From: an uncultured delta proteobacterium
Lineage (GTDB): Bacteria; Desulfobacterota; Desulfomonilia; UBA1062
Assembly: GCA_963752595.1 (NCBI GenBank)
Contig: CAVVYZ010000014.1
Span: forward strand, 32,001-96,000
Reading direction: 5' to 3'
DNA: 64,000 bases
Shown: piece after piece, positions 1-64,000 of the stretch
Position numbering within the stretch: position 1 is the first letter of the stretch
Layout: each line of letters starts with the position of its first letter
Notes under the pieces: generated by a model
The model's database searches: none
What the model saw: only the letters and a program-made list of their open reading frames with translations
What the model was told of the DNA's origin: nothing
Translations under genes and position numbers: made by a program

Positions 1-732
1 CCTGGAGAGGACCGCCACGCCTAGATTTGCTTCCACGGCCCGCTTGATACCCTCTGATGAGCTCATTTCCATGGTGACGTTGCGCTCGATGCCGTAGCGT
101 TTGATGACATATTCGATCAATCCTCTGGTTCCGGAGCCCTCTTCCCTCAGAATGATCGGCTCGGGCTCAGAGGTGAGCATCTTCAGGGTGAGGTAGTCTC
201 TCTTGGCCCAGCGGTGTTTCGGAGAGCACACGATCACCAGCTCGTCCTTCATGAAGAAGTCGGCATGCAGGTCAGGATGCTTGGGCGGGTCCTGGAGGAA
301 GGCAAAATCCAGCTCGCCCGAGATACACTGCTCCAGTGCCTCCTGCCGGTTGAGGATCGTCAGTGATATGGCAGCCTTGGGGAACAGTTCCTTGAATTCG
401 CCTAAGAATTGCGGCAGCACGTAGATGCCGACAGTATTGGAAGTCCCCAGAATGAGCTTGCCCACGTCGCCCGAGCTGAACTGGTCCATCACTGCGTTTA
501 TTTCATCGATAAGATTCAAGAGCTTTTCGGAATAGGAGTAAAAAACCTTACCGGCATCGGTGAGCGTGATCTTCCGATTGATCCTCTCGAAAAGCTTGAC
601 GTTGAGGGAATCTTCCAGGTCCTTTATCTGGATGCTCACGGAAGGCTGAGACAGGTGCATCTTCTTGGCCGTCTTCGTGATGCTCAAGGTCTTTGCAGCG
701 ATGTTAAAGATATTGACCTGGTGAATATTCAT
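1..732 (-). CDS. LysR-family transcriptional regulator (3' end outside window)
   Basis: Manual translation MNIHQVNIFNIAAKTLSITKTAKKMHLSQPSVSIQIKDLEDSLNVKLFER (LysR HTH) and ILREEGSGTR (CysL-like substrate domain); absent from ORF track because it runs off the edge. Confidence 0.93.
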   Translation of the reverse strand, partial: MNIHQVNIFNIAAKTLSITKTAKKMHLSQPSVSIQIKDLEDSLNVKLFERINRKITLTDAGKVFYSYSEKLLNLIDEINAVMDQFSSGDVGKLILGTSNTVGIYVLPQFLGEFKELFPKAAISLTILNRQEALEQCISGELDFAFLQDPPKHPDLHADFFMKDELVIVCSPKHRWAKRDYLTLKMLTSEPEPIILREEGSGTRGLIEYVIKRYGIERNVTMEMSSSEGIKRAVEANLGVAVLSR

Positions 733-864
733 CTAATCCCCGTACCTGATTTACTTTTCTTTAAGCGTACCATAAGATAATACTATTTGACACAGATAAA
801 ATAGGCGTTATATGTGGGCATTAGCCTATAGCATTTCTTTCAAGGGCTATAGACCTCCTTTTTG

Positions 865-903
865 GGCCCACTACCACCTCTTATTGAGTGGGCCTTTTTT
901 TTT
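865..903 (+). terminator. Rho-independent terminator-like hairpin
   Basis: GGCCCACT(865-872)/AGTGGGCC(887-894) stem followed by 9 T. Confidence 0.65.
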
Positions 904-917
904 GCTAAGATAGTCAA

Positions 918-1610
918 ATGGCAAAAAAAGAGGAACCCTTCCACGGCCCCTTCAAGAAACTCAAAGGGGTAAAAATACCGCCCAAGAAGGCGGCACCCCC
1001 TCTGGAAAAGAATCCTGCACCCTGCATACGGGATTCCGAGGAGTGCGATTTGTTCGAGCATGCCATGAAAGGGGTTACCCCCATGGACAACGACCTGATC
1101 GCACTGGAGCCCGTCGACCGGAAAGCACTGGTAAGCTCGATCCAGGAAAGTCTGAAGCGCCAGGACCAGGAGGTCATCGATACCCTCCATGGGCTCGTCA
1201 GGGGAACCGCGAGATTCGATATCACCTGCACAGGCGAATATCTGGAAGGCCACGCCATTCCCATGGATCCAAGCACCTTGAGAAAACTCAAAGCCGGGGA
1301 ATTCACCATCCAGGCCCATCTCGACCTGCACGGCCATACGAAGGAGGCGGCAGGGCAGGCACTGCAGTCCTTCCTCCTCAACTCCCATGCCCTGGGCTAC
1401 CGGGTGGTGCTCATCATCCACGGCAGGGGGCTGAAATCGAGCGAAGGCCCTGTGCTCAAAGAATATCTTGTCAGGTGGCTCACTACCGGCAGCCTCTCGC
1501 ATCTCGTCCTGGCCTTCTGCTCGGCCAGACCCTGCGACGGCGGCACCGGCGCGCTTTACGTCCTGCTGAAAAGGCGGCCGAAAAAGTCTAAATTCAAGCG
1601 GCCGTTGTAA
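918..1610 (+). CDS. Smr-domain protein (SmrA-like)
   Basis: LDLHG, IIHGRG and GGTGALYVLL Smr motifs; LRKLKAGEF. Confidence 0.92.
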   Translation: MAKKEEPFHGPFKKLKGVKIPPKKAAPPLEKNPAPCIRDSEECDLFEHAMKGVTPMDNDLIALEPVDRKALVSSIQESLKRQDQEVIDTLHGLVRGTARFDITCTGEYLEGHAIPMDPSTLRKLKAGEFTIQAHLDLHGHTKEAAGQALQSFLLNSHALGYRVVLIIHGRGLKSSEGPVLKEYLVRWLTTGSLSHLVLAFCSARPCDGGTGALYVLLKRRPKKSKFKRPL

Positions 1611-1619
1611 AGGCAATGC

Positions 1620-2558
1620 TCAGGGTCTTGAAATGATCTCTTTGAGCCTGAAGAGCAGATCGCTCATTGCGACACGCTGATTGATATTCTCGTTCACACC
1701 CTTGCGGATATCCCGGATGCAGAGCGCTATCTCTTCCGCACCCCCGCTATTGATGCCGTGCAGAACCATCTCCCGCAGTTCATCGTTGATGATGCAATCA
1801 CCCCCGTGGGAAAGCACAAGAAGATCCCTCAGGATCGATTCCGCCACGAGGAGAAAGACAGAGAGCGTTTCAGCTCCCTGTTCCGTATCCGAGAAATACC
1901 GGTTGACCAGCCTCGCAGGGTCGCCTTCCCGGAGCTCCTGGAGAATCCCCGCCCTCACTTCGAGCAGGTACCCTGCATCTCCAGCGGGCAGGCCTCCCAT
2001 GGTCCCGGATGTCAGGCGCAACAGCACGGGGTCCAGAGAACTCTTTGCAGCAGCAGATGCATCCAGAGGCGCGAACCGTATTATCCGGCAGCGCGAGACG
2101 ATTGTAGGCAGCAACAGCGACGGCTTATGACTGATCAGGATGATGAGAGAGCCGTCCGGAGGTTCTTCGAGGGTTTTGAGCAGGGCATTGGAGCTCGCCT
2201 TGTTCATCCGTTCTGCGGGTTCTATAATGATGAACCTTGTCTTTGCCTCGAAAGGTTTGAGCCCGACCTCCGTGATCATCTTGCGGATGTCCTCGACCAC
2301 TATCCAGCCGTTTGACGGCCCCACCAAGACAAAGTCGGGGTGAGATTCATTCGAGGCCTTCAGGCATGTGCGACAGGAATCGCAAGGGTCTCCGGGCGAT
2401 GAAGAGCAGTTGACCGCCTTGAAAAATTCCCGGGCTGTCTTTGTTTTCCCGAGGCCCGGAGGCCCGGCAAAGAGAAACGCATGGGGCACATGGCCGGATT
2501 GGATATAGCCTTTGAGCTCCGAAATCTGGTTCTCACAGCCGATGATTTCCTTCCACAT
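1620..2558 (-). CDS. holB: DNA polymerase III delta' subunit
   Basis: HAFLFAGPPGLGKT, C..C..C zinc module, HPD, NALLKTLEEPP, LLPTIVSRC; start placed at MWKEIIG. Confidence 0.92.
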   Translation of the reverse strand: MWKEIIGCENQISELKGYIQSGHVPHAFLFAGPPGLGKTKTAREFFKAVNCSSSPGDPCDSCRTCLKASNESHPDFVLVGPSNGWIVVEDIRKMITEVGLKPFEAKTRFIIIEPAERMNKASSNALLKTLEEPPDGSLIILISHKPSLLLPTIVSRCRIIRFAPLDASAAAKSSLDPVLLRLTSGTMGGLPAGDAGYLLEVRAGILQELREGDPARLVNRYFSDTEQGAETLSVFLLVAESILRDLLVLSHGGDCIINDELREMVLHGINSGGAEEIALCIRDIRKGVNENINQRVAMSDLLFRLKEIISRP

Positions 2559-2674
2559 GGCATTCATCATATATCAAGCTCTGAATGCAAAGCAATCCCG
2601 TTGTCCGGCTTGACTTGCCTACATGTTTTCAGATAATAGCCTATGCTCTATATTGGTCATGGAAGGGAGAACAG

Positions 2675-4759
2675 ATGAGGCGATATCGGACTGAGAACTT
2701 AAGGGATGTAGTCATTCTATCTCACTCGGGATCGGGTAAGACTTCTTTGGGTGAGGCGCTCCTGTTTAATGCGAAAGCGACTACACGGCTGGGGAAAGTA
2801 CTGGAAGGCAACTCCGTTCTGGATTTCGAACCCGAAGAGCAGAAGCGGCAGTCGTCCATTTTCAGCGCGCTCCATAATTATAAGTGGAAAAACATCGGAG
2901 TGACCATTCTCGACACCCCCGGCGACTCGAACTTTTCCTCGGAGGCTATCCTCGGACTGAAATCATCCGATAATGCACTTGTTGTCATCGATGCCATCGA
3001 TTCGATCAAACCCCACTCAGAAAACTTGTGGAACCTTGTCAAGAAAGAAGGACTCGCGGCTTTCTGTTTCATTAACAAGATGGATCGAGAGCGTGCCGAT
3101 TTCGACCAGGTCCTTAAAGATATCCAGGAGGTATTCGAGATAAAGCCCCTGATCCTGACTTTGCCCATCGGCGCGGAAGAAAACTTCAAAGGCGTGGTCG
3201 ATGTGCTCAGAAACAAGGCGCTTATCTTTGAGAAGGACGGATCGGGCAAGTTCACTGAGACGGATATCCCGGCCGACATGAAGGATACGACCGAAGAGAC
3301 ATACGGCAGGGTAGTGGAAGATCTCGCAGAGGTGGATGACGCCCTGATGGAAAAGTACCTCGAAGGCAGTGACCTGACCTCCGAGGAGCTTGCCAGTGCC
3401 TTGTCCGCAGGACTCGCACGAGGCGTATTCCTCCCGGTCTTTGCCGGTTCGGCCCTGCTGAATATGGGGGTGCAGCCGCTGATGGACTTCATAAACAACT
3501 CCGGTATAACCCCACTGAACAGAACGCTGCCCGAGCTGACGAACAAGCAGGGTGAAAAGCGGGAGCTCGCGGCAAGTGAAGACCAGATATTCTGCGGATA
3601 CGTATTCAAGACCATGAGCGACCCCTACACAGGGACCTTGAGCATCATCCGCTGTTATTCGGGAAAATTGACTCCCGACTCTTCCGTCTTCAACTCATCC
3701 CGCGGCGTAAAGGAAAGAATCGGAACCCTCCTGCTCCTGGAAGGAAAGGCGCAGAAGCCCCTGGAGGATATCGGCCCCGGGGATATCTTCGCCATCGCAA
3801 AACTGAAAGAGACCAAGACAGGGGATACCCTCCTGAGCGAGTCGTTGAACTTCGTGCTGCCCTCGCCCGAGTTCCCGGAAACCATTATGAACATGGCCGT
3901 GAACCCCAAGACGAAGGCGGATGTGGAAAAGATCATGCCCGCCATGCAGAAGCTCATGGATGAAGACCCGGTGCTCACGGTATATCGTGACGAGCAGACA
4001 GGCGAGTTTATCATTTCGGGTTTGGGTCAGCTCCATATCGAGATCGCCGTGGACAGACTGAAACGGAGGTTCGGCGTTGAGGTCGAACTGAAAACCCCCC
4101 GGGTCCCTTACAAAGAGACCATAACCGGCACCTGCAGAGTCCAGGGCAAACACAAAAAACAGACAGGCGGCCACGGACAGTACGGCGACTGCTGGATAAA
4201 GGTGGAACCCCAGGAGAGAGGAAAGGGCTTTGAATTCGTAAACGCCATCGTGGGCGGCGTCATTCCCAAGACATACATCCCTGCCGTGGAAAAGGGAGTG
4301 GTTGAATCCATGCAGCACGGCCCACTGACCGGAAATCCCGTGGTGGACATAAGAGTGACTTTGGATTTCGGCTCCTACCACGACGTGGACTCCTCGGAAA
4401 TGGCGTTCAAGATAGCCGGATCGCTCGCATTCAAGAAGGCCATGGAAGAATGCCGCCCCATCCTGCTGGAGCCCATCATGAACATTACGGTCGTGATCCC
4501 TGAGGAAACCATGGGCGATATCATGGGAGATCTCAACACCAGACGTGCCAAGATAGAAGGCATGAACGCCCGCGGGAAATACCAGGAGCTCAAGGCACAT
4601 GTACCGCTCGCAGAAGTGCTCACCTATGCCCCGAACCTCACCTCGCTGACCTCGGGAAGAGGCACCTATACCATGAGCTTCTCCCACATGGAGCCTGTCC
4701 CGTTCAATATCCAGGAGAAAATCGTTGCAGAGGTGAAAGCAGAGAAAGATGGAAAATAG
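2675..4759 (+). CDS. fusA: Elongation factor G paralog (EF-G2 type)
   Basis: HSGSGKT, DTPG, NKMD, KKQTGGHGQYG, GSYHDVDSSEMAF; SD GGGAG before ATG 2675; not in the str operon. Confidence 0.93.
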   Translation: MRRYRTENLRDVVILSHSGSGKTSLGEALLFNAKATTRLGKVLEGNSVLDFEPEEQKRQSSIFSALHNYKWKNIGVTILDTPGDSNFSSEAILGLKSSDNALVVIDAIDSIKPHSENLWNLVKKEGLAAFCFINKMDRERADFDQVLKDIQEVFEIKPLILTLPIGAEENFKGVVDVLRNKALIFEKDGSGKFTETDIPADMKDTTEETYGRVVEDLAEVDDALMEKYLEGSDLTSEELASALSAGLARGVFLPVFAGSALLNMGVQPLMDFINNSGITPLNRTLPELTNKQGEKRELAASEDQIFCGYVFKTMSDPYTGTLSIIRCYSGKLTPDSSVFNSSRGVKERIGTLLLLEGKAQKPLEDIGPGDIFAIAKLKETKTGDTLLSESLNFVLPSPEFPETIMNMAVNPKTKADVEKIMPAMQKLMDEDPVLTVYRDEQTGEFIISGLGQLHIEIAVDRLKRRFGVEVELKTPRVPYKETITGTCRVQGKHKKQTGGHGQYGDCWIKVEPQERGKGFEFVNAIVGGVIPKTYIPAVEKGVVESMQHGPLTGNPVVDIRVTLDFGSYHDVDSSEMAFKIAGSLAFKKAMEECRPILLEPIMNITVVIPEETMGDIMGDLNTRRAKIEGMNARGKYQELKAHVPLAEVLTYAPNLTSLTSGRGTYTMSFSHMEPVPFNIQEKIVAEVKAEKDGK

Positions 4760-5183
4760 CGGAGCAGATGCAACAAAGAATTTGTTCCAGTCAATACAGG
4801 CCATGAGCGTGTCCGAAAAGCTGGATCTCGCTCACAAGGGCAGCAAGGAAGCCAGGACCATCCTCATGCGGGATCCGAACAAGCTGGTACAGCTTGCGGT
4901 CATCCAGTCGCCGAAGATCACGGAAGGCGAGGTGCTGATGGTCGCAAACAACAGGCAAGTCAACGAAGAAGTGCTCAAGCACATTACGGTCAACCGCGAA
5001 TGGCTGAGGAATTACCAGATCAGGGTCGCCCTTGCCAACAATCCCAAGACCCCGCTGCCGGAGGCAATGAAACAGGTCGCATTTCTCAAACAGCGGGAGC
5101 TTGAGCATCTGGCAAAGTCCAAAGGTGTCCCGAGGGCGCTGGTGATCCTTGCCCAGCAGCGCCTGAAGCAGGTGAAAAAATGA
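4749..5183 (+). CDS. Conserved hypothetical helical-repeat protein
   Basis: Overlaps both neighbours; motifs ARTILMRDPNKLV, SPKITEGEV, ALANNPKTP seen in deltaproteobacterial hypotheticals. Confidence 0.75.
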   Translation: MENSGADATKNLFQSIQAMSVSEKLDLAHKGSKEARTILMRDPNKLVQLAVIQSPKITEGEVLMVANNRQVNEEVLKHITVNREWLRNYQIRVALANNPKTPLPEAMKQVAFLKQRELEHLAKSKGVPRALVILAQQRLKQVKK

Positions 5184-5668
5184 AAAGAGCAGGCGTACTC
5201 ACCTTAAGCGACAAGGGCTCGAAAGGACAAAGGGAAGACAAAAGCGGCGAAATCGTCCAGTCCATACTCGAAGGCTTAAAGATTTCCATCGAGCGCTACG
5301 AGATCATCCCGGACGAGACCGAGCTCATCAGGGGCATGCTCGTTTCCTGGGCAGATGAACTCTGCCTGGATCTTATCGTGACGACGGGAGGCACCGGACT
5401 TTCTCCCAGAGACGTAACCCCTGAAGCCACACTCGCCGTAATCGATAAACGCGTCCCCGGCATGGAAGAAGTCATGCGGAGCGTCAGCCTTCAAAAAACC
5501 CCCCATGCCATGATTTCGAGGGCGGTCGTGGGAGTCAGGAACAGAACACTGGTCATCAACCTCCCCGGCAGCCCTGCAGGCGCACGGGAATGCCTGGAGA
5601 GCGTGGCGCCGGCATTGACGCATGCCCTGTCGAAGCTCGGCGGCGACATGAGTGATTGTGCCTCTTAG
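5180..5668 (+). CDS. mog: Molybdopterin adenylyltransferase (MogA/MoaB family)
   Basis: TLSD, REDKSG, TTGGTGLSPRDVTPEAT, NLPGSP. Confidence 0.92.
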   Translation: MKRAGVLTLSDKGSKGQREDKSGEIVQSILEGLKISIERYEIIPDETELIRGMLVSWADELCLDLIVTTGGTGLSPRDVTPEATLAVIDKRVPGMEEVMRSVSLQKTPHAMISRAVVGVRNRTLVINLPGSPAGARECLESVAPALTHALSKLGGDMSDCAS

Positions 5669-5754
5669 AAAATGACAGATCTTGGGGATTAAAGAAACTA
5701 CCCGCCATTACCGATCCGGCTGTAAGTATTAATTTCTTTTCTTGGAGGATTGCG

Positions 5755-7230
5755 TTGAGGCTGAGAAGAGATCCCCGTTACCTGTCCGATCCCGATGAAT
5801 CGGGCAAAACGGTCCGGTTTCATGACTTTCAGGGCACCGAACGCACCTGTACGGTCAGGGACTTCTCAAGGACGGGGTTGTCTTTCCTTTTGCAGGACGG
5901 AAGCCTTATTTTCCGCATCGGCGACATTATCTCAGAGCTCTCTCTCTTCTCGCACAACCAGAAAGTACACTCCGATACCGCTACGATCATCCATATCCAG
6001 GACGAATACCATGACGGAAAGGTCATATCCCGGATCGGCTGCCGTTTCGAGAATGTCATGGACATCTCCACGATCATCAAGGGAGACAAGGTCACCCGGC
6101 TGAAGAACGAATACTTGGACTTTATCCAGTCCCTGGCAGTGGAAGATAATCTCGATGAAGAGTTCGTTCACCTTACCTCCCATCTCCACTATCTCCTCAC
6201 CAACTTCAGAAACAAGCTCAAGGAAGAGGAGGAAAAAATCAGCAGCGAAGAGGAGAATATCAGGAAGGCGCTTTACGATACGCTACGGTCTTTGACCTTT
6301 AATGTCATCAATGACGTTACCTTGAAATATTGCAATCAATTCACAAATCTCACTGATAAGTTTACAGATTCCAAGCAGCATTTTATCCATCGCGAATATT
6401 TCCAGAAATTGCTCAACGAATTTTTCATGACCTCGGTGTTATTCCGGAGGGCATACACAAAGCCGCTGGGATATGCCGGTGATTACGAGATGATGAATAT
6501 CACGTACCGGAACGATTTCGAAGGTGAGAATCTCTTCTCCCAGGTCATGAACAAGGTAGACTGCGAGGGATCGGCTGCAAAGGCTGTCCGGAACCGGCGC
6601 GAGTATCTGTGCCGGAAGGTCTTGTCCCTGTACGATTCCCTGCCCGAAGGCAGCACCTGCAAAATCGTCAGCGTCGCCTGCGGTCCCTGCGTGGAAATCC
6701 ATGACTTTCTCCTCGCCGTCAGGGAAAAGCAAAAGCCGGTGAAATTGGAACTCCTTGCTATGGATCAGGACACTCATGCCCTCGAGGATGCAAAGCAGCG
6801 ACTCATTCCCCTAGCCGAGACGTTAGCCGATGTCAGTATGAAATTCGCCGAGGACAATATCAAGAATCTTATTCTGGGAAGGAACAAGGAAAAAATCCAT
6901 TATTCCCATGCCGATCTTATCTATACCGCAGGACTGTGCGACTACCTGTCCCCCAATGCAGTCAGCAGGCTCATCCTTGAATTATATCGCCACCTGAAGC
7001 CGGGCGGGACACTTATTATCGGAAATTTCGGGATATACAACCCGCAGAGATTCAAGATGGAGTACGGGTCGGAATGGTTCCTGATCCACAGGAGCGAAGA
7101 AGATCTCAAGAGCCTTGCCGCCGGCCTGCCTGAGGACGTGATGATCCGCGTCGAGAAAGAACCCGAAGGCGTCAATCTGTTCCTCAATGTCACCAAACCG
7201 GCCTCTGAAATCATGACTCTCACAGAGTAA
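5755..7230 (+). CDS. PilZ domain + class I SAM methyltransferase, PhcB-like
   Basis: SD GGAGG then TTG 5755; RRDPR and DFSRTG (PilZ RxxxR / DxSxxG); RAYTKPLGYAGDYEMM, VACGP, AGLCDYL, LKPGG.LIIGNF, EWFLIHRS. Confidence 0.8.
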   Translation: MRLRRDPRYLSDPDESGKTVRFHDFQGTERTCTVRDFSRTGLSFLLQDGSLIFRIGDIISELSLFSHNQKVHSDTATIIHIQDEYHDGKVISRIGCRFENVMDISTIIKGDKVTRLKNEYLDFIQSLAVEDNLDEEFVHLTSHLHYLLTNFRNKLKEEEEKISSEEENIRKALYDTLRSLTFNVINDVTLKYCNQFTNLTDKFTDSKQHFIHREYFQKLLNEFFMTSVLFRRAYTKPLGYAGDYEMMNITYRNDFEGENLFSQVMNKVDCEGSAAKAVRNRREYLCRKVLSLYDSLPEGSTCKIVSVACGPCVEIHDFLLAVREKQKPVKLELLAMDQDTHALEDAKQRLIPLAETLADVSMKFAEDNIKNLILGRNKEKIHYSHADLIYTAGLCDYLSPNAVSRLILELYRHLKPGGTLIIGNFGIYNPQRFKMEYGSEWFLIHRSEEDLKSLAAGLPEDVMIRVEKEPEGVNLFLNVTKPASEIMTLTE

Positions 7231-7294
7231 CCTGAAAAGGCCCGGGGGGGGGTTAGCCCTCGAACCATGAGTGGTGCAAGAATACGGTTTCATG

Positions 7295-7334
7295 AAACAA
7301 AATGGTGCCGGTCCGTCACCGGCCCGGCACCATT
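7295..7334 (-). terminator. Terminator hairpin downstream of pal paralog
   Basis: AATGGTGCCGG/CCGGCACCATT stem, T-rich tail on minus strand. Confidence 0.6.
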
Positions 7335-7417
7335 CAAGCTGTGAAAAAAAGCTTTAACGGTTAAATTCTGATCATCCTATGCAAACATCAGAAGCTGAAC
7401 AATCCTGCTGGCTGTTG

Positions 7418-7969
7418 CTACTTGTTGGCAATGATGAACTGGTCATTTCTATTTTTGGCCCAGGCCTTTTCATCATGACCCGGATCTACGGGCCTTTCCT
7501 CACCATAACTGACCGTGGTGATACGCCCTTTGGAAATGCCCAGGGATATGAGATACTCCTGCGATGACCTTGCCCTCCGCTCTCCAAGGGCCAAGTTATA
7601 CTCGGTTGTACCCCTCTCATCGCAGTTCCCCTGGATCCTTAAGGCCATGTCGGGATGATCCTTCAGGAAAGCAGCCTTGCTTTTAAGAATATCTTCTGCC
7701 TGGGGACTGAGCGTGAACCTGTCATAATCAAAATATACGTACGTATTCTCGAAGTCCGCGATCTTGTCTTCCAGACCTGCCGTATCGGCACGTGCGGGCG
7801 TCTCGCCCACCTCTCCGCCCTGCTGTGTGCCTGAAGGCTGCGCCATCATCATTTCCTGCTGGGTGGAAGACTGAATCTCCTCCGCAGGCTTCTTCTGCGC
7901 ACAGCCGCCGATGAAAAGCGCCACCCCGATTATGCAAAAGACGGTCATGCCCATGCCTTTTTTCTTCAT
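7418..7969 (-). CDS. pal: Peptidoglycan-associated lipoprotein (stand-alone paralog)
   Basis: Lipobox FIGGC; [38 protein letters not shown]; SD GGAGGT. Confidence 0.93.
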   Translation of the reverse strand: MKKKGMGMTVFCIIGVALFIGGCAQKKPAEEIQSSTQQEMMMAQPSGTQQGGEVGETPARADTAGLEDKIADFENTYVYFDYDRFTLSPQAEDILKSKAAFLKDHPDMALRIQGNCDERGTTEYNLALGERRARSSQEYLISLGISKGRITTVSYGEERPVDPGHDEKAWAKNRNDQFIIANK

Positions 7970-8419
7970 ACATCACCTCCGTGAGAGTTCCTGGGTAAAG
8001 TCCCAGAATATATTTTCATGCTCATGGTCCGATGCCTTGAATGAGCCGTGCCGCAAGCTTTAGCCGCTTTCGCCTTTCGCTTCCGTAGAAAATCGAACTG
8101 TCGCATCCGTCTTATCGGATGTCGGCCCGACCATCTCTGCCCTCCGGCAGATCTCCGGACCCTACTTATTCAGGTTGTGCCTTTTGCCATATTTGGGGTG
8201 TTGCGTCAAGACGCAAAAACCACTCATATACGATAATATAAGGAATCTATTACCTTTTCCCCAGGGACATGATATGCTTGATGTCAACATGATCCACTCT
8301 GTCTTTCTCTTGAGCCTTGGCTTCCGGTATGCGCTTCTCACTGCGCCCGGGCAGGTATCGGCCCGGATGCGATTGCGGCTGTTCCCGCAAAAGGACTAGG
8401 AATACGGACACACAGGCCT

Positions 8420-8950
8420 TTAGCCTTCTTCCCGGACGCCTTCCTTTACCTCTTCCCGGAAAACCTCTTCGAACTGTCTTAAGTCGGGCAGGTCGGATAG
8501 AGAATCCAAGCCGAAAACCTCGAGAAACCTCTGCGTTGTATGATACGTCAGGGGTTTTCCGTTCCTGATATCGATGAGCTGATGTTTGAGCAGGCTCTTC
8601 AGCGATGACGAGGAATCCACCCCGCGGATGGAGTCGATGGTCTGCTTGGAGCAGGGACCCTTGTAAGCGATCACGGCAAGCGCCTCAAGAGACGCCGGCG
8701 AGAGCCGGGCCGGGGTATGAAGGGATTTGAGGTACGACGCATATTCCTCCCTGGTTACGAACAGGTAGCCTGCACTGGCTCGATCGATGCGGAAGCTTCT
8801 CCCGGTCTCCTCGTAATGCCTGTTGAGCTCGGCCACATATGACTCCAGTTCTTCCGGGCTCGTATCCGGGACAGCCTTGAGTATATCTCGGACAGGAAGC
8901 GAACCGCTCCCCGAAAAGATGAGCGCCTCAATGATTTCTCTCTTATGCAT
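8420..8950 (-). CDS. scpB: Segregation and condensation protein B
   Basis: IIEALIF, LSPASLEALAVIAYKGP, IRGVDS, FLEVFGLDSLSDLP. Confidence 0.93.
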   Translation of the reverse strand: MHKREIIEALIFSGSGSLPVRDILKAVPDTSPEELESYVAELNRHYEETGRSFRIDRASAGYLFVTREEYASYLKSLHTPARLSPASLEALAVIAYKGPCSKQTIDSIRGVDSSSSLKSLLKHQLIDIRNGKPLTYHTTQRFLEVFGLDSLSDLPDLRQFEEVFREEVKEGVREEG

Positions 8951-9004
8951 CGGCCTTCCCTGCCTCCCCAATGATCATCGTATAAAGCCCGTTGCCTTTC
9001 CTGT

Positions 9005-9715
9005 TTACCGTCTCGCGATATAGATCGTCGAGAAAAGCTTGAGCTGGATGATGCGGGCAAGGGATCTCTTCGAGAGCTCAAGCGCTGCGAGGAACGCCCC
9101 AATGATCTCCATGCGATCCTTTGCCTCGGCCACCTCGGACAAGGGGACCCTCTCCTTCTTTTTCAGCAGCGCCTCGATCCTGTCGATCATGCCCTGGATA
9201 TTGAACCGCTTATACGCGATGTTCAGGATATGCTTCTTCGTGCGCGATTTGATAGCATCAATTGCCTCGAGCAGTACACCTATGCCCAAGGAAGAGAGGT
9301 CCCGTTCTTCCGGTGAGAGGCCCTTGGGAAACTTGTCCCTGAACAGCATGGGCCGGGAGACAAGGTCCTGCGATGCCATCCGTATCGCCCGGTAGGCGAT
9401 GAGCATTTCTTTGAGCTCCTGCGCAGGGTTGTGCCCCTCTTCCTCCCCCTCTTTTCTCGACGAGGGAAGCAGCAGGCAGGACTTGAGCCAGATCAGGTAT
9501 GAGGCCATCTCCAGGAATTCCCCTGCCAGCGACACATCCAGGTATTTTGCCTGCTCCACATAGTGCAGGTACTGCTCGATAATGGGGTAGACTTCAAGGT
9601 TCTCCAGGGTGAAGCGGTTCTTCTCGATGAGGTAAAGCAGCAGATCGAGCGGCCCCTCGAACGTGGAAAGACGGAGCACGAAATGAGGCTCGAAGCTCTC
9701 TTGAACTGCCTGCAC
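9005..9715 (-). CDS. scpA: Segregation and condensation protein A
   Basis: FEGPLDLLLYLI, EFLEMASYLIWLKS, FLAALEL. Confidence 0.93.
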   Translation of the reverse strand: MQAVQESFEPHFVLRLSTFEGPLDLLLYLIEKNRFTLENLEVYPIIEQYLHYVEQAKYLDVSLAGEFLEMASYLIWLKSCLLLPSSRKEGEEEGHNPAQELKEMLIAYRAIRMASQDLVSRPMLFRDKFPKGLSPEERDLSSLGIGVLLEAIDAIKSRTKKHILNIAYKRFNIQGMIDRIEALLKKKERVPLSEVAEAKDRMEIIGAFLAALELSKRSLARIIQLKLFSTIYIARR

Positions 9716-9723
9716 CTGCTCTC

Positions 9724-10717
9724 CTAGTGTGCCAGCTTCATGACGGACCGGACCTTTTCCATGGTGATTTCCGATTCGCCGGCGGCCTTGAGGTCACCTT
9801 CCCTCAAGACCTCGTCGATCAGCGCCATGTTCCCCCGGTAATATTCGATCTTTTCCCAGATGGGCTCGAACTCCCGTATGAGATTCGCCATCAGGATCTG
9901 CTTGCACTCGACGCATCCGAGGCCGGCGCTCCTGCACCCTGTCCGGATCTCCGCCCTCTTCTCCTCATCCGTGAAGTATTCGTGCAGGGGATAGAGATTG
10001 CAGTCATCGGGTTCTCCCGGATCTTTTTTCCGCATGCGCTTCGCATCGGTGAGCATCTGCATGACTTTTTCCTTGATGCTCTCCCTGGTTTCATAGATGA
10101 AAATGGCGTTGTTGTACGACTTGGACATCTTCCTGCCGTCGATGCCCAGGACCCTGGCCGCCTCGGTGAGGATCTCCTTGGGCTCCTTGAGAATGCCGCC
10201 TCCCATAAATGAAGTTGAACCTCCTCACGATCTCCCGGGTGAGTTCCAGGTGGGGGAGCTGGTCTTCGCCGATGGGCACCCTGTCCGCATGGTACAAGAC
10301 AATGTCCGCGGCCTGGAGCACCGGGTATCCCAGGAACCCGAATGTGCTCAAATCCTTTTCCTTGAGCTCCTCTTTCAATTCTTTATAGGTTGGGTTCCTC
10401 TCCAGCCAGGACAACGGCGTGATCATGGACAGGAGCACGAAGAGCTCTGCATGGCTCTTGATATCCGACTGTCTGAAGATCACGGACTGTTTCGGGTCGA
10501 TGCCTACGCTCAGCCATATGGCGACCATATTCCGGGCACTGTCCCGGATAATGGACGGGTCCCGGTATTCGCTGGTCAGGGCGTGCCAGTCTGCGATGAA
10601 ATAGAAGCACTGGTATTCCTTCTGGAGCTCCACCCAGTTTTTCAGCACACCCAAATAGTGGCCGATGTGAAGATCTCCCGTTGGCCTGATGCCGGATACG
10701 ATGCGTTTCCTCTCCAT
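9724..10717 (-). CDS. trpS: Tryptophanyl-tRNA synthetase, split by +1 indel near 10203 (likely sequencing error)
   Basis: SGIRPTGDLHIGHY, YPVLQAADI, GEDQLPHLE in one frame; KMSKS in the next; extra G in a GGG run. Confidence 0.92.
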
Positions 10718-10728
10718 ATGATTCCTCG

Positions 10729-11346
10729 CTATATGCTTAATAAGAGATTGACTATTACTCTGATGATCGGGAAGATCACGAAATCCACCACCCGGGTGAA
10801 TATCAGAAGCAGCAGGATCATGAACCCGTACGGGGCTATCTTGCCGAATATTCCCTTGCCAGATCGGGCGGAAGCAGCCCTTCTAATATATGGCTTCCGT
10901 CAAGGGGCGGTATGGGGATAAGGTTAAAGATCGCCAGCCCCACGTTGATTTTGATCATGATCTGGATCATGAGGCTCAACGGGTAGAGGTACGATGTCAT
11001 GAGCATGCCCCCGAATGCCTTGTAGATTACGGCAAACACGACGGCGAGCCCCAGGTTCGATGCAGGTCCTGCCAGGGACACCCACATCATGTCTTTCTTC
11101 GGGTTCTTGAAGTACCGGTAATCGACCGGCACCGGTTTCGCCCATCCGATCATCCGTGTGATCATAAGGACCAGGAGCCCTACGATATCGATGTGTTTGA
11201 TGGGGTTGAGCGTGAGCCTGCCCGCATTCTTGGCCGTCGGGTCCCCGAGCCTGTAGGCAACATATCCGTGACTGACCTCATGGAACGTGATAGAGAAAAG
11301 CACAGGCACCATCAGGAGGATGAGTTGTTGTAGATATTGTATTCAT
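10729..11346 (-). CDS. Site-2 protease family (M50) protein, indels near start and near 10840
   Basis: HEVSHG, LAGPASN, FNLIPIPPLDG; corrected start MIQYLQQL and tail IAPYGFMILLLL lie in other frames. Confidence 0.88.
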
Positions 11347-11420
11347 TATGGGCGCCTTATACCGCATGGCTGCGGCGGTGTCAAAAAATTACCGCAGGTT
11401 CCGGCCCCCTTTTTTCTCTG

Positions 11421-12590
11421 TCAAGAGCTTGCGGTATTTTTTCCCGTTTGTACGAACATGAGCATCAGCGATGCCGCAAAGGCGAAACTTGCACCCACGC
11501 CGAATGCGATATCGCTGCCGAAGGTCTCCCAGACTACGCCGAACAGGATCGATGCAGGAAGGGCGGTGATGCTCACGGCAAGACTGTAGGCCCCGTAGGC
11601 GCTCCCCCTGTTCTCCGCAGGCATGAGGTCTGCCACGAAAGCCTTTTCCACCCCTTCGGTGAGCCCGAAGTAGAGGCCGTAGCTGAAGAACAGGAGCCAT
11701 ACCGCCGTACTCGACGCCGCAAGGGCGAATCCGCCATATACCAGTGCATAGACAGTCCAGCCGAGGACAATGACGGGCTTCCTGCCCAGCTTGTCCGAAA
11801 GGCGTCCGCCGGGTATGGAAAAGATTGCCTTCGAAAAATGGAGCAGTGCCCAGAGGATCGGGATCATCGCTGCATGTATGCCTGCATCATGTGCCTTGAG
11901 CAGGAGGAATGCGTCCGTAGAGTTACCGAGGGTGAAAACCGACACGGTAACGAGGTACAGGATGAACCCGGGTTTCCTGATGCTGCCGAATGTAACCTTC
12001 GGGATATGCCTTGCGCTGCGCGCCCGTTCCCTGACTACGAAAAAGGCCAGGATCACGGTCATGATGCCGGGGATGATCGCAGCGAGAAAAACCGTACGAA
12101 TGGAGAGCCCGAAATACAGGAGCATTGCAGCAATGAGCGGCCCGATCAGCGCCCCCAAATGGTCCATGGCGCGCTGGAAGCCGAAGGCGACGCCCAGGTT
12201 CTCCGCACTCACCGAATCCGCCAGCAGGGCATCCCGGGGGGCGGTCCTGATCCCTTTCCCCACCCTGTCCGAAAACCGGAATATCAGGACATGGAGCCAT
12301 TGGGTGGATATTCCGATGAGCGGACGGATGATATTGGAAATCGCATACCCGGCAGCGAAAATCGGTTTCCGCCTGCTCAGGCGGTCGGAATAGAGGCCGG
12401 AAAAGTACTTTATCAGGGAAACGGTCGTCTCTGCGACACCCTCGATGACCCCGAGGGTTGCGGCCCCGGCATGGAGGACGCTCGTGAGGAAGATCGGCAG
12501 GAGCGGGTAGATCATTTCGCTCGCCACATCGTTCATGAGGCTGATGAGCCCCATGCCGACAACGTTCCTGTTGCCGTACCGGTCACCCAT
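11421..12590 (-). CDS. MFS transporter
   Basis: Many hydrophobic segments; SDRLSRRK, DRVGKGIRTAPRDALLA, LSDKLGRK. Confidence 0.92.
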   Translation of the reverse strand: MGDRYGNRNVVGMGLISLMNDVASEMIYPLLPIFLTSVLHAGAATLGVIEGVAETTVSLIKYFSGLYSDRLSRRKPIFAAGYAISNIIRPLIGISTQWLHVLIFRFSDRVGKGIRTAPRDALLADSVSAENLGVAFGFQRAMDHLGALIGPLIAAMLLYFGLSIRTVFLAAIIPGIMTVILAFFVVRERARSARHIPKVTFGSIRKPGFILYLVTVSVFTLGNSTDAFLLLKAHDAGIHAAMIPILWALLHFSKAIFSIPGGRLSDKLGRKPVIVLGWTVYALVYGGFALAASSTAVWLLFFSYGLYFGLTEGVEKAFVADLMPAENRGSAYGAYSLAVSITALPASILFGVVWETFGSDIAFGVGASFAFAASLMLMFVQTGKNTASS

Positions 12591-12698
12591 TATTTCTTTC
12601 CAGCGTCCGCCCATGCTCACATTAAAAAACATCCTTTTCGCGTGGCTGTCCACAGGGAAATGAAAACTTCTTTTAAATCCGGAGAAGGTGTTTGCTCC

Positions 12699-12727
12699 TT
12701 GACTGTCCATAGGTGCTGATATATAAA
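12699..12727 (+). promoter_or_regulatory. sigma70 promoter of thi leader
   Basis: TTGACT-N17-TATAAA directly upstream of the riboswitch. Confidence 0.7.
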
Positions 12728-12733
12728 AACAGG

Positions 12734-12820
12734 GCTCTTTTACATGGGGTGGTTCATCTTTGGAGCCTGAGATCATACCCATTGAACCTGACCCGGATAA
12801 TGCCGGCGGAGGGAGGGAGA
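12734..12820 (+). ncRNA. TPP (THI-box) riboswitch
   Basis: GGGGTG...CTGAGA...ATACCC.TTGAACCTGA.CCGGATAATGCCGGCG.AGGGA consensus, upstream of thiE-thiC. Confidence 0.95.
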
Positions 12821-12851
12821 AGATGCACGGGAAATTGCATAAAAGAATATC

Positions 12852-12889
12852 AAAGAGCCGTCTCCTTTTCCGAAGGGACGGCTTTTTTT
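12852..12889 (+). terminator. Riboswitch expression-platform terminator
   Basis: AGCCGTC...GACGGCT stem followed by T-run. Confidence 0.8.
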
Positions 12890-12962
12890 GCCGGGAACTG
12901 TAGACGGCAGGGAAAAGGATGATTTATTTTCCCGAAAATATATCTGCCTTGAAGAAACGCTT

Positions 12963-13988
12963 ATGACTATGACGAGAGAGGTCCAGAGAATCATCGATGC
13001 CAACCTCAACCGGGCCACAGAAGGGCTCCGGGTGGTCGAGGATGTCTTCCGGTACGGGCTCGATGATTCCCGCATGCAGCAGAAGTTGAAGAGTCTGCGG
13101 CACCGTCTGGCATCCGTTGTGGATTTCAGCCTCTTCATCGCTGCACGGGATGCATCGGCCGACGTCGGGTTTGATGCGAAGGGCATGCTCGAAGACAAGA
13201 GATCGTCATGTAAGGATATCCTGAGGTCCAACATGAAGCGGGTTCAGGAGGCATTGCGCGTCCTGGAGGAGATGATGAAGCTCGATTCTCCCAAAACATC
13301 CCGCGTTATGAAAGAGATCCGGTACGCCTGCTATCAGATCGAGCGGGACATGGAGCTCATGGGGAAAAAGCCTCTTTCCAAAGGCCTCTACCTCATTCTG
13401 ACCGATCCGCCTCAAGGGTACGAGAGGATGACCGAGATGGCCGTCTCGGAGAGGATTCCGGCCGTGCAGCTCCGGTATATAGGCCATGACTTCAGGCTTT
13501 TCCTGGACCTTGCGTGCACACTCAGAGAGATCACGAAAGGCTCCGATACCCTGTTTATCGTCAATGGCCGGGTAGACATCGCGCTCCTGGCGAATGCTGA
13601 CGGTGTCCACCTCGGCCAGGAGGACATCCCGCCGAAAGACGCACGCAGGCTTGCAGGCGACCGGCTGCTCATCGGCCTGTCCACTCACACCCTCGATCAG
13701 GTCGAGCAGGCCGGAGCGGAGCCGATCGATTACATCGGGTTCGGCCCGGTGTTTTCCCCTTTCTCAAAGGAGAATCCGGACCCGGTCACCGGGGTGGAGA
13801 TGCTTCAGATAGCGGTCGGCCGGTCGAAGTTCCCGGTCGTGGCCATCGGCGGGATCACCCGCAAACGGCTCGAACGTTTCTCCGGGATTCCATGCCGGAA
13901 CGTCGCATGCATCGGGGCCGTCGCCATGTCCCCGGACCCGGCAGGAGAGATGAGATTCTTACACACAAGGATTGGAGAGATACTATGA
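12963..13988 (+). CDS. thiE: Thiamine-phosphate synthase with N-terminal ThiD2-like domain
   Basis: RIIDANLNRATEGLRVVED; VQLR, ADGVHLGQED, GLSTH, VAIGGI. Confidence 0.92.
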   Translation: MTMTREVQRIIDANLNRATEGLRVVEDVFRYGLDDSRMQQKLKSLRHRLASVVDFSLFIAARDASADVGFDAKGMLEDKRSSCKDILRSNMKRVQEALRVLEEMMKLDSPKTSRVMKEIRYACYQIERDMELMGKKPLSKGLYLILTDPPQGYERMTEMAVSERIPAVQLRYIGHDFRLFLDLACTLREITKGSDTLFIVNGRVDIALLANADGVHLGQEDIPPKDARRLAGDRLLIGLSTHTLDQVEQAGAEPIDYIGFGPVFSPFSKENPDPVTGVEMLQIAVGRSKFPVVAIGGITRKRLERFSGIPCRNVACIGAVAMSPDPAGEMRFLHTRIGEIL

Positions 13989-15260
13989 CACAGAGACAAG
14001 ATGCCCTGAATGGAATCATAACCCCGGAAATGGAAGCAGTTGCCGGGTATGAAGGGCTCGACCCGGAAAACATCCGGTCGGGCATTGCCGAAGGGACCAT
14101 CGCCATACCCAAGAACTCCCGAAGGTCCTTTCCGAACGTGCGGGGCATCGGGAAAGGACTGCGCACCAAGATCAACGCAAATATCGGCTCGTCCCCCTAC
14201 CATATGGACATCAAGGAAGAGATCGAAAAACTCCACGCAGCGGTTCATTACGGCGCCGATGCGGTGATGGACCTTTCACTCGGCTCCGAGATCATCAATA
14301 TCCGGAGGGAAATCGTCAGGGAATCCCCGGTGATGATCGGCACGGTGCCGATCTACCAGACAGCCTTCGAGCTCAGCTCCAGTGGCAGAGACATCACGGA
14401 CATGACCATCGATGATTTTCTCAAGACGGTCCGGAACCAGGCCGAAGAAGGCGTCGATTTCATGACCATTCACTCCGGCGTGAACCTGCAGGCCCTGGCA
14501 GCCCTCGAATCACAGAAACGCCTTCTCGATGTAGTGAGCCGGGGCGGGTCCTTCCTCGTTTCGTGGATGAAGAAAAACAACAGGCAGTCACCCCTGTACG
14601 AGCATTACGACGAGATCCTCGACATCATGGCGGAGTACGACATAACCATATCGCTCGGAGACGGAATGCGGCCCGGGGCAACGGCCGATGCAACGGACCG
14701 CGCCCAGATCACCGAACTGGTCACGCTCTCCGAGCTCGCCCAGCGCGCGTGGGACAAGGGCGTCCAGGTGCTCATCGAGGGCCCGGGGCATGTGCCTCTC
14801 CATATGGTCCAGGAAAACATCCGGATTCAGAAATCCCTGTGCAAGGGGGCTCCCTTCTATGTGCTCGGGCCTCTGGTCACTGACTGCGCGGCCGGGTATG
14901 ACCATATCGCAGGCGCCATCGGCGGAGCGCTCGCAGCATACTTCGGCGCCGATTTCCTCTGCTACGTCACCCCGGCAGAGCACCTGCGGCTTCCCACCGT
15001 GGAACACGTGATCGAGGGCGTGATCGCTTCCAGGATCGCTGCCCATGCAGCAGACCTTGCCAAGGGCATGAAGTACGCCAGAGAAAGAATACGAGATGGC
15101 CAGGGCACGAAAGAAACTGGACTGGGAAAGCCAGATGAAGTGCTGCCTCGATCCGGATAAGGCAAGGTGCATGAGGGAGTCGAGCGAGATCGGCAAGGAC
15201 GACGTATGCACCATGTGCGGCGAGTTCTGCGCCATCAAACGCCTGAACGAAGTTCTCTAA
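13985..15260 (+). CDS. thiC: Phosphomethylpyrimidine synthase, frameshift near 15080 (likely error)
   Basis: KINANIG, GADAVMDLS, VSRGGS, EGPGH, CYVTPAEHL; C-terminal CTMCGEFC lies in alternate frame ending TAA 15260. Confidence 0.93.
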
Positions 15261-15518
15261 AGGGACCCATGCCCGTTTCGGATGCTTCCGGCCTGCGGAT
15301 CATATCGATCCTCTCTGGGGAAGCGGGCTCAGAAAGGCATATGCCGGGGGCGTCGAGGTCCTGGTATATTCCACCTCCATCACTGCTTCCGGCATGGCAA
15401 TCGGCTGCCGTGTTCCCTATCGCCGACCTGAAGCGTCAAAGCCGTAAATTCACTCATATAGGAATTGAAATCCGGTCATGTAGACCTTATTAACCCTTTA
15501 AGGAGAAGGAGTGAGAAC

Positions 15519-15997
15519 ATGGCTCAAAAGACCAATGGAAGGCCGAAATTAGAAGGTGAAAATGAGGAGAGCGTTGTGGAATATACACCTTCTGAAACCG
15601 TTCAGAATGCGATCAAGGACTTTCACACGCATAAGGCAAGGCTGCCGAAGCACTATACAGAAATCATCAAGGCGCTGTTTGAAAAAAGCAGGAAGCGGGT
15701 AGCAACCTACTATTGTCCCAACACGTCCTGTAAAGGCACCTTCTGGGATTCCGAGCAGGGATATGAATGCCCCAGGTGCGGTTTTCTGGGGATCATCAGC
15801 GAGTATAAATATTCGAACGCTACAAATGATACCAGAGAGCGCAACATCATCGGGTACATAGACACCCTGGGTCGTCTTTTCTGCAGCGGCTGCATCCTTG
15901 ATACGGCGTGCAGAACGAAGTGGGTCTCATCGTATACGACGACACCGAGCCGTTTTGCTTTGAGCGATGCGAGTTATGCAAAGAGCAGCTCGGCTGA
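15519..15997 (+). CDS. Hypothetical multi-CxxC (zinc-ribbon) protein, frameshift near 15900
   Basis: SD AAGGAG; CPNTSC, CPRC, CSGC; alternate frame continues YGVQNEVG...FCFERCELCKEQLG*. Confidence 0.65.
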
Positions 15998-16115
15998 CCG
16001 GTTTACCTTTCCCCATCTCACGAATTATCTTATCCACCGGTTGCGGCAGTAAGCCCATCGGTGCTTGATGCAGCACCATTAGACACGATGGCAAAAAACA
16101 GTATATAGTGATTCC

Positions 16116-16834
16116 ATGTACAGGGTACGCATCAATAAATATATCGCCTCTACCGGTTCCATATCCCGCCGGAAGGCCGATGAGCTTCTCCGTGAGGGCC
16201 GGGTCGCGGTAAACGGCCATACGGCCTTACTGGGTGATACCATCAACCCCGACAGCGATACAGTAGCCGTCGACGGCAAACCGGCGCTTCCCCAGAAGCT
16301 CGTGTATCTTGCCATGTACAAGCCGAGGAATGTCGTCACGACCCTGCACGACCCTGAAGGCAGGCCGTGCGTCAAGGATCTCATCCCCGGAAGGTACGAC
16401 GGGGTTTTCCCGGTCGGCAGACTTGATTTTGACGCCGAAGGGCTGCTCCTCCTGACGAATGACGGTCATTTGGCGCATACCCTTCATCACCCTTCTCACA
16501 ATGTCCCCAAGACCTATATCGTTTCAGCTCGACACCCAAGGCAAATCCGGAACAATTCAGGAAATGGAAGAAGGAGTCATACTTGACGGAAAAAAGACCC
16601 GGTCCGCACGGAGATAGATCTCCTGCGACATCAGGACAGGGGCTCCCCTGTAGGATCACCTTGAGGCAGGGGCTGAAAAACCAGATCAAGAGAATGGCTG
16701 AGGCAGTGGGCTTACAGGTTGTTTCCATCAAGCGGATCTCCGTCGGACCCATCAGCGTAGAAGGGATTACTCCCGGCCAGATGAGGGAACTGAAACCTTT
16801 GGAGATCGAAAAACTTCATAAGATATTAAAATAG
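16116..16834 (+). CDS. rluB: RluB/RsuA-family pseudouridine synthase, frameshifted at ~16525-16615
   Basis: S4 domain RINKYIASTG.SRRKADE; GRLDFDAEGLLLLTNDG; C-terminal QGLKNQIKRM in another frame. Confidence 0.85.
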
Positions 16835-16845
16835 CATAAAAAACC

Positions 16846-16873
16846 TTGACATAGTTCCACAACCCCCTATATT
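16846..16873 (+). promoter_or_regulatory. sigma70 promoter of ihfB
   Basis: TTGACA-N16-TATATT. Confidence 0.6.
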
Positions 16874-16905
16874 TAATTGTGTAAACTAACAGTGTGGAGG
16901 AACAA

Positions 16906-17190
16906 ATGAATAAATCCGAACTGATTGAAGAGCTGTCAATGCGCATGGCGATCCATCCGAAGAAGGCCGAAGCCATGGTAAATACGATCCTGAATTCCAT
17001 GATAGATGCCATGAAAGATAGCCGGCGCGTAGAAATCCGCGGGTTCGGAAGCTTCGTCATGAGAGACTATAAGCCCTACATCGGCAGGAACCCAAAGAGC
17101 GGCGAGAAGATCCAGGTCAGAGAGAAGACGCTTCCCTTCTTCAAATCCGGCAAGGACATGAGAGATCGCGTGAACGAAGGCAGAGGATAA
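16906..17190 (+). CDS. ihfB: Integration host factor beta subunit
   Basis: MNKSELIE, RVEIRGFGSF, GRNPKSGE, PFFKSGK; SD GGAGG. Confidence 0.9.
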   Translation: MNKSELIEELSMRMAIHPKKAEAMVNTILNSMIDAMKDSRRVEIRGFGSFVMRDYKPYIGRNPKSGEKIQVREKTLPFFKSGKDMRDRVNEGRG

Positions 17191-17244
17191 CAGCCCTCTC
17201 CCCAACAGCCTCTTCTTCTTTTATTTCCCATGAGCGTCTAGATA

Positions 17245-17273
17245 TTGACGCATTATGGGTAATGTGTTATATA
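17245..17273 (+). promoter_or_regulatory. sigma70 promoter of sigma54 activator gene
   Basis: TTGACG-N17-TATATA with extended TG. Confidence 0.65.
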
Positions 17274-17291
17274 GCACCTGCATAGGATTGT

Positions 17292-18696
17292 ATGAGCACA
17301 CATAATATACTCATTGTCGATGACGAAGGGCAGAATAGGGATTATCTCTCCGAGATACTTTCCCAGGAGGATTATAACGTAAGTTCGGCCTCCAACGGCA
17401 AAGACGCTATTGCCAAGCTCTCCCAGGATCTTTCCACGTCGTCCTGACCGACCTCCAGATGCCCGAGCTCGACGGCCTCGGCGTCATCCGCTACCTCGTG
17501 GAAAACAAGCTGAACTGCATCGGGATCATCTTCACGGGGTACGGCTCCGTCAAAGACGGCGGTCGACGCCATGAAGCTCGGCGCATTCGACTACATCACC
17601 AAGCCCTTCAAGGCGGACGAGATCAAGGTCGTGGTGAAGAAGGCCCTCGACCACCTTGCCCTCCAGGAAGAGAACACCTACCTCAAGCAGCAGCTCAAGG
17701 CAAAGTACAAATTCGAGAACATCGTCGGCACCTCGGACAGGATGCAGAAGGTCTTCAGCCTCATCGACAAGGTGCCGTCCACGGATTCCACCGTGCTGAT
17801 CCTCGGCGAATCCGGGACGGGCAAAGAGCTCGTCGCCCGGGCCCTGCACTACAACTCACCACAGGGCACAGAACCCCTTTGTCCCCGTCAACTGCGGGGC
17901 CATCCCGGAAGAGCTGCTCGAAAGCGAGCTCTTCGGCCATGAAAAGGGCGCCTTTACCGGCGCCTTCCGGACCAGGATCGGCCGCTTCGAGCTGGCCAAC
18001 AGCGGCAGCATTTTCCTCGACGAGATCTCGGAGATGAGCCCCAACCTCCAGGTCAAGCTGCTGCAGGGTCATCCAGGAGAGGGAATTCGAGACGGGTCGG
18101 CGGAATCAAGTCGATCAAGACCGACGTGCGGATCATCGCAGCCACCAACAAGGACCTCGAGGAAGAGGTTGCCGAGGGCAGGTTCCGGGAAGACCTCTAC
18201 TACCGGCTCAACGTCATACCCCTGAATCTGCCGCCCTTAAGGGAGAGGAAGGAGGACATCCCCCTGCTCGTGAAGCATTTCCTGGCCAAATACGGCAAGG
18301 AAAAGAACAGCAAGTGACCGGCTTCGGCAAGAAGGCCATGAATGTGCTCATGCAGTACAAGTGGCCGGGCAATGTCCGCGAGCTGGAAAACCTCGTGGAG
18401 CGCGTGCTGGTGTTGTGAAGGCCCGGAGATGGACCTGAACGACCTGCCCGAAAAGATCCTGGCGGTACGCTGTCGAGTGCTCGTCTGCTATTCCCCAGAT
18501 CGACCTGCCCGAATCCGGCATAGATCTCTCCACAGCGGTGAGCGACTTTGAAAGAAGCATCATCATCCAGGCCCTCACCAAGAGCAACTGGGTCAAAAAC
18601 CGAGCCGCAAAGCTCCTCCACGTAAACCGGACCACGCTGGTGGAAAAAATCAAGAAGCAGAAGCTTGAAAAGCCCGCAGAGGTAAAGCTGGATTAG
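17292..18696 (+). CDS. REC-AAA+-HTH sigma54-dependent regulator (candidate flagellar master regulator), several indels
   Basis: Pieces in different frames: [76 protein letters not shown]. Confidence 0.88.
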
Positions 18697-18779
18697 ATTC
18701 TCTCCTTATCACAGCCCTGCTCGTGGAAGAACCTTTAAAGGCCCGCCACCCCCGAACACCCGTCACTTCTCCCTTTCAT

Positions 18780-18795
18780 TGGCATGGAAGTTGTA
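18780..18795 (+). promoter_or_regulatory. sigma54 -24/-12 promoter
   Basis: TGGCAT-GGAAG-TTGTA (GT variant at -12). Confidence 0.65.
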
Positions 18796-18807
18796 TTTCA
18801 TGAGGGA

Positions 18808-21458
18808 GTGAAAAATTAGGAAAATATCCGATCAGCGCCGGTTGCGTATCTGCCCTATGGGTATTGTTCGCTGTCATATGCATCCCATCGCAGCTGATGG
18901 CCGGCAAAGACATTATACAGGCGGGCGGACGGCCCGGCCAGTCGCGTATTGTCTTCTATCTCGGAGAGCTTGTCATACCGAGAATCATCCAGGAAGATCA
19001 GTCATTGATCGTCAATTTTCCGGACACTATCGGAGACCCTGTCTCGATAACGGACAGTTTCATGATCCAGAATCTTACTTTTGACGGCAAGACTGCCAAA
19101 ATATCCATGAAGCAGCCTTTCGAATTCTCCACCAGCTTTACCGAGAAACCGGCTCATTACGTGATCGATATCATCGAAAAGAAAGAGGGAGAGACCTTCT
19201 GCCCCATCGGAGATATTCAGGCCAAGCCCAACAATAACGGGATCACAGTGGAGATCTTTACCCAGAACGGTATGTGGCCCGAAGTCCGCTATGCAAAAAA
19301 CCGCCGCGTTTTCCTCATTTTCAAAGGGGATGTGAATTGTCCCGATATCGAGAAGAAAATCTCCAGGGTTCCATCTCTGAGGCTCGAAGAATCCATCAGG
19401 ATGCAGGGCGGCACTGCACTGGCCGTAAGCATCATTGACGGGCAGGCGGATGTGGAGGTAAAAGCCGAGGAAAAAAGCAATAAAATCATCCTGGATATCA
19501 ATACTTCCGGCCGGATGAGCCGTTCGAATATAGTAGCGCTCGCAGAAAAATCGTTAGAGCAGAATGATACCGCGTCAACGATTCATGCCCTTGAACGCTA
19601 CAAGGATTCACTTACCTCCCGGGAGAGCATCCTCCTCGGGAAGGCTTATTGGAAGATTGCGTATCCCTACTATATGGAAGCATACTCGATGAAAGCACTG
19701 AAATACATGAGTGCAGGCATCCAGGGCATGACTCCCGGAATCGGGCGGGAGGAGGTCATGCTCGAATACTTGCGGATGCTCAATCATGCCAGGATGTTCA
19801 CCGAGGCAGCGAAATATGTCAAATTTCTCAAAGATTCCATTGATACCGGGATAGCGGCAGAGGCCTACCTGATCGAGATCGCCGTCCTGAACAACAAGAA
19901 GATGTTTCAGGATGCCTTTGTCGAGAACAGACGCATGCTGAGCGTATTTGAAAAAGAAGGCATTCCCCAGAACCTCAAGGCATGCTACAACACGGTCCTC
20001 GCGGATACGTATCTCGGCCTCAATGCCTATTCCCGCGCCATGAAGCTCTACCGGGACGCGCTGACGGAAGATCCCGGGCTCTTCACCGCCGACCCCGGCC
20101 TCTATGCCCGGATGGGAGAAGCCGCCTACAACTCGGCTGATTATGCCACGGCAAAAGACTATCTCCTCCTTGCCATCAATGTAAGCCGCAAGGAAGACAA
20201 GGCACCGTATCTTATATCTCTCGGTGACTGCCTCTATCAGCTGGGCCAGACGGAAAAGGCAATGGGAGTGATGTCCGAGGTGGAGAATATGTCGCCCGAC
20301 AGCCAGAGCGACGTCATTGCCAAGCTCAAAACCGCCCGGATGATCCAGGAAAAGGATATGGAGAAAAATATCGGCAAGCTCTCCGATAAGGCCTTCCACC
20401 AGATCATTTATATCTATGAAGACCTCAAATCGACCAAGGAATACGAGGAGGGCCCCTTAGGATCGATCATCAAGATACGCCTGGCCCAGACCTATGTAAA
20501 ACGGAACGAATGGGACAACGCCCTGGATGCGTACCAACTGGCCTGGGCAGGCACGAAGAAGGACGACCCTATCCACAAATACGCCCAGGGAGAAGCTGAG
20601 AAGGCACTGGCCGTCCATCTTGGGAACCTCGATACCTTGGAAAAGTATGACCGGATCTGGGATCTCTATCTTCTCTATCAGGACAGCTTCATGAAGGATC
20701 TGAAAAGTCCGGAGGCCCTGTTCCCTCTCGGTAAGGCCATGAACGAGATGGGGTACCTGGACCAGGCGCACGCAATGCTTCTGGCCTGTATCAGAACTGC
20801 CTCCGCCAAGACCGATCAGGCCTTATTCATCTTGTTTTCGATTGACTACAGGAAGGCTGACTACGCCTCGGCGCTTGTATGGAATACGCGGTACCTCCAG
20901 GGATATCCCCAGGGGAAAGACTTTGTAAAGATGCAGGCAATCCGGGGAGAGATCCTCTACAGGACGAACCATTTTGCCGAGGCCGTACCGTTCCTGGAGC
21001 ACTCCATACGGCAGGGCGGCGAGAGAACCCTTTTCGACCTCTTCTATCTGGCAAATACCTATAACAAGCTCGGCAACCAGTCAGGCGAGGATGCAGCGCT
21101 TGACCGGATCGTCGAGTACGCTGATTCCATGAGGTCTCCCGTCATAGAAAAAGCCCTCTATACAAGGGCGAACGGGCTCAAACAGACCGGAGGCCTGGCA
21201 AAGGCACGAGTGCTTTACACCAAGCTGCTCAATACCTATCCTCAGACATCCGTCAGGGACTGGGCGTTCTACCATCTTGCTTTAGTATACCATGGCGAGG
21301 GCAACGATGAGGAGGCAACAAAGCTTCTGACTGCCCTGATCCAGCGGAGCAAGGACAAAACGTTGCTCCGTCTCGCGAATAACTCTCTTGGGGAATTGGT
21401 CCTGGACAACGAAATTCACGAATATACGAGATTCATAGACCGTTTTGGAGGGAAGTAG
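18808..21458 (+). CDS. Large exported TPR-repeat protein, flagellar-cluster associated
   Basis: ORF 18864-21458 with many TPR-like helices; adding one A to the A-run after GTG 18808 restores signal peptide MKKLGKYPISAGCVSALWVLFAVICIPSQLMA. Confidence 0.82.
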
Positions 21459-21466
21459 CAACTGTT

Positions 21467-22792
21467 ATGTCCATCGCGATCCTCGACCCTGACAAATCTA
21501 CAGTGACCATACTCGCGGAACTTATCGAAGACATGGGGGAAACGCCCTGCCCTTTCACGGACAAGGACAAGTTCCTCGGCGCCATCAACCCCAAATCCCA
21601 TTCCATCGCGATTATCTCAGATGATTTCCTGGATGTCGTCGAGGGCACCAAGCAGGTGTACCAGGACATCGAGGTCGTAGCCACCGGCACACAGTTCTGT
21701 GATCTCGCGCTCCAGGCAGGTGCTTCCCATTACCTGAAGAAGCCTTTCCTGGCAGAGGAGTTCCGCCAGGTCATCAATGTCATCCTCCATGCCAAGAAGA
21801 ACAAGGGTTCATCAGAAACCGGATCGTTCATCGCACATGACAAAGGCATGAGAAAGATCATCGAGATGCTCGATAAGGTAGCCCCGACCCAGGCGCCGAT
21901 TCTCATCCAGGGTGAGTCCGGAACCGGCAAGGAAGTCATCGCGCGATACATCCACAAGCTCAGCAAGCGCGCTACAGGCCCCTATGTGGGAATAAACCTG
22001 GCGGCCATACCCGATACCTTGCTGGAGAGCGAACTGTTCGGATACGAGAAGGGAGCCTTTACCGGCGCCTATGCCACGAGGGTCGGGAAGTTCGAGCTCG
22101 CCCATGACGGGACCATCCTCCTCGATGAGGTCACTGAGATCAGCATAGGGCTCCAGGCCAAGCTCCTCAGGGTCCTCCAGGAAAAACAGATCGACCGCGT
22201 CGGGTCCAAGGCCCCCATCGCCGTGGACTTCCGGGTGATCGCCACGACCAACCGTGATATCGAGATCGATGTAAAAGAAGGCAGGTTCCGCAGAGACCTC
22301 TATTTCCGGCTGAATGTGATCCCCATCAAGGTCCCGCCGCTTCGGTCCAGGAAGGATGACATCCTCCCCCTTGCTGCGCACTTCATCACAAAGATCGCCA
22401 GACGCGAAGGCATGGGAGAGAAGTTTTTGACACCCCAGGCAAAAGATGCCCTCTTGGGCTACTCGTGGCCCGGCAATGTGCGGGAGCTCGAGAATGTGAT
22501 CGAGCGCTCCATGATCCTGACCGATGGACCCGAGATGTCCCCGGAGACGATCACGCTCGGCATGGAAGGCAGTGAAGAGGCCCCCGGACAGGCTGTCGGC
22601 GTGGGCACGACCATCCATGATATGGAGAAGAATCTCATCATGTCCACCCTGCAGAGCATGGACGGCAACCGGACAAAGGCGGCAACGCTTCTCGGCATCA
22701 GCATCCGGACCCTGCGCAACAAGCTCAACGAGTACTCGGGAAATGGTCAATTTTCCGACGCCGATCCGGTCAATTCCGTGGACATCGAGTAG
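21467..22792 (+). CDS. sigma54-dependent activator (FlrC/FleR-like) with atypical receiver domain
   Basis: [51 protein letters not shown]; directly upstream of flgB. Confidence 0.9.
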   Translation: MSIAILDPDKSTVTILAELIEDMGETPCPFTDKDKFLGAINPKSHSIAIISDDFLDVVEGTKQVYQDIEVVATGTQFCDLALQAGASHYLKKPFLAEEFRQVINVILHAKKNKGSSETGSFIAHDKGMRKIIEMLDKVAPTQAPILIQGESGTGKEVIARYIHKLSKRATGPYVGINLAAIPDTLLESELFGYEKGAFTGAYATRVGKFELAHDGTILLDEVTEISIGLQAKLLRVLQEKQIDRVGSKAPIAVDFRVIATTNRDIEIDVKEGRFRRDLYFRLNVIPIKVPPLRSRKDDILPLAAHFITKIARREGMGEKFLTPQAKDALLGYSWPGNVRELENVIERSMILTDGPEMSPETITLGMEGSEEAPGQAVGVGTTIHDMEKNLIMSTLQSMDGNRTKAATLLGISIRTLRNKLNEYSGNGQFSDADPVNSVDIE

Positions 22793-22825
22793 GCTCCAGC
22801 GGCATAAAAAGACCTTTTTCCCCCT

Positions 22826-22841
22826 TGGTACGAGTATTGCT
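22826..22841 (+). promoter_or_regulatory. sigma54 promoter of flgB operon
   Basis: TGGTAC-GAGTA-TTGCT. Confidence 0.8.
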
Positions 22842-22867
22842 TATTTTATACAAGAGAGGAGGGAATT

Positions 22868-23257
22868 ATGCCAGGAATCTTTGGAAAAGAATTTTCGGAA
22901 CTCACCTCGGTCATGAATTTCCGCCTGTTCCGCCAGGGGGTCATTTCCAGCAATATCGCAAATATTGACACCCCGGGATACAAGGCAAAAGAAACATCCT
23001 TTGATGAAGAACTGCAAACCCGCCTGCAGATGAGCACCACCACCCCGGAGCACATCCCTTCTCCCGACACGGCCGGAGCGATCTCCTTCCGTGTCGCGGA
23101 GGACCCGTACTCCCGCATCGGAAACGACTCCAATACGGTGGACATCGACCGCGAGATGATGAAGATCAGCCAGAATCAGCTGCTTTATGATGCATCGGCC
23201 CAGGCGGTCCAGACAAAAATTACGGCGATCAAAGAAGCCATACGAGGGATACGATAA
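22868..23257 (+). CDS. flgB: Flagellar basal-body rod protein FlgB
   Basis: SSNIANIDTPGYKA, NTVDIDREM. Confidence 0.95.
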   Translation: MPGIFGKEFSELTSVMNFRLFRQGVISSNIANIDTPGYKAKETSFDEELQTRLQMSTTTPEHIPSPDTAGAISFRVAEDPYSRIGNDSNTVDIDREMMKISQNQLLYDASAQAVQTKITAIKEAIRGIR

Positions 23258-23661
23258 TGGACCTATTCACCGCAATGGATATCAGTGCCAGCGGCATGAG
23301 GGCGCAGAGGACCCGGCTGAATGTCATCTCCTCCAATATCGCCAATGCCCACACGACGAGGACGGACAAAGGCGGCCCCTATCAGCGCAGGGACGTGATT
23401 TTCCGGGAGAACTCTTTCGAGGATCAGCTCAGCTCCGTGGAGGTCGAGTCCATCACCAGCGACCCCACGCCCGGAAAGCGCACATACGAACCGAGCAATC
23501 CCGATGCGGACGGGGAAGGATATGTGACCCTGCCCAATGTAAATCTCATGGAAGAAATGGTCAATATGATCGGAGCGACACAAGCCTTTGAGGCGAACAC
23601 CACTGCCGTCAAGGCCGAGAAGGACATGGCCCTGAAGGCAATCAGCATAGGGAGGCTGTAA
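23257..23661 (+). CDS. flgC: Flagellar basal-body rod protein FlgC
   Basis: ISASGMRAQRTRLNVISSNIANA, GPYQRR, GYVTLPNVN. Confidence 0.95.
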   Translation: MDLFTAMDISASGMRAQRTRLNVISSNIANAHTTRTDKGGPYQRRDVIFRENSFEDQLSSVEVESITSDPTPGKRTYEPSNPDADGEGYVTLPNVNLMEEMVNMIGATQAFEANTTAVKAEKDMALKAISIGRL

Positions 23662-23951
23662 TGCGTATAGAACTGTCGGATTTTCCACGCTTGAGCATCG
23701 ACCAAGGTGAACGGAGTCAAAGCAAATCGCCCAAGGAAAGCTTTGTCGATACCTTGAAGCAGGCGGTCGAAATCACGAACAAGCAGGCCAAGGAGGCTGA
23801 CCGCTCTGCACTGGAGCTTGCCAAGGGCGAGAACGGGAACATCCACGAGACAATGATCGCCATGCAGAAAGCGGATGTCAACCTCCGACTCCTGATCGCG
23901 GTGACCAACAAGCTCATTGAAGGCTATAACCAGCTTACACAACTGAGATAA
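23661..23951 (+). CDS. fliE: Flagellar hook-basal body protein FliE
   Basis: IHETMIAMQKA, NKLIEGYNQL; synteny. Confidence 0.92.
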   Translation: MRIELSDFPRLSIDQGERSQSKSPKESFVDTLKQAVEITNKQAKEADRSALELAKGENGNIHETMIAMQKADVNLRLLIAVTNKLIEGYNQLTQLR

Positions 23952-23953
23952 GT

Positions 23954-25570
23954 ATGAAAGACATTTTCTCAAACATAGCGGCATGGTTTTCCCGAACGAG
24001 CACCGTCCAGAAGCTCACCGTTTTTGGGATGCTCGGTCTGGCAATAGCCGTCATCGTCGTATCCCTCATGTGGGCTTTCGAACCCAAGTACCAGTATCTG
24101 TTCACCAATCTAGCCGAGTCGGATGCTTCGATGATAGTCCAGCACCTCAAGGAAAATCGTATCCCCTATAAACTGACCAAAGCGGGAACAGCTGTCATGA
24201 TCCCGGAGAAAAGCGTGTATGAGACAAGGCTGGACCTGGCTTCCAAAGGCCTGCCCAAGGGCGGTACCGGAGAAGGGTTTGCATTGTTCGACCAGACGGG
24301 ATTCTCCACATCCGAGTTTGTCCAGAAGATCAATTTCCAGCGTGCCCTCCAGAACGAACTCGCCAATACCATCATGTCCCTGGAGGAAGTGGACTACGCC
24401 AGGGTCCATATCGCGCTCCCCAAGGAGAGCGTCTTTATCGAAGACGAAAAGCCCGCGAAGGCCTCCATTGTCGTGAAACCGAAGCAGGGGCTGACCATAC
24501 CTCAGGGCCAGGTCCAGGGCATCGTGTATCTGGTGGCGAAGAGCGTACGGGGCCTCGACCCCGAGAACATCAGCATCGTGGATATCCGGGGCAAGGTGCT
24601 CTATGAGGGCAAGAAGGATTCGGCATCCATATCCCTTGCCAACAATTACCTCGATGTCAAGCATACCACCGAGAACGCGCTACAGGGCCGTGCCCAGGAC
24701 CTCCTGGAAAAGATCCTGGGGCCGGCGGCCGCGGTGGTAAAAGTGAGCGCGGACATCGACATGGACATGGTCAAGAGCGTCGAGGACAACTATGATCCCG
24801 AGGTCCATGTAGTCAGGAGCGAGGAGTTGAAAAATGCGTACAACGGCAGCGATACCATAAATGGCGGGATTGCCGGGACCCAGTCAAACCTGCCCACCGG
24901 CAGGGGAGGACCGGGATCCATCCCTGACAACGCCTCGGAAGGCCGGTCCAATGTCGTCCGGAACTATGAGATCGCACGGAACCAGACCGAGCGGGTCAAA
25001 TCACCGGGAAAAATCACCCGGCTGACCGTATCCGTGGTGGTTGACGGCACCTATAAGACCGATGCTAAGGGCAACAAAACCTTTTCCGCAAGGAATGCAG
25101 ATGAGCTCAAACGCATCGAAGATGCGGTGAAACAGACCGTGGGCTTCAGCGCCGACCGCGAGGATACGTTCTCCATATCCTGTATGCCCTTTACACAGGA
25201 AGGTCCGGAATTAGCGGCCCTGGCGGAGAAGGCGAAGAAAAATGAGCTCCTGGCCTCGCTTATCAAGCCTGCCGTCTTCCTCGTAACCACGCTGCTTGTC
25301 CTGCTGTTCGTTGTACGGCCTCTCATGCGGTGGCTGTCAAAGTCATTCAAGATCATCGAAAGGGGCGCTGATAAGAGAAGGGCCCTGCCGACGGCAGATG
25401 ACCTGCCCGAAATAACGGGAGAAGAGGTGCCTCAGCTGGAAGCCATCACGAAAGGAGAAGAAATAAAGCATGCCGTTCAGGGCAAGCGCAAGGTGATCGA
25501 AAAGGGCAGCAAGGATGATATGAACACTGCCACCGCGGTTGTGAAATCCTGGTTGCAGGAGAACGTCTGA
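23954..25570 (+). CDS. fliF: Flagellar M-ring protein FliF
   Basis: Two TM segments; ARVHIALPKESVF, ASIV, NYEI. Confidence 0.95.
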   Translation: MKDIFSNIAAWFSRTSTVQKLTVFGMLGLAIAVIVVSLMWAFEPKYQYLFTNLAESDASMIVQHLKENRIPYKLTKAGTAVMIPEKSVYETRLDLASKGLPKGGTGEGFALFDQTGFSTSEFVQKINFQRALQNELANTIMSLEEVDYARVHIALPKESVFIEDEKPAKASIVVKPKQGLTIPQGQVQGIVYLVAKSVRGLDPENISIVDIRGKVLYEGKKDSASISLANNYLDVKHTTENALQGRAQDLLEKILGPAAAVVKVSADIDMDMVKSVEDNYDPEVHVVRSEELKNAYNGSDTINGGIAGTQSNLPTGRGGPGSIPDNASEGRSNVVRNYEIARNQTERVKSPGKITRLTVSVVVDGTYKTDAKGNKTFSARNADELKRIEDAVKQTVGFSADREDTFSISCMPFTQEGPELAALAEKAKKNELLASLIKPAVFLVTTLLVLLFVVRPLMRWLSKSFKIIERGADKRRALPTADDLPEITGEEVPQLEAITKGEEIKHAVQGKRKVIEKGSKDDMNTATAVVKSWLQENV

Positions 25571-26586
25571 TGATAAAACTGAAAAAGATCGACGGTCCCC
25601 AGAAGGCAGCCATCTTCCTCATGGCCATGGGTGACGAATTCACCCGCAATGTGTTCAAAGGTTTGACGGATTATGAGATCAAACTGCTGGGGAAGCGCCT
25701 TGCAAACCTTGAAGATGCAACCATCCCGGTGGATGTGGTGCAGAATGTCATGGACGAGTTCTCAATGTTGAGTTCCCAGGTGAGCGGCGTCACCGGAAAG
25801 GGCATGGGCTACCTCAAGGATGCCCTTGTCTCGGCCCTGGGTGCGGATAAGGCAAAACCGATCCTGGAATCCATTTCTATGGCGACCGACACCACGGCAT
25901 TCTCATCGCTCAAAGGGGTAGACCCCCTGATCCTCGTGGACTACCTCAAAGGAGAGCACCCGCAGACCGTGGCCCTGGTGCTTGCCCATCTCGACTATGC
26001 AAAAGCCGCCCAGATCATCAAGGAACTGCCCGAGAAACTCCAGCCCGAAATCATCTTCCGGATGGCAAATCTAGGCATGGTGCCGGCAGGCGTTATCGAA
26101 GACCTCGACCAGGTTCTGCGCAAGGAGATCGAGGCCATGGGCTCCACCGAGAGCAAGAAGCTTGGGGGCGTCGAAACCGTTGCCGAGATCATGAACCAGA
26201 TGGACCATAATACCGAAAACAATATATTTTCGTTCCTAGAAGAAATGGATGCAGACCTTGCCGAAGGCATCCGCCAGAAGATGTTCGTGTTCGAAGATAT
26301 CGTCGGCATCGACAGCCGCGGCATCCAGACCATCCTCAAGGAAATCACGAATGAAGAGCTTGCCCTTGCCTTGAAGACAGCCAGCGAAAACCTGAAGAGC
26401 CTCATCCTGAAGAACATGTCCTCGCGAGCTTCCGAGATGCTCCTGGACGATATGGAAGCCATGGGGCCCGTGAAGCTTTCCGATGTAGAGAATGCGCAGC
26501 AGTCCATCGTCCGTGTGGCGAGAAAGCTTGAGGCAGGCGGCAAGATCGTCATCGGCGGAAAGGGTGGTGAGGATGTCCTCGTCTAG
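25570..26586 (+). CDS. fliG: Flagellar motor switch protein FliG
   Basis: KAAIFL, EHPQTVALVL, MFVFEDI, NMSSRA, MGPVKLSDVE. Confidence 0.96.
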   Translation: MIKLKKIDGPQKAAIFLMAMGDEFTRNVFKGLTDYEIKLLGKRLANLEDATIPVDVVQNVMDEFSMLSSQVSGVTGKGMGYLKDALVSALGADKAKPILESISMATDTTAFSSLKGVDPLILVDYLKGEHPQTVALVLAHLDYAKAAQIIKELPEKLQPEIIFRMANLGMVPAGVIEDLDQVLRKEIEAMGSTESKKLGGVETVAEIMNQMDHNTENNIFSFLEEMDADLAEGIRQKMFVFEDIVGIDSRGIQTILKEITNEELALALKTASENLKSLILKNMSSRASEMLLDDMEAMGPVKLSDVENAQQSIVRVARKLEAGGKIVIGGKGGEDVLV

Positions 26587-27226
26587 GATACTCAAGGGAG
26601 ACAAGAAGCACTCCTCCGTGACCCCCTATACCATCCAGGAGATGGAGTCCAAAACAAAGCCCGGCAAGCGGGAAGAAGCATCGAAGGATGCCGAGACCAT
26701 CATCAGAAATGCGCGGGAGATAAAAGAATCCATCGAGATGGAAGCCTACAAAGAAGGGATCCTGAAAGGTCAGGAAGAGGGCCGGAAGATGGCGATCAAG
26801 CAGATCGAGCCTCTTTTCGATACCCTGAAAAATGCCTTGGAAGAATTGTCCGATCTACGGTCCGCCATGATTGAAAAACACCAGGAGCAGATCCTTGAAA
26901 TAGTTTTCCTCATTGCAGAAAAGGCCATACACCGCCAGATTCATCTATCTCCCGACATCATCCTGGATACGGTCCGCGCAGCGAGCAGTCATCTCACCGA
27001 AACCGAAGAGATACGCATCCGCCTCCACCCTTCGGATTTCGAATACATCAGGGAAATAGAGGCGATCATCTCCAAGAAACTCACAGGGAGAAATACCATC
27101 CACGTCATTGAGGACAGCTCCATAGATCGCGGCGGATCCGTCATCGAGACCGAATTCGGTGACATCGATGCAACCGTTCGCTCCCAGATTGAACATATGA
27201 AGGAAGTGGTTATCGATCATGACTAG
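26573..27226 (+). CDS. fliH: Flagellar assembly protein FliH
   Basis: AxxxGxxxGxxxG repeat, IRLHPSD, GGSVIETEFGDIDA. Confidence 0.9.
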   Translation: MSSSRILKGDKKHSSVTPYTIQEMESKTKPGKREEASKDAETIIRNAREIKESIEMEAYKEGILKGQEEGRKMAIKQIEPLFDTLKNALEELSDLRSAMIEKHQEQILEIVFLIAEKAIHRQIHLSPDIILDTVRAASSHLTETEEIRIRLHPSDFEYIREIEAIISKKLTGRNTIHVIEDSSIDRGGSVIETEFGDIDATVRSQIEHMKEVVIDHD

Positions 27227-28538
27227 TCTCGCAAAATATGCGGCCATCCTCAAAGAGACCGATCCCATCCAGGTGCGGGGAAAGGTCACGAACATCGTGG
27301 GCCTGGTGGTCGAAGGCCACGGCCCAGGAAGTTCCATGGGCGGCATGTGCGAGATATACTCGAAGCAGATGAACACCTCCATCATGGCAGAGGTCGTGGG
27401 ATTCAGGGACAAGCGGGTTCTCCTCATGCCGCTCGGAGATTTAAGCGGCATCGGTCCGGGCAGCACCATCATAGCGAGAAAGTCGCATCCGTCCGTCAAG
27501 GTCGGCAGGGAACTCCTCGGCAGGGTAATAGACGGTATGGGCAACCCCCTTGACAGCCATGGAACGCTTATCCTCGGAGAAGAAATACCGCTGTATGGAA
27601 AGCCCATGAATCCTTTGAAAAAGAAGCGCATTACCGAGCCGCTGGACCTGGGGATTGCGGCAGTAAACGGCATCCTGACCATCGGCAAGGGACAGCGCAT
27701 GGCCATCATGGCAGGCTCCGGCGTGGGCAAGAGCGTCCTCATGGGCATGATGGCGCGCCACACCAAGGCGGATGTGAACGTGATCGCGCTCATCGGCGAA
27801 CGCGGCAGGGAGGTGAAGGAATTCATCGAAAGGGACCTGGGGGAAGAAGGGCTGAAGCGCTCCGTGGTCGTTGCGGCCATATCCGACCAGCCTGCCCTTA
27901 TCCGCGTCCGGGGAGCCTATCTTGCCACCGCCATCGCTGAATACTTCAGGGACAAAGGGCTCGACGTGCTCCTCATGATGGATTCCGTGACCCGGTTTGC
28001 CATGTCCATGAGGGAGATCGGCCTGGCAGTCGGCGAGCCTCCCACTACCAAAGGGTACACCCCTTCATGCTTCGCGAGACTGCCCAAACTCCTCGAGCGG
28101 GCCGGGAATACCGCTTCCCAGGGGAGCATTACGGGGCTCTATACCGTCCTCGTGGAAGGCGATGACATGAACGAACCCGTTGCGGACAGTGTCCGCTCGA
28201 TCGTTGACGGGCATATCGTGCTCTCCAGAGATCTTGCGGCAAGAAACCATTATCCTGCCGTCGATATCCTCAGGAGCGTAAGCAGGGTGATGAACGATAT
28301 CGTGACCAAGGATCATATGAAGATGGCCCGTAAGGTTCTGGAATACAAGGCGGTCTATGAAGAGGCGCGCGATCTCATCAATATCGGCGCCTATGTTTCG
28401 GGAAACAACCCCCAGATAGATACCGCCATCAAGCACATCGACGCCATCAATGCCTTCCTGAAGCAGGATATCGATGCAATGGTAAGCATTGAGGGGGTTT
28501 TGGGCATGATGAAAAAGATCCTGTCCGGGGCAGACTAG
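27219..28538 (+). CDS. fliI: Flagellum-specific export ATPase FliI
   Basis: AGSGVGKS, IGERGREV, MDSVTRFA, GEPPTTKGYTPS. Confidence 0.96.
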   Translation: MTSLAKYAAILKETDPIQVRGKVTNIVGLVVEGHGPGSSMGGMCEIYSKQMNTSIMAEVVGFRDKRVLLMPLGDLSGIGPGSTIIARKSHPSVKVGRELLGRVIDGMGNPLDSHGTLILGEEIPLYGKPMNPLKKKRITEPLDLGIAAVNGILTIGKGQRMAIMAGSGVGKSVLMGMMARHTKADVNVIALIGERGREVKEFIERDLGEEGLKRSVVVAAISDQPALIRVRGAYLATAIAEYFRDKGLDVLLMMDSVTRFAMSMREIGLAVGEPPTTKGYTPSCFARLPKLLERAGNTASQGSITGLYTVLVEGDDMNEPVADSVRSIVDGHIVLSRDLAARNHYPAVDILRSVSRVMNDIVTKDHMKMARKVLEYKAVYEEARDLINIGAYVSGNNPQIDTAIKHIDAINAFLKQDIDAMVSIEGVLGMMKKILSGAD

Positions 28539-28547
28539 AGGATCATT

Positions 28548-28988
28548 ATGGGATTCCGTTTCCGTTTTGAGACGCTCTCCAGAGTCAGAAAGATTCGAGA
28601 AGACTTGGCGCTGCAGGAGTTCTCCAAGGCTCAAAAGGTGCTCATCGACCTGGAAAACCTGAAAGCCGCAATTCTTTCCAGGAGGGCTTATGTATGGCAG
28701 AATCTCACAGAGAAGATGGACTCCGGAATTACGGCGCAGGAGATTATTTCCTACAATAATTACATCTTTTATCTGGAAGCCGGTATCACCGAGGCGGAAA
28801 AGCAGATCGCCCAGGCACTGAAAATAATCGAGACAAAGCGTCAGGAACTGCTCAAGGCGAAAAAGGAAGCAAAAGCCATCGAGCGCCTCAAGGAAATAGA
28901 CCTGGAACGATATACGGCGGAACAGGCGAGGCAGGAGATGAACTTCATTAATGAGATCGCAGTCCAGCGGCATGGGAGAATACAATGA
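28548..28988 (+). CDS. fliJ: Flagellar export protein FliJ
   Basis: FRFRFETL, coiled coil, follows fliI. Confidence 0.88.
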   Translation: MGFRFRFETLSRVRKIREDLALQEFSKAQKVLIDLENLKAAILSRRAYVWQNLTEKMDSGITAQEIISYNNYIFYLEAGITEAEKQIAQALKIIETKRQELLKAKKEAKAIERLKEIDLERYTAEQARQEMNFINEIAVQRHGRIQ

Positions 28989-29614
28989 CCGGAAAAAAAA
29001 TCCTTTTTATCGCGATAATAGTGAATCTCTTTTTCCTTGGAATATATTTTTCCATCGATCCCCTTTCCGCGGCGGAAGAAAAGCAATCTCAGAGCGCTGC
29101 CAAGAAAGAATCCGCCCAGGATACCAGGGCTGCATGGGACTCTCTCAGGCAGCGGGAAGAACTTTTGAGGATCAGGCAGCAGGAATTGAATGAGCTGGAG
29201 AAGCGGATCGATGAGAAGATCAGGCGTCTCTCGGTGCTCGAAGCATCCATCAAGGTCGAACTCAGCTCGTACAAGCAAGTGAGCGATGAGCGAGTCAAGC
29301 ACCTCGTCAAGATCTATTCCTCCATGAAGCCGAACGCGGCAGCTAATCTCATGAACCAGATAGACCTCGAAGTGGCCACAGAGGTTTTCCTCAACATGAA
29401 GGGCGAGATAGCAGGCGGAATCCTCTCCTACATGGATACCCAGAAGGCCGCAGCCATCACCAAGAGGCTCATGAGCAACCGCAGGAGACAAGCTTCCGGA
29501 CCTTCTGCTCCCGAACCGGTACCTGCCCCGGCACCGGCACCCACCTGCAGCGGCAACCCAGCCCCAGCAGCAGTAATATTCCGGTATCCTCGTATCCAGC
29601 GAGAAGTTGGATAA
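28985..29614 (+). CDS. MotE/FlbB-like (MgtE_N domain) flagellar protein
   Basis: N-terminal TM, coiled coil, LVKIYSSMKPNAAA, ILSYMDTQKAAAIT; Pro/Ala tail may be frameshifted. Confidence 0.8.
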   Translation: MTGKKILFIAIIVNLFFLGIYFSIDPLSAAEEKQSQSAAKKESAQDTRAAWDSLRQREELLRIRQQELNELEKRIDEKIRRLSVLEASIKVELSSYKQVSDERVKHLVKIYSSMKPNAAANLMNQIDLEVATEVFLNMKGEIAGGILSYMDTQKAAAITKRLMSNRRRQASGPSAPEPVPAPAPAPTCSGNPAPAAVIFRYPRIQREVG

Positions 29615-29780
29615 GAGTGATACAGACGAACAGGCTCATGAGGTGCCGGGCCTCTTATTCATCTATTCCTAATTAGAGCGTGCCAAGGGTATCGGCCCTC
29701 GTCTCTGGCACCCCGTCTCTTCCGGCATATTACTCAAAGAATACTGGAGAATGCTACCGGATTTATCCAGAGTACTGCAT

Positions 29781-31529
29781 TTATGACGATGTGGTTACTT
29801 GCTGTTGCTGTGCTGTAGCGAGGTCTCTGAACATTTCCTCTCGGATGCTGCGGAAATCCGCCTCATGAGCTATGAATGCATCCACCACCTCGGGATCGAA
29901 ATGACTGCCCCGGTCTTCCACGATGATCTCCAGGGCCTTTTCGTGCGAGAATGCCTCTTTGTAGACCCGCTTGGAGGTAAGGGCATCATACACATCCGCA
30001 AGGGCTACGATCCTGGCGGATAAGGGGATCTGGTCACCCTTGAGCCCCTTGGGATACCCGGTGCCGTCCCATTTCTCGTGGTGGTAATAGGCGATCTCCT
30101 TTCCCAGACTCAGGAAGGACTGGCCTTCGAGCTTCGTTTCGACCGCCCTGAGTGCATCTCCTCCCAGGGACGAGTGACGTTTGACCACCTCGAACTCATC
30201 CGTGGTCAGACGGCTCGGCTTCAGCAGGATGGAGTCCGGAATCCCCACCTTCCCGATATCGTGGAGGATGGACGAATTATAGATATCATCGATATAATCC
30301 TGGGTGATATACGCTGCAAACTTCGGTTTCTCGGACAACTCCTGCGCCAGGACTCTTGAGTATTCACGTATGCGCTCAAGATGGGCGCCCGTGTCTGCAT
30401 CCCGGTATTCTGCGAGTTTCGCGAGACCCAGAATCGTTGCATTCCTGGCGCTCTGGACCTTCTTATATGACTCGAGCAGATCACTCTCCAGCTTCTTGCG
30501 CACAGTGATATCCCTGATCACCATTTGGAAGCCGACGAGATCTGTTTCCTTGTAGATGCACTTGGCATTGCACTCAACTTCAAAGACCCTTCCCAGACGG
30601 TTTACGATCCTGAACTGGAAATCCTTTACCGTCTGTTCTGTCGGCAGACGATCGAACATCCGCTCCACAAGGCTGGTATCCGACCCCTTCACGAGGTTCA
30701 TGAAGCTGAAATCAAGCTTCTGGCCGGAAGGAATGCCGATCGTATCATAAAACCGGGGGTTGGCCATGAGGATCTTCGAATGCCTGTCCACGAGGATGAC
30801 GATATCGATGATATTCTCGTAGAGCTCCCGGTAACGGAGCTCGGATTCCTTGAGCTCGATGACGCGTTTTTCCACCTCGGCCTCTAGGTTGTGAGCGTAG
30901 TAGGAAAGGCGCTCTGCAAGTGCATCCATCTCTGTTTTGAGCTTACATTCCCGTCTCCTTACTTTTGTCTCTTCAAACGCCTGCAGGGTCGTTATTACGA
31001 TGAAAAAGACAAAGAAGAAACTATTGCTGAAGAATATTTTCAGGCTGTTCGGATCGGGAGCGTTGAGCATGATTATGGGCAAGGCATAGATAAGGTAAAG
31101 CATAAACCCGAAGAGAAGAGCCTGCGGAGCATTTATGGGTAAGATGACGATAGTGACGAGGACCATGATGAGTCCGACGTAATAAAACGACGAATAGCCG
31201 CCCATTTTTACGCACATCATGGAGATGGTGAAGGCCGCAATGATATATGCAACGGTCACCAGTGCAAATGCATTGTTTTTGCCGTACCTTGTATAATAAC
31301 CGAGCAGCAAAGCCAGGAGCGCTCCGGAACAGGCAATGCGGTAGAAAAAAAAGAGGGTAAAATACTCCCGGACTACCACATAATCCAGGACACTGAAGAA
31401 CGGGATGAGGATGATTCCCACCAGGAGGATCGCCAGTACGCGCTGGTACAATAGATCCCTGGTCTCTTCGCCGTATCTGCGTTCGTATTCTTCTAAAATC
31501 AACAGCATACCATCTATCACTATCGACAA
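29781..31529 (-). CDS. Membrane sensor-PAS-HD-GYP c-di-GMP phosphodiesterase
   Basis: 5-6 TM N-terminus; PAS (YRELYEN...VIRDIT); HDIGK, HHEKWDGTGYP, DVYDAL; exact start uncertain. Confidence 0.9.
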   Translation of the reverse strand: MSIVIDGMLLILEEYERRYGEETRDLLYQRVLAILLVGIILIPFFSVLDYVVVREYFTLFFFYRIACSGALLALLLGYYTRYGKNNAFALVTVAYIIAAFTISMMCVKMGGYSSFYYVGLIMVLVTIVILPINAPQALLFGFMLYLIYALPIIMLNAPDPNSLKIFFSNSFFFVFFIVITTLQAFEETKVRRRECKLKTEMDALAERLSYYAHNLEAEVEKRVIELKESELRYRELYENIIDIVILVDRHSKILMANPRFYDTIGIPSGQKLDFSFMNLVKGSDTSLVERMFDRLPTEQTVKDFQFRIVNRLGRVFEVECNAKCIYKETDLVGFQMVIRDITVRKKLESDLLESYKKVQSARNATILGLAKLAEYRDADTGAHLERIREYSRVLAQELSEKPKFAAYITQDYIDDIYNSSILHDIGKVGIPDSILLKPSRLTTDEFEVVKRHSSLGGDALRAVETKLEGQSFLSLGKEIAYYHHEKWDGTGYPKGLKGDQIPLSARIVALADVYDALTSKRVYKEAFSHEKALEIIVEDRGSHFDPEVVDAFIAHEADFRSIREEMFRDLATAQQQQVTTSS

Positions 31530-31654
31530 TCGGGAGTGACAAAATTAATAGATTTACATGACTGAAGGATCTGCTTTCGTTACGTGAGCCGGCTTCGATC
31601 AAAACCGCTTTTAGAGCAGACGGCCGCTGCGTGAGCGGCGTAAACCAAAAGCCG

Positions 31655-32557
31655 TCAAAGGATTTTCAAGCAGTCTCCAAAGGGCGTATCGGCCGAAAAG
31701 TCGGGCGTATAGTTCGCCGTAGAATCTATTTCCTGGGCGTATATCGTAACAAATCTTAAATCGATGGCCTTTTCCAGAACCACTTCATATTCTTCAGGTG
31801 ATATTGTCCGGCCCATTTCGGGGATAGTGCCCGAGTAGAAGCAGGGGTTGTACTGGGACATGATACTCACGGGGATATCAAGCGAGAGTCCGGCCAGAAA
31901 TTCGAGCACGGCAAAAGGATTCGAGCGCATGCCGGGAAGTACGAGATGCCGCACGATAAGTCCTGACAGGCCTTTGCCGTTATCATCAACACGCAAGGAA
32001 CCGGCCTTTTCCCAAAGGTATGTAATGGCCTCCCGTGCGCGGTCCCAGTAATCGGTTACGCGGCTTAAACCCTTTCCCGTTTCATTATCCCCATACTTCA
32101 GGTCCATGAGGAAAAGGTCCGCGTATCCCTCCCATTCCTTAAGGCTCTCGATGCTCTCGTACCCGCTTGAATTGAGCACGATTGGAAGATCAAGCCCCTG
32201 CTCACGGGCAAGGTTTATAGAATGAATGATCTTGGGCGCGAAGTGGGTCGGACTCACCAGGTTGATATTCGAGCACCCGCGATCCTGGAGAAGAAGCATG
32301 GAGCGGGCAAGCTCCGACTCGGACAGAACTTTTCCCATAGCCTGGTGGCTTATCTGGTTGTTCTGGCAATAGGAACACTTGAGCGGGCACCCGGAAAAGA
32401 ACACCGCCCCTGAGCCCGCACCCGTTACCAGTGGCGGCTCCTCCCCCCTGTGGATGACGATGGAGCCGATGATCAGATCCTCACCGACGCCGCAGGCGAC
32501 TGCAGCCCTCGACCTGTCGGCGGAACAGTGCCTCGGACAAAGCATGCACCCTGTCAT
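31655..32557 (-). CDS. PflX-like radical SAM protein
   Basis: CMLCPRHC, GEEPPL, FFSGCPLKCSYCQN, NINLVSPTH, IVRHLVLPG. Confidence 0.9.
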   Translation of the reverse strand: MTGCMLCPRHCSADRSRAAVACGVGEDLIIGSIVIHRGEEPPLVTGAGSGAVFFSGCPLKCSYCQNNQISHQAMGKVLSESELARSMLLLQDRGCSNINLVSPTHFAPKIIHSINLAREQGLDLPIVLNSSGYESIESLKEWEGYADLFLMDLKYGDNETGKGLSRVTDYWDRAREAITYLWEKAGSLRVDDNGKGLSGLIVRHLVLPGMRSNPFAVLEFLAGLSLDIPVSIMSQYNPCFYSGTIPEMGRTISPEEYEVVLEKAIDLRFVTIYAQEIDSTANYTPDFSADTPFGDCLKIL

Positions 32558-34041
32558 TTTTTCTGCTCGATCTCCTCGATAAGGGCCTTGCCGTTCTCAT
32601 CCCTCAAGATCCGGGAAACGAACTCCACCTTGCGGGGTGTCTTATAGGAAGCCAGGAGTCTGCGGGCCTGGCGCTTCACTTCGCTTTCACTGATATCGGA
32701 GCCGTCGGTCACAACGTATGCCTTGATGATGGCCCCCCTCATGAGATCGGGAATACCCGTGATGGCGGAATCCTGAACGCCCGGGATCGAATTCAGGACA
32801 TTCTCCACCTCTTTGCAGTATACATTGAAGCCTGAGGTGATGATCATATCCTTCTTGTACCCGGTTATGTAGATATAGCCGTCTCCGTCCATATACCCCA
32901 GATCTCCGGTATAGAGCCAGCCGTCTTTGATGATCTCCCGCGTCTCTTTCTCCCTCTTGTAGTATCCCTTCATGATATTGGGACCCTTGAACAGGATTTC
33001 TCCCTTCTCGCCGGCTTTGAGCACCCTGCCCTCTTCGTCGACTATCATCGCCTGAACACCCGGCACGGTGGGTCCTATGGAATCGGGTTTCAATTTCACG
33101 TGGGGATTGTTGTATGCGCACACGGGCGAAGCCTCTGTGAGTCCGTATCCTTGCCTGAGATCCATACCGAAACGTTCTTTGAACCCGGTATAGATCTCCA
33201 TGGAGAGCGCGGAACCGCCGGCTATAAGGATCTTCATCTTCGTGTAGTCGATGCCCTGGACATCCGGATGGAGCAGCAGCCCGTAAAACAGGGTCGGGAC
33301 AGCACAGATGCAGGTGATCCCGCCATGAGTGAGTACATGGTTGAGCTCCTTGAAGTCGAGATTCTTCACCATGTAGGCCGTCCCGCCGTATCGCAGCATG
33401 GAAAGCATGTTGACGCTCGAGCTGAACGAGTGGAAGCATGGGATAATGGTCAGCGTGGTGTCCGTATCGTCGGCATCGGCGCACACCCTCATCAGGTCGG
33501 AATTGTGATCCAGATTCCCGTGGGTAAGCATGGCCCCCATGGGATACCCGGTGAGGCCCGAAGAGTAGATCATGGCTGCCACATCGTCCCGGTCCATATC
33601 CTCGATGATGCCCTTATTCTTTCCGCTCACCCACTGGGAGAAGTTCCCCCCATCACCTGTGGTGATCACCGTACTGAGCGGGCACAGCTCGCGGATATCT
33701 CCATACGTCGCGAAATTATTCTCTTCGATGATAATCGCCTTTGAGTCGGAATCCTTCAGGATATGGGCAAGCTCCCGGGAAGTGAACGACGGGTTCACCG
33801 GCACTACGATCCCCCCTATGCCGGCAACTGCCATGTAAGAGATGGCAAACTCCGGCGTATTGGGCAGTACGACCGTCACATGATCGCCCCGCTCTATCCC
33901 TGCATCCCGCAAGGCTGTGCCCAGCTTCCCTGTCAGCGAAAACAGCTCGGAATACGTTGTCCTGCTTTCGCGGAACCGTACCGCTATCTTCTCAGGTCTT
34001 TCTTTCGCATGATCCCTTAACCACCAATAGATATTCATCAT
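32554..34041 (-). CDS. Long-chain acyl-CoA ligase family protein with altered motifs
   Basis: YSSGLTGYPMG, QGYGLTEASP, GWLYTGDLG. Confidence 0.88.
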   Translation of the reverse strand: MMNIYWWLRDHAKERPEKIAVRFRESRTTYSELFSLTGKLGTALRDAGIERGDHVTVVLPNTPEFAISYMAVAGIGGIVVPVNPSFTSRELAHILKDSDSKAIIIEENNFATYGDIRELCPLSTVITTGDGGNFSQWVSGKNKGIIEDMDRDDVAAMIYSSGLTGYPMGAMLTHGNLDHNSDLMRVCADADDTDTTLTIIPCFHSFSSSVNMLSMLRYGGTAYMVKNLDFKELNHVLTHGGITCICAVPTLFYGLLLHPDVQGIDYTKMKILIAGGSALSMEIYTGFKERFGMDLRQGYGLTEASPVCAYNNPHVKLKPDSIGPTVPGVQAMIVDEEGRVLKAGEKGEILFKGPNIMKGYYKREKETREIIKDGWLYTGDLGYMDGDGYIYITGYKKDMIITSGFNVYCKEVENVLNSIPGVQDSAITGIPDLMRGAIIKAYVVTDGSDISESEVKRQARRLLASYKTPRKVEFVSRILRDENGKALIEEIEQKK

Positions 34042-35648
34042 ACCTCCTGTTTCTTTTCCCTCAACAGGTCTTTTTGGGCACCGTACATATCCAGAGGAAG
34101 TAGGGATCCGGCAAGCTCCCTGATCCGTTCCGGTTCAACAGCACCCTTTTCCAGGATTATTCCGCTTATGAATTGTGGCCTGGTCCTGTCGAAATAAAGA
34201 TTCCCCACCTCAACTCCGTGCGGGGGATTTTCCCATACCTCATCCGGATCGTACTCTTCGAGTGCCACCTCGCCCCGTGCAAAGCTTATTTTCCTGATTT
34301 CGCCGACAAAGTATACCTTGATTCCCAGGGTATGCGCTGCCACGGCGATCAGTGACGACCCTGCCTTATTGATAACAGACCCATCCGGCTCGATGCTGTC
34401 CACACCCATGAGCACCATGTCCACAGAGGGAAGCTCGTGGCCCGCACAGGCATCGGTGATAAGTCTGACCTTCAGTCCCATCTCGGCTGCCACATGCGCC
34501 GTAGTCCTTCCTTCAAAGCCCGGCCGCGATTCAGTCACGATCAGGGAGCACTGCTTTTCCTTGAGCAGGGGAAACGCATGGATCAGTGAAGAGCTGTACG
34601 AGTGGAGCAGGACAGTCGATCTCTCCGGTATTATCCGGTCGAGATGCTCCACCGCCTTGTCCAGAGCAGCATCCATCTCCTTGAGGTGCTTCGCTATGAG
34701 CGAGGCGATCTGAGACCTCGCCCCCGCGATGTCCAGGGAACTGAAGGTCTGCATATCCCGGAGCAGGAAGTCGAGCGAGGTCGAGATGATGCCCATGGAC
34801 GGACGGGACATGCTTATTTCACGGCATGCATAAAAAAGATCGTCCAGGAGCGTTACGGCCCGAGCGGCATTCGATGCCCGGACCATTCTTCCCAGGAAAT
34901 CGATTGCTTCCGTTGCGAGCTGCCTGGCCCCGCTTTCGCGGTCGTCTTTCACGGCTTTCACAAAGGCCGAGAGCTCACGCTCCAGCGGCAGTCTCGATAC
35001 ACGCTCGTACACTTCCCAGAGGCCTGGTACCGTATCGAGCTCCTTCATCTCCCGGGGATCGCCCCAGCGGAGCTCGGTATTCTCCCAGTCCAGGGTAATC
35101 CGGGAAGGATCGTGTACCTCACAGAGGAACGGGTGCACGCACCAGATGCGTGCATTCTTCTCATCAGGGATTACTACGGTCCCGGCCTGACGCAGGAGAA
35201 CGTATTCTCCGGGCTTCAGAGAGGTCTCTTCCCACAGCTCGACCATGAAGTGCTCTTGCGGGTCGCCTTCGAGGTGCCCGCTGATCCCTGACCAGCGCCC
35301 CTTGTATGTCCCCACCTTCTCGCTCCGCCGCACAAGGCACAACTTCCCCATATGCGACAGGAATACCGTGACAACGTGTGTCTGAACGTCTTTCACGGAT
35401 TTCATATCGGGATCGTACTTATAGCAGTCGAACGGTTCATCCGAGCCTTTCTGGAGCTTTCTGTTCGTTTCGCAGAAGACCTTCAATCCGGAGTCGTCTT
35501 TCTTTTTACACAGCTCACAGAAAGCTGAAGCATTGAGCACAAGGTCTTCCTTGAGCTCGTATTTCCGGAACCGGGGGCATTGGAGACAATCCTCGATCGG
35601 CCCCTTGTTCAGCCTGCACCACGCACAAACAGCACCTCTGAAATCCAT
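34038..35648 (-). CDS. Cys-rich domain + Nudix + eIF2B-alpha/R15P-isomerase-like fusion
   Basis: CAWC/CLQC/CELC; WSGISGHLE...ELWEETSL, LDWEN; SGARQLA, RPSM, ESRPGFEG, GVDSI, NKAGS, YFD; start chosen from promoter position. Confidence 0.82.
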   Translation of the reverse strand: MDFRGAVCAWCRLNKGPIEDCLQCPRFRKYELKEDLVLNASAFCELCKKKDDSGLKVFCETNRKLQKGSDEPFDCYKYDPDMKSVKDVQTHVVTVFLSHMGKLCLVRRSEKVGTYKGRWSGISGHLEGDPQEHFMVELWEETSLKPGEYVLLRQAGTVVIPDEKNARIWCVHPFLCEVHDPSRITLDWENTELRWGDPREMKELDTVPGLWEVYERVSRLPLERELSAFVKAVKDDRESGARQLATEAIDFLGRMVRASNAARAVTLLDDLFYACREISMSRPSMGIISTSLDFLLRDMQTFSSLDIAGARSQIASLIAKHLKEMDAALDKAVEHLDRIIPERSTVLLHSYSSSLIHAFPLLKEKQCSLIVTESRPGFEGRTTAHVAAEMGLKVRLITDACAGHELPSVDMVLMGVDSIEPDGSVINKAGSSLIAVAAHTLGIKVYFVGEIRKISFARGEVALEEYDPDEVWENPPHGVEVGNLYFDRTRPQFISGIILEKGAVEPERIRELAGSLLPLDMYGAQKDLLREKKQEV

Positions 35649-35801
35649 GGCGGATACCATACTGTGAGTTTTTTTAAAGGGCAAGTATATAAATTCCTGC
35701 AGGAGAGGCCCTATGCCGGGGGTCATGGCAAAGGTTACCGGTCGGTTTCCATCATACGATCAAGTGACCTCATAATGACAGGGACTGACGAAAGATCTGT
35801 C

Positions 35802-38084
35802 TTATTCGGAAAGCTTCCACAGCAGCGACTTGAGATAATCCCATGCTTTGGGGATATCGGAGATGGAAGGGGTACCGGAATCCGACACCTCGATGGGCTG
35901 TGTATTGCGGATATAGGGAACATCCACCCCGCCCGAGGTCCACATACCGGCCAGCTTGCCGTTTACAGGGTCGATGGAGCATATGATGACATCCTGAGGT
36001 ACAGGCCATGTGACAGGCCGTGAAAGGCGCGCAAGGATCATGGAAGCGATGGGCATCGCTCCGGCTGCACCGCTGTACCCGATGGACCGGTATTTATCGG
36101 CCCCGAGCCATACCGTGACGACCATCTGCGGAGTGAACCCGACAAACCAGGAATCTCTGGCATCATCGGTGGTCCCGGTCTTTCCGCAGACACCCTCGGG
36201 CATGCCGTATATCCTGGATTCTCTGGCAGTGCCCGACGTGATCACTTCCTGCAAAGCCGCATTGACCAGGTATACGGTTGATGGATCCAGCGCCGGAACG
36301 GGAGCAGGTTCCGGGTCTTTCCGTATGACCACTCCCTCTCCGTCCACAATGCCTTTGAGAGCAATGGGCTTCACCTGGTTTCCGTTGTTTGCAAAAGCGC
36401 TGTAGAGCGCCGACACCTCTAGGGGAGAGCACTCAAGAGCACCGAGGAGAACCGAAGGATTGGCCTTGCTCACGGTCAACGGAAGGACCTTGCCGATCTC
36501 CATGATAATGCTCGATACCCCGAGGTCCATACCGAGCCTTACGGTTGCAAGATTATAGGAATTGGCAAGCGCGTCCTTGAGCATGACACGGCCGTGAGGC
36601 ACCCGGTCATAATTCAGCGGTGTCCAGGCGGTGCCGTCGTTCAGGCGGATACTGATGGGGGCATCTTCCACATATGAGGAAAGGGTATAGCCTCTTTTCA
36701 GGGCAGTATAATAGATCACGGGCTTCACGAGCGAGCCCATATGCCGGCGTATCCTTGTCGCACGGTTGAACTGGGATCCTGCATATCCTTTGCCCCCCAC
36801 AAGTGCCAGGATCTCGCCGGTATTGGGGGCCATGATGACCGCTGCGCCGTCTATCGATTTAGCCTTGTCCGCCAGGCCTTGGGCCAGGAAGGTCTCGGCT
36901 GTTTTCTGCATATGCATGTCAAGGGTGGTGTAGATCTGATACCCACCCTTTTCCAGCAGGGCTTCAGGCAGCTGATCCCTGGTAAGCGACAGGACATGAT
37001 CGACAAAATAGGGTGCCTGCCTCTTCCTCGGGACGAGATTTACCACGTTCAAGGATCTCCGCTTCGCCTTCTCGTACTCCTTGCGGGTGATCTTGCCTTC
37101 TTCGAGCATGAGGGCGAGCACCATGTTCCTCCTGGCAAGGGCCTTGGCCGGATAGGTATAGGGCGAATAGGCATTGGGCGCCTTGATCATCCCTGCCAGG
37201 AGCGCCGCCTCGGAGAGATTTATCTCGGATATGCCCTTGTCGAAGAGCATCTTCGAAGCCCTGCCCAGGCCGCACACACCTGCATGCCCGTAGCTTCCCA
37301 TGTAGATTTCGTTGACATACATGCTTAAGATCCGGTCCTTGGAATAGACCGTCTCCATGATTACGGCCATCCACATGTCCTTGAGCTTCCGGGAAAAGGT
37401 GCGCTTGTTCGTGAGGAAGAGATTCTTGACGAGCTGCTGGGTGATCGTGGACCCGCCCTCATGGATACTCCGGTGCTTCACGTTGGTGAATACGGCCCGG
37501 ATCAGTGACCTCGTGTCGATCCCCCAGTGGTGGTAAAACCGCCTGTCTTCGGTGGTGATGATCGCATCGATGAGATTTTCCGGGCACTCTTCCAGCTTCA
37601 CGAGCGTCCGGTCTTCATACAGATCGTCGAAGATCTCTGCAATGCACTCGGGCTCCAGCAGGACGCTCTTTACGTACTGCTTCTTCCCGGGGAGCATGAC
37701 GCCGGTGATCCTCATTCCTTCGAGGATGAGCCCGACCTTCCGCGCCTTGTGCTGCTTACCCATGTATGAATAGGAGTGGATGAAAAGAGTGATGCCTTTG
37801 GAATCCCGCGAGAACTGGCCCGGGGCACTCACCTTTGACACTTGACGGTATCTCAGACGCTTAAGCCTCTCAAGTAAGCCGCTCCGCCCGACATCGACCC
37901 CTGCCTCGAGCGTGAACGGACGGCTGTAGATCTTTGAAGGGATGTGCCAGATGGAGCCTGTTTTGAGCCTCTGAATCTCCCGGTAGGCATCGAGGCTGAA
38001 GTATACTGCGCCTAAGGCCACAACGAGTACGATCAGTGCAAGGGATATCCAGAGGGCCTTACGGTATGAAGCAATGCCTTTCAC
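35802..38084 (-). CDS. mrcB: Class A penicillin-binding protein 1B
   Basis: TM anchor, UB2H-like region, EDRRFYHHWG, GGSTITQQLVKN, SLVK, SYN, KTGT. Confidence 0.9.
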   Translation of the reverse strand: MKGIASYRKALWISLALIVLVVALGAVYFSLDAYREIQRLKTGSIWHIPSKIYSRPFTLEAGVDVGRSGLLERLKRLRYRQVSKVSAPGQFSRDSKGITLFIHSYSYMGKQHKARKVGLILEGMRITGVMLPGKKQYVKSVLLEPECIAEIFDDLYEDRTLVKLEECPENLIDAIITTEDRRFYHHWGIDTRSLIRAVFTNVKHRSIHEGGSTITQQLVKNLFLTNKRTFSRKLKDMWMAVIMETVYSKDRILSMYVNEIYMGSYGHAGVCGLGRASKMLFDKGISEINLSEAALLAGMIKAPNAYSPYTYPAKALARRNMVLALMLEEGKITRKEYEKAKRRSLNVVNLVPRKRQAPYFVDHVLSLTRDQLPEALLEKGGYQIYTTLDMHMQKTAETFLAQGLADKAKSIDGAAVIMAPNTGEILALVGGKGYAGSQFNRATRIRRHMGSLVKPVIYYTALKRGYTLSSYVEDAPISIRLNDGTAWTPLNYDRVPHGRVMLKDALANSYNLATVRLGMDLGVSSIIMEIGKVLPLTVSKANPSVLLGALECSPLEVSALYSAFANNGNQVKPIALKGIVDGEGVVIRKDPEPAPVPALDPSTVYLVNAALQEVITSGTARESRIYGMPEGVCGKTGTTDDARDSWFVGFTPQMVVTVWLGADKYRSIGYSGAAGAMPIASMILARLSRPVTWPVPQDVIICSIDPVNGKLAGMWTSGGVDVPYIRNTQPIEVSDSGTPSISDIPKAWDYLKSLLWKLSE

Positions 38085-38168
38085 GATGCCGGACTATAAG
38101 CGCTAGTGCAGGCAGGTGTCAATCCCAATAGTGATTTCGTATACCCGGTTGTTCGGCCTTCAGCCTGA

Positions 38169-38996
38169 TCAGGCCTGCCTCTTCCTCAAGACCTCGCGCT
38201 GCCGCCTGAAGAGATAGCGGATGATGTCTTCCCTTGTTTCGGCATCCACCTGGAGAAACCTGGCTGCGACGGCATAGCGCTGAGTTTCGTAAGAAGTGAC
38301 GGGTTTCAGGCGGATGACCTCACCCACGAGCCTCATGAAGAGCAGCGGCGCCATGGGCAGGATGAGATTGATCTCCAGGAGGTCGCCCGCCCGGAACGAT
38401 TCCCTGGTAATGAACCTGATGCCCGAGGCACTGATATTCACATCCCTGGGCGAGGTTTTCATTAATGTCATGAAATCCTCTGCCAGGTACATGTGGATGA
38501 GCAGGTCGACCTTCCGGTTCAGCTCCCAGAGTGACTGATTGAACGACGGCTCCCGTGAATAGGGCGCCTCATTGGATCCGGTATGGCCGTACTTTCCCTT
38601 CAGAAAAGAATCGATGATGAGTTTATTGCCCCTGATCCTTTCCATGGTTTCCGGCAACACCTCGGATTTCTTGTCGGAATGACAGAGAAACCCGGCTTGG
38701 AAGTAGATCCTGTCATAGATACGGACATCCTGCCTGCGCTCGTTGCCGGGAGATGCATAGCACTCGATGCTCATCCTGATGCCGCCTTCGGTGATCTCCA
38801 TGACCCTGGCAAGCACGGAATCCTGGCCGTCAGAGAGCCTCACCAGCGTTCCTTCCGAGGCATCCAGGCCTGATCTCGGCGAGAAGACGAACAGGTCTTC
38901 ATCGATGATTTCGACCACATCCCCCGGTACTTTACTTCCTCCTGATACCTGGGCATGGATGCCCAATTTCAAATTGAGCAGGAGATCGATGTTCAT
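38169..38996 (-). CDS. PilZ-domain protein
   Basis: ERRQDVR and NISASG motifs; REDIIRYLFRRQRE tail; ATGA overlap with upstream DGC. Confidence 0.85.
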   Translation of the reverse strand: MNIDLLLNLKLGIHAQVSGGSKVPGDVVEIIDEDLFVFSPRSGLDASEGTLVRLSDGQDSVLARVMEITEGGIRMSIECYASPGNERRQDVRIYDRIYFQAGFLCHSDKKSEVLPETMERIRGNKLIIDSFLKGKYGHTGSNEAPYSREPSFNQSLWELNRKVDLLIHMYLAEDFMTLMKTSPRDVNISASGIRFITRESFRAGDLLEINLILPMAPLLFMRLVGEVIRLKPVTSYETQRYAVAARFLQVDAETREDIIRYLFRRQREVLRKRQA

Positions 38997-39973
38997 GAAA
39001 TGCCTTTCATTATTTCAACCCGGTTCCGCCCGCGTTTCTTTGCCAGATAAAGACCCTTGTCGGCTTGCTTGACCAGGTCGCAGGTTGCAAGACCCTCTTT
39101 ATACTCGCTGATCCCGATGCTGATGGTAATATGCAGGCCGGCGATAAACCCTGTCTTCTCGATAATGCACCGGATCCTTTCCGCCAGCTTTCCGGCCTTC
39201 TGGATGCCCGTATGGGGGAGTATGATGGCGAACTCCTCTCCTCCGTACCGGAATACACGATCGCTTTTCCGGACGCACCGGGTAATCCTGTTCGCGAGCG
39301 ATTTGAGCACCACGTCTCCGATCTGATGGCCGTAGCTGTCGTTGATCTTCTTGAACCAGTCGACATCGACCATCATGACGGAAAACGCTGTCTGGTACCT
39401 CTGGGCCCTGTCCTGTTCGGCATGAAGCATCTCCTCGAATGCACGGTAATTGAGCAGGCCCGTGAGCCCGTCCCGGTATGCCATGTGGAGGAGCATCTCA
39501 TGATCCATGAGCTTGACAACTGCCGGCGTCAAGATTTTGACCCATTCCCGAAAGATTCCGTCATGGATTCCTGAGTTTATCGACAGGACAACCTTGGTGA
39601 TGGGGGTATCCATAAGAAGCATATCCATGCGGTTCCGGATAAGCGGAGGATGTCCTCCTACCGTGACAGGGATGTAGCTGAAGTGCCGGCTCCCCAAGAC
39701 CCTCCCGGCATCGTCAGGCCCGTCCCGGAGCCGGTCGAGCACCGAATATGCCTGCGCCTGGGACCCGCACATGGTGACGTAAAACGCAGGCGCAGCCTGA
39801 GGGAATGTCTGCCCCATCAGGGATACGAGATCGATCATCGCATTATTCAGGGAAGGACTTGAGAGCAGAGAAACGATGCTCTCGGTGAAGAGCGCAAGCG
39901 ACCTGTTCTGAGATAAATCATCCGGGATAAAGCTTTCTTTGCTGCGTATTCTTCTCGCTTCCCTGGTAATCAT
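38993..39973 (-). CDS. Diguanylate cyclase (GGEEF)
   Basis: DGLTGLLN, DVDWFKKINDSYGH, I-site RKSD, RYGGEEF; SD GAGGAGG. Confidence 0.93.
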   Translation of the reverse strand: MITREARRIRSKESFIPDDLSQNRSLALFTESIVSLLSSPSLNNAMIDLVSLMGQTFPQAAPAFYVTMCGSQAQAYSVLDRLRDGPDDAGRVLGSRHFSYIPVTVGGHPPLIRNRMDMLLMDTPITKVVLSINSGIHDGIFREWVKILTPAVVKLMDHEMLLHMAYRDGLTGLLNYRAFEEMLHAEQDRAQRYQTAFSVMMVDVDWFKKINDSYGHQIGDVVLKSLANRITRCVRKSDRVFRYGGEEFAIILPHTGIQKAGKLAERIRCIIEKTGFIAGLHITISIGISEYKEGLATCDLVKQADKGLYLAKKRGRNRVEIMKGIS

Positions 39974-40026
39974 AAGTCTCCTCCTCTTATAAAAATCCTC
40001 TTCCCTAGAGACATGCAATATAATTA

Positions 40027-40042
40027 TGCAAAGTATGTGCCT
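40027..40042 (-). promoter_or_regulatory. sigma54 promoter of DGC-PilZ operon
   Basis: Minus strand AGGCAC-ATACT-TTGCA. Confidence 0.65.
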
Positions 40043-40222
40043 TGGCCGGGACGGGAAACCCATGCGTGCTGCTCTTCATTTATTGCATTCAAGATAATGT
40101 TTTTGGCTGTCTTTTGGTTCCGTTGATTAAATACCCTAATTAGTGTATAGTCTTGCCCGGCTTGATTCGAATGCAGCAGGAGTCTCTCCTGCATGCTGCC
40201 GATAATCACGGATAGGTGGGCT

Positions 40223-40789
40223 ATGGAAAGAGAATGCATCGAGATCAGGTGGCACGGGAGAGGCGGACAGGGGGCTATAACCGCTGCAAAGATCGTTGCA
40301 AAGGCGATGTTCGCTGCAGGTTATACCGGGGTTGCGATGATTCCGACCTTCGGCACCGAGAGAAGGGGAGCACCGGTATTCACCTCGCTGAAAGTATCGA
40401 AAGATAAGATTTTCGATCTTTCCCCCACGACCAGGCCCGACATCGTGGTGGTACTCGACTACCTCCTTCTGGAAGAAGTCGACGTCGATGCAGGGCTGAA
40501 GAAAGACGGCCTCATCGTCATCAATTCTCCCAGGACACAGGCAAATTATTCCTTTAACGGGAGAAAAGTTGCCATTGCCGATGTGACGGATCTCTCGGTC
40601 AGGGCAGGCCTGCCTGCAGGGGTGGTCAACAGCGGCATCATCGGGGCATTCGCAAAAGCCGCGCACTTTGTCGACATGGACGTCCTCACCAGGGCCATCG
40701 AAGAAGAGTTTGCCGGCAGGAAACCAAAGGAAAACGCCCGTGCGGCGTGGCTCTGCTACGAGAACACCACCATCGGAGGCCCCCGTTGA
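40223..40789 (+). CDS. porC: 2-oxoacid:ferredoxin oxidoreductase gamma subunit
   Basis: EIRWHGRGGQGAITA, FGTERRGAPV. Confidence 0.9.
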   Translation: MERECIEIRWHGRGGQGAITAAKIVAKAMFAAGYTGVAMIPTFGTERRGAPVFTSLKVSKDKIFDLSPTTRPDIVVVLDYLLLEEVDVDAGLKKDGLIVINSPRTQANYSFNGRKVAIADVTDLSVRAGLPAGVVNSGIIGAFAKAAHFVDMDVLTRAIEEEFAGRKPKENARAAWLCYENTTIGGPR

Positions 40790-41109
40790 AAGACGAGAAA
40801 GACTACTGCAAAAACATATCCTTCAGCGAGGCCGGGCCGGGTGACGCGGGCAAGACCGGCTCATGGAGGATCGCCCGGCCTGTCATCGACCCGCAGACCT
40901 GCACGCCCGGAAAGAGAAATGCGCCTGCCTGCTATATCTGCTGGCTCTACTGCCCTGACGGAGTGATCAGCCGGGGGGTCCCGCCAAAAATCGATTATGA
41001 CTACTGCAAGGGCTGCGGGATATGCGCACAGGAATGTCCCACCAAGGCAATCACCATGGTGGATGAAGCGAGTTTTCTTGAAGGAGTAAAGGAAGACCCA
41101 TGCAAGTGA
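40786..41109 (+). CDS. porD: 2-oxoacid:ferredoxin oxidoreductase delta (ferredoxin) subunit
   Basis: TGSWRIARP, CYICWLYCP, CKGCGICAQECP; TTG start after GGAGG. Confidence 0.9.
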   Translation: MKDEKDYCKNISFSEAGPGDAGKTGSWRIARPVIDPQTCTPGKRNAPACYICWLYCPDGVISRGVPPKIDYDYCKGCGICAQECPTKAITMVDEASFLEGVKEDPCK

Positions 41110-42305
41110 TCGAATCCGGAAATGTCGCTGCAGCGTTGGGGGTAAAGCTTGCCAGGGCTCAGGTCATCGCTGCATATCCCATAACGCCCCAGACGCCGCT
41201 TACGGAAAAGCTCTCCGAGTTCATCGAGTCAGGAGAGATGGATGCGGAGTATGTGCCGGTGGAGAGCGAGCACAGCGCGCTGGCCGTATGCATCGCAGCC
41301 ACTTCCGCCGGTGCGAGGTCCTTTACCGCAACGTCCGCCAACGGGTTGCTCTATATGCATGAGCAGATCCACTGGGCTGCCGGCGCCAGGCTTCCCCTTG
41401 TCATGTGCGTGGTGAACAGAGGCGTGGGAGCCCCATGGACGGTCTGGAACGACCATCAGGACTCCATTTCCCAGCGGGATACGGGATGGATCCAGATTTA
41501 TGCGAACGACCACCAGCAGATCATCGATACCGTGCTCAAGGCGTTCTCATTGGCCGAAGAGGTTATGGTCCCGGTGATGGTCTGCTACGACGGATACCTC
41601 CTCTCCCATACCTATATGCCCTTTGACGCGCCGGAGGCCGCGCTTGCAGACAGGTTCCTACCTCCCTATAACCCGGCTTACAGCCTCGATCCGAAGAGGC
41701 CTGCGAACCTCAACACCGTCACCCTGCCCGATGTCCGGCCTGATATCCGGGGAGACATGGCCCACGGATACATGGAAATCAGGTATCTGCTGCAGAAGAA
41801 CATGCTCGATGCCATACCGGCTCTTCAGAAGGTCGACGAGCGGTTCCGGTCCGTGTTCGGCCGGGGAGGCGATCCCTTCATCGAGCCGTATCTCTGTGAA
41901 GATGCCGATTTCATCGCGGTGAGCCTGGGCTCTCTCTCCTATCACCTCCGTGACGTGGTGGACGCGCTCAGGGGCGAAGGGATAAAGGCCGGCGTGATGA
42001 GCGTGCACCTCTACCGGCCCTTCCCTGCCGAGATTATCGCGCAGGCTTTGAGCTCCTGCAGAGGTGTAATCGTGTTTGAAAAGGCATTGAGCTATGGGTA
42101 CCAGGGAGCTCTGACCTCGGATATCAAATCGGCACTCTATCACCATACGCAGAACAACGGCACGCGGCCGTCCTTGGTAAATTACATCCTGGGCCTGGGA
42201 GGGAGAGAGATCGCTACTCACGATCTCTACGAGGCATTCAAGACATCGTGCTCCCCAGGCGGCCTTCAGGGTGAAGAAACCAGATGGATCGGGCTTAAAC
42301 TTTAA
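41100..42305 (+). CDS. porA: 2-oxoacid:ferredoxin oxidoreductase alpha subunit
   Basis: AYPITPQT, VESEHSA, GLGGRE; substrate specificity not determinable. Confidence 0.92.
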   Translation: MQVIESGNVAAALGVKLARAQVIAAYPITPQTPLTEKLSEFIESGEMDAEYVPVESEHSALAVCIAATSAGARSFTATSANGLLYMHEQIHWAAGARLPLVMCVVNRGVGAPWTVWNDHQDSISQRDTGWIQIYANDHQQIIDTVLKAFSLAEEVMVPVMVCYDGYLLSHTYMPFDAPEAALADRFLPPYNPAYSLDPKRPANLNTVTLPDVRPDIRGDMAHGYMEIRYLLQKNMLDAIPALQKVDERFRSVFGRGGDPFIEPYLCEDADFIAVSLGSLSYHLRDVVDALRGEGIKAGVMSVHLYRPFPAEIIAQALSSCRGVIVFEKALSYGYQGALTSDIKSALYHHTQNNGTRPSLVNYILGLGGREIATHDLYEAFKTSCSPGGLQGEETRWIGLKL

Positions 42306-42338
42306 AGCAAATCGTTCCTTTAAGAGGAGATCCAAACG

Positions 42339-43259
42339 ATGCAGGTAAAAACTAACATCCTGAGCCTTCCCGAAGAGGAACTCGTATATCCCGGCAACAG
42401 GGCCTGCGCAGGGTGCGGCCTTGGCATCGCCTACCGGATAGGGCTCAAAGCGCTCGGCAAGGACACGATCATCGTGGTGCCGCCAAGCTGCCTGACCGTG
42501 CTTCAGGGGCTCTATCCCATTGCCGCTACGAAAATACCGTCATTAAATGTGACCTTTGCCTCGACCGCAGCGGCATCCACCGGCGTCCTCGCAGCACTCA
42601 AGGTCCTGGGGAAGAAAGGAATCAATGTCGTAGGATGGGCAGGAGACGGCGGCACGAGCGACATCGGCCTGCAGTCGCTCTCGGGCGCATGCGAACGGGG
42701 CGACAACTTCCTCTACATCTGCTACGACAATGAGGGGTATATGAACACCGGCGTCCAGCGCTCAGGCACGACGCCGAAAGGGGCGATCACGGCAAATACG
42801 CCCATCAAGGGCAAGCTCCAGCCCAAGAAGGACGTGGCCGCCATTATGGCAGCCCACGACATCGAATATGTCGCAACCACCTCAGCGGCCTACCCGCTGG
42901 ACCTCTATGACAAGATCCGGAAGGCCCTGACCTTCTCCGGAGTAAAATATATCCACATTCACACCCCATGCCCGCCGGGCTGGGGGTTCGCGCCGAAATA
43001 TTCGGTCAAGGTGGGCAAGCTCGCCGTGGAGACAGGCCTGTTCGAGCTCTGGGAAAGGGAACATGGCCGGCTCCGCCACACCGGGGCATCACGGAAACTC
43101 ATGGACAAGAGAAAGCTGCTTCCCGTGCGGGAGTATTTCAAGGCGCAGGGCAGGTTCCACATCCTGCCGGAAGAAGAGATCGAAAGGATCCAGAACCTCA
43201 TCAACTCAAGGTGGGAGGCCTATTTCGACTCGCTGGACGATATCGAAACGGAAGAATAG
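42339..43259 (+). CDS. porB: 2-oxoacid:ferredoxin oxidoreductase beta subunit
   Basis: ACAGCG, GDGG, DNEGYMNTGVQRS, PCPPGW. Confidence 0.92.
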   Translation: MQVKTNILSLPEEELVYPGNRACAGCGLGIAYRIGLKALGKDTIIVVPPSCLTVLQGLYPIAATKIPSLNVTFASTAAASTGVLAALKVLGKKGINVVGWAGDGGTSDIGLQSLSGACERGDNFLYICYDNEGYMNTGVQRSGTTPKGAITANTPIKGKLQPKKDVAAIMAAHDIEYVATTSAAYPLDLYDKIRKALTFSGVKYIHIHTPCPPGWGFAPKYSVKVGKLAVETGLFELWEREHGRLRHTGASRKLMDKRKLLPVREYFKAQGRFHILPEEEIERIQNLINSRWEAYFDSLDDIETEE

Positions 43260-43261
43260 CT

Positions 43262-44260
43262 TCAGCCCCTGTCCGATGAATGCTTGAGCGCCTGCTCGAG
43301 ATGGACTTTGTCGAGATTGCCTCCCGACATGATGAGCGCCACTTTCTTGCCTGCGAGCTTGTCCTTCCTCTTCATGGCGGCCATGATCGAGGCTGCCCCT
43401 GCCGCCTCTGCAAGGTTATGGGTTGTGGCCAAGGCCAGCGTAATCCCTTCGAGGATCTCGTTTTCGGTCAACAGGACCACATCTTTGATATGGTCCTTCA
43501 TGATCATGTAGGGCAGCTGGAAAACGCTCCGGGCTGCAAGCCCGTCCGCTATGGTTTCCGCCTTGTCGATGACGACCCAGTCTCCCTGCTGGAGCGACAT
43601 CGAAAAGGCCGGGGCCTTTTCGGCCTGGACCCCGATGATCTCAACGCCGGGGTTGATCGCCTGCGCCACCTTGAGGAGCGATGCACACCCGGCTCCTCCG
43701 CCGATGGGACAGATAATGACATCCACATCACTCTGCTCTTCGAAGATCTCCAGGCCCATGGTCCCGATCCCGTTGAGCATCTCCGGTTCATTGCCCTGCT
43801 CCACATAGTAGTACCCTGCGGCGGCAACAAGCTCGTCGCAGTAGAACTGGGCATCGTAAAAATCCTTGCCTCGCACGATGAGCTCAGAGCCGAAGCTTTC
43901 GATGATGCGGTTGGTTTCGGGATTGTTGTTCTCGGGCACGACAACGGTGCAGGGGACATTGAACCACCGTGCGGCCCAGGCCATGGCCAGACCGTGATTT
44001 CCCCTGGTGGAGACCAGGACCCCGCTTTCAACCTTCTGCTTGGGGATAGTATGGAAGAAATTGATGGCGCCTCGTATCTTGAACGAGCCGGTCGGCATGT
44101 GATTCTCGTGCTTCACAAAGGCGTCACAGCCGAGCAGCCTGCTGAGCTCCGAGTAGTAAATGAGGTTGGTTCGCTGGATATAGTGAGAGATGGCTTCCCG
44201 TGCCTTCAAAACCCCCTTGATAGAGACTTGCTCGCCGGCCTTCTCATATTTCTTCAACAT
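43262..44260 (-). CDS. PLP-dependent threonine/serine dehydratase family protein
   Basis: KHENHMPTGSFKIRGA, GNHG, PIGGG, SGGN. Confidence 0.9.
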   Translation of the reverse strand: MLKKYEKAGEQVSIKGVLKAREAISHYIQRTNLIYYSELSRLLGCDAFVKHENHMPTGSFKIRGAINFFHTIPKQKVESGVLVSTRGNHGLAMAWAARWFNVPCTVVVPENNNPETNRIIESFGSELIVRGKDFYDAQFYCDELVAAAGYYYVEQGNEPEMLNGIGTMGLEIFEEQSDVDVIICPIGGGAGCASLLKVAQAINPGVEIIGVQAEKAPAFSMSLQQGDWVVIDKAETIADGLAARSVFQLPYMIMKDHIKDVVLLTENEILEGITLALATTHNLAEAAGAASIMAAMKRKDKLAGKKVALIMSGGNLDKVHLEQALKHSSDRG

Positions 44261-44278
44261 GCAACCCCCTTCAATGCC

Positions 44279-44962
44279 TTATAATTTATACCCGCCCTTC
44301 TTCGGCTTTCCCCGGAACATCTGGAGCAGCGAACCGATGACGAGACCGATGATGATAAAGCCGCCTCCTAAAAGGGTGAATATCAGTCTTTCGGAGGTTT
44401 TCAGCCTGGAGTTCTCCCGGGTGAGCTTGTCCATGGTATCCGATGTTTCCTTGAACTGCTTCTGGAGAGTCGTGTAACGGTTCTTGAGGTCAAGATACTG
44501 GCTGGATTCCAGCTTGAGATTCTCATACTGCTGCTTGACATCTTCTATTTCCCTGGACGCTCCGCTCATCTTGAATGTTCGCTCCCGGTTGTCTCTCTGA
44601 AACTGGGTGTTCTCCTCCTGGAGCGTCATGTTTTCCTGCGTGAGGGCCTTGATCTTCTCGTTGAGCTGATTGATGATCAGGACCCTGGGCATCTGCTTCG
44701 TCAGAATACGGGTCTTCACCCATCCCTCATCTGCCTTGGGGGTCTTTATCCTTGACCATTCGCCTTGAGTTTCAAAAATTTCGAGATAATCATTGCTCTC
44801 GGCCATCCCGATAATCTTCGCATTGCTGTAGGGTGCCTCCCGGACGGCTGCGCTTGAGCCTTCCCGCACGTAGAGTCCTGCTGCATACAGAATCTGCATC
44901 GGCACCGCCATGAACAGAAGCCATGCCGACACAGCAATAATCATTGTTCCTCTATTCATCAT
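44279..44962 (-). CDS. SH3-domain membrane protein (YgiM/TIGR04211-like)
   Basis: Signal peptide, SH3b (EGWV), coiled coil, C-terminal TM and basic tail. Confidence 0.82.
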   Translation of the reverse strand: MMNRGTMIIAVSAWLLFMAVPMQILYAAGLYVREGSSAAVREAPYSNAKIIGMAESNDYLEIFETQGEWSRIKTPKADEGWVKTRILTKQMPRVLIINQLNEKIKALTQENMTLQEENTQFQRDNRERTFKMSGASREIEDVKQQYENLKLESSQYLDLKNRYTTLQKQFKETSDTMDKLTRENSRLKTSERLIFTLLGGGFIIIGLVIGSLLQMFRGKPKKGGYKL

Positions 44963-45048
44963 TGTTGAACCTCACAATCCTTCTTGCATTAAGCCGTGTG
45001 TTAACCATATCCCATTAGCGTACCTTCACGCAACACCGTCGAAAGCCC

Positions 45049-46408
45049 TCACATAAGGCTTCTGATGATCCCGTCAAGGTAAGCCCTGGTATTTTCTTCT
45101 GATCTCATCCAACTTTTCTTTTGTCCCGGCCTCGAATCTCAGGACGATCACCGGCTGGGTATTCGACGGCCTCACCAGACCCCATGCACCTTCTAAAGTA
45201 AACCTCACCCCGTCGATATCCACACACTCCAAAGACGTGCGCTTCGCATAGGCAGTAAACTTCTCCACTGCCTGGAATTTGATCTCGTCCGGGCAGTCGA
45301 TCCTGATTTCAGGGGTATTGTGCATCTTGGGGAGCCTGTCGAAAACCGCCTGGGGGTTTTCTTCTGCCGAGAGGATCTCCAGGAGCCTTGCCATGGCATA
45401 GACGGCATCATCGAACCCGTACCAGCGGTCCTGGAAAAATATATGACCGCTCATCTCGCCTGCCAGAGCAGCCTTTTCCTGATGCAGGCGCGCCTTCATG
45501 GGGGAATGCCCAACCTTGGCCATGATGGGGATGCCTCCTGCCTTCCGGACCTCATCAAAGAAGACCTTCGAACACTTCACCTCACCGATTATCTTTTCTC
45601 CGGGCTTCCGCCTCAGGATCTCCCGGGCAAGGATCGCGGCGATCATATCTCCGTACACGGAATGTCCTTTTGCATCGACAACGCCGATGCGGTCCGCATC
45701 CCCGTCAAACCCGATGCCGATATCCGCCCCGCTTTTCAGCACCTCCTGCCGGAGCATGGCGATGCCGCTTACGGTCGTCGGGTCCGGATGGTGGTTCGGG
45801 AAGTTGCCGTCGGGCTCCAGGCAGATCCCTTTCACATCCATGCCGAGCGCTTTGCAGACAGCCATGGCAGTGGCCCCGCCCACGCCGTTGCCCGGGTCGA
45901 TGACCACTTTCAGGCTCCTTTCGCACTTCTCAATGCGGGAGATGATATCCTCGATATATTCAGGCACGATGTCGTACGCCTGGATACTGCCGTTTCCTTC
46001 CACCCTGGAGCCCTGCTCCATGACGGTGCGGACATCCAGGATATCCTTTCCATAGATGGTGCTCTTGCCCAGCGCAATTTTGAAGCCGTTGTTGTCCGCA
46101 GGATTGTGGGAGCCGGTGATCTGAATCCCGCCGTCTAAGTCGAGCCGGAACAGAGAAAAATACATGACCGGTGTGGGCACCATCCCGAGGTCGAAGACAT
46201 CGATGCCGCTTCCTGCTATTCCCTTTTTCAGGATCTCCATAAACCAGGGAGAGCTCAAGCGGGCGTCCATGCCTAGGGAGACCTTTTTCACCCCGTGGCC
46301 GGACCAGTAAACCCCCATTGCCTGTGCAAAGCGCTGCACGAATTCCTCGTCAAGATCCTTCCCGACAACGCCCCTGATATCATATTCCCTGAATACCTGC
46401 GGATTCAT
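45049..46408 (-). CDS. Phosphomannomutase/phosphoglucomutase; last ~15 codons likely frameshifted
   Basis: FREYDIRG, TGSHNP, FDGDADR, GEMSGH, RPSNTQP; alternate-frame end TRAYLDGIIRSLM*. Confidence 0.92.
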
Positions 46409-46844
46409 ATTCCTCCCCGGACTGTGTTGATGCACGGCAGGTCTTGATTACCCCTTCGTGAAGGGTCACATCAATTACCTATACCATTTTGCGCTCGAGG
46501 TAAAGACGAACCGGGAGCCAAGGCCCACAGACCTTCCGGACAAGCCTTGCCCAAGGGACCTTTATCTTTTTTCTGTTTACCCCATCAAGACATAACTTCA
46601 AGCGCAACTGCCATGTTTCCTATTAATAAATAAGTTTGCCGGGAGAATTCTCACCCCTGCCCTTCACGAGGTATCAACGGGATTCCGACACCGGCAACAT
46701 TTTTTTGACAGGGTCTTGAAAAGCTATAATCCCTGATAATTCATGTATTATTTTTGCAACCACCGAGTGCTGTTTGTGTTGCAAATTCAACATACCCGCC
46801 AGACTGATCTTAGTATGTATCTGTTAATATTCACCTAATTATCT

Positions 46845-46860
46845 TGGCATGCTAGTTGTA
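46845..46860 (+). promoter_or_regulatory. sigma54 promoter of porin gene
   Basis: TGGCAT-GCTAG-TTGTA. Confidence 0.6.
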
Positions 46861-46989
46861 TAAGTTTATATCGATGGAGTTTTGTGTACGTGTTTCACGG
46901 GCCCTTATTTTCGGTCGTTGTTGGGACGTTCGTTGGGGCAAGGGCCTGAAGGCAAAAAAAGATAAAAATTATAAGAGGGAGGGATTTAG

Positions 46990-48324
46990 ATGAAGAAAGT
47001 TTTAGTAGCCACGATGCTGATGTTGCTCTTTGCAGGCTCGGCATATGCACAGGCCACATTCAGCATGACGGGTGATTTCTGGGCTGAGGGCAAGTATTGG
47101 TTCAACTATAATCGGGCACCGGGTACCGATGCTACGTACAATGACAGCAGCTTCGGTTTCTACGAGCAGGATATCAACCTCTATCCGAAGATCACGGCTG
47201 GCGACACCTCATTGAATTTCAAGCTAGCCATTACTGATGTGACCTGGGGCTCCGGCGGCAAAGCAGCTCTGGCTGAACCGGCACAGGCTGACGACAATAT
47301 CCTGATCGAGCGCGCCTTTATTACTCACAAAATTAATGACACCTTCACCCTTGATGTGGGCCTCATGGACGGCACCGTCTGGGGAACCACCTTTGCTGAC
47401 GACAAACAGGGCCGCTGGAGAGTGAAGCTCACCGCCAAAACCCCTGTGGGCCTTATCGGCGGTGTATTGGAGAAAGTATGGGAGCGTGGTGAGGAAGGTA
47501 GAAATGCAGAGGCAGAGAACAGTGATACAGACCACTATGGACTTTTCGCTGTGACAAAGGCCGGCAGCGTTTACATCAAGCCCCTTCTTTTCTACACCGA
47601 CATAGACATTGCGGACTTCCCCGTCCCTGCCACTCTCTCCGGTCTTCCAGTTGAGGGTGTTGAAGGCGATGGTCTTAAGATGCTGAACACCGTTCTCGCA
47701 TTCAACGGCGACGTCGGAGTGTCCTTCGAGGCAGAAATTAATTACAAGAGATATCAATTTGACAATACTTACACACTCACTCATCCGATATTTGGATCAG
47801 TCCCTGTTAATGTCGACGAAGAATGGGCTACGTTAGGCCTGTACTTGAATGTCTGGAAAGCTCTTGACGCCATGACCCCCGGCTTCCTGTTCGCCTATGG
47901 CAGCTGGAATGATAATGGTGGAACGGGCAGAACCGGTGCAGGTTTCAGTTATGAGGACGACTTCAACGCAACCGTAATTCTTGACGATGAGTTTGCCTGG
48001 GGCAATACCGGCGACAACAATTTTTCCAGTGCTGACGGCATGGTGGGTATGACCACGATGAAACTCTATGTCAACGACATCAAGACCCCGGTTGCTCCTC
48101 TTACCCTTTCCACTTATTTCGCTTATGTCATGTCCAACCAGGAAGGCAACAACTTCGAAGATGCAACCGCTTGGGAATTCGGTCTGGGCGGCAACTACAA
48201 AATCACCGACAACCTGAGCTACAAGCCGTATATGGCTTATGCAGACATCAGCTATGATGTAGCAGGCATCGATGATCCGGATTCAGTTTACATACTGGCC
48301 AATGCTATTGAGTTCGCCTTCTAG
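46990..48324 (+). CDS. Outer-membrane beta-barrel (porin-like) protein
   Basis: Signal peptide ending AYA, amphipathic beta pattern, C-terminal IEFAF; strong SD. Confidence 0.82.
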   Translation: MKKVLVATMLMLLFAGSAYAQATFSMTGDFWAEGKYWFNYNRAPGTDATYNDSSFGFYEQDINLYPKITAGDTSLNFKLAITDVTWGSGGKAALAEPAQADDNILIERAFITHKINDTFTLDVGLMDGTVWGTTFADDKQGRWRVKLTAKTPVGLIGGVLEKVWERGEEGRNAEAENSDTDHYGLFAVTKAGSVYIKPLLFYTDIDIADFPVPATLSGLPVEGVEGDGLKMLNTVLAFNGDVGVSFEAEINYKRYQFDNTYTLTHPIFGSVPVNVDEEWATLGLYLNVWKALDAMTPGFLFAYGSWNDNGGTGRTGAGFSYEDDFNATVILDDEFAWGNTGDNNFSSADGMVGMTTMKLYVNDIKTPVAPLTLSTYFAYVMSNQEGNNFEDATAWEFGLGGNYKITDNLSYKPYMAYADISYDVAGIDDPDSVYILANAIEFAF

Positions 48325-48343
48325 TAAGGTTTAAGATTCAAAC

Positions 48344-48374
48344 AAAAAAGCCCGCCGTTTGGCGGGCTTTTTTT
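48344..48374. terminator. Bidirectional intrinsic terminator
   Basis: AAAAAAGCCCGCC-GTTT-GGCGGGCTTTTTTT. Confidence 0.88.
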
Positions 48375-48555
48375 ATATCTTTTACTTGGTGTTCTAAGGA
48401 AATGGAGCAACTGCTTGTTCAAGCAGACCGTCTCGTTTACCAAAGCGGGAGCACAGACCTTCCCATGCAAAAAGCCGGGGACAGATTGTATCCATCCCCG
48501 GCTTACTATATATTCTCATCCGGACCAGTTAAGCCGGATTCTTCTCTTTAATTTC

Positions 48556-50274
48556 TCACGAGTCGATAAACGACCGCAGCTTCTTTGATCTCACCGGGTG
48601 CCTGAGCTTGCGCAGGGCCTTGGCTTCGATCTGACGGATGCGCTCGCGGGTGACCGTGAAGTCTTTTCCCACCTCTTCGAGGGTGTGGTCGGACTTTTCA
48701 CCGATACCGAAACGCATGCGCAGGACCTTCTCCTCCCTCGGAGTGAGCGTTGCAAGCACGCGCCTGGACTGCTCGGAGAGGTTCTTAGCCATGATCGCAT
48801 CCGACGGCGACGGCACCTTCTTGTCCTCGATGAAATCGCCCAGGTGGCTGTCTTCTTCCTCGCCGATGGGCGTCTCCAGGGAGATGGGCTCCTTGGCGAT
48901 TTTAAGGATCTTGCGCACCTTGTGCTCCGGGTAATCCATCTTTTCCGCGATCTCTTCCGGTGTGGGCTCTCTGCCCAGTTCCTGAACGAGCGCCCGGGAG
49001 GTGCGGATGAGCTTGTTGATCGTTTCGATCATGTGCACAGGGATACGGATGGTCCGCGCCTGGTCTGCGATGGCCCGGGTGATGGCCTGGCGGATCCACC
49101 AGGTTGCGTATGTGGAGAACTTATAGCCCCTGCGGTACTCGAACTTCTCCACTGCCTTCATGAGGCCGATGTTCCCTTCCTGGATAAGGTCGAGGAACTG
49201 TAAGCCCCGGTTCACGTATTTCTTGGCAATGCTTACCACGAGGCGTAAATTCGCCTGGATAAGCTCTGTCTTGGCGGCGTTGGTCCTGGCTTCCGCCTCC
49301 TCGAGGATCCTCACGGCCTTTTTCAGGCCATGGGCAGTGAGCCCGCCCTCGATCTCAAGGGCCTTGATCTCTCTGCTCATCCTGCTGATTTCCTCGGCAA
49401 TTTCGATAAACTCATCGGAGCTCAGCGAGTACTTTTCCAGAAACTCGCACGCCGAGCCGTTCTCGTCACCGGCACAGACGATTACATGGATCTGCCTGAT
49501 ATCTTCGAGGTCCCTCTCGAACCGCTGCTCGTAAAGAGCCATGAGCTTTTCTTTTGCCTCGATCTGGCGTTTCAACTCCTTGAGCCTGCTTCCAAACAAC
49601 TCGATCTGCTCAGGAAGGAAGTGAATATCATGGATCATCTTGACGATCTCACGGCTCACGGTCGCCATCTCGTGTTTGATGCGCTCTTTTTCTTTTGCCT
49701 TGCTCACATGGAAGAACTTGATTTTGAGCGCCTTGAGATCTGCCTGCCGTGTCTCGATCTCGGTGATGATCTCCAGGGCCTTGACAAGGGACGCTTCTTC
49801 CTCGACTTCGAAGATATCATCGATATCAACGACATCCTTGAGCCGGATCTCGCCGTTCTTGAGCGCTGCACCGATCTGGAGCACTTCTTTGACCGTAACA
49901 GGTGAATTGATGATGACGTTCAGGATCTGGCGCTGTCCAGCCTCGATCCTCTTTGCTATCTCGGTTTCATCTTCGCGGGACAACAGGGATACGGATCCCA
50001 TCTCATGAAGATACATCTTAACCGGATCCGGGGCACGCAGTGCGCCATCCTCGTGAAAATCAATCGCCTCATCGGTCGTCTCGTACTCATCCTCGGTATC
50101 CACGAGCTGAATCTCTTTTTCAGAGAAAAGGTCCATGACGTCTTCAAGGTCATCGGGTGTAATCACGTCATCGGGAAGGGCATCATTGACCTCTTCGTAG
50201 GTCAGATAACCTTTGGACTTCCCCATGGCGAGCAATTTTTTTACTTCTTTGGTATAGGCCTTTTTCTCGCTCAT
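48556..50274 (-). CDS. rpoD: RNA polymerase primary sigma factor
   Basis: [45 protein letters not shown]. Confidence 0.97.
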
Positions 50275-52007
50275 ATCCTCTGTAGCTCCTCCGTCACACA
50301 CTGTCGTACGTGCTTTCTCTCGTCCATCTTTTGTTGTCTTTGTTTCAATAATTCGTTTCTTCGTACGCGGTCTCCACTTTCCTCAGCTTGAGATAATTCT
50401 TGTTGTATCCGCTGTATATCCGATTCGATCGAAAGACTCTTAAACCGGCAAGCCATATCAATCAAGGCTTTTTTTGCATCTCCGGGAAACTCGCCTTCCG
50501 CCAAGATCCCGGAAGCCAGTTTCCTGACATCCGCCGGACAGTCGTAGGCATCCAGTCCCCTCTTTCCTTTTTCCACCAGAAAACTGATCAACCGGGAAAG
50601 CTCGCTGTCTTTTACGGCCCCGTCAAGTCCGAGCCCTTTTACCACCCGGATTGCATACTCATCGAAGAGCATAAGCCGCGCAACAATTTCCTCCATGGGT
50701 AAATGCTCGCGGGAAACGGGTTGGGTGCTGCCGACCGGGCGTTCGCTTTCGCCCTTGTTTATCTGCCGGGTGATCACCTCCTCCGAAACTTTAAGCCGCA
50801 CAGAGAGTCTCTGGCTTAAGTGTTCCCGGACAAGCGGATCTTTTATCCGGGATATGACGGGAACAAGCTCCTTCATAAGAATCTTTTTATCTTCCAGTTT
50901 GGATGTATCTTTGGTGGAAAAAGATTCATCAAAAATGAAATCCCATATGGAGGGAGCATGGCCGAGCAGATCCTTCCACAGTTCGGGGTCTGTCCTAGCC
51001 ACATCGTCAGGGTCTTTGCCGTCGGGAAGAAGGACGACCTTGGGAGTGGCATCGCAGTTGAGAAAGGGGTCGACCGAGCGGAGCATTGCGTTCCTTCCGG
51101 CCTTGTCACCGTCAAACACCAGGTGGATCTTGTCCGTAAAACGGCTCAGGAGCCGCACATGATCTTCGCCCAGGGCAGTCCCCAAAGTCGCAACCGCCTC
51201 TTTGAAACCCGCATTGCTCAAAGAGACCACATCCATATACCCTTCCACGATCGCCACGCCTTTCTCCTTAAGCGTCCCCTTGACGCTGCAGAGGTTGTAC
51301 AGGACCATCCGCTTCCTGAAGATCGGCGATTCGGGCGTGTTAAGATACTTGGGATCTCCCTTGGCCAGGATCCTGCCGCCGAAGCCGATCACGTCCGAGG
51401 TGATATCCCGGATGGGAAAGATCACCCGGTTGCGGAAACGGTCATAGTAGCCATTCGTTTTCCGCTCTGCGACAAGACCGCACTTGCAGGCCGCCTCGAG
51501 CGGAATCGCCTTTGATTTCAGGAAGCGTCCCAGGTCTTCCCATGAGTCGGGGGCATATCCCAGCTCGAACGCGTCGATGGTCGCGCTGCTCAAGCCTCTT
51601 TTTTTGAGGTAATCCATCGCATCCGCCCCTTTGGAGGAGTGGAGGGTCTTCCGGTAGAACTCCAGGGCCAGCTTGTTCGCCTCAAAAAAAACAGTCTTCT
51701 CCGAGCTCCTGCCTTTACCCGGCATCTCGATGGAGACGCCTGCCTGGTCAGCAAGTTTTTTCAGTACCTCGGGGAAGCTTAAGCCATCCTTTTCCATCAC
51801 GAAGTTGAAGACGTCGCCGCCTTTGCCGCACCCGAAGCACTTGTAGGACTGCCGCTCAGCGTCCACATGGAAAGACGGCGTCTTTTCGGTATGGAACGGG
51901 CACAGACCCACATGCGTCTTTCCCCTCTTCTTCAGGCTCACATACCCTGAAATGACGGAGACGATGTCGATGGCGCTTCTGACCTTTTCTACGTTGTCTC
52001 TTTCCAT
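50271..52007 (-). CDS. dnaG: DNA primase
   Basis: [11 protein letters not shown] zinc finger, KYLNTPE, VEGYMD, FDGDKAG. Confidence 0.97.
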
Positions 52008-54271
52008 CAGCCCTTGTCGAACATAACGATAGTCTTATTCCCGCCGCCTTCTCTTACCGTGCTGTCGGAATACCCCTTCACCGCTTCGAGCCCTTTGAGG
52101 TATTCCCGGATGGCGTTCTTCAATCTTCCTGTGCCGGCACCGTGGATGATTTCGACGCTCTTCTGCCCGGAGAGCAGCGCCTGGTCTACAGCCTTCTCGA
52201 TGACCGGCAGTGCCTCGTCCACGCGCATTCCCACGACATTGATCGGCAGCACATATTCCGAAATGGCCCGGACATGCATGTCCACACGCATGGGCTTCGG
52301 GTCTTCTTCCTCACCAATGGCTTCGATCTGGTCGAGGCTCACCTTGAGGCGCTTCTGGCCCATGAGGACCTCTGCATGGTCATGGGAAAGCTCCACCACC
52401 TGGCCTGTGGTGTTCGTGCCCTTGAGCACGACCGATGCACCCTTTCTCATGGCCAGTACCTGTGCCGGTTCGCTTTCCCTCCGGATCTCGTCGAGCTCCT
52501 GCGCTTCTACCGACGCCCGGACCTCTTCGATCTTTTCCTTGCGCTGCGGTTTGCTTGCAAGTATTTCCACCCTGTCCATGAGGCGCTTGTACCGCAAGGA
52601 GAGGTTGATCTTCTCCCGCTCCGCATCCCTGACCTTTTCTTCCGCCTGCAGTTTGAGTTCCCGTGCCCGGTCCAGCTCTTCTTCGGCTTTGAGCTTCATG
52701 GATGACGCCTGGGAGATGTCCTCCATGGCCCTTGCCAGAGCCGATCCTCCGTCGCCGGTGGTGATCGTTTTAGCTTCGTGGATAATCTCGGCAGGAAAGC
52801 CCACGGACTTGAGGATATCGAAGGCCCTGCTCTGCCCGATTACTCCGTACTGGAGGCTGAACAGCGGTTTCAGGCCCGTATCGTCAAAGGCGGTCGCAGC
52901 GTTCTCCACGCCTTCGCTGGAGAGCCCGTAAAGCTTGATAAGATCGGCATGGGATGTAACCACGACCCGTGCACCCTTCTTCCGGTAGGCATCGATGCAG
53001 CTGACGGCAATGGCCGCCCCCTGCTGGGGCTCTGTCCCGGTGCCCGGCTCGTCGAGGAGGACGAGGTCTCCCGGTCCGGCATGCTCGTAGATATGCTTCA
53101 GCGTCATGGCATGGGCGGTAAAGGATGAGAGGCCGTGCTGAATGTCCTGGCCCGTATCCATCTCCACGAGCACCGAACTCACCGGGAAGATCACAGACTC
53201 CTCTTTGGCCGGTATGGCGAGCCCGCTCTTGGCCATGATCATAAGAAGCCCGAGCGTTTTGAGCGCTACGGTTTTGCCGCCCGCGTTCGGCCCTGAGATG
53301 ATGAGGCAGTCCTTGCCTGCAGGCATCGTGATATCGAGCGGGACGGTCCTTTTGCCCAGACGTTCGAGCAGAATGGGGTGCCGCGCACCTTTCAGATCGA
53401 TCCCGTCCTGCGACAGGGAGGGGATGACCGCTTGATGCTTCACGGCCCAGGATGCGCAGGCATGGATGAGATCGAGGAGCCCGTAGACATTGAGATTGTT
53501 CCGGATGCTTGCCCCTTCAGCGAGGATCTGGGCAGTAAGATCGCGCAGGATCTTGTTCTCTTCCTCCTTGATATCCGAGCGCACCTGGTTAAGCGTGTTG
53601 TTCTCTTCCACGACAGCAAGCGGCTCCACGAATGCGGTCTTGTTCGTGCGGGAAAAATCATGGGTAATGCCCTTGATGTGGCTTCCATAGTCATGCCGCA
53701 AGGGGATCACGTAGCGGTCGTTGCGGATGGTTATGAGGTCTTCCATGACCATGGACCTGGTTTTCAGAAAATCGAGGATGCCCTGGAGCTTCTCCAGTAC
53801 AACCACGCGGAGCGACCTTGCCTGCTTGCGGAGCCTTCTCAGGAAAGGATTGGCATCATCGGAGATCTCCCCGGTGGGGAGCAGGAGGCTGTCGATCTCC
53901 GCAGTAAGACTATCCAGAGGCTCGATGCCGGCCGTAAGGGTTGAGAGCGGCCCTCCCGCTTTCTCCAGCATCCATTTGATCCTTGCCGTCTCGGATATGA
54001 CGCCTGAGACCATTATGATATCCTTGCCCTCGAACATGGCCCCTTCATGGAAATTGAGGAGCTCCCTGATCTCCGAAAGGGCGGAGAACCCGAGCGGTTC
54101 ACCTGATGCAAACAGCGAGATCATCTCGTTCAGCATGGACCAGCGCGTGGCCGCCTCGTCCCAGGTGTCGAAGGGGTGCAGCTCGGCCAGAGCGCTCAAC
54201 CCTGCCTCGGACGCGACAAACGACCGGATATATCCCTTGAGCGAAGAAAATTCGAGCAGATCCTGTCCCAT
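52007..54271 (-). CDS. mutS2: MutS2 protein
   Basis: ISGPNAGGKT, LLDEPGTGT, coiled coil, KOW-like region, Smr IIHGAGTG. Confidence 0.93.
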   Translation of the reverse strand: MGQDLLEFSSLKGYIRSFVASEAGLSALAELHPFDTWDEAATRWSMLNEMISLFASGEPLGFSALSEIRELLNFHEGAMFEGKDIIMVSGVISETARIKWMLEKAGGPLSTLTAGIEPLDSLTAEIDSLLLPTGEISDDANPFLRRLRKQARSLRVVVLEKLQGILDFLKTRSMVMEDLITIRNDRYVIPLRHDYGSHIKGITHDFSRTNKTAFVEPLAVVEENNTLNQVRSDIKEEENKILRDLTAQILAEGASIRNNLNVYGLLDLIHACASWAVKHQAVIPSLSQDGIDLKGARHPILLERLGKRTVPLDITMPAGKDCLIISGPNAGGKTVALKTLGLLMIMAKSGLAIPAKEESVIFPVSSVLVEMDTGQDIQHGLSSFTAHAMTLKHIYEHAGPGDLVLLDEPGTGTEPQQGAAIAVSCIDAYRKKGARVVVTSHADLIKLYGLSSEGVENAATAFDDTGLKPLFSLQYGVIGQSRAFDILKSVGFPAEIIHEAKTITTGDGGSALARAMEDISQASSMKLKAEEELDRARELKLQAEEKVRDAEREKINLSLRYKRLMDRVEILASKPQRKEKIEEVRASVEAQELDEIRRESEPAQVLAMRKGASVVLKGTNTTGQVVELSHDHAEVLMGQKRLKVSLDQIEAIGEEEDPKPMRVDMHVRAISEYVLPINVVGMRVDEALPVIEKAVDQALLSGQKSVEIIHGAGTGRLKNAIREYLKGLEAVKGYSDSTVREGGGNKTIVMFDKG

Positions 54272-54324
54272 GAATGTCCAGATATTCCGGCGAAGGCCGG
54301 CTTCTTATTTAGAATGCTAAGAAA

Positions 54325-54762
54325 TCAATGCAGTAATTGGGATACGATGGCGCTAACCCGTTTCCCGTCAGCCCGGCCTGAGACCTCTGCCATGGTCTTT
54401 TTCATGGCCATTCCGAAATCTTTTTTCGTAGCCGATGTCTCTGCAATTATCCGTTTCACGATTCCACTGATCTCTTCATCACTCAATTCCTGCGGAAGGT
54501 ATGATTTCAGGATGGCGAGATTCTTTTCCTCAATGGATGCGAGGTCGTCCCTGCCGCCCTGCTTGTACTGCTCATAGGAGTCCGTCACCTGTTTGAGCTG
54601 GGTGCGTAGGACCTGGAGCGCTTCCGTATCGTCGAGTTCCTTCTTCGATTCGACCTGCTTGTATTTGAACGCGGACAATATCAAACGAAGGCAGGAGGTC
54701 TTATCCTTGTCTCCTGCCTTCATTGCTTTCCCTAAGTCAGACTTGATGGTATCAACGAGCAT
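54325..54762 (-). CDS. yqeY: GatB/YqeY domain protein
   Basis: AMKAGDK, GGRDDL, YLPQEL, GRADGK; synteny with rpsU. Confidence 0.9.
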   Translation of the reverse strand: MLVDTIKSDLGKAMKAGDKDKTSCLRLILSAFKYKQVESKKELDDTEALQVLRTQLKQVTDSYEQYKQGGRDDLASIEEKNLAILKSYLPQELSDEEISGIVKRIIAETSATKKDFGMAMKKTMAEVSGRADGKRVSAIVSQLLH

Positions 54763-54965
54763 CAGTAGTAAGACCTTACCTTGTTCAATCTCTTTAGAAC
54801 CCTTTTGCGAGCTGCTATGGCCTTCTTCTTTTTTTTGACGCTCGGCTTTTCGTAGAACTCGCGCTTGCGGACCTCAGAGAGAACACCTGCTTTCTCTACC
54901 TGCTTTTTGAAGCGCTTGAGCGCGCCCTCAAAAGGCTCTGTTTCTCTCACCTTTATTCCAGGCAT
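54762..54965 (-). CDS. rpsU: 30S ribosomal protein S21
   Basis: [18 protein letters not shown]. Confidence 0.96.
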
Positions 54966-55410
54966 TCGATTATGTACACCCCCCCTCTTCTAGGAGCTTT
55001 TTATTCAAGAGATAGAATCTATATAAGAAGAGCACATGGAATGTCAAGGACGTAGTGAATCCTCCTGTTATTGCGAAATGATTTCCTGTTTACCACCGGC
55101 ATAAGGCTCGTAAAGGAGCCGTGTGCGGGATGATACCTTTCCTCAGTGCGATCACATTCCATGCAGCAAGGCTGCTTTGAGTTCGCCTTCCAGGCTCCCC
55201 CTCTGCGCCGTCGTGGCGCGCTATCATTCGAAGAGCATCACTTTACAAGAATGGGTTTCCGGATGGACACTTGACGGGGGTGTCCCTGGAAATCTCTGAG
55301 ACAATCCGGGTGGTCATCATGCCGACAATAATAAGCCTTTCATGATATTACCTTGTTCCTTTTATTGGCATCCCGAATGGTGTATTATTATTTTATAAGG
55401 AACTATCATT

Positions 55411-56694
55411 ATGAAACTTGCACGGACCGGGTTGGAGAAGATCAAGCACGTCATCCCTCTATCGGAAAATCCTCCTCTTGTGGATCGAGGACTTGAATTC
55501 CTTCAGGCCGGCTCATTCACCTCCAAGTACACACTGGATGACTCTACCGGCCGCATATTTACGAACAGCCTTTTTCCCTCATTTCCCGGTAAGTCATGGG
55601 ACAGGTTTTTTGCGGGTGTTGGGGGAATAGCCCAAGGAGAAAGAATCCCCCTGTGGCTTGATATCGTCACCACAGGGAGGTGCCACTGCAATTGCTGGCA
55701 CTGCTTCCGGTCGAAATACACGAATACGTCTGATTTGAGTCTTGACGTCATTGAAAAGCTTATTCACGATGCATATGCCCTGGGTACGGTGATGCTGGGA
55801 CTCACCGGCGGCGAGCCCATGCTTCATCGCGATCTGCTTGACATAATCCGTTTGGTGCCGGAAGGCATGGAAATTCTCTTGTACACCACCGGACATCTGA
55901 TGGATGAGTCATTCATCCGTAAAGCTGAAGAAACTCAGGTCACCAGGTGCATTATCAGCCTCGATCACTTTGATGCCGAGGCCGTCAAGAAGAGGAGACA
56001 GCATGTCGGTGCCTTCGACGAGGCGGTAAACACCCTGAAGCTCCTGGGCAAAAGCCGCATCTTTACAAGCGTTGCCCTGTGCATCACAGAAGACCTTTGT
56101 ACGGAAGATGCCTTCAACCGCTATTTGGACCTGGTCTGCTCTCTGGAGGTAAATGAGGTCCGGGTTATCCTGCCGGTACCCCAGGGCAGACTGCAAGGGG
56201 AAAGCCACAAGCGGCTTTATGGAGAAGCCCGCCGCATGGTCAGAAAGATCAAGGAACAAACAGCCGGGGATGAAAGCGTACCGAGCATCATGCTCTTTTC
56301 GGATTTCGAGAGCAGTGCGTGCCTTGGGTGCGGGGCAGGATTCCACTATATCTCGATAAATAACGATGGGCAGGTGACCCCCTGCGTGGCTGTGCCCCTG
56401 GCCTTCGGAAATATCCACGACAGCAGTCTTGGGGAGATTTATTCCACCGTCATGGGATGCTATTTCAAATCGGCCGGGACCACCTGTTTCGGCAGGCGCG
56501 TGAACCGTATGATCGGAAGACAGGGAAGCGTGCCCGAGTCGTATCCATATCCGGTCGAATATTCCAAGGCATTGGCTTCTGGCTGTATCGTGGATGGTGG
56601 GCAGGGGTCCTTCTTCAGGAACATGGGCATACCCGTATGCTGCAAAGTCGATCTCAGGACCTCTGCAAAACAGCATACGACCATATCTTTCTGA
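55411..56694 (+). CDS. Radical SAM protein with SPASM/Twitch-type C-terminal domain
   Basis: CHCNCWHC (CX3CX2C), TGGEP, CLGCGAG...DGQVTPC...FGNI. Confidence 0.9.
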   Translation: MKLARTGLEKIKHVIPLSENPPLVDRGLEFLQAGSFTSKYTLDDSTGRIFTNSLFPSFPGKSWDRFFAGVGGIAQGERIPLWLDIVTTGRCHCNCWHCFRSKYTNTSDLSLDVIEKLIHDAYALGTVMLGLTGGEPMLHRDLLDIIRLVPEGMEILLYTTGHLMDESFIRKAEETQVTRCIISLDHFDAEAVKKRRQHVGAFDEAVNTLKLLGKSRIFTSVALCITEDLCTEDAFNRYLDLVCSLEVNEVRVILPVPQGRLQGESHKRLYGEARRMVRKIKEQTAGDESVPSIMLFSDFESSACLGCGAGFHYISINNDGQVTPCVAVPLAFGNIHDSSLGEIYSTVMGCYFKSAGTTCFGRRVNRMIGRQGSVPESYPYPVEYSKALASGCIVDGGQGSFFRNMGIPVCCKVDLRTSAKQHTTISF

Positions 56695-56719
56695 CGCCTT
56701 CTCTATAATAGGAGTGACT

Positions 56720-57772
56720 ATGGGCCGAAGAGCAAGACTCACCGGTGTAGGGAAATGCACACCCCCTGTCCTGACCAATGACGATTTTATCCGGGTGTTC
56801 GGTAAACGGGCTTCGTTCATCGACAAGCTCATACCCCACAAGAGTCGCTATTGCGGCATCGACATCAGGACCGGGGCTGCACTCAACAAGAACTCCGACA
56901 TGGCGCTCGAAGCCTCCCGGCATGCTATCGAGATGGCAGGCATCGGGCCGGATGATATCGACATGATCATACTGGCCTCGGCATCACCAGACTACCTCCT
57001 GCCTCCCTGTTTCACCATCCTTCAAGGAAAGCTGGAAATACGCGAGTGCATGGGCATGGATATCCGCTCCGGCTGCTCCGGCTTCGGAACCGCGATGATC
57101 ACTGCGCAGCAGTACATCGAAACCTTCAAGGCGGACACCGTGCTCGTCGTGGGCTCCGAACTGAATTCCACCAGGAGCTCGTTCCTCTTCAAGGATGGAG
57201 TGAGCAAGTTTCCCCTGCATGCCCTCTTCAACCTCATGCTGTTCGGCGACGGCGCCGGGGCCGTGGTAATGCAAGCAGCCGATATGCAGAACGAGGGAAT
57301 ATTCTGTTCCACCATGGCATCCACCAAAGCCGATGTTCCTTCCGGGGCACGAGTCGAGGTGGGAGGCTCCATAACCCCTTTCCCGACGGATACCATCAAG
57401 AAAGAAGACTGGCTCATATACCAGGAGCCGAAGCTCACCGAAGAGATGATTCCGCGCGTATTTTACGAGGCAATGCAACGATTTCTTGAAGCAAACGATC
57501 TTGAGCTGGGATCCTTTGACTCTTTTATCTTTCCCATCGACTCGCACACCATCCTCGAGCGGGTGCTCACCTATCTGCCCGGGCTCGATGAGAAAAAGAT
57601 CGTGAGCATCGGCTCCGAAGGCGGCAGTATGGTGAATGCCTCTATACCGGTGACACTCGTCAAGGCATACCATGAAGGAAGGCTGAAAAAAGGGAATCGC
57701 GTTCTTATCTATGCTGCAGAGAACACCCAGTGGCAGCATGCCATCATCGGGCTCGACTGCAGCTTTTCATAA
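56720..57772 (+). CDS. Ketosynthase III (FabH-fold) protein with atypical active site
   Basis: ASASPDYLLPP, DIRSGCSGF, LFGDGAGA; SD GGAG; HQAN and GNT motifs replaced. Confidence 0.88.
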   Translation: MGRRARLTGVGKCTPPVLTNDDFIRVFGKRASFIDKLIPHKSRYCGIDIRTGAALNKNSDMALEASRHAIEMAGIGPDDIDMIILASASPDYLLPPCFTILQGKLEIRECMGMDIRSGCSGFGTAMITAQQYIETFKADTVLVVGSELNSTRSSFLFKDGVSKFPLHALFNLMLFGDGAGAVVMQAADMQNEGIFCSTMASTKADVPSGARVEVGGSITPFPTDTIKKEDWLIYQEPKLTEEMIPRVFYEAMQRFLEANDLELGSFDSFIFPIDSHTILERVLTYLPGLDEKKIVSIGSEGGSMVNASIPVTLVKAYHEGRLKKGNRVLIYAAENTQWQHAIIGLDCSFS

Positions 57773-57921
57773 GTGAGTTCAAGTATGATTTATTCCGAAG
57801 CACGAATAGTGACCTTTTCTATAGGAACCTAAGATAGGCAGGGTCAGGAATCAGAAATGATATGCGATTATATTAATTCTACAAATACTTATCCGTTTTC
57901 CCATTATGGCTCTGCACCTCG

Positions 57922-58114
57922 ATAGAGGCAAGACTCGAAGATAGTGCCCAGAGTGGCACGATTAGCCGGGAGCTTGCAGCACTCAAAAAAATGATGAATA
58001 TCGGGGCATAAGGCGCGGACAGTCTTCGACCGTTATAACATCGTGAACGCTGAGGATTTAAAACAGGCTGCATCAAGGCAGGAAGCATACCTTCAAAAGC
58101 AAAATAGTTACAGC
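57922..58114 (+). pseudogene. Tyrosine integrase remnant with large internal deletion (copy A)
   Basis: IEARLEDSAQSGTISRELAALKKMMNIGA joined out of frame to ISGHKARTVFDRYNIVNAEDLKQAA. Confidence 0.75.
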
Positions 58115-58178
58115 CCTCGATTTTACTCCAAAAGCCAATCAAGACAAAACCCAGATAAACCTTGCAACATTGAGGTAA

Positions 58179-58228
58179 TGCGAGAGAAGGGACTCGAACC
58201 CCCACGGAGTTACCCACTGGATCCTAAG
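58179..58228 (-). mobile_element. att site: displaced 3' half of tRNA-Leu
   Basis: 50-bp copy of the tRNA 3' half breaking in the anticodon loop; IHF consensus TAAGTCCTTGATT at 58234-58246. Confidence 0.85.
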
Positions 58229-58591
58229 GGCTATAAGTCCTTGATTTTACAAGGCCACAATGGCACACCAGCAAAGGATTTCAACGGGTTAGCAGATTTG
58301 GCTGGTTGGTAGGAATTGGGTAGACTTGGAACGTTTTTAGACGCGGTGGGCACGGAATAGTCACACTCCTTTCTCCAGGCCTCTATTCTCTATGAACAGA
58401 GCCTGATATTTTACCTTGCAAATTGGTCATGGCATGACTAATTTGCAAGGTAATTCATAGGGGCATGGATATCTTCATGCCTCCCACGCTCTATAGATCT
58501 ATGGACAATATTACCAATAGATATTTATAAGTATAGGTAATTTTGACCTTGAAGCCTAAATCAAACAATTGCTTTGTCTAGTTTTAGGCTC

Positions 58592-58620
58592 TTGACTTCT
58601 ATATCACTAAGTGATATAGA
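58592..58620 (+). promoter_or_regulatory. TA promoter with overlapping palindromic operator
   Basis: TTGACT-N17-TATAGA; TCTATATCACT-A-AGTGATATAGA (58598-58620). Confidence 0.8.
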
Positions 58621-58629
58621 TCAAAGCAA

Positions 58630-59007
58630 ATGGTATCCTATTGCAAAACAAAGCATTTTTCCAGATGGGCTGCTAAGGCTGGAATAAGCGATAATGTATT
58701 GCTCTCAGCTATTCGAGAAATACAAGAAGGGTTATTTGATGCAGATCTGGGCGGCGGAATCATTAAAAAGAGGGTTGCGCTTCCCGGCAGAGGAAAGAGA
58801 GGCAGTACGAGGACTTTACTGGCGACCAATCGGGATGACCGATGGTTCTTTGTTTTCGGTTTTGAGAAGAATGAGAGGGACAACATCACGAGTAAGGAAC
58901 TGGAAGCACTACGAGCATTAGCCACGGATCTGCTTCGACTGACTGCCAAGCAGATGGTTGAGGCAATTCGGCAAGGATCGCTGGTGGAGGTACATGATGA
59001 AACATAA
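58630..59007 (+). CDS. Type II TA toxin, RelE/ParE (HigB2-like) family
   Basis: KTKHFSRWA, DADLGGGIIKKRVA, GKRGSTR, FEKNERDNI. Confidence 0.9.
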   Translation: MVSYCKTKHFSRWAAKAGISDNVLLSAIREIQEGLFDADLGGGIIKKRVALPGRGKRGSTRTLLATNRDDRWFFVFGFEKNERDNITSKELEALRALATDLLRLTAKQMVEAIRQGSLVEVHDET

Positions 59008-59308
59008 AAGCAGAATTTTCGAAGCAGTACATGAAACGGCTCAGGATCTACATGCCCTTGGCTTTATAGACAAGCGGGCTTTGCGGTCCTATGATGCGCT
59101 TTGCATTGAGCCGGTCCCCCAATATAACGCCGAACAGATACGTAAGCTGCGAGATCGCTACCGATTGAGCCAAGCGGTGCTTGCATCCATGCTCAATACC
59201 AGTCTCTCAACAGTTCAGAAATGGGAGATCGGCGAGAAACATCCGAGTGGACCATCCCTAAAGCTGCTCAGTATCCTTGACCGCAAAGGGATTGAAGCTC
59301 TCATATAA
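58994..59308 (+). CDS. XRE-HTH antitoxin (HigA2-like)
   Basis: AVHETAQDL, LSQAVLA, TVQKWEIGEKHPSGPSLKLL; overlaps toxin. Confidence 0.9.
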   Translation: MMKHKSRIFEAVHETAQDLHALGFIDKRALRSYDALCIEPVPQYNAEQIRKLRDRYRLSQAVLASMLNTSLSTVQKWEIGEKHPSGPSLKLLSILDRKGIEALI

Positions 59309-59696
59309 AAATTTGCATTAGTTGCAATTTGATCTGACAATTAGGGAAGAAAGACTACAATACCCCAATCAGAAATGATATGCGATTATATTAATTCTAC
59401 AAATACTTATCCGTTTTCCCATTATGGCTCTGCACCTCGATAGAGGCAAGACTCGAAGATAGTGCCCAGAGTGGCACGATTAGCCGGGAGCTTGCAGCAC
59501 TCAAAAAAATGATGAATATCGGGGCATAAGGCGCGGACAGTCTTCGACCGTTATAACATCGTGAACGCTGAGGATTTAAAACAGGCTGCATCAAGGCAGG
59601 AAGCATACCTTCAAAAGCAAAATAGTTACAGCCCTCGATTTTACTCCAAAAGCCAATCAAGACAAAACCCAGATAAACCTTGCAACATTGAGGTAA

Positions 59697-59780
<84 letters not shown>

Positions 59781-59981
59781 TGTAAGTACTGTATGGAAAG
59801 AGCACCCTCATTTGTCAAGTTAAAATCGGGAGGGTACACAAGACCTTACCATTCCAGCGTGCAGGGGAAACGCATGAGGAAACTTCCTCTGATGCGTTTC
59901 AATCAGGAGATTCCCGGCAGCTTGCTGCGGGGTACTTCATTAAGAAAGGACGCCTGCAGGAGCGGGAGGCGTCCTTTGATT

Positions 59982-62534
59982 TTATGCCCAGCAGATCAGG
60001 CCTGTGTCCACAGGATAGATGAGATTCGTATGGCTCGGGAGAACCCGCACCGTATACCCGAACCTCCCGGTGTCTTCGCACAGGATGCGCACCTGGAACA
60101 GATGCTCGCCTTTACCGACATCCCCACAGTGGTCCATGGTCACCTTCTGCACATTGAAGAGATTTCCTGCATCATCAATATTCCCGTAGTAAACCTGAGC
60201 GCATACATCATTCGGTGAAATCGTTCCCAGGTGAATGGCAGCCTTGACAATGACTTCGCTGTGGACCTCTACCTCATCCCCCTCGGAATGCTCGATGTCC
60301 CGTATCTGGACATCTTTCCAATGTTTCTTTAAGGTATTCATCCAGGAAACAAGTCCCTTGGCATTCTTGAAGTGATCGGCGCCGAGTATGCGTGAATTGA
60401 GAGCAGCCTCCATATAGCACCTGTCAGTATATTCCTCCACCATCCGGTTGGAATTGAACTGCGGGCACAGGATCCTCATGGAGCGTTTCATCATGGCGAT
60501 CCATTTCCTGGGGAGACCGTCTAAGCCCCTGTCGTAGAAAAGCGGGATGACCTCGCGTTCGAGAATATCGTAAACGGTTTTGCTCTCCACTTCATCCTGG
60601 TACTGGAGGTTGTCGTACACCTCTCCGCTCCCTATGGACCAGCCGAGCTCGGGTTGATACCCCTCGACCCACCATCCATCAGGAACGCTCATGTTCAGTG
60701 CACCGTTTGCCGTAGCCTTCATACCCGAGGTACCGCAGGCTTCCAGAGGTCTTCTGGGATTGTTCAGCCAGACATCCACACCCTCAACCAGGTAACGGCC
60801 TATGTTGATATTGTAGTCTTCGAGGAACACCACCCGGTTTCTGAACGGTTCTTCCCTGGCAATATGGATAATGCGCTGGATAAGGGCCTTGCCCTCATGA
60901 TCGCGGGGATGTGCCTTGCCTGAAATAATGAGCTGTACCGGGCGTTCGGTACTGGATACGATCTTCTTGAGGCGCTCGATGTCGTGGAAAAGGAGCAGAC
61001 CTCTTTTATAGGTTGCGAATCTCCTGGCAAACCCTATGGTCAGGGCATCGGGATGCAGGGTTTCCATGGCCCGCTGGATATCGCTGGATTTCCCGCCTCT
61101 GGCCTTGAGCTGTTTCACCAGCCGGCTTCTGGCAAAGGCCACGAGCCTTTCCCGCCTTCTCTGGTGCGTCGACCACAGCTCGGCATCGGGAATCTCGTCG
61201 ATGCGTTCCCATACCTTCTGGTTATCCGGATCCTCTTTCCATTTAGGCCCAAGGTACCGTTCGAAGAGATCGGCCATTTCCGCAGATATCCACGAGGGGG
61301 TATGGATCCCGTTGGTGACGGATGATATGGGTACATCCTCGATGGTGACATGGGGCCAGATATCCTTCCACATATCGCGGGATACCTCTCCGTGCAGCTT
61401 GCTCACCCCGTTCCGATATGCGGAATTCCTGAGGGCAAACACGGTTGCCCCGAAATTATCCTTATCGTTCGCCGGATTTTTCCTTCCCAGGGCGATGAAG
61501 TCAGCCCACTTGATTCCGTGGCATTCCACATAACCCTTGAGGTATTTCTCCATGAGGCTGATCTCGAACACGTCATTGCCGGCCGGCACCGGCGTATGGG
61601 TAGTGAATACCAGGGAAGTCCTTAAAACTTCGCGTGCCGTGGTGAAATCCAGGCCGTGCTTCTCCATGAGCATCCTGGTCCGCTCGAGGCCGACGAGGAA
61701 GGAGTGCCCCTCATTCATGTGGTACACCATGGGATCTATCCCCAGGGCATTCAGGGCCTTCATGCCTCCTATGCCCAGAAGGATTTCCTGCCGAAGCCTG
61801 TCCTCATTGTTCCCGGCATACAGTCCTCCGGTGATGTTGCGCTCATCGGGGTGGTTCTCTTCGAGATTCGTATCCAGAAGGTACAGGGGGATCCTGCCGA
61901 CCTGGCATCTCCATATCTGGGCACAGCAGGGCCGTCCGGCCATGTCGATGCAGATCTTGACCGGCTTGCCGTCCTTGCCTGTTTCGAGATGAAGGGCCAT
62001 ATGGTAAAAGTCGTTATTGGGAGACTCTTCCTGCTGCCAGCCATCCAAGCTCAAGTACTGGGTAAAATATCCATGCTTGTATAGAAGGCCGACCCCGCAC
62101 AGCGGAAGCCTCAGGTCACTGGCGCTCTTGAGATGATCCCCGGCCAGAATGCCCAGCCCTCCTGAATAGATAGGCAGGCTTTCCGTAATGCCGAACTCCA
62201 TAGAAAAGTATGCAATGGTGAAATCAATGGGCTGGGAAAGGAGGAAGGAGTATACACCCTTTTCCGATATATAATCATCGAATGCCTCGGAGGTCCTCTT
62301 CATCTGGGACAGAAAACCGTCGTCCTCCATCAGATCCATGATCCTTCCCTGGGATATCCGGGAGAGCATCTCAACAGGGTTGTGCCCTGTCTCTTCCCAG
62401 AGATCCCGATCCATGTGCTGAAAGAGACGCAATCCCTGCTGGTTCCAGCTGAACCACACATTATATGCAAGGGAGAGGATAGGACTCAGTGTCTCAGGCA
62501 AAGTCGGTACAACTCTAAAGGACTTGATCTTCAT
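59982..62534 (-). CDS. glgP: Alpha-glucan (glycogen) phosphorylase
   Basis: YSGGLGILAGD, HMNEGH, ARRFATYKR, EACGTSGMKA. Confidence 0.95.
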   Translation of the reverse strand: MKIKSFRVVPTLPETLSPILSLAYNVWFSWNQQGLRLFQHMDRDLWEETGHNPVEMLSRISQGRIMDLMEDDGFLSQMKRTSEAFDDYISEKGVYSFLLSQPIDFTIAYFSMEFGITESLPIYSGGLGILAGDHLKSASDLRLPLCGVGLLYKHGYFTQYLSLDGWQQEESPNNDFYHMALHLETGKDGKPVKICIDMAGRPCCAQIWRCQVGRIPLYLLDTNLEENHPDERNITGGLYAGNNEDRLRQEILLGIGGMKALNALGIDPMVYHMNEGHSFLVGLERTRMLMEKHGLDFTTAREVLRTSLVFTTHTPVPAGNDVFEISLMEKYLKGYVECHGIKWADFIALGRKNPANDKDNFGATVFALRNSAYRNGVSKLHGEVSRDMWKDIWPHVTIEDVPISSVTNGIHTPSWISAEMADLFERYLGPKWKEDPDNQKVWERIDEIPDAELWSTHQRRRERLVAFARSRLVKQLKARGGKSSDIQRAMETLHPDALTIGFARRFATYKRGLLLFHDIERLKKIVSSTERPVQLIISGKAHPRDHEGKALIQRIIHIAREEPFRNRVVFLEDYNINIGRYLVEGVDVWLNNPRRPLEACGTSGMKATANGALNMSVPDGWWVEGYQPELGWSIGSGEVYDNLQYQDEVESKTVYDILEREVIPLFYDRGLDGLPRKWIAMMKRSMRILCPQFNSNRMVEEYTDRCYMEAALNSRILGADHFKNAKGLVSWMNTLKKHWKDVQIRDIEHSEGDEVEVHSEVIVKAAIHLGTISPNDVCAQVYYGNIDDAGNLFNVQKVTMDHCGDVGKGEHLFQVRILCEDTGRFGYTVRVLPSHTNLIYPVDTGLICWA

Positions 62535-62862
62535 AAAAACCCCTTTCGTATGACAACATATTTCTCCTCATGCCGTGGCGAAAAAACACCTTATTACCTC
62601 GTGGAAGCGATGCGGGATGAGGGAAAAATATGTTCCCAAATAATGGACTGCTTGACCTCATATGTACTATTATCATCATGTCTATCAACCAATACTTAAG
62701 GATACATAAACACCGGCATGGTACGGTATCGGAAATTTGATAATCCGACTAAATTTTTTCCGTATTTTTTGTACAATCTCATTCCTGCGGATAAAACACA
62801 TTGAGAAACTACGAATGGGATTACTACTCCGGTATAAAAATAAGGAACCATTCCCTCTTCAT

Positions 62863-62896
62863 CTGAAAGGCCGGTATGGCGCACGCCATACCGGCC
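62863..62896 (-). terminator. Strong hairpin downstream of cpoB
   Basis: GGCCGGTATGGC/GCCATACCGGCC perfect stem; short T tail on minus strand. Confidence 0.55.
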
Positions 62897-62963
62897 CTCG
62901 TATTGAAAGAGTGCAGCCATCCATGGCCCAAAAACTACCTTGAAACCTGATGATTTGATCCCT

Positions 62964-63686
62964 TTACCCCTTCCCGAGCCCTTCTTTCATGATCCTCTTA
63001 GCCTTGCTTGCAGCCTCGCTATTTGGATAGCGCTGGATAAGGCGCTGCAGAATGAGATTCCCTGTTTCATTGTCTCCTGTTTTATAGAACGCCATACCTT
63101 CTTTGAGGAGGGCATCGGGCAGTTTATCACTCGATCCGAATTTCTTTTCGATCATATCGTACTGCAGGATGGCATCTTCATATTTTCCGAGGGAATAGAA
63201 TGTTTCGCCAATCCAGAATTGGGTGTCGTCAACGAGCGCAGGATCCGGGTTGGATGAGAGGAAAGCCTTCAGATCGCTCAGCGCATCCGCAAACCTTCCG
63301 CCGCGGTACTTTTCCAGCCCCGTATCGAAAAGGGACCTGGGAGGCTGCTTCTGCGCATCAATAAGGGATTTAAGGCTCATGATCTCCTTTTCCATGGCAT
63401 TCAGGCGCTCCTCTTTGACCGAGCCCTTTGTGGCTACCTTCAGCTCTTCGATGCCTCCCTGCAGCAGGGATATCTGCTCCTGTAGCTCTGTATATCCGGC
63501 CTGGAGCTCGGCCTGCTGTCCCAGGCCTTGCTCCGTGAGCCGGTCTTTTTCCTTGAGCCTGTCTTCCGCTTTCGTAACCCTGGTCTTGAGGGCATCCACT
63601 TCCCATTTCACCGCTTTCAAATCCTGCTGGGAAGCACAGCCCGCAAGGAAAAACAGAACGATGAGGGAGGGGAATAGTCTGTTCAT
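62964..63686 (-). CDS. cpoB: Tol-Pal system protein CpoB/YbgF
   Basis: Lipobox LAGC, coiled coil, TPRs (QFWIGE, KLPDALLK, YPNSEAA); follows pal. Confidence 0.88.
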   Translation of the reverse strand: MNRLFPSLIVLFFLAGCASQQDLKAVKWEVDALKTRVTKAEDRLKEKDRLTEQGLGQQAELQAGYTELQEQISLLQGGIEELKVATKGSVKEERLNAMEKEIMSLKSLIDAQKQPPRSLFDTGLEKYRGGRFADALSDLKAFLSSNPDPALVDDTQFWIGETFYSLGKYEDAILQYDMIEKKFGSSDKLPDALLKEGMAFYKTGDNETGNLILQRLIQRYPNSEAASKAKRIMKEGLGKG

Positions 63687-63696
63687 ATCGCCCCTA

Positions 63697-64000
63697 TCAA
63701 TCGCCAAGAATGTCGAAATGGGCCCTTCTGTTCTTTGCCCATGCCTGCTCGGTCTGAGCCGGATCCAACGGCTTCTCCTCGCCATAGCTGATCGTGGTCA
63801 ACCGGTCGCGGCTGATGCCTAAGAAGACGAGGTAATCCAGCGCCGCCTTTGCCCTGCGCTCACCCAGTGCGAGGTTGTATTCACTCGTACCCCTCTCGTC
63901 GCAATTGCCCTCGATCCGGACCTTTACGCTCTGATGGGCATTGAGGTAACCGGCCTTCTCGGCGAGAATCTTTCTGTCTTCCGGCATAACGTTGAATGTG
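63697..64000 (-). CDS. pal: Peptidoglycan-associated lipoprotein (5' end outside window)
   Basis: [36 protein letters not shown]. Confidence 0.93.

Follow-up and report, generated by a model that had tools for sequence, protein, structure and literature searches.

A putative PhcB-type synthase and PhcS-like c-di-GMP phosphodiesterase flanking a flagellar operon in uncultured Desulfomonilia

Gene content of the locus

The window analysed here, a 64,000-nucleotide stretch of DNA from an uncultured member of the Desulfomonilia, carries two genes that lie 22.5 kb apart and flank a flagellar operon, on which the second of them, encoded on the minus strand, is convergent. These two genes are called the module below, and the operon between them is listed for context only, together with the neighbouring genes that bear on its interpretation:

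5690 to 5717, plus strand: promoter predicted for the methyltransferase gene, of sigma-28 (FliA) type, TAAA-N16-ACCGATCC
5755 to 7230, plus strand: PhcB-family SAM methyltransferase, 491 aa, with PilZ barrel, helical bundle and class I methyltransferase fold
22868 to 29614, plus strand: flagellar operon flgB-flgC-fliE-fliF-fliG-fliH-fliI-fliJ-motE-like
29781 to 31508, minus strand: MASE8 (PhcS-like) membrane sensor-PAS-HD-GYP protein, predicted c-di-GMP phosphodiesterase, 575 aa, Pfam PAS and HD_5
31520 to 31548, minus strand: promoter predicted for the HD-GYP gene, of sigma-28 type, TTAA-N17-GTCGATAG, with its end 11 nt upstream of the ATG
31655 to 32557: radical-SAM gene, between the ligase-like and HD-GYP genes
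32554 to 34041, minus strand: acyl-CoA ligase-like gene, a neighbour
38169 to 40042, minus strand: sigma-54 unit with a -24/-12 site (40027-40042), a diguanylate cyclase (GGDEF, 38993-39973) and a PilZ protein (38169-38996)

The first module gene starts with a TTG at 5755 that is preceded by a GGAGG site, and its product consists of a PilZ barrel (residues ~1-100), a helical bundle and a class I fold with a KPLGYAGD motif. Pfam PilZ passes its cut-off in the Pfam scan and the structure model (pLDDT 90) shows the barrel, so that the PilZ-methyltransferase of the original prediction is borne out. When a Burkholderiales-only PhcB profile was run against the genome, this protein was the sole significant match (E 3e-44; next 2.4), and it aligns over residues 19-476 with a PhcB-like gene from an operon of the order synthase-kinase-regulator-regulator (25% identity, E 1e-42). 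Identity to PhcB-like proteins is just 22-25%; the homology spans the full length, with the GCGP, GLxDY and invariant KPxGYAGD motifs conserved. Database records of close homologues read [quoted passage not shown], and in a tree of the catalytic domain the enzyme joins the Burkholderiales PhcB clade (support 0.90). Judged by sequence, the methyltransferase is a full-length PhcB homologue; a sequence search of solved structures gave no match at E 0.001 or better. The PhcB and PhcS references used throughout are Ralstonia, Cupriavidus and Paraburkholderia orthologues standing in for the experimentally studied proteins. Gene order and Ralstonia/Cupriavidus origin of the reference loci fit phcB orthology; of a published phcB primer pair, the forward primer fits best at gene position 511 in 7 of 11 loci, though with 6-9 mismatches, and the reverse primer lands inside the gene in none of the 11.

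Both c-di-GMP-binding motifs of the PilZ barrel are complete, RxxxR as R4-R8 and DxSxxG as D36-G41, and they align with VCA0042 (a weak match, E ~0.05), which makes the barrel a predicted c-di-GMP receptor by its motifs. Among 85 close homologues just 29 have both motifs complete, the first arginine being R in 29 and K in 34, and DxSxxG occurs in none of 79 Burkholderiales homologues. A PilZ-like barrel is nevertheless found family-wide, the PhcB N-terminus being a motif-less version of it (profile alignment, probability 89%, E 2e-6). This rules out the PilZ fusion as a new architecture and makes it less special than first thought. The second-messenger domains found on the enzyme family are PilZ or cNMP-binding.

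For the second module gene, the original prediction of a multi-TM sensor-PAS-HD-GYP protein convergent on the flagellar operon holds in domains and orientation; its start probably has to be moved. We consider the ATG at 31508 the most likely start, rather than the TTG at 31529, because the latter overlaps the conserved -10 box and the recorded full-length homologues mostly measure 565-582 aa. The membrane part has about six hydrophobic segments with very short loops and matches PhcS-like kinases of Ralstonia with E-values near 1e-15. Searched with a Burkholderiales-only profile of the PhcS membrane domain, the 32,204 ORFs of the genome yielded the HD-GYP protein as top hit (E 7e-15; next 0.012), and of 500 locally shuffled controls the best scored 13.9 bits, compared with 59.5 bits for the unshuffled domain. 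These controls rule out a spurious match, and the membrane domain is PhcS-like at the sequence level. Homology to both PhcB and PhcS, on which the original prediction had staked itself, was found in profile and pairwise searches alike. MASE8 (PF20968) is precomputed in Pfam on most homologues of the protein and is its best Atlas cluster (score 0.96); the Pfam scan run on the protein itself returned no MASE8 match. The catalytic set is complete, with the N-terminal Glu, HD and HHExxDGxGYP metal ligands and the RxYK specificity motif; metal and GYP motifs are present in 65/65 full-length homologues and RxYK in 63/65. According to 10.1101/2021.11.05.467447, RxxK goes with c-di-GMP and RxxQ/N with a preference for cGAMP, and the RxYK motif therefore disfavours cGAMP specificity.

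Predicted promoters, joint occurrence and joint loss

Upstream of the methyltransferase gene, TAAA-N16-NCCGAT was scored in 12 of 16 genomes at 32-37 nt before the start, and the other four have TAAAG-N15-GCCGT, identified by eye. All 21 distinct genomes have the promoter box of the HD-GYP gene, and in 20 of these its distance to the ATG is 10-11 nt. Both promoters resemble the sigma-28 consensus (TAAA-N15-17-GCCGATAA-type) and are shaped like the site before flgL, which has the geometry of the HD-GYP box in 5/5 genomes, and the genome encodes FliA. The background for sigma-28-like motifs is 87 of 3,981 long reading frames, and none of the 4 flagellin genes examined has such a site within 600 nt. 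With a conserved promoter at fixed distance and FliA present, both module genes are predicted members of a sigma-28 (FliA) regulon, which lends new support to the flagellar link proposed for them.

The family was surveyed in 52 genomes: the methyltransferase accompanies the sensor-phosphodiesterase in each of the 33 that encode the latter, and none of the 12 without the methyltransferase has an HD-GYP orthologue. Four flagellated genomes (G083, G086, G097 and G106), which fall on four branches of the family tree, lack both module genes; fliG is kept, the methyltransferase slot is empty and the sensor profile finds no match whatever. The HD-GYP slot is cleanly empty in G086 and G097 and holds a short relic in G106. 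Since these four genomes keep fliG and the flagellar operon, flagellar loss is ruled out as the cause of the co-occurrence there. Set aside as uninformative for independence were four genomes of one genus (g6), a single clade with a degenerate flagellar block, and four in which the region is partly or wholly missing (G085, G099, G114, G117). Conversely, the HD-GYP gene has been lost from three genomes that retain the methyltransferase, G087, G096 and G098. Another, more distant sensor of the same family is encoded in G087 and G096, and none was detected in G098 (86% complete).

Co-occurrence across genomes, proposed earlier as a check, was found in the family and extends to a phylum sample of 301 genomes, in which the sensor domain is present in 25 of 27 methyltransferase genomes vs 20 of 274 others. 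Outside the family, 20 of 23 methyltransferase homologues in this sample have a sensor gene no more than about 3 kb away; the 19 such synthase-sensor loci that were read include 4 ending in HD-GYP and 2 ending in GGDEF. The nearest outside relatives of the sensor domain are two of these operon-linked PAS-HD-GYP proteins (tree, support 0.96). Sensors of the family are not confined to enzyme-bearing genomes: of the 45 genomes in the sample that have one, 20 lack the enzyme. A mirror-tree comparison of synthase and sensor gave rho 0.43 (p 0.0005, 27 pairs) and, after dropping 12 close kin, rho 0.20 (p 0.08, 15 pairs); without close kin the trees agree weakly, and we do not count this comparison as support.

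The two genes might instead be independent late flagellar accessories under FliA, with the enzyme acting as a CheR-like protein methylase and joint loss following from a shared regulon. Sigma-28-like promoters on both genes, their non-adjacency and the three genomes that retain the enzyme without the phosphodiesterase all suit this explanation, and Pfam CheR does pass its cut-off on the enzyme (E 3e-7). However, that match lies far below the whole-length PhcB homology with its invariant motif, and the explanation would not account for the genome's single PhcS-like domain sitting on exactly this phosphodiesterase, nor for the outside homologues that lie beside the same sensor family. We consider it improbable, though a shared regulon could account for part of the joint loss.

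Less easily dismissed, if still unlikely, is a coupled pair whose product stays in the cell as a lipid or metabolite sensed in the same membrane, and which would report the state of the cell itself (c-di-GMP, SAM, acyl pool) and not density. The genomic evidence demonstrates coupling, not diffusion; the PilZ or cNMP-binding domains of the enzyme family suit an internal relay, and one genome (G314) joins sensor, GGDEF and enzyme within one reading frame. The sensor model is furthermore similar in fold to the membrane domains of ImcA and adenylyl cyclases 9 and 5, with TM-scores of 0.63-0.69 and every E-value above 0.001. Against this stand the grouping of the enzyme with the PhcB clade and the extracellular signal made by the sole characterised member of its family, as described in PMC7694676.

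The acyl-CoA ligase and the cyclase-PilZ pair

A larger circuit had been proposed in which the ligase supplies or destroys an acyl signal in the manner of RpfB and the sigma-54 cyclase-PilZ pair forms a dedicated counter-arm. The ligase-like gene does lie near the HD-GYP gene in conserved order; it is not "just upstream" as stated, being two genes away with the radical-SAM gene intervening, and the HD-GYP gene has its own predicted promoter. No conserved sigma-28-like site was found in 21 upstream regions of this gene, the genome has many AMP-binding paralogues of it, and no NCBIfam cut-off was passed among the best 25 matches listed. It also stays in place in G086, G097 and G106, i.e., in 3/3 genomes with a readable slot, despite the loss of methyltransferase and sensor, which speaks against an RpfB-like part.

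The original prediction is correct about the genes of the sigma-54 pair and its promoter: the cyclase carries GGEEF and an RxxD site, and a sigma-54-type -24/-12 site precedes 13/13 orthologues of the unit examined. Membership in the circuit does not hold up, since G086 and G106 retain the pair although both module genes are gone and the PilZ gene is present in 48/52 family genomes, including 10 of the 12 without the methyltransferase. Because both stay where the module is lost, ligase and cyclase-PilZ pair are ruled out as dedicated parts, and the larger circuit appears very improbable to us, although the cyclase may supply c-di-GMP to a pool shared with the module.

A candidate signalling circuit and its relation to known systems

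With relatives of PhcB and PhcS, a sensor fused to HD-GYP and conserved sigma-28 promoters, the two genes therefore likely form a circuit for a self-made signal that is tied to motility. We put the probability at roughly 60% that methyltransferase and membrane-PAS-HD-GYP protein are a signal synthase and its receptor, with c-di-GMP breakdown as output instead of a phosphorelay. Judging from the conserved promoters, FliA would probably turn on both genes late in flagellar assembly. The enzyme would then, rather more likely than not, use SAM to methylate a small lipophilic acceptor, likeliest a hydroxy-fatty-acyl chain, and thereby form a diffusible methyl ester as PhcB does; at 25% identity, the exact product may differ. 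Held with similar, modest confidence is the idea that this product binds inside the membrane domain and that helical linker and PAS relay a change in HD-GYP activity. As its sign we chose activation, near a coin toss, which would lower c-di-GMP and favour swimming. At a little under even odds, we also predict a closed feedback loop, in which c-di-GMP bound by the PilZ barrel would adjust how much signal the synthase puts out.

The complete version of this model is tentative and, taken as a whole, rather unlikely: a FliA-controlled closed quorum-sensing loop in anaerobic Desulfomonilia, in which c-di-GMP gates a PhcB-type synthase and a MASE8-PAS-HD-GYP protein reads a new lipid methyl ester and destroys c-di-GMP. 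If true, MASE8 domains would as a family be receptors of PhcB-type signals, and Phc signalling would be a modular and widespread family, with second-messenger gating lost from its Ralstonia form. The receptor role by itself would suggest a ligand class for MASE8, for which the literature searched offered neither a ligand nor a link to PhcS. It would also make ligand sensing by a PhcS-type membrane domain directly testable in vitro through a one-component receptor with enzymatic read-out, and a 2026 review treats signal perception by PhcS as an open question in Ralstonia (PMC13532016). More broadly, the locus points to cell-to-cell signalling chemistry in a probably anaerobic group known here from assembled genomes only, and to a signal synthase under second-messenger control.

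The closest known system is phcBSRQ of Ralstonia and Cupriavidus, where PhcB makes methyl 3-hydroxymyristate or 3-hydroxypalmitate and PhcS senses it (PMC7694676); according to a study of 2018, the phc system is intact in these two genera only (PMC5995829). Shared with it are a full-length PhcB-type methyltransferase and a PhcS-type membrane domain. In contrast to it, the sensor here lacks a histidine kinase and ends in HD-GYP, no PhcR/PhcQ-type regulator lies beside it, the genes are split and form no phcBSRQ operon, and the synthase has intact PilZ motifs and predicted sigma-28 control. Because its sensor is a PAS-HD-GYP protein encoded 22.5 kb from the synthase, we do not class the module as a Phc system proper, though it would work like one. 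A PhcB with PilZ or a MASE8-HD-GYP-type variant was not described in the literature searched, which was largely open-access.

In its logic the module resembles the DSF family, to which RpfC/RpfG and RpfB belong, in that a fatty-acid-type signal would set c-di-GMP breakdown. That family includes the RpfF synthase and RpfR, a one-component c-di-GMP phosphodiesterase (PMC7154725). However, the DSF synthase is of the enoyl-CoA hydratase type and the one here is a methyltransferase, with no RpfF-type synthase among 53 window ORFs scanned; the receptor here is a membrane MASE8 domain on HD-GYP, and the module has no tie to the ligase close by. A six-helix membrane domain with short loops is also found in CqsS and adenylyl cyclase anchors (PMC4821796); the fold matches of the sensor model, to ImcA and the two adenylyl cyclases, are weak and above E 0.001.

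The predicted regulation has a parallel in motility control. E. coli FliA controls the phosphodiesterase PdeH and the PilZ protein YcgR, and here, too, a phosphodiesterase and a PilZ protein are predicted to stand under sigma-28, but with PilZ placed on the enzyme and a membrane sensor on the phosphodiesterase.

The methyltransferase, the sensor-phosphodiesterase and their Phc relatives

We regard two genes on either side of a flagellar operon as a real split PhcB/PhcS-like pair with an HD-GYP output. All genes named in the original prediction (methyltransferase, HD-GYP, ligase, GGDEF and PilZ) are present in the sequence, and the HD-GYP gene does converge on the flagellar operon, which extends from flgB to a motE-like gene. 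The features are:

5755-7230, plus strand: PilZ domain and class I SAM methyltransferase, 491 aa (by domain content)
29781-31529 as read, ATG at 31508 by orthologue correspondence, minus strand: membrane-PAS-HD-GYP protein (by domain content)
38169-39973: GGDEF gene and PilZ gene behind a sigma-54-type site

The predicted methyltransferase model (pLDDT 90) comprises a beta-barrel (residues 18-98), a helical bundle and a Rossmann-type fold, and the best structural matches to the latter part were methyltransferase-type folds in every case. Its PilZ motifs, RxxxR at 4-8 and DxSxxG at 36-41, are in register with VCA0042 in a weak match. Among 90 close homologues, 85 cover the barrel (some entries are possibly clipped at the start), and of these 84 carry DxSxxG and 80 keep R8, whereas 29 have R and 34 have K at position 4. 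Both motifs are present in 17/27 distant homologues covering the barrel, and DxSxxG in 0/79 Burkholderiales synthases. The barrel is nonetheless common to the whole enzyme family, because it aligns with the motif-less N-terminus of these synthases too (profile probability 89%); some members carry a cNMP-binding domain in place of PilZ. The distinctive trait of the window enzyme thus appears to be its kept c-di-GMP binding signature and not the barrel.

Homology to PhcB and PhcS was assessed with probable orthologues from related species standing in for the characterised proteins. Methyltransferase residues 19-476 align with the first gene of a Paraburkholderia plasmid operon of the order synthase-kinase-regulator-regulator (25% identity, E 1e-42), and the kinase of that operon matches the HD-GYP membrane domain through its N-terminus (27%, E 4e-10). 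In the best 80 of 329 Phc-like reference loci (from Paraburkholderia, Cupriavidus, Ralstonia and relatives), a membrane-domain match adjoins the synthase in 79 and the 80th locus stops at a contig edge; full-length Ralstonia kinases match at E about 1e-15. Profiles built from reference-locus proteins alone (78 sensor domains, 79 synthases) and run on the 32,204 reading frames of the genome retrieved the HD-GYP gene at E 7e-15 (runner-up 0.012) and the methyltransferase at E 3e-44 (runner-up 2.4). Of 500 local shuffles of the sensor domain, the highest scored 13.9 bits, vs 59.5 for the real one. Alignments and genome-wide profiles thus agree with the proposed homology for both genes.

The N-terminal Glu motif, HD and HHExxDGxGYP are kept in all 65 full-length proteins among 72 close phosphodiesterase homologues, and RxYK, a type of motif linked to c-di-GMP specificity in one study (10.1101/2021.11.05.467447), in 63 of them. 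The model of the membrane domain (pLDDT 88) is helical, and the loops in it are very short. Its fold weakly resembles ImcA and the anchors of adenylyl cyclases, in all cases with E above 0.001. Precomputed annotation and an Atlas search assign the domain to Pfam MASE8; a local Pfam copy gave no MASE8 match. The sources of close homologues class them as Desulfomonilia or Deltaproteobacteria, from which we infer an anaerobic host.

Co-occurrence, gene loss and conserved neighbours

Our family sample comprises 52 genomes including the window's own, which is 84% complete. The methyltransferase occurs in 40 and a phosphodiesterase orthologue in 33 (31 via the membrane domain, G103 via the PAS-HD part and G076 via a C-terminal fragment next to a contig edge). 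The predicted co-occurrence takes the form of a one-way dependence, with the enzyme in 33/33 phosphodiesterase genomes and the orthologue in 0/12 enzyme-less ones. Seven genomes have the enzyme without the orthologue: the slot lies at or beyond a contig edge in four (G071, G088, G089, G095), and G087, G096 and G098 are true losses. In G087, and also in G084, the enzyme has as its direct neighbour a more distantly related sensor kinase from the same family; G096 has one elsewhere in the genome.

Four enzyme-less genomes (G083, G086, G097, G106) are informative, with the flagellar operon kept and scpB joined to mog at the enzyme slot. At the phosphodiesterase slot, a radical-SAM gene is joined directly to motE in G086 and G097, G106 retains a relic of about 135 bp from the gene's 3' end, and the region is rearranged in G083. 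In a tree of 24 genomes these four occupy four branches, and G106 and G083 are each sister to a genome with both module genes; in the G086 lineage, the phosphodiesterase may have been lost first, in an ancestor common with G087. No sensor-profile match was found in these four or in four genomes of genus g6, and one distant match in G099, where the whole region is missing.

In genus g6 (G077-G080; stretches L130, L133, L134, L135) the flagellar block is degenerate: within frames of 556-570 aa the FliG match spans only residues about 100-338, FliF is incomplete, and no fliH, fliI, fliJ or flgB/C was seen at the flagellar locus.

A larger circuit including an acyl-CoA ligase and the cyclase-PilZ pair had also been proposed. 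The ligase is not just upstream of the HD-GYP gene, as a radical-SAM gene lies between them, and both ligase and radical-SAM gene are retained in G086, G097 and G106 despite loss of both module genes, which argues against the ligase as a circuit part. The cyclase-PilZ pair does exist, with a sigma-54-type site before 13/13 orthologues, but a dedicated role in the circuit is not supported, since the pair is retained in G086 and G106; the stand-alone PilZ gene occurs in 48/52 family genomes, including 10/12 without the enzyme. These genes appear to be conserved neighbours under other control and not dedicated parts.

The ligase (32554-34041) has the loop YSSGLTGYPMG, where TSGTTGxPKG is usual for such enzymes; the PMG form was matched in 16/21 orthologous stretches and the pattern unmatched in the other 5. 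The gene at 34038-35726 joins a NUDIX domain to an eIF-2B-like (sugar-phosphate isomerase-like) one, and at this position several relatives keep no more than a short matching piece. Elsewhere trpS is split across two frames, and premature ends or loss of frame affect an M50 peptidase, thiC, a pseudouridine synthase and a receiver-type gene (disrupted genes at 9724-10717, 10836-11312, 13892-15493, 16116-16586 and 17459-18037). These look like indel errors in the assembly; both module genes, unlike them, are intact.

Predicted sigma-28 control and a candidate feedback loop

Upstream of the phosphodiesterase, 21/21 distinct genomes have a GCCGATAG-like box that TAAA-like bases precede by 15-17 nt; in 20 of them it stands 10-11 nt before the ATG matching 31508. 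The window's own site fits less well than those of most orthologues. The same pattern scored upstream of the enzyme in 12/16 genomes, with a GCCGT variant visible in the other 4. We take it to fit the sigma-28 consensus. FliA is encoded in the genome, the same short-leader site precedes flgL in 5/5 genomes, and as background just 87/3,981 long reading frames have a sigma-28-like site near their start. No such site was found within 600 nt upstream of flagellin genes from relatives (0/4), nor a conserved one before the ligase in 21 upstream regions. The predicted shared sigma-28-like regulation of both module genes is new in this analysis.

The same four flagellin leaders (L169-L172) share TGATC-N-GATC and CCAAGGA(T/A)GG elements ahead of the start, the latter resembling CsrA sites, and show no sigma-54 pattern within 600 nt. 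In the window's own assembly flgL alone was found, and no flagellin. A sigma-54-type site, TGGTA-N6-TTGCT, precedes flgB (window about 22826-22841); it was seen by eye in 10 upstream regions and unreported by the script.

We propose that both genes would be expressed under sigma-28 and that the enzyme would make a SAM-dependent lipophilic product which would bind the membrane domain and control c-di-GMP hydrolysis. If c-di-GMP promoted signal synthesis through PilZ and the signal activated the phosphodiesterase, both signs being guesses from analogy with DSF receptors (PMC7154725), the outcome would be a negative loop favouring swimming. As rivals, the same parts could form an internal lipid relay without diffusion of the product, or the two genes could be flagellar accessories independent of each other; the larger circuit with ligase and cyclase-PilZ pair is a third.

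Related modules across the phylum and comparison with Phc

Among 301 sampled genomes of the phylum, in which kin are not independent and scoring covered only part of each genome's first-look candidates, the enzyme family occurs in 27, the sensor family in 45 and both in 25 (sensor in 25/27 enzyme genomes vs 20/274 others). Outside the family, a sensor gene lies within about 3 kb of 20/23 enzyme genes, and the 19 of these 20 loci that were read encode 12 histidine kinases, 4 HD-GYP, 2 GGDEF and 1 SpoIIE-type sensor. In G352 and G295, a PAS-HD-GYP sensor directly downstream of a cNMP-type enzyme is the nearest outside relative of the window sensor domain (support 0.96), and two family genomes carry a sensor-domain paralogue on a GGDEF protein. 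A direct link from the sensor family to c-di-GMP enzymes is therefore a recurrent arrangement. With close kin removed, the synthase tree does not match the sensor tree, so exchange of partners is probable.

A single 852-aa frame in G314 (L179:3625-6183) combines sensor, PAS, GGDEF and methyltransferase, and is either a true fusion or the result of a lost stop codon; G225 of the same genus has two separate genes. On Enterobacter ludwigii plasmids (matches H7 and H8), a PhcB-like methyltransferase domain lies inside a gene annotated as type I polyketide synthase, and distant homologues occur on 126 Rhizobium plasmid records.

We found no description of a split PhcB / MASE8-PAS-HD-GYP variant in the literature searched, to which supplements could add on phcB's known range. 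The Phc system of Ralstonia and Cupriavidus has a kinase and an operon, whereas the window module has neither a kinase on its sensor nor an operon; it is thus not a Phc system proper but, by analogy, would work like one.

Follow-up and report, generated by a model that had tools for sequence, protein, structure and literature searches.

In the published literature, signalling of the PhcB type is documented in Ralstonia and Cupriavidus, in which virulence and switches of lifestyle are under its control. The product of the synthase, PhcB, is given as methyl 3-hydroxymyristate or methyl 3-hydroxypalmitate in passages of PMC9197120, PMC7694676 and PMC7154725, and the gene order phcBSRQ is described in parts of PMC7154725 and PMC9102662. 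This is the closest known system to the enzyme considered here, although its hosts are betaproteobacteria and the present gene comes from an uncultured Desulfomonilia-type bacterium, in a stretch of 64,000 nucleotides that was analysed as a whole and that we call the window.

Two other kinds of system bear on the comparison. DSF signalling employs RpfC-RpfG, with the HD-GYP domain in RpfG. For BDSF, a passage of PMC7154725 describes RpfR as degrading c-di-GMP upon sensing the signal. DSF/BDSF signalling resembles the circuit that we propose below in that a fatty-acid-derived signal is perceived and its perception lowers c-di-GMP, but the synthase and sensor families are unrelated to those found here; in the present case, moreover, the proposed sensor would have HD-GYP in the same protein, and c-di-GMP would be read by the synthase. 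The second kind is represented by MapZ-CheR1, BcsA and Alg44, in which, as proposed here, an enzyme answers to c-di-GMP by way of a PilZ domain. MapZ is a PilZ protein of Pseudomonas aeruginosa that is described as acting on the methyltransferase CheR1 (bioRxiv 10.1101/814665). MapZ works in trans on a protein methyltransferase, and BcsA and Alg44, although their PilZ domains are among the fold matches of the present N-terminus, are parts of polysaccharide machines; here, by contrast, PilZ is fused to a predicted small-molecule methyltransferase of the PhcB type. Searches of the literature outside subscription journals found nothing that links PhcB to PilZ or PhcS to HD-GYP, nor anything that combines PilZ, a SAM-dependent methyltransferase, quorum sensing and 3-hydroxy compounds.

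The gene (P0001) lies at 5755..7230 on the forward strand, encodes 491 amino acids and occurs once in the genome, which is represented by 4.1 Mb in 31 contigs and is 84% complete. A GGAGGA ribosome-binding site, read from the sequence, is located 5 bases upstream of the start codon (5745..5750, +). The start codon is TTG, and it is sound because orthologues begin at the same residue (MRLRRDPRY...; M/L/V-R-L-R-R-D...). A promoter and terminator scan of 5100-7500 gave nothing above the level of shuffled sequences. The initial annotation had noted that no phcSR genes adjoin this gene, which is correct: its neighbours encode an EF-G paralogue, a 144-aa protein, MogA, Pal, ScpB and ScpA. The order of the EF-G paralogue, the 144-aa gene and mogA is conserved in 12 of 12 loci. 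A functional link to this string was considered and rejected, and the flanking genes as a whole provide no functional context, because three relatives (G009, G020 and G021) cleanly lack the methyltransferase gene at its place between mogA and scpB.

For comparison with PhcB we used a methyltransferase of Paraburkholderia graminis (P0123), found by tblastn of plasmids, whose gene precedes those of a histidine kinase and two response regulators in a phcBSRQ-like operon. Reference genomes contain 329 relatives of this protein; the best 80 of the 329 share 64-93% identity with it and belong for the most part to Paraburkholderia, Cupriavidus, Ralstonia and Telluria. The operon type is confirmed by R. 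pickettii, in which the PhcB gene heads a string made up of the PhcS sensor kinase, PhcR (REC, HisKA and HATPase) and a receiver (PhcQ), the layout of PhcR, a receiver fused to HisKA and HATPase, being unusual. BLASTP aligns residues 19-476 of the window's protein with residues 10-457 of P0123, colinearly and with 25% identity (E 1e-42). Of 7,997 candidates scored in a wider homologue search, 750 were hits at E<=1e-3, and many close homologues carry the JGI function name PhcB. When 37 family members are aligned, 32 columns are invariant, 28 of which fall in the catalytic core, and 24 of these 28 are identical in both PhcB orthologues. The signature KPLGYAGDY.M, NR, GxGP..E, acidic D337, DY and W..R is present in the window's protein, and KPLGYAGDYEMM, NR, GCGP..E, D, DY and W..R are common to it and PhcB.

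The strings on which the initial annotation was based are all found in the translation: RRDPR and DFSRTG, which are described below, and, on the same strand, RAYTKPLGYAGDYEMM (residues 232-247), AVRNRR (277-282), AGLCDYL (392-398) and EWFLIHRS (440-447). Given the Pfam scores over cut-off and the 32 invariant columns, these resemblances go beyond chance. Its description of the protein as PhcB-like is borne out by the colinear alignment and by the 24 of 28 core residues held in common with PhcB, and membership of the PhcB methyltransferase family is established. The two proteins share a layout of N-terminal barrel, helical linker and methyltransferase, in the same order. Since identity to PhcB is only 25%, the substrate of the window's enzyme may differ from that of PhcB. 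The principal structural difference is at the N-terminus, where PhcB is without both PilZ motifs: it has NLQRKSL at the position of DFSRTGL, and it has no N-terminal arginines.

The whole-protein AlphaFold2 model, built on 37 family members (mean pLDDT 89.7, pTM 0.72), depicts a beta-barrel, then a long helix (104-132) that continues directly from the barrel, and, at residues 300-480, a methyltransferase of the Rossmann type. Between the barrel and the catalytic region, residues 104-235 (6064..6459, +) are modelled as a helical linker or bundle, with helices at 104-132, 135-163, 167-200, 206-224 and 228-235. The methyltransferase core is assigned to residues 236-491 (6460..7227, +) on the basis of Pfam, the alignment and the model, and its signature elements are KPLGYAGDYEMM, NR (280-281), the SAM motif SVACGPCVE, D337, D396-Y397 and W441..R446. 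The best structural match of the whole model in the PDB is 3ocj, an uncharacterised Bordetella protein (E 2e-12), and next come O- and C-methyltransferases that act on small molecules and differ widely in specificity. A search of NCBIfam assigned the 491-aa protein to no family.

Database matches raise the question of whether the protein might instead be a CheR-like protein glutamate methyltransferase with a fused regulatory PilZ domain, that is, a version in cis of MapZ-CheR1. The best class I methyltransferase hit in Pfam is the CheR SAM-binding domain, just over its cut-off (30.7 bits against 27), and the only sequence match in the PDB, a weak one, is CheR (E 0.004). MapZ is described as binding CheR (same bioRxiv source, 10.1101/814665), and 5y4r is among the fold matches of the N-terminus. 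Against this, Pfam detects no CheR_N domain in the window's protein, and the three real CheR genes of the genome score 194-228 bits where the window's protein scores 28. Homology along the full length and the signature motifs are those of PhcB, and CheR is absent from the 39 matches listed for the whole-protein model. We regard a CheR-like identity as very improbable, and it was rejected on the absence of CheR_N, the marginal score of the SAM domain and the lack of CheR among the 39 structural matches listed.

The N-terminal domain (residues 1-103; 5755..6063, +) is assigned to PilZ by Pfam, by the AF2 model and by Foldseek. The Pfam match (PF07238) spans residues 26-103 with 26.3 bits against a cut-off of 22.5, and it was recovered in the genome scan as well; as it begins at residue 26, the N-terminal arginine motif lies outside the alignment. 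That motif is RRDPR (R4-R8; 5764..5778, +), of the form RxxxR, in which R5 and R8, along with R2, are kept across orthologues. The second motif is DFSRTG (D36-G41; 5860..5877, +), of the form [D/N]xSxxG, in which S38 and G41 do not vary among 33 diverse PilZ-bearing relatives. A separate AF2 model of the N-terminal 135 residues has a pLDDT of 87, with the six strands of a beta-barrel between residues 18 and 98 and a helix at 104-130. Its best Foldseek matches in the PDB are MrkH, YcgR-PilZ with c-di-GMP (TM 0.62/0.63), VCA0042, PlzA, Alg44 and BcsA; the top 11 rows listed are all PilZ proteins, most of which were solved with c-di-GMP. Because this standalone model best matches PilZ structures, the N-terminus is predicted to fold as PilZ. 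The initial annotation had described an intact N-terminal PilZ motif region with both motifs, and had named failure to fold as PilZ as one of the observations that would count against it; the Pfam match above cut-off, the motifs at R4-R8 and D36-G41 and the fold obtained by structure prediction are all in accord with what it claimed.

A barrel of this kind might nevertheless be a PilZ fold that no longer reads c-di-GMP, and that has a structural role or binds a partner, as in true PhcB, or else takes another ligand. The arginines give some reason to consider this. R4, the first arginine of RxxxR, is an arginine in the closest orthologues only, and elsewhere is K, N, S, E, A or T, so that the family-wide spacing is RxxR (R5 and R8, plus R2), one residue short of the textbook RxxxR; distant PilZ-bearing clades show hRxxR[YFILV]. 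The Pfam alignment, as noted, leaves out this motif altogether. The window's protein, however, has both the RxxR and the RxxxR spacings, and both textbook motifs are present at the normal distance of 27 residues. The invariance of S38 and G41 likewise argues for a retained function, and PilZ domains in fusion proteins are described as retaining c-di-GMP binding in a PilZ survey (bioRxiv 10.1101/814665).

The distribution of the motifs in the wider family also bears on this point. We collected 80 metagenome loci with relatives, of which 12 were dropped (cut short or without the anchor motif), leaving 68 genes with a readable N-terminus. The [DN]xSxxG motif and an arginine-rich N-terminus are present together in 42 of the 68, and both are absent from the other 26. 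The two motifs are thus kept or lost together, as would be expected if they act on one ligand. Some relatives, on the other hand, have exchanged the N-terminal domain for a cNMP-binding domain or have lost the motifs, which would be in keeping with a barrel that has ceased to read c-di-GMP. Weighing the two sides, we consider such a loss of c-di-GMP reading in the window's protein to be quite unlikely, and we retain the view that its PilZ domain is a probable c-di-GMP input.

In a maximum-likelihood tree of 73 rows of core sequences, a single branch (support 100/98) has all 30 motif-less rows on one of its two sides; four of the 30 are PhcB orthologues from Burkholderiales. By these comparisons, PilZ-bearing forms make up a large part of the family, and true PhcB belongs to a branch without the motifs, a point that the initial annotation had missed. 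With a midpoint root, the motif-less rows nest inside the PilZ-bearing forms, and for this reason the tree suggests, but does not prove, that PhcB descended from a PilZ-bearing ancestor.

A search of the genome with the membrane domain of R. pickettii PhcS gives one clear match (E 3.7e-8; the next is at E 0.6), which lies in the same window and had been overlooked in the initial annotation. This protein (P0125, 582 aa; 29781..31529, reverse strand) is the predicted receptor, and consists of a PhcS-like membrane sensor, a PAS domain and an HD-GYP domain. The multi-pass membrane sensor domain occupies residues 1-230 (30840..31529, -) and is supported by BLASTP, alignment and phmmer. In BLASTP it is 25% identical to R. 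pickettii PhcS over 200 colinear residues (E 4e-10), and the invariant D of LDY, an R and the YY.G positions are common to P0125, PhcS and 22 other members. In phmmer, it matches the sensors that adjoin family methyltransferase genes with E-values down to 1.6e-18. Pfam has no model for this domain in P0125; the PhcS of Paraburkholderia gives only a sub-threshold match, to MASE8. The PAS domain (residues 232-341; 30507..30836, -) is matched by PF00989 (E 5e-11), and the HD-GYP domain (residues 371-548; 29886..30419, -) by PF13487 (HD_5; 117.6 bits against 27.2), with HDIGK and HHEKWDGTGYP read as its motifs.

P0125 and PhcS therefore have in common a colinear multi-pass membrane sensor domain with LDY, R and S.YY.G, but they differ in what follows it. 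PhcS has a HisKA and HATPase output, whereas Pfam finds no histidine-kinase output on P0125, and PAS and HD_5 instead. The P0125 gene, moreover, is not beside the synthase gene: it lies 22.5 kb away on the opposite strand, with housekeeping and flagellar genes between them, and it is convergent to a flagellar cluster that encodes a sigma-54 activator, FliF, FliG, FliH, FliI and FliJ. The c-di-GMP machinery of the genome includes 12 GGDEF matches and 13 Pfam PilZ matches, the window's enzyme being one of the 13.

The distance between the two genes is consistent with another reading, namely that the enzyme is a c-di-GMP-gated methyltransferase that modifies a small molecule or lipid, inside the cell or in its envelope, which the cell itself uses, with no signal involved and with the HD-GYP protein unrelated to it. 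The structural neighbours of the model, with their many specificities, and the proximity of the envelope gene pal are in line with own use. The catalytic core, however, is one that the enzyme has in common with a known signal synthase, PhcB, and the clean absence of the gene between mogA and scpB in three relatives argues against reading anything into its neighbours.

The linkage of enzyme and sensor in other lineages also bears on the choice. Among metagenome loci with at least 400 nt downstream of the methyltransferase gene, a PhcS-like sensor ORF is directly beside the methyltransferase in 38 of 56 (20 of the 37 PilZ-intact loci and 18 of the 19 motif-less loci), and in all cases but one it is downstream and on the same strand. 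By Pfam, 31 of 36 such sensor ORFs have histidine-kinase domains, and a class III nucleotide cyclase domain is present in the remaining 5; many of the histidine-kinase ORFs are PhcS-PhcR-like fusions of ~900 aa. The 17 of 37 PilZ-intact loci that have room downstream and no adjacent sensor can be cited in favour of own use.

An even sample of 301 genomes from the window's phylum was also searched, at E<=1e-10. The methyltransferase profile was found in 29 genomes, and the sensor in 24 of these and not in 5; among the 272 genomes in which the methyltransferase was not found, the sensor was found in 21, so that the sensor domain is not exclusive to this pairing, and was not found in 251. Of the 24 phylum genomes that hold both genes, 20 have them side by side or fused, and the 4 exceptions all belong to the window's own family. 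The 5 methyltransferase matches lacking a sensor are either short frames with the core only or fragments at contig edges. Two of the arrangements are of particular interest. In one genome (G255), immediately after a PhcB-family methyltransferase with a cNMP-binding N-terminus, there is a sensor-PAS-HD-GYP protein like the one in the window, and a PilZ-PAS-sigma-54 activator comes next. In another (G215), a single protein of 852 aa has sensor, PAS and GGDEF domains, and its C-terminus matches the methyltransferase profile (E 1.7e-42). In these surveys the sensor domain is strongly associated with the PhcB-family methyltransferase across the family as a whole, which speaks against own use.

We also searched 24 relatives in the window's own family for the two proteins. 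The methyltransferase is present in 19 of the 24, and the sensor in 15 of these 19 (only weakly in G024) and in none of the 5 that are without the enzyme, counts that overstate independence because the genomes are kin, and in which only G019-G021 are informative among the enzyme-less relatives, since in G006 and G009 flanking genes are absent too and these genomes say nothing about the sensor. In G021, in which, as described, the methyltransferase gene is cleanly absent, there is likewise no sensor gene between the radical-SAM and flagellar genes that normally adjoin it, and this gap too is clean. Within this family, then, the sensor occurs only in genomes that have the enzyme, which again argues against an enzyme with no tie to it. 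The opposite side of the ledger is that the two genes are unlinked in this family, and that four enzyme-bearing relatives have no detectable PhcS-like sensor domain: G013, which is 78% complete, and G015, G016 and G017, which are 96-99% complete. The syntenic sensor slot of G015 is cut by a contig end. Considering these observations together, we hold own use without a signal to be rather unlikely, though it is the most substantial of the alternatives, and we turn again to the signalling circuit that the sensor association favours.

As to its immediate function, a c-di-GMP-regulated small-molecule or lipid methyltransferase, as the initial annotation had it, is the best inference for the window's enzyme. 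In the circuit, which we consider probable by a modest degree, this enzyme would be a Phc-type signal synthase gated by c-di-GMP, and its product would be sensed by a PhcS-like HD-GYP receptor that degrades c-di-GMP. Binding of c-di-GMP to the PilZ domain would switch the methyltransferase on or off by way of the long helix that follows the barrel. The product would be a PhcB-like methyl ester that leaves the cell and is sensed by the genome's one PhcS-like sensor (29781-31529, -), whose predicted output is an HD-GYP c-di-GMP phosphodiesterase. Perception of the signal would then alter c-di-GMP levels and so feed back on the synthase, and it might in addition act on the flagellar genes next to the sensor and on the other proteins of the genome that have PilZ domains. 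What the comparisons establish is homology, fold, motifs, the statistics of neighbouring genes and co-occurrence. We infer each of the following elements of the scheme: c-di-GMP binding by PilZ, the direction of control, the product, its export and the pairing with the receptor.

Set against phcBSRQ, the predicted circuit would differ in its connections. There is no phcS, phcR or phcQ adjacent to the enzyme gene, and the synthase and sensor genes are unlinked; an intact PilZ input is present on the synthase, the kinase cascade is missing, and the sensor has an HD-GYP output.

Comparison with the relatives leads to a broader proposal, which we put forward tentatively and rate as somewhat short of probable. 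Phc-type signalling would not be a speciality of the Burkholderiaceae, but a motif-less offshoot of a synthase-sensor module that is gated by c-di-GMP (or cNMP) and is present in many uncultured lineages. In the present bacterium the module would form a closed loop, in which c-di-GMP would govern synthesis of the signal by way of PilZ, and the signal in turn would reset c-di-GMP via the PhcS-like HD-GYP receptor.

This gene and its relatives suggest that the PhcB synthase family is widespread, that an input for a nucleotide second messenger, lost in PhcB, is found in the majority of members, and that kinases, cyclases or c-di-GMP enzymes can each be the output of the matching sensor domain. 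The locus offers a case that is directly testable, with one enzyme, one ligand, one product and one receptor. If the proposal is true, quorum sensing and c-di-GMP, two major bacterial decision systems, would be linked at the signal synthase itself.

The window's sensor-PAS-HD-GYP gene (29781-31529, - strand), which encodes the predicted receptor, has further c-di-GMP and motility genes around it. Approximately 7 kb away on the same strand is a gene pair (38169-40063, -) consisting of a GGDEF diguanylate cyclase gene (356 aa; 38993-40063, -) and a gene for a 275-aa protein ending in a PilZ domain (38169-38996, -). The two genes overlap by 4 bases, and the pair looks like a maker of c-di-GMP together with its own reader. 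A flagellar cluster on the opposite strand (21467-29614, +), comprising a sigma-54 activator, FliF, FliG, FliH, FliI, FliJ and one further gene, ends convergently to the sensor gene.

Two further observations come from the part of the window that holds the PhcB-family methyltransferase gene (5755-7230, +). The order EF-G paralogue, 144-aa protein (4749-5183, +; no Pfam family) and mogA is the same in all 16 related loci examined, and in the window the stop and start codons of these genes overlap. Separately, tryptophanyl-tRNA synthetase (9724-10717, -) apparently lies in two overlapping frames, one for the N-terminal part (10091-10717, -) and one for the C-terminal part (9724-10206, -); the split may reflect a frameshift, or else a mistake in assembling this draft genome.

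Metagenome loci carrying relatives of the methyltransferase include two further groups. In five loci (L134, L135, L143, L144 and L157), the protein encoded beside the family methyltransferase joins the PhcS-like sensor domain to a class III adenylate/guanylate cyclase domain rather than to a kinase. The PilZ motifs are intact in all four methyltransferase N-termini that could be read, the L143 gene being incomplete. The other group is a distinct PilZ-methyltransferase clade marked by the motif NYSVFG (L142, L145, L146, L147, L151 and L164; five of the six from one metagenome). These genes lack a neighbouring sensor domain, even at loci with 7 kb of flanking sequence to inspect.

Two genomes of the window's phylum show other arrangements. 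In G255 (L190:1043-9667, -), a cNMP-binding PhcB-family methyltransferase is followed by a sensor-PAS-HD-GYP protein and then a PilZ-PAS-sigma-54 activator, with a second sensor-PAS-HD-GYP gene approximately 3.6 kb beyond. In G215, a PhcB-family methyltransferase (profile E 1.7e-42) forms the C-terminus of an 852-aa protein (L192:1125-3683, -) that also has PAS and GGDEF domains and a PhcS-like sensor domain; a single chain here unites a predicted receptor, c-di-GMP synthase and signal synthase.
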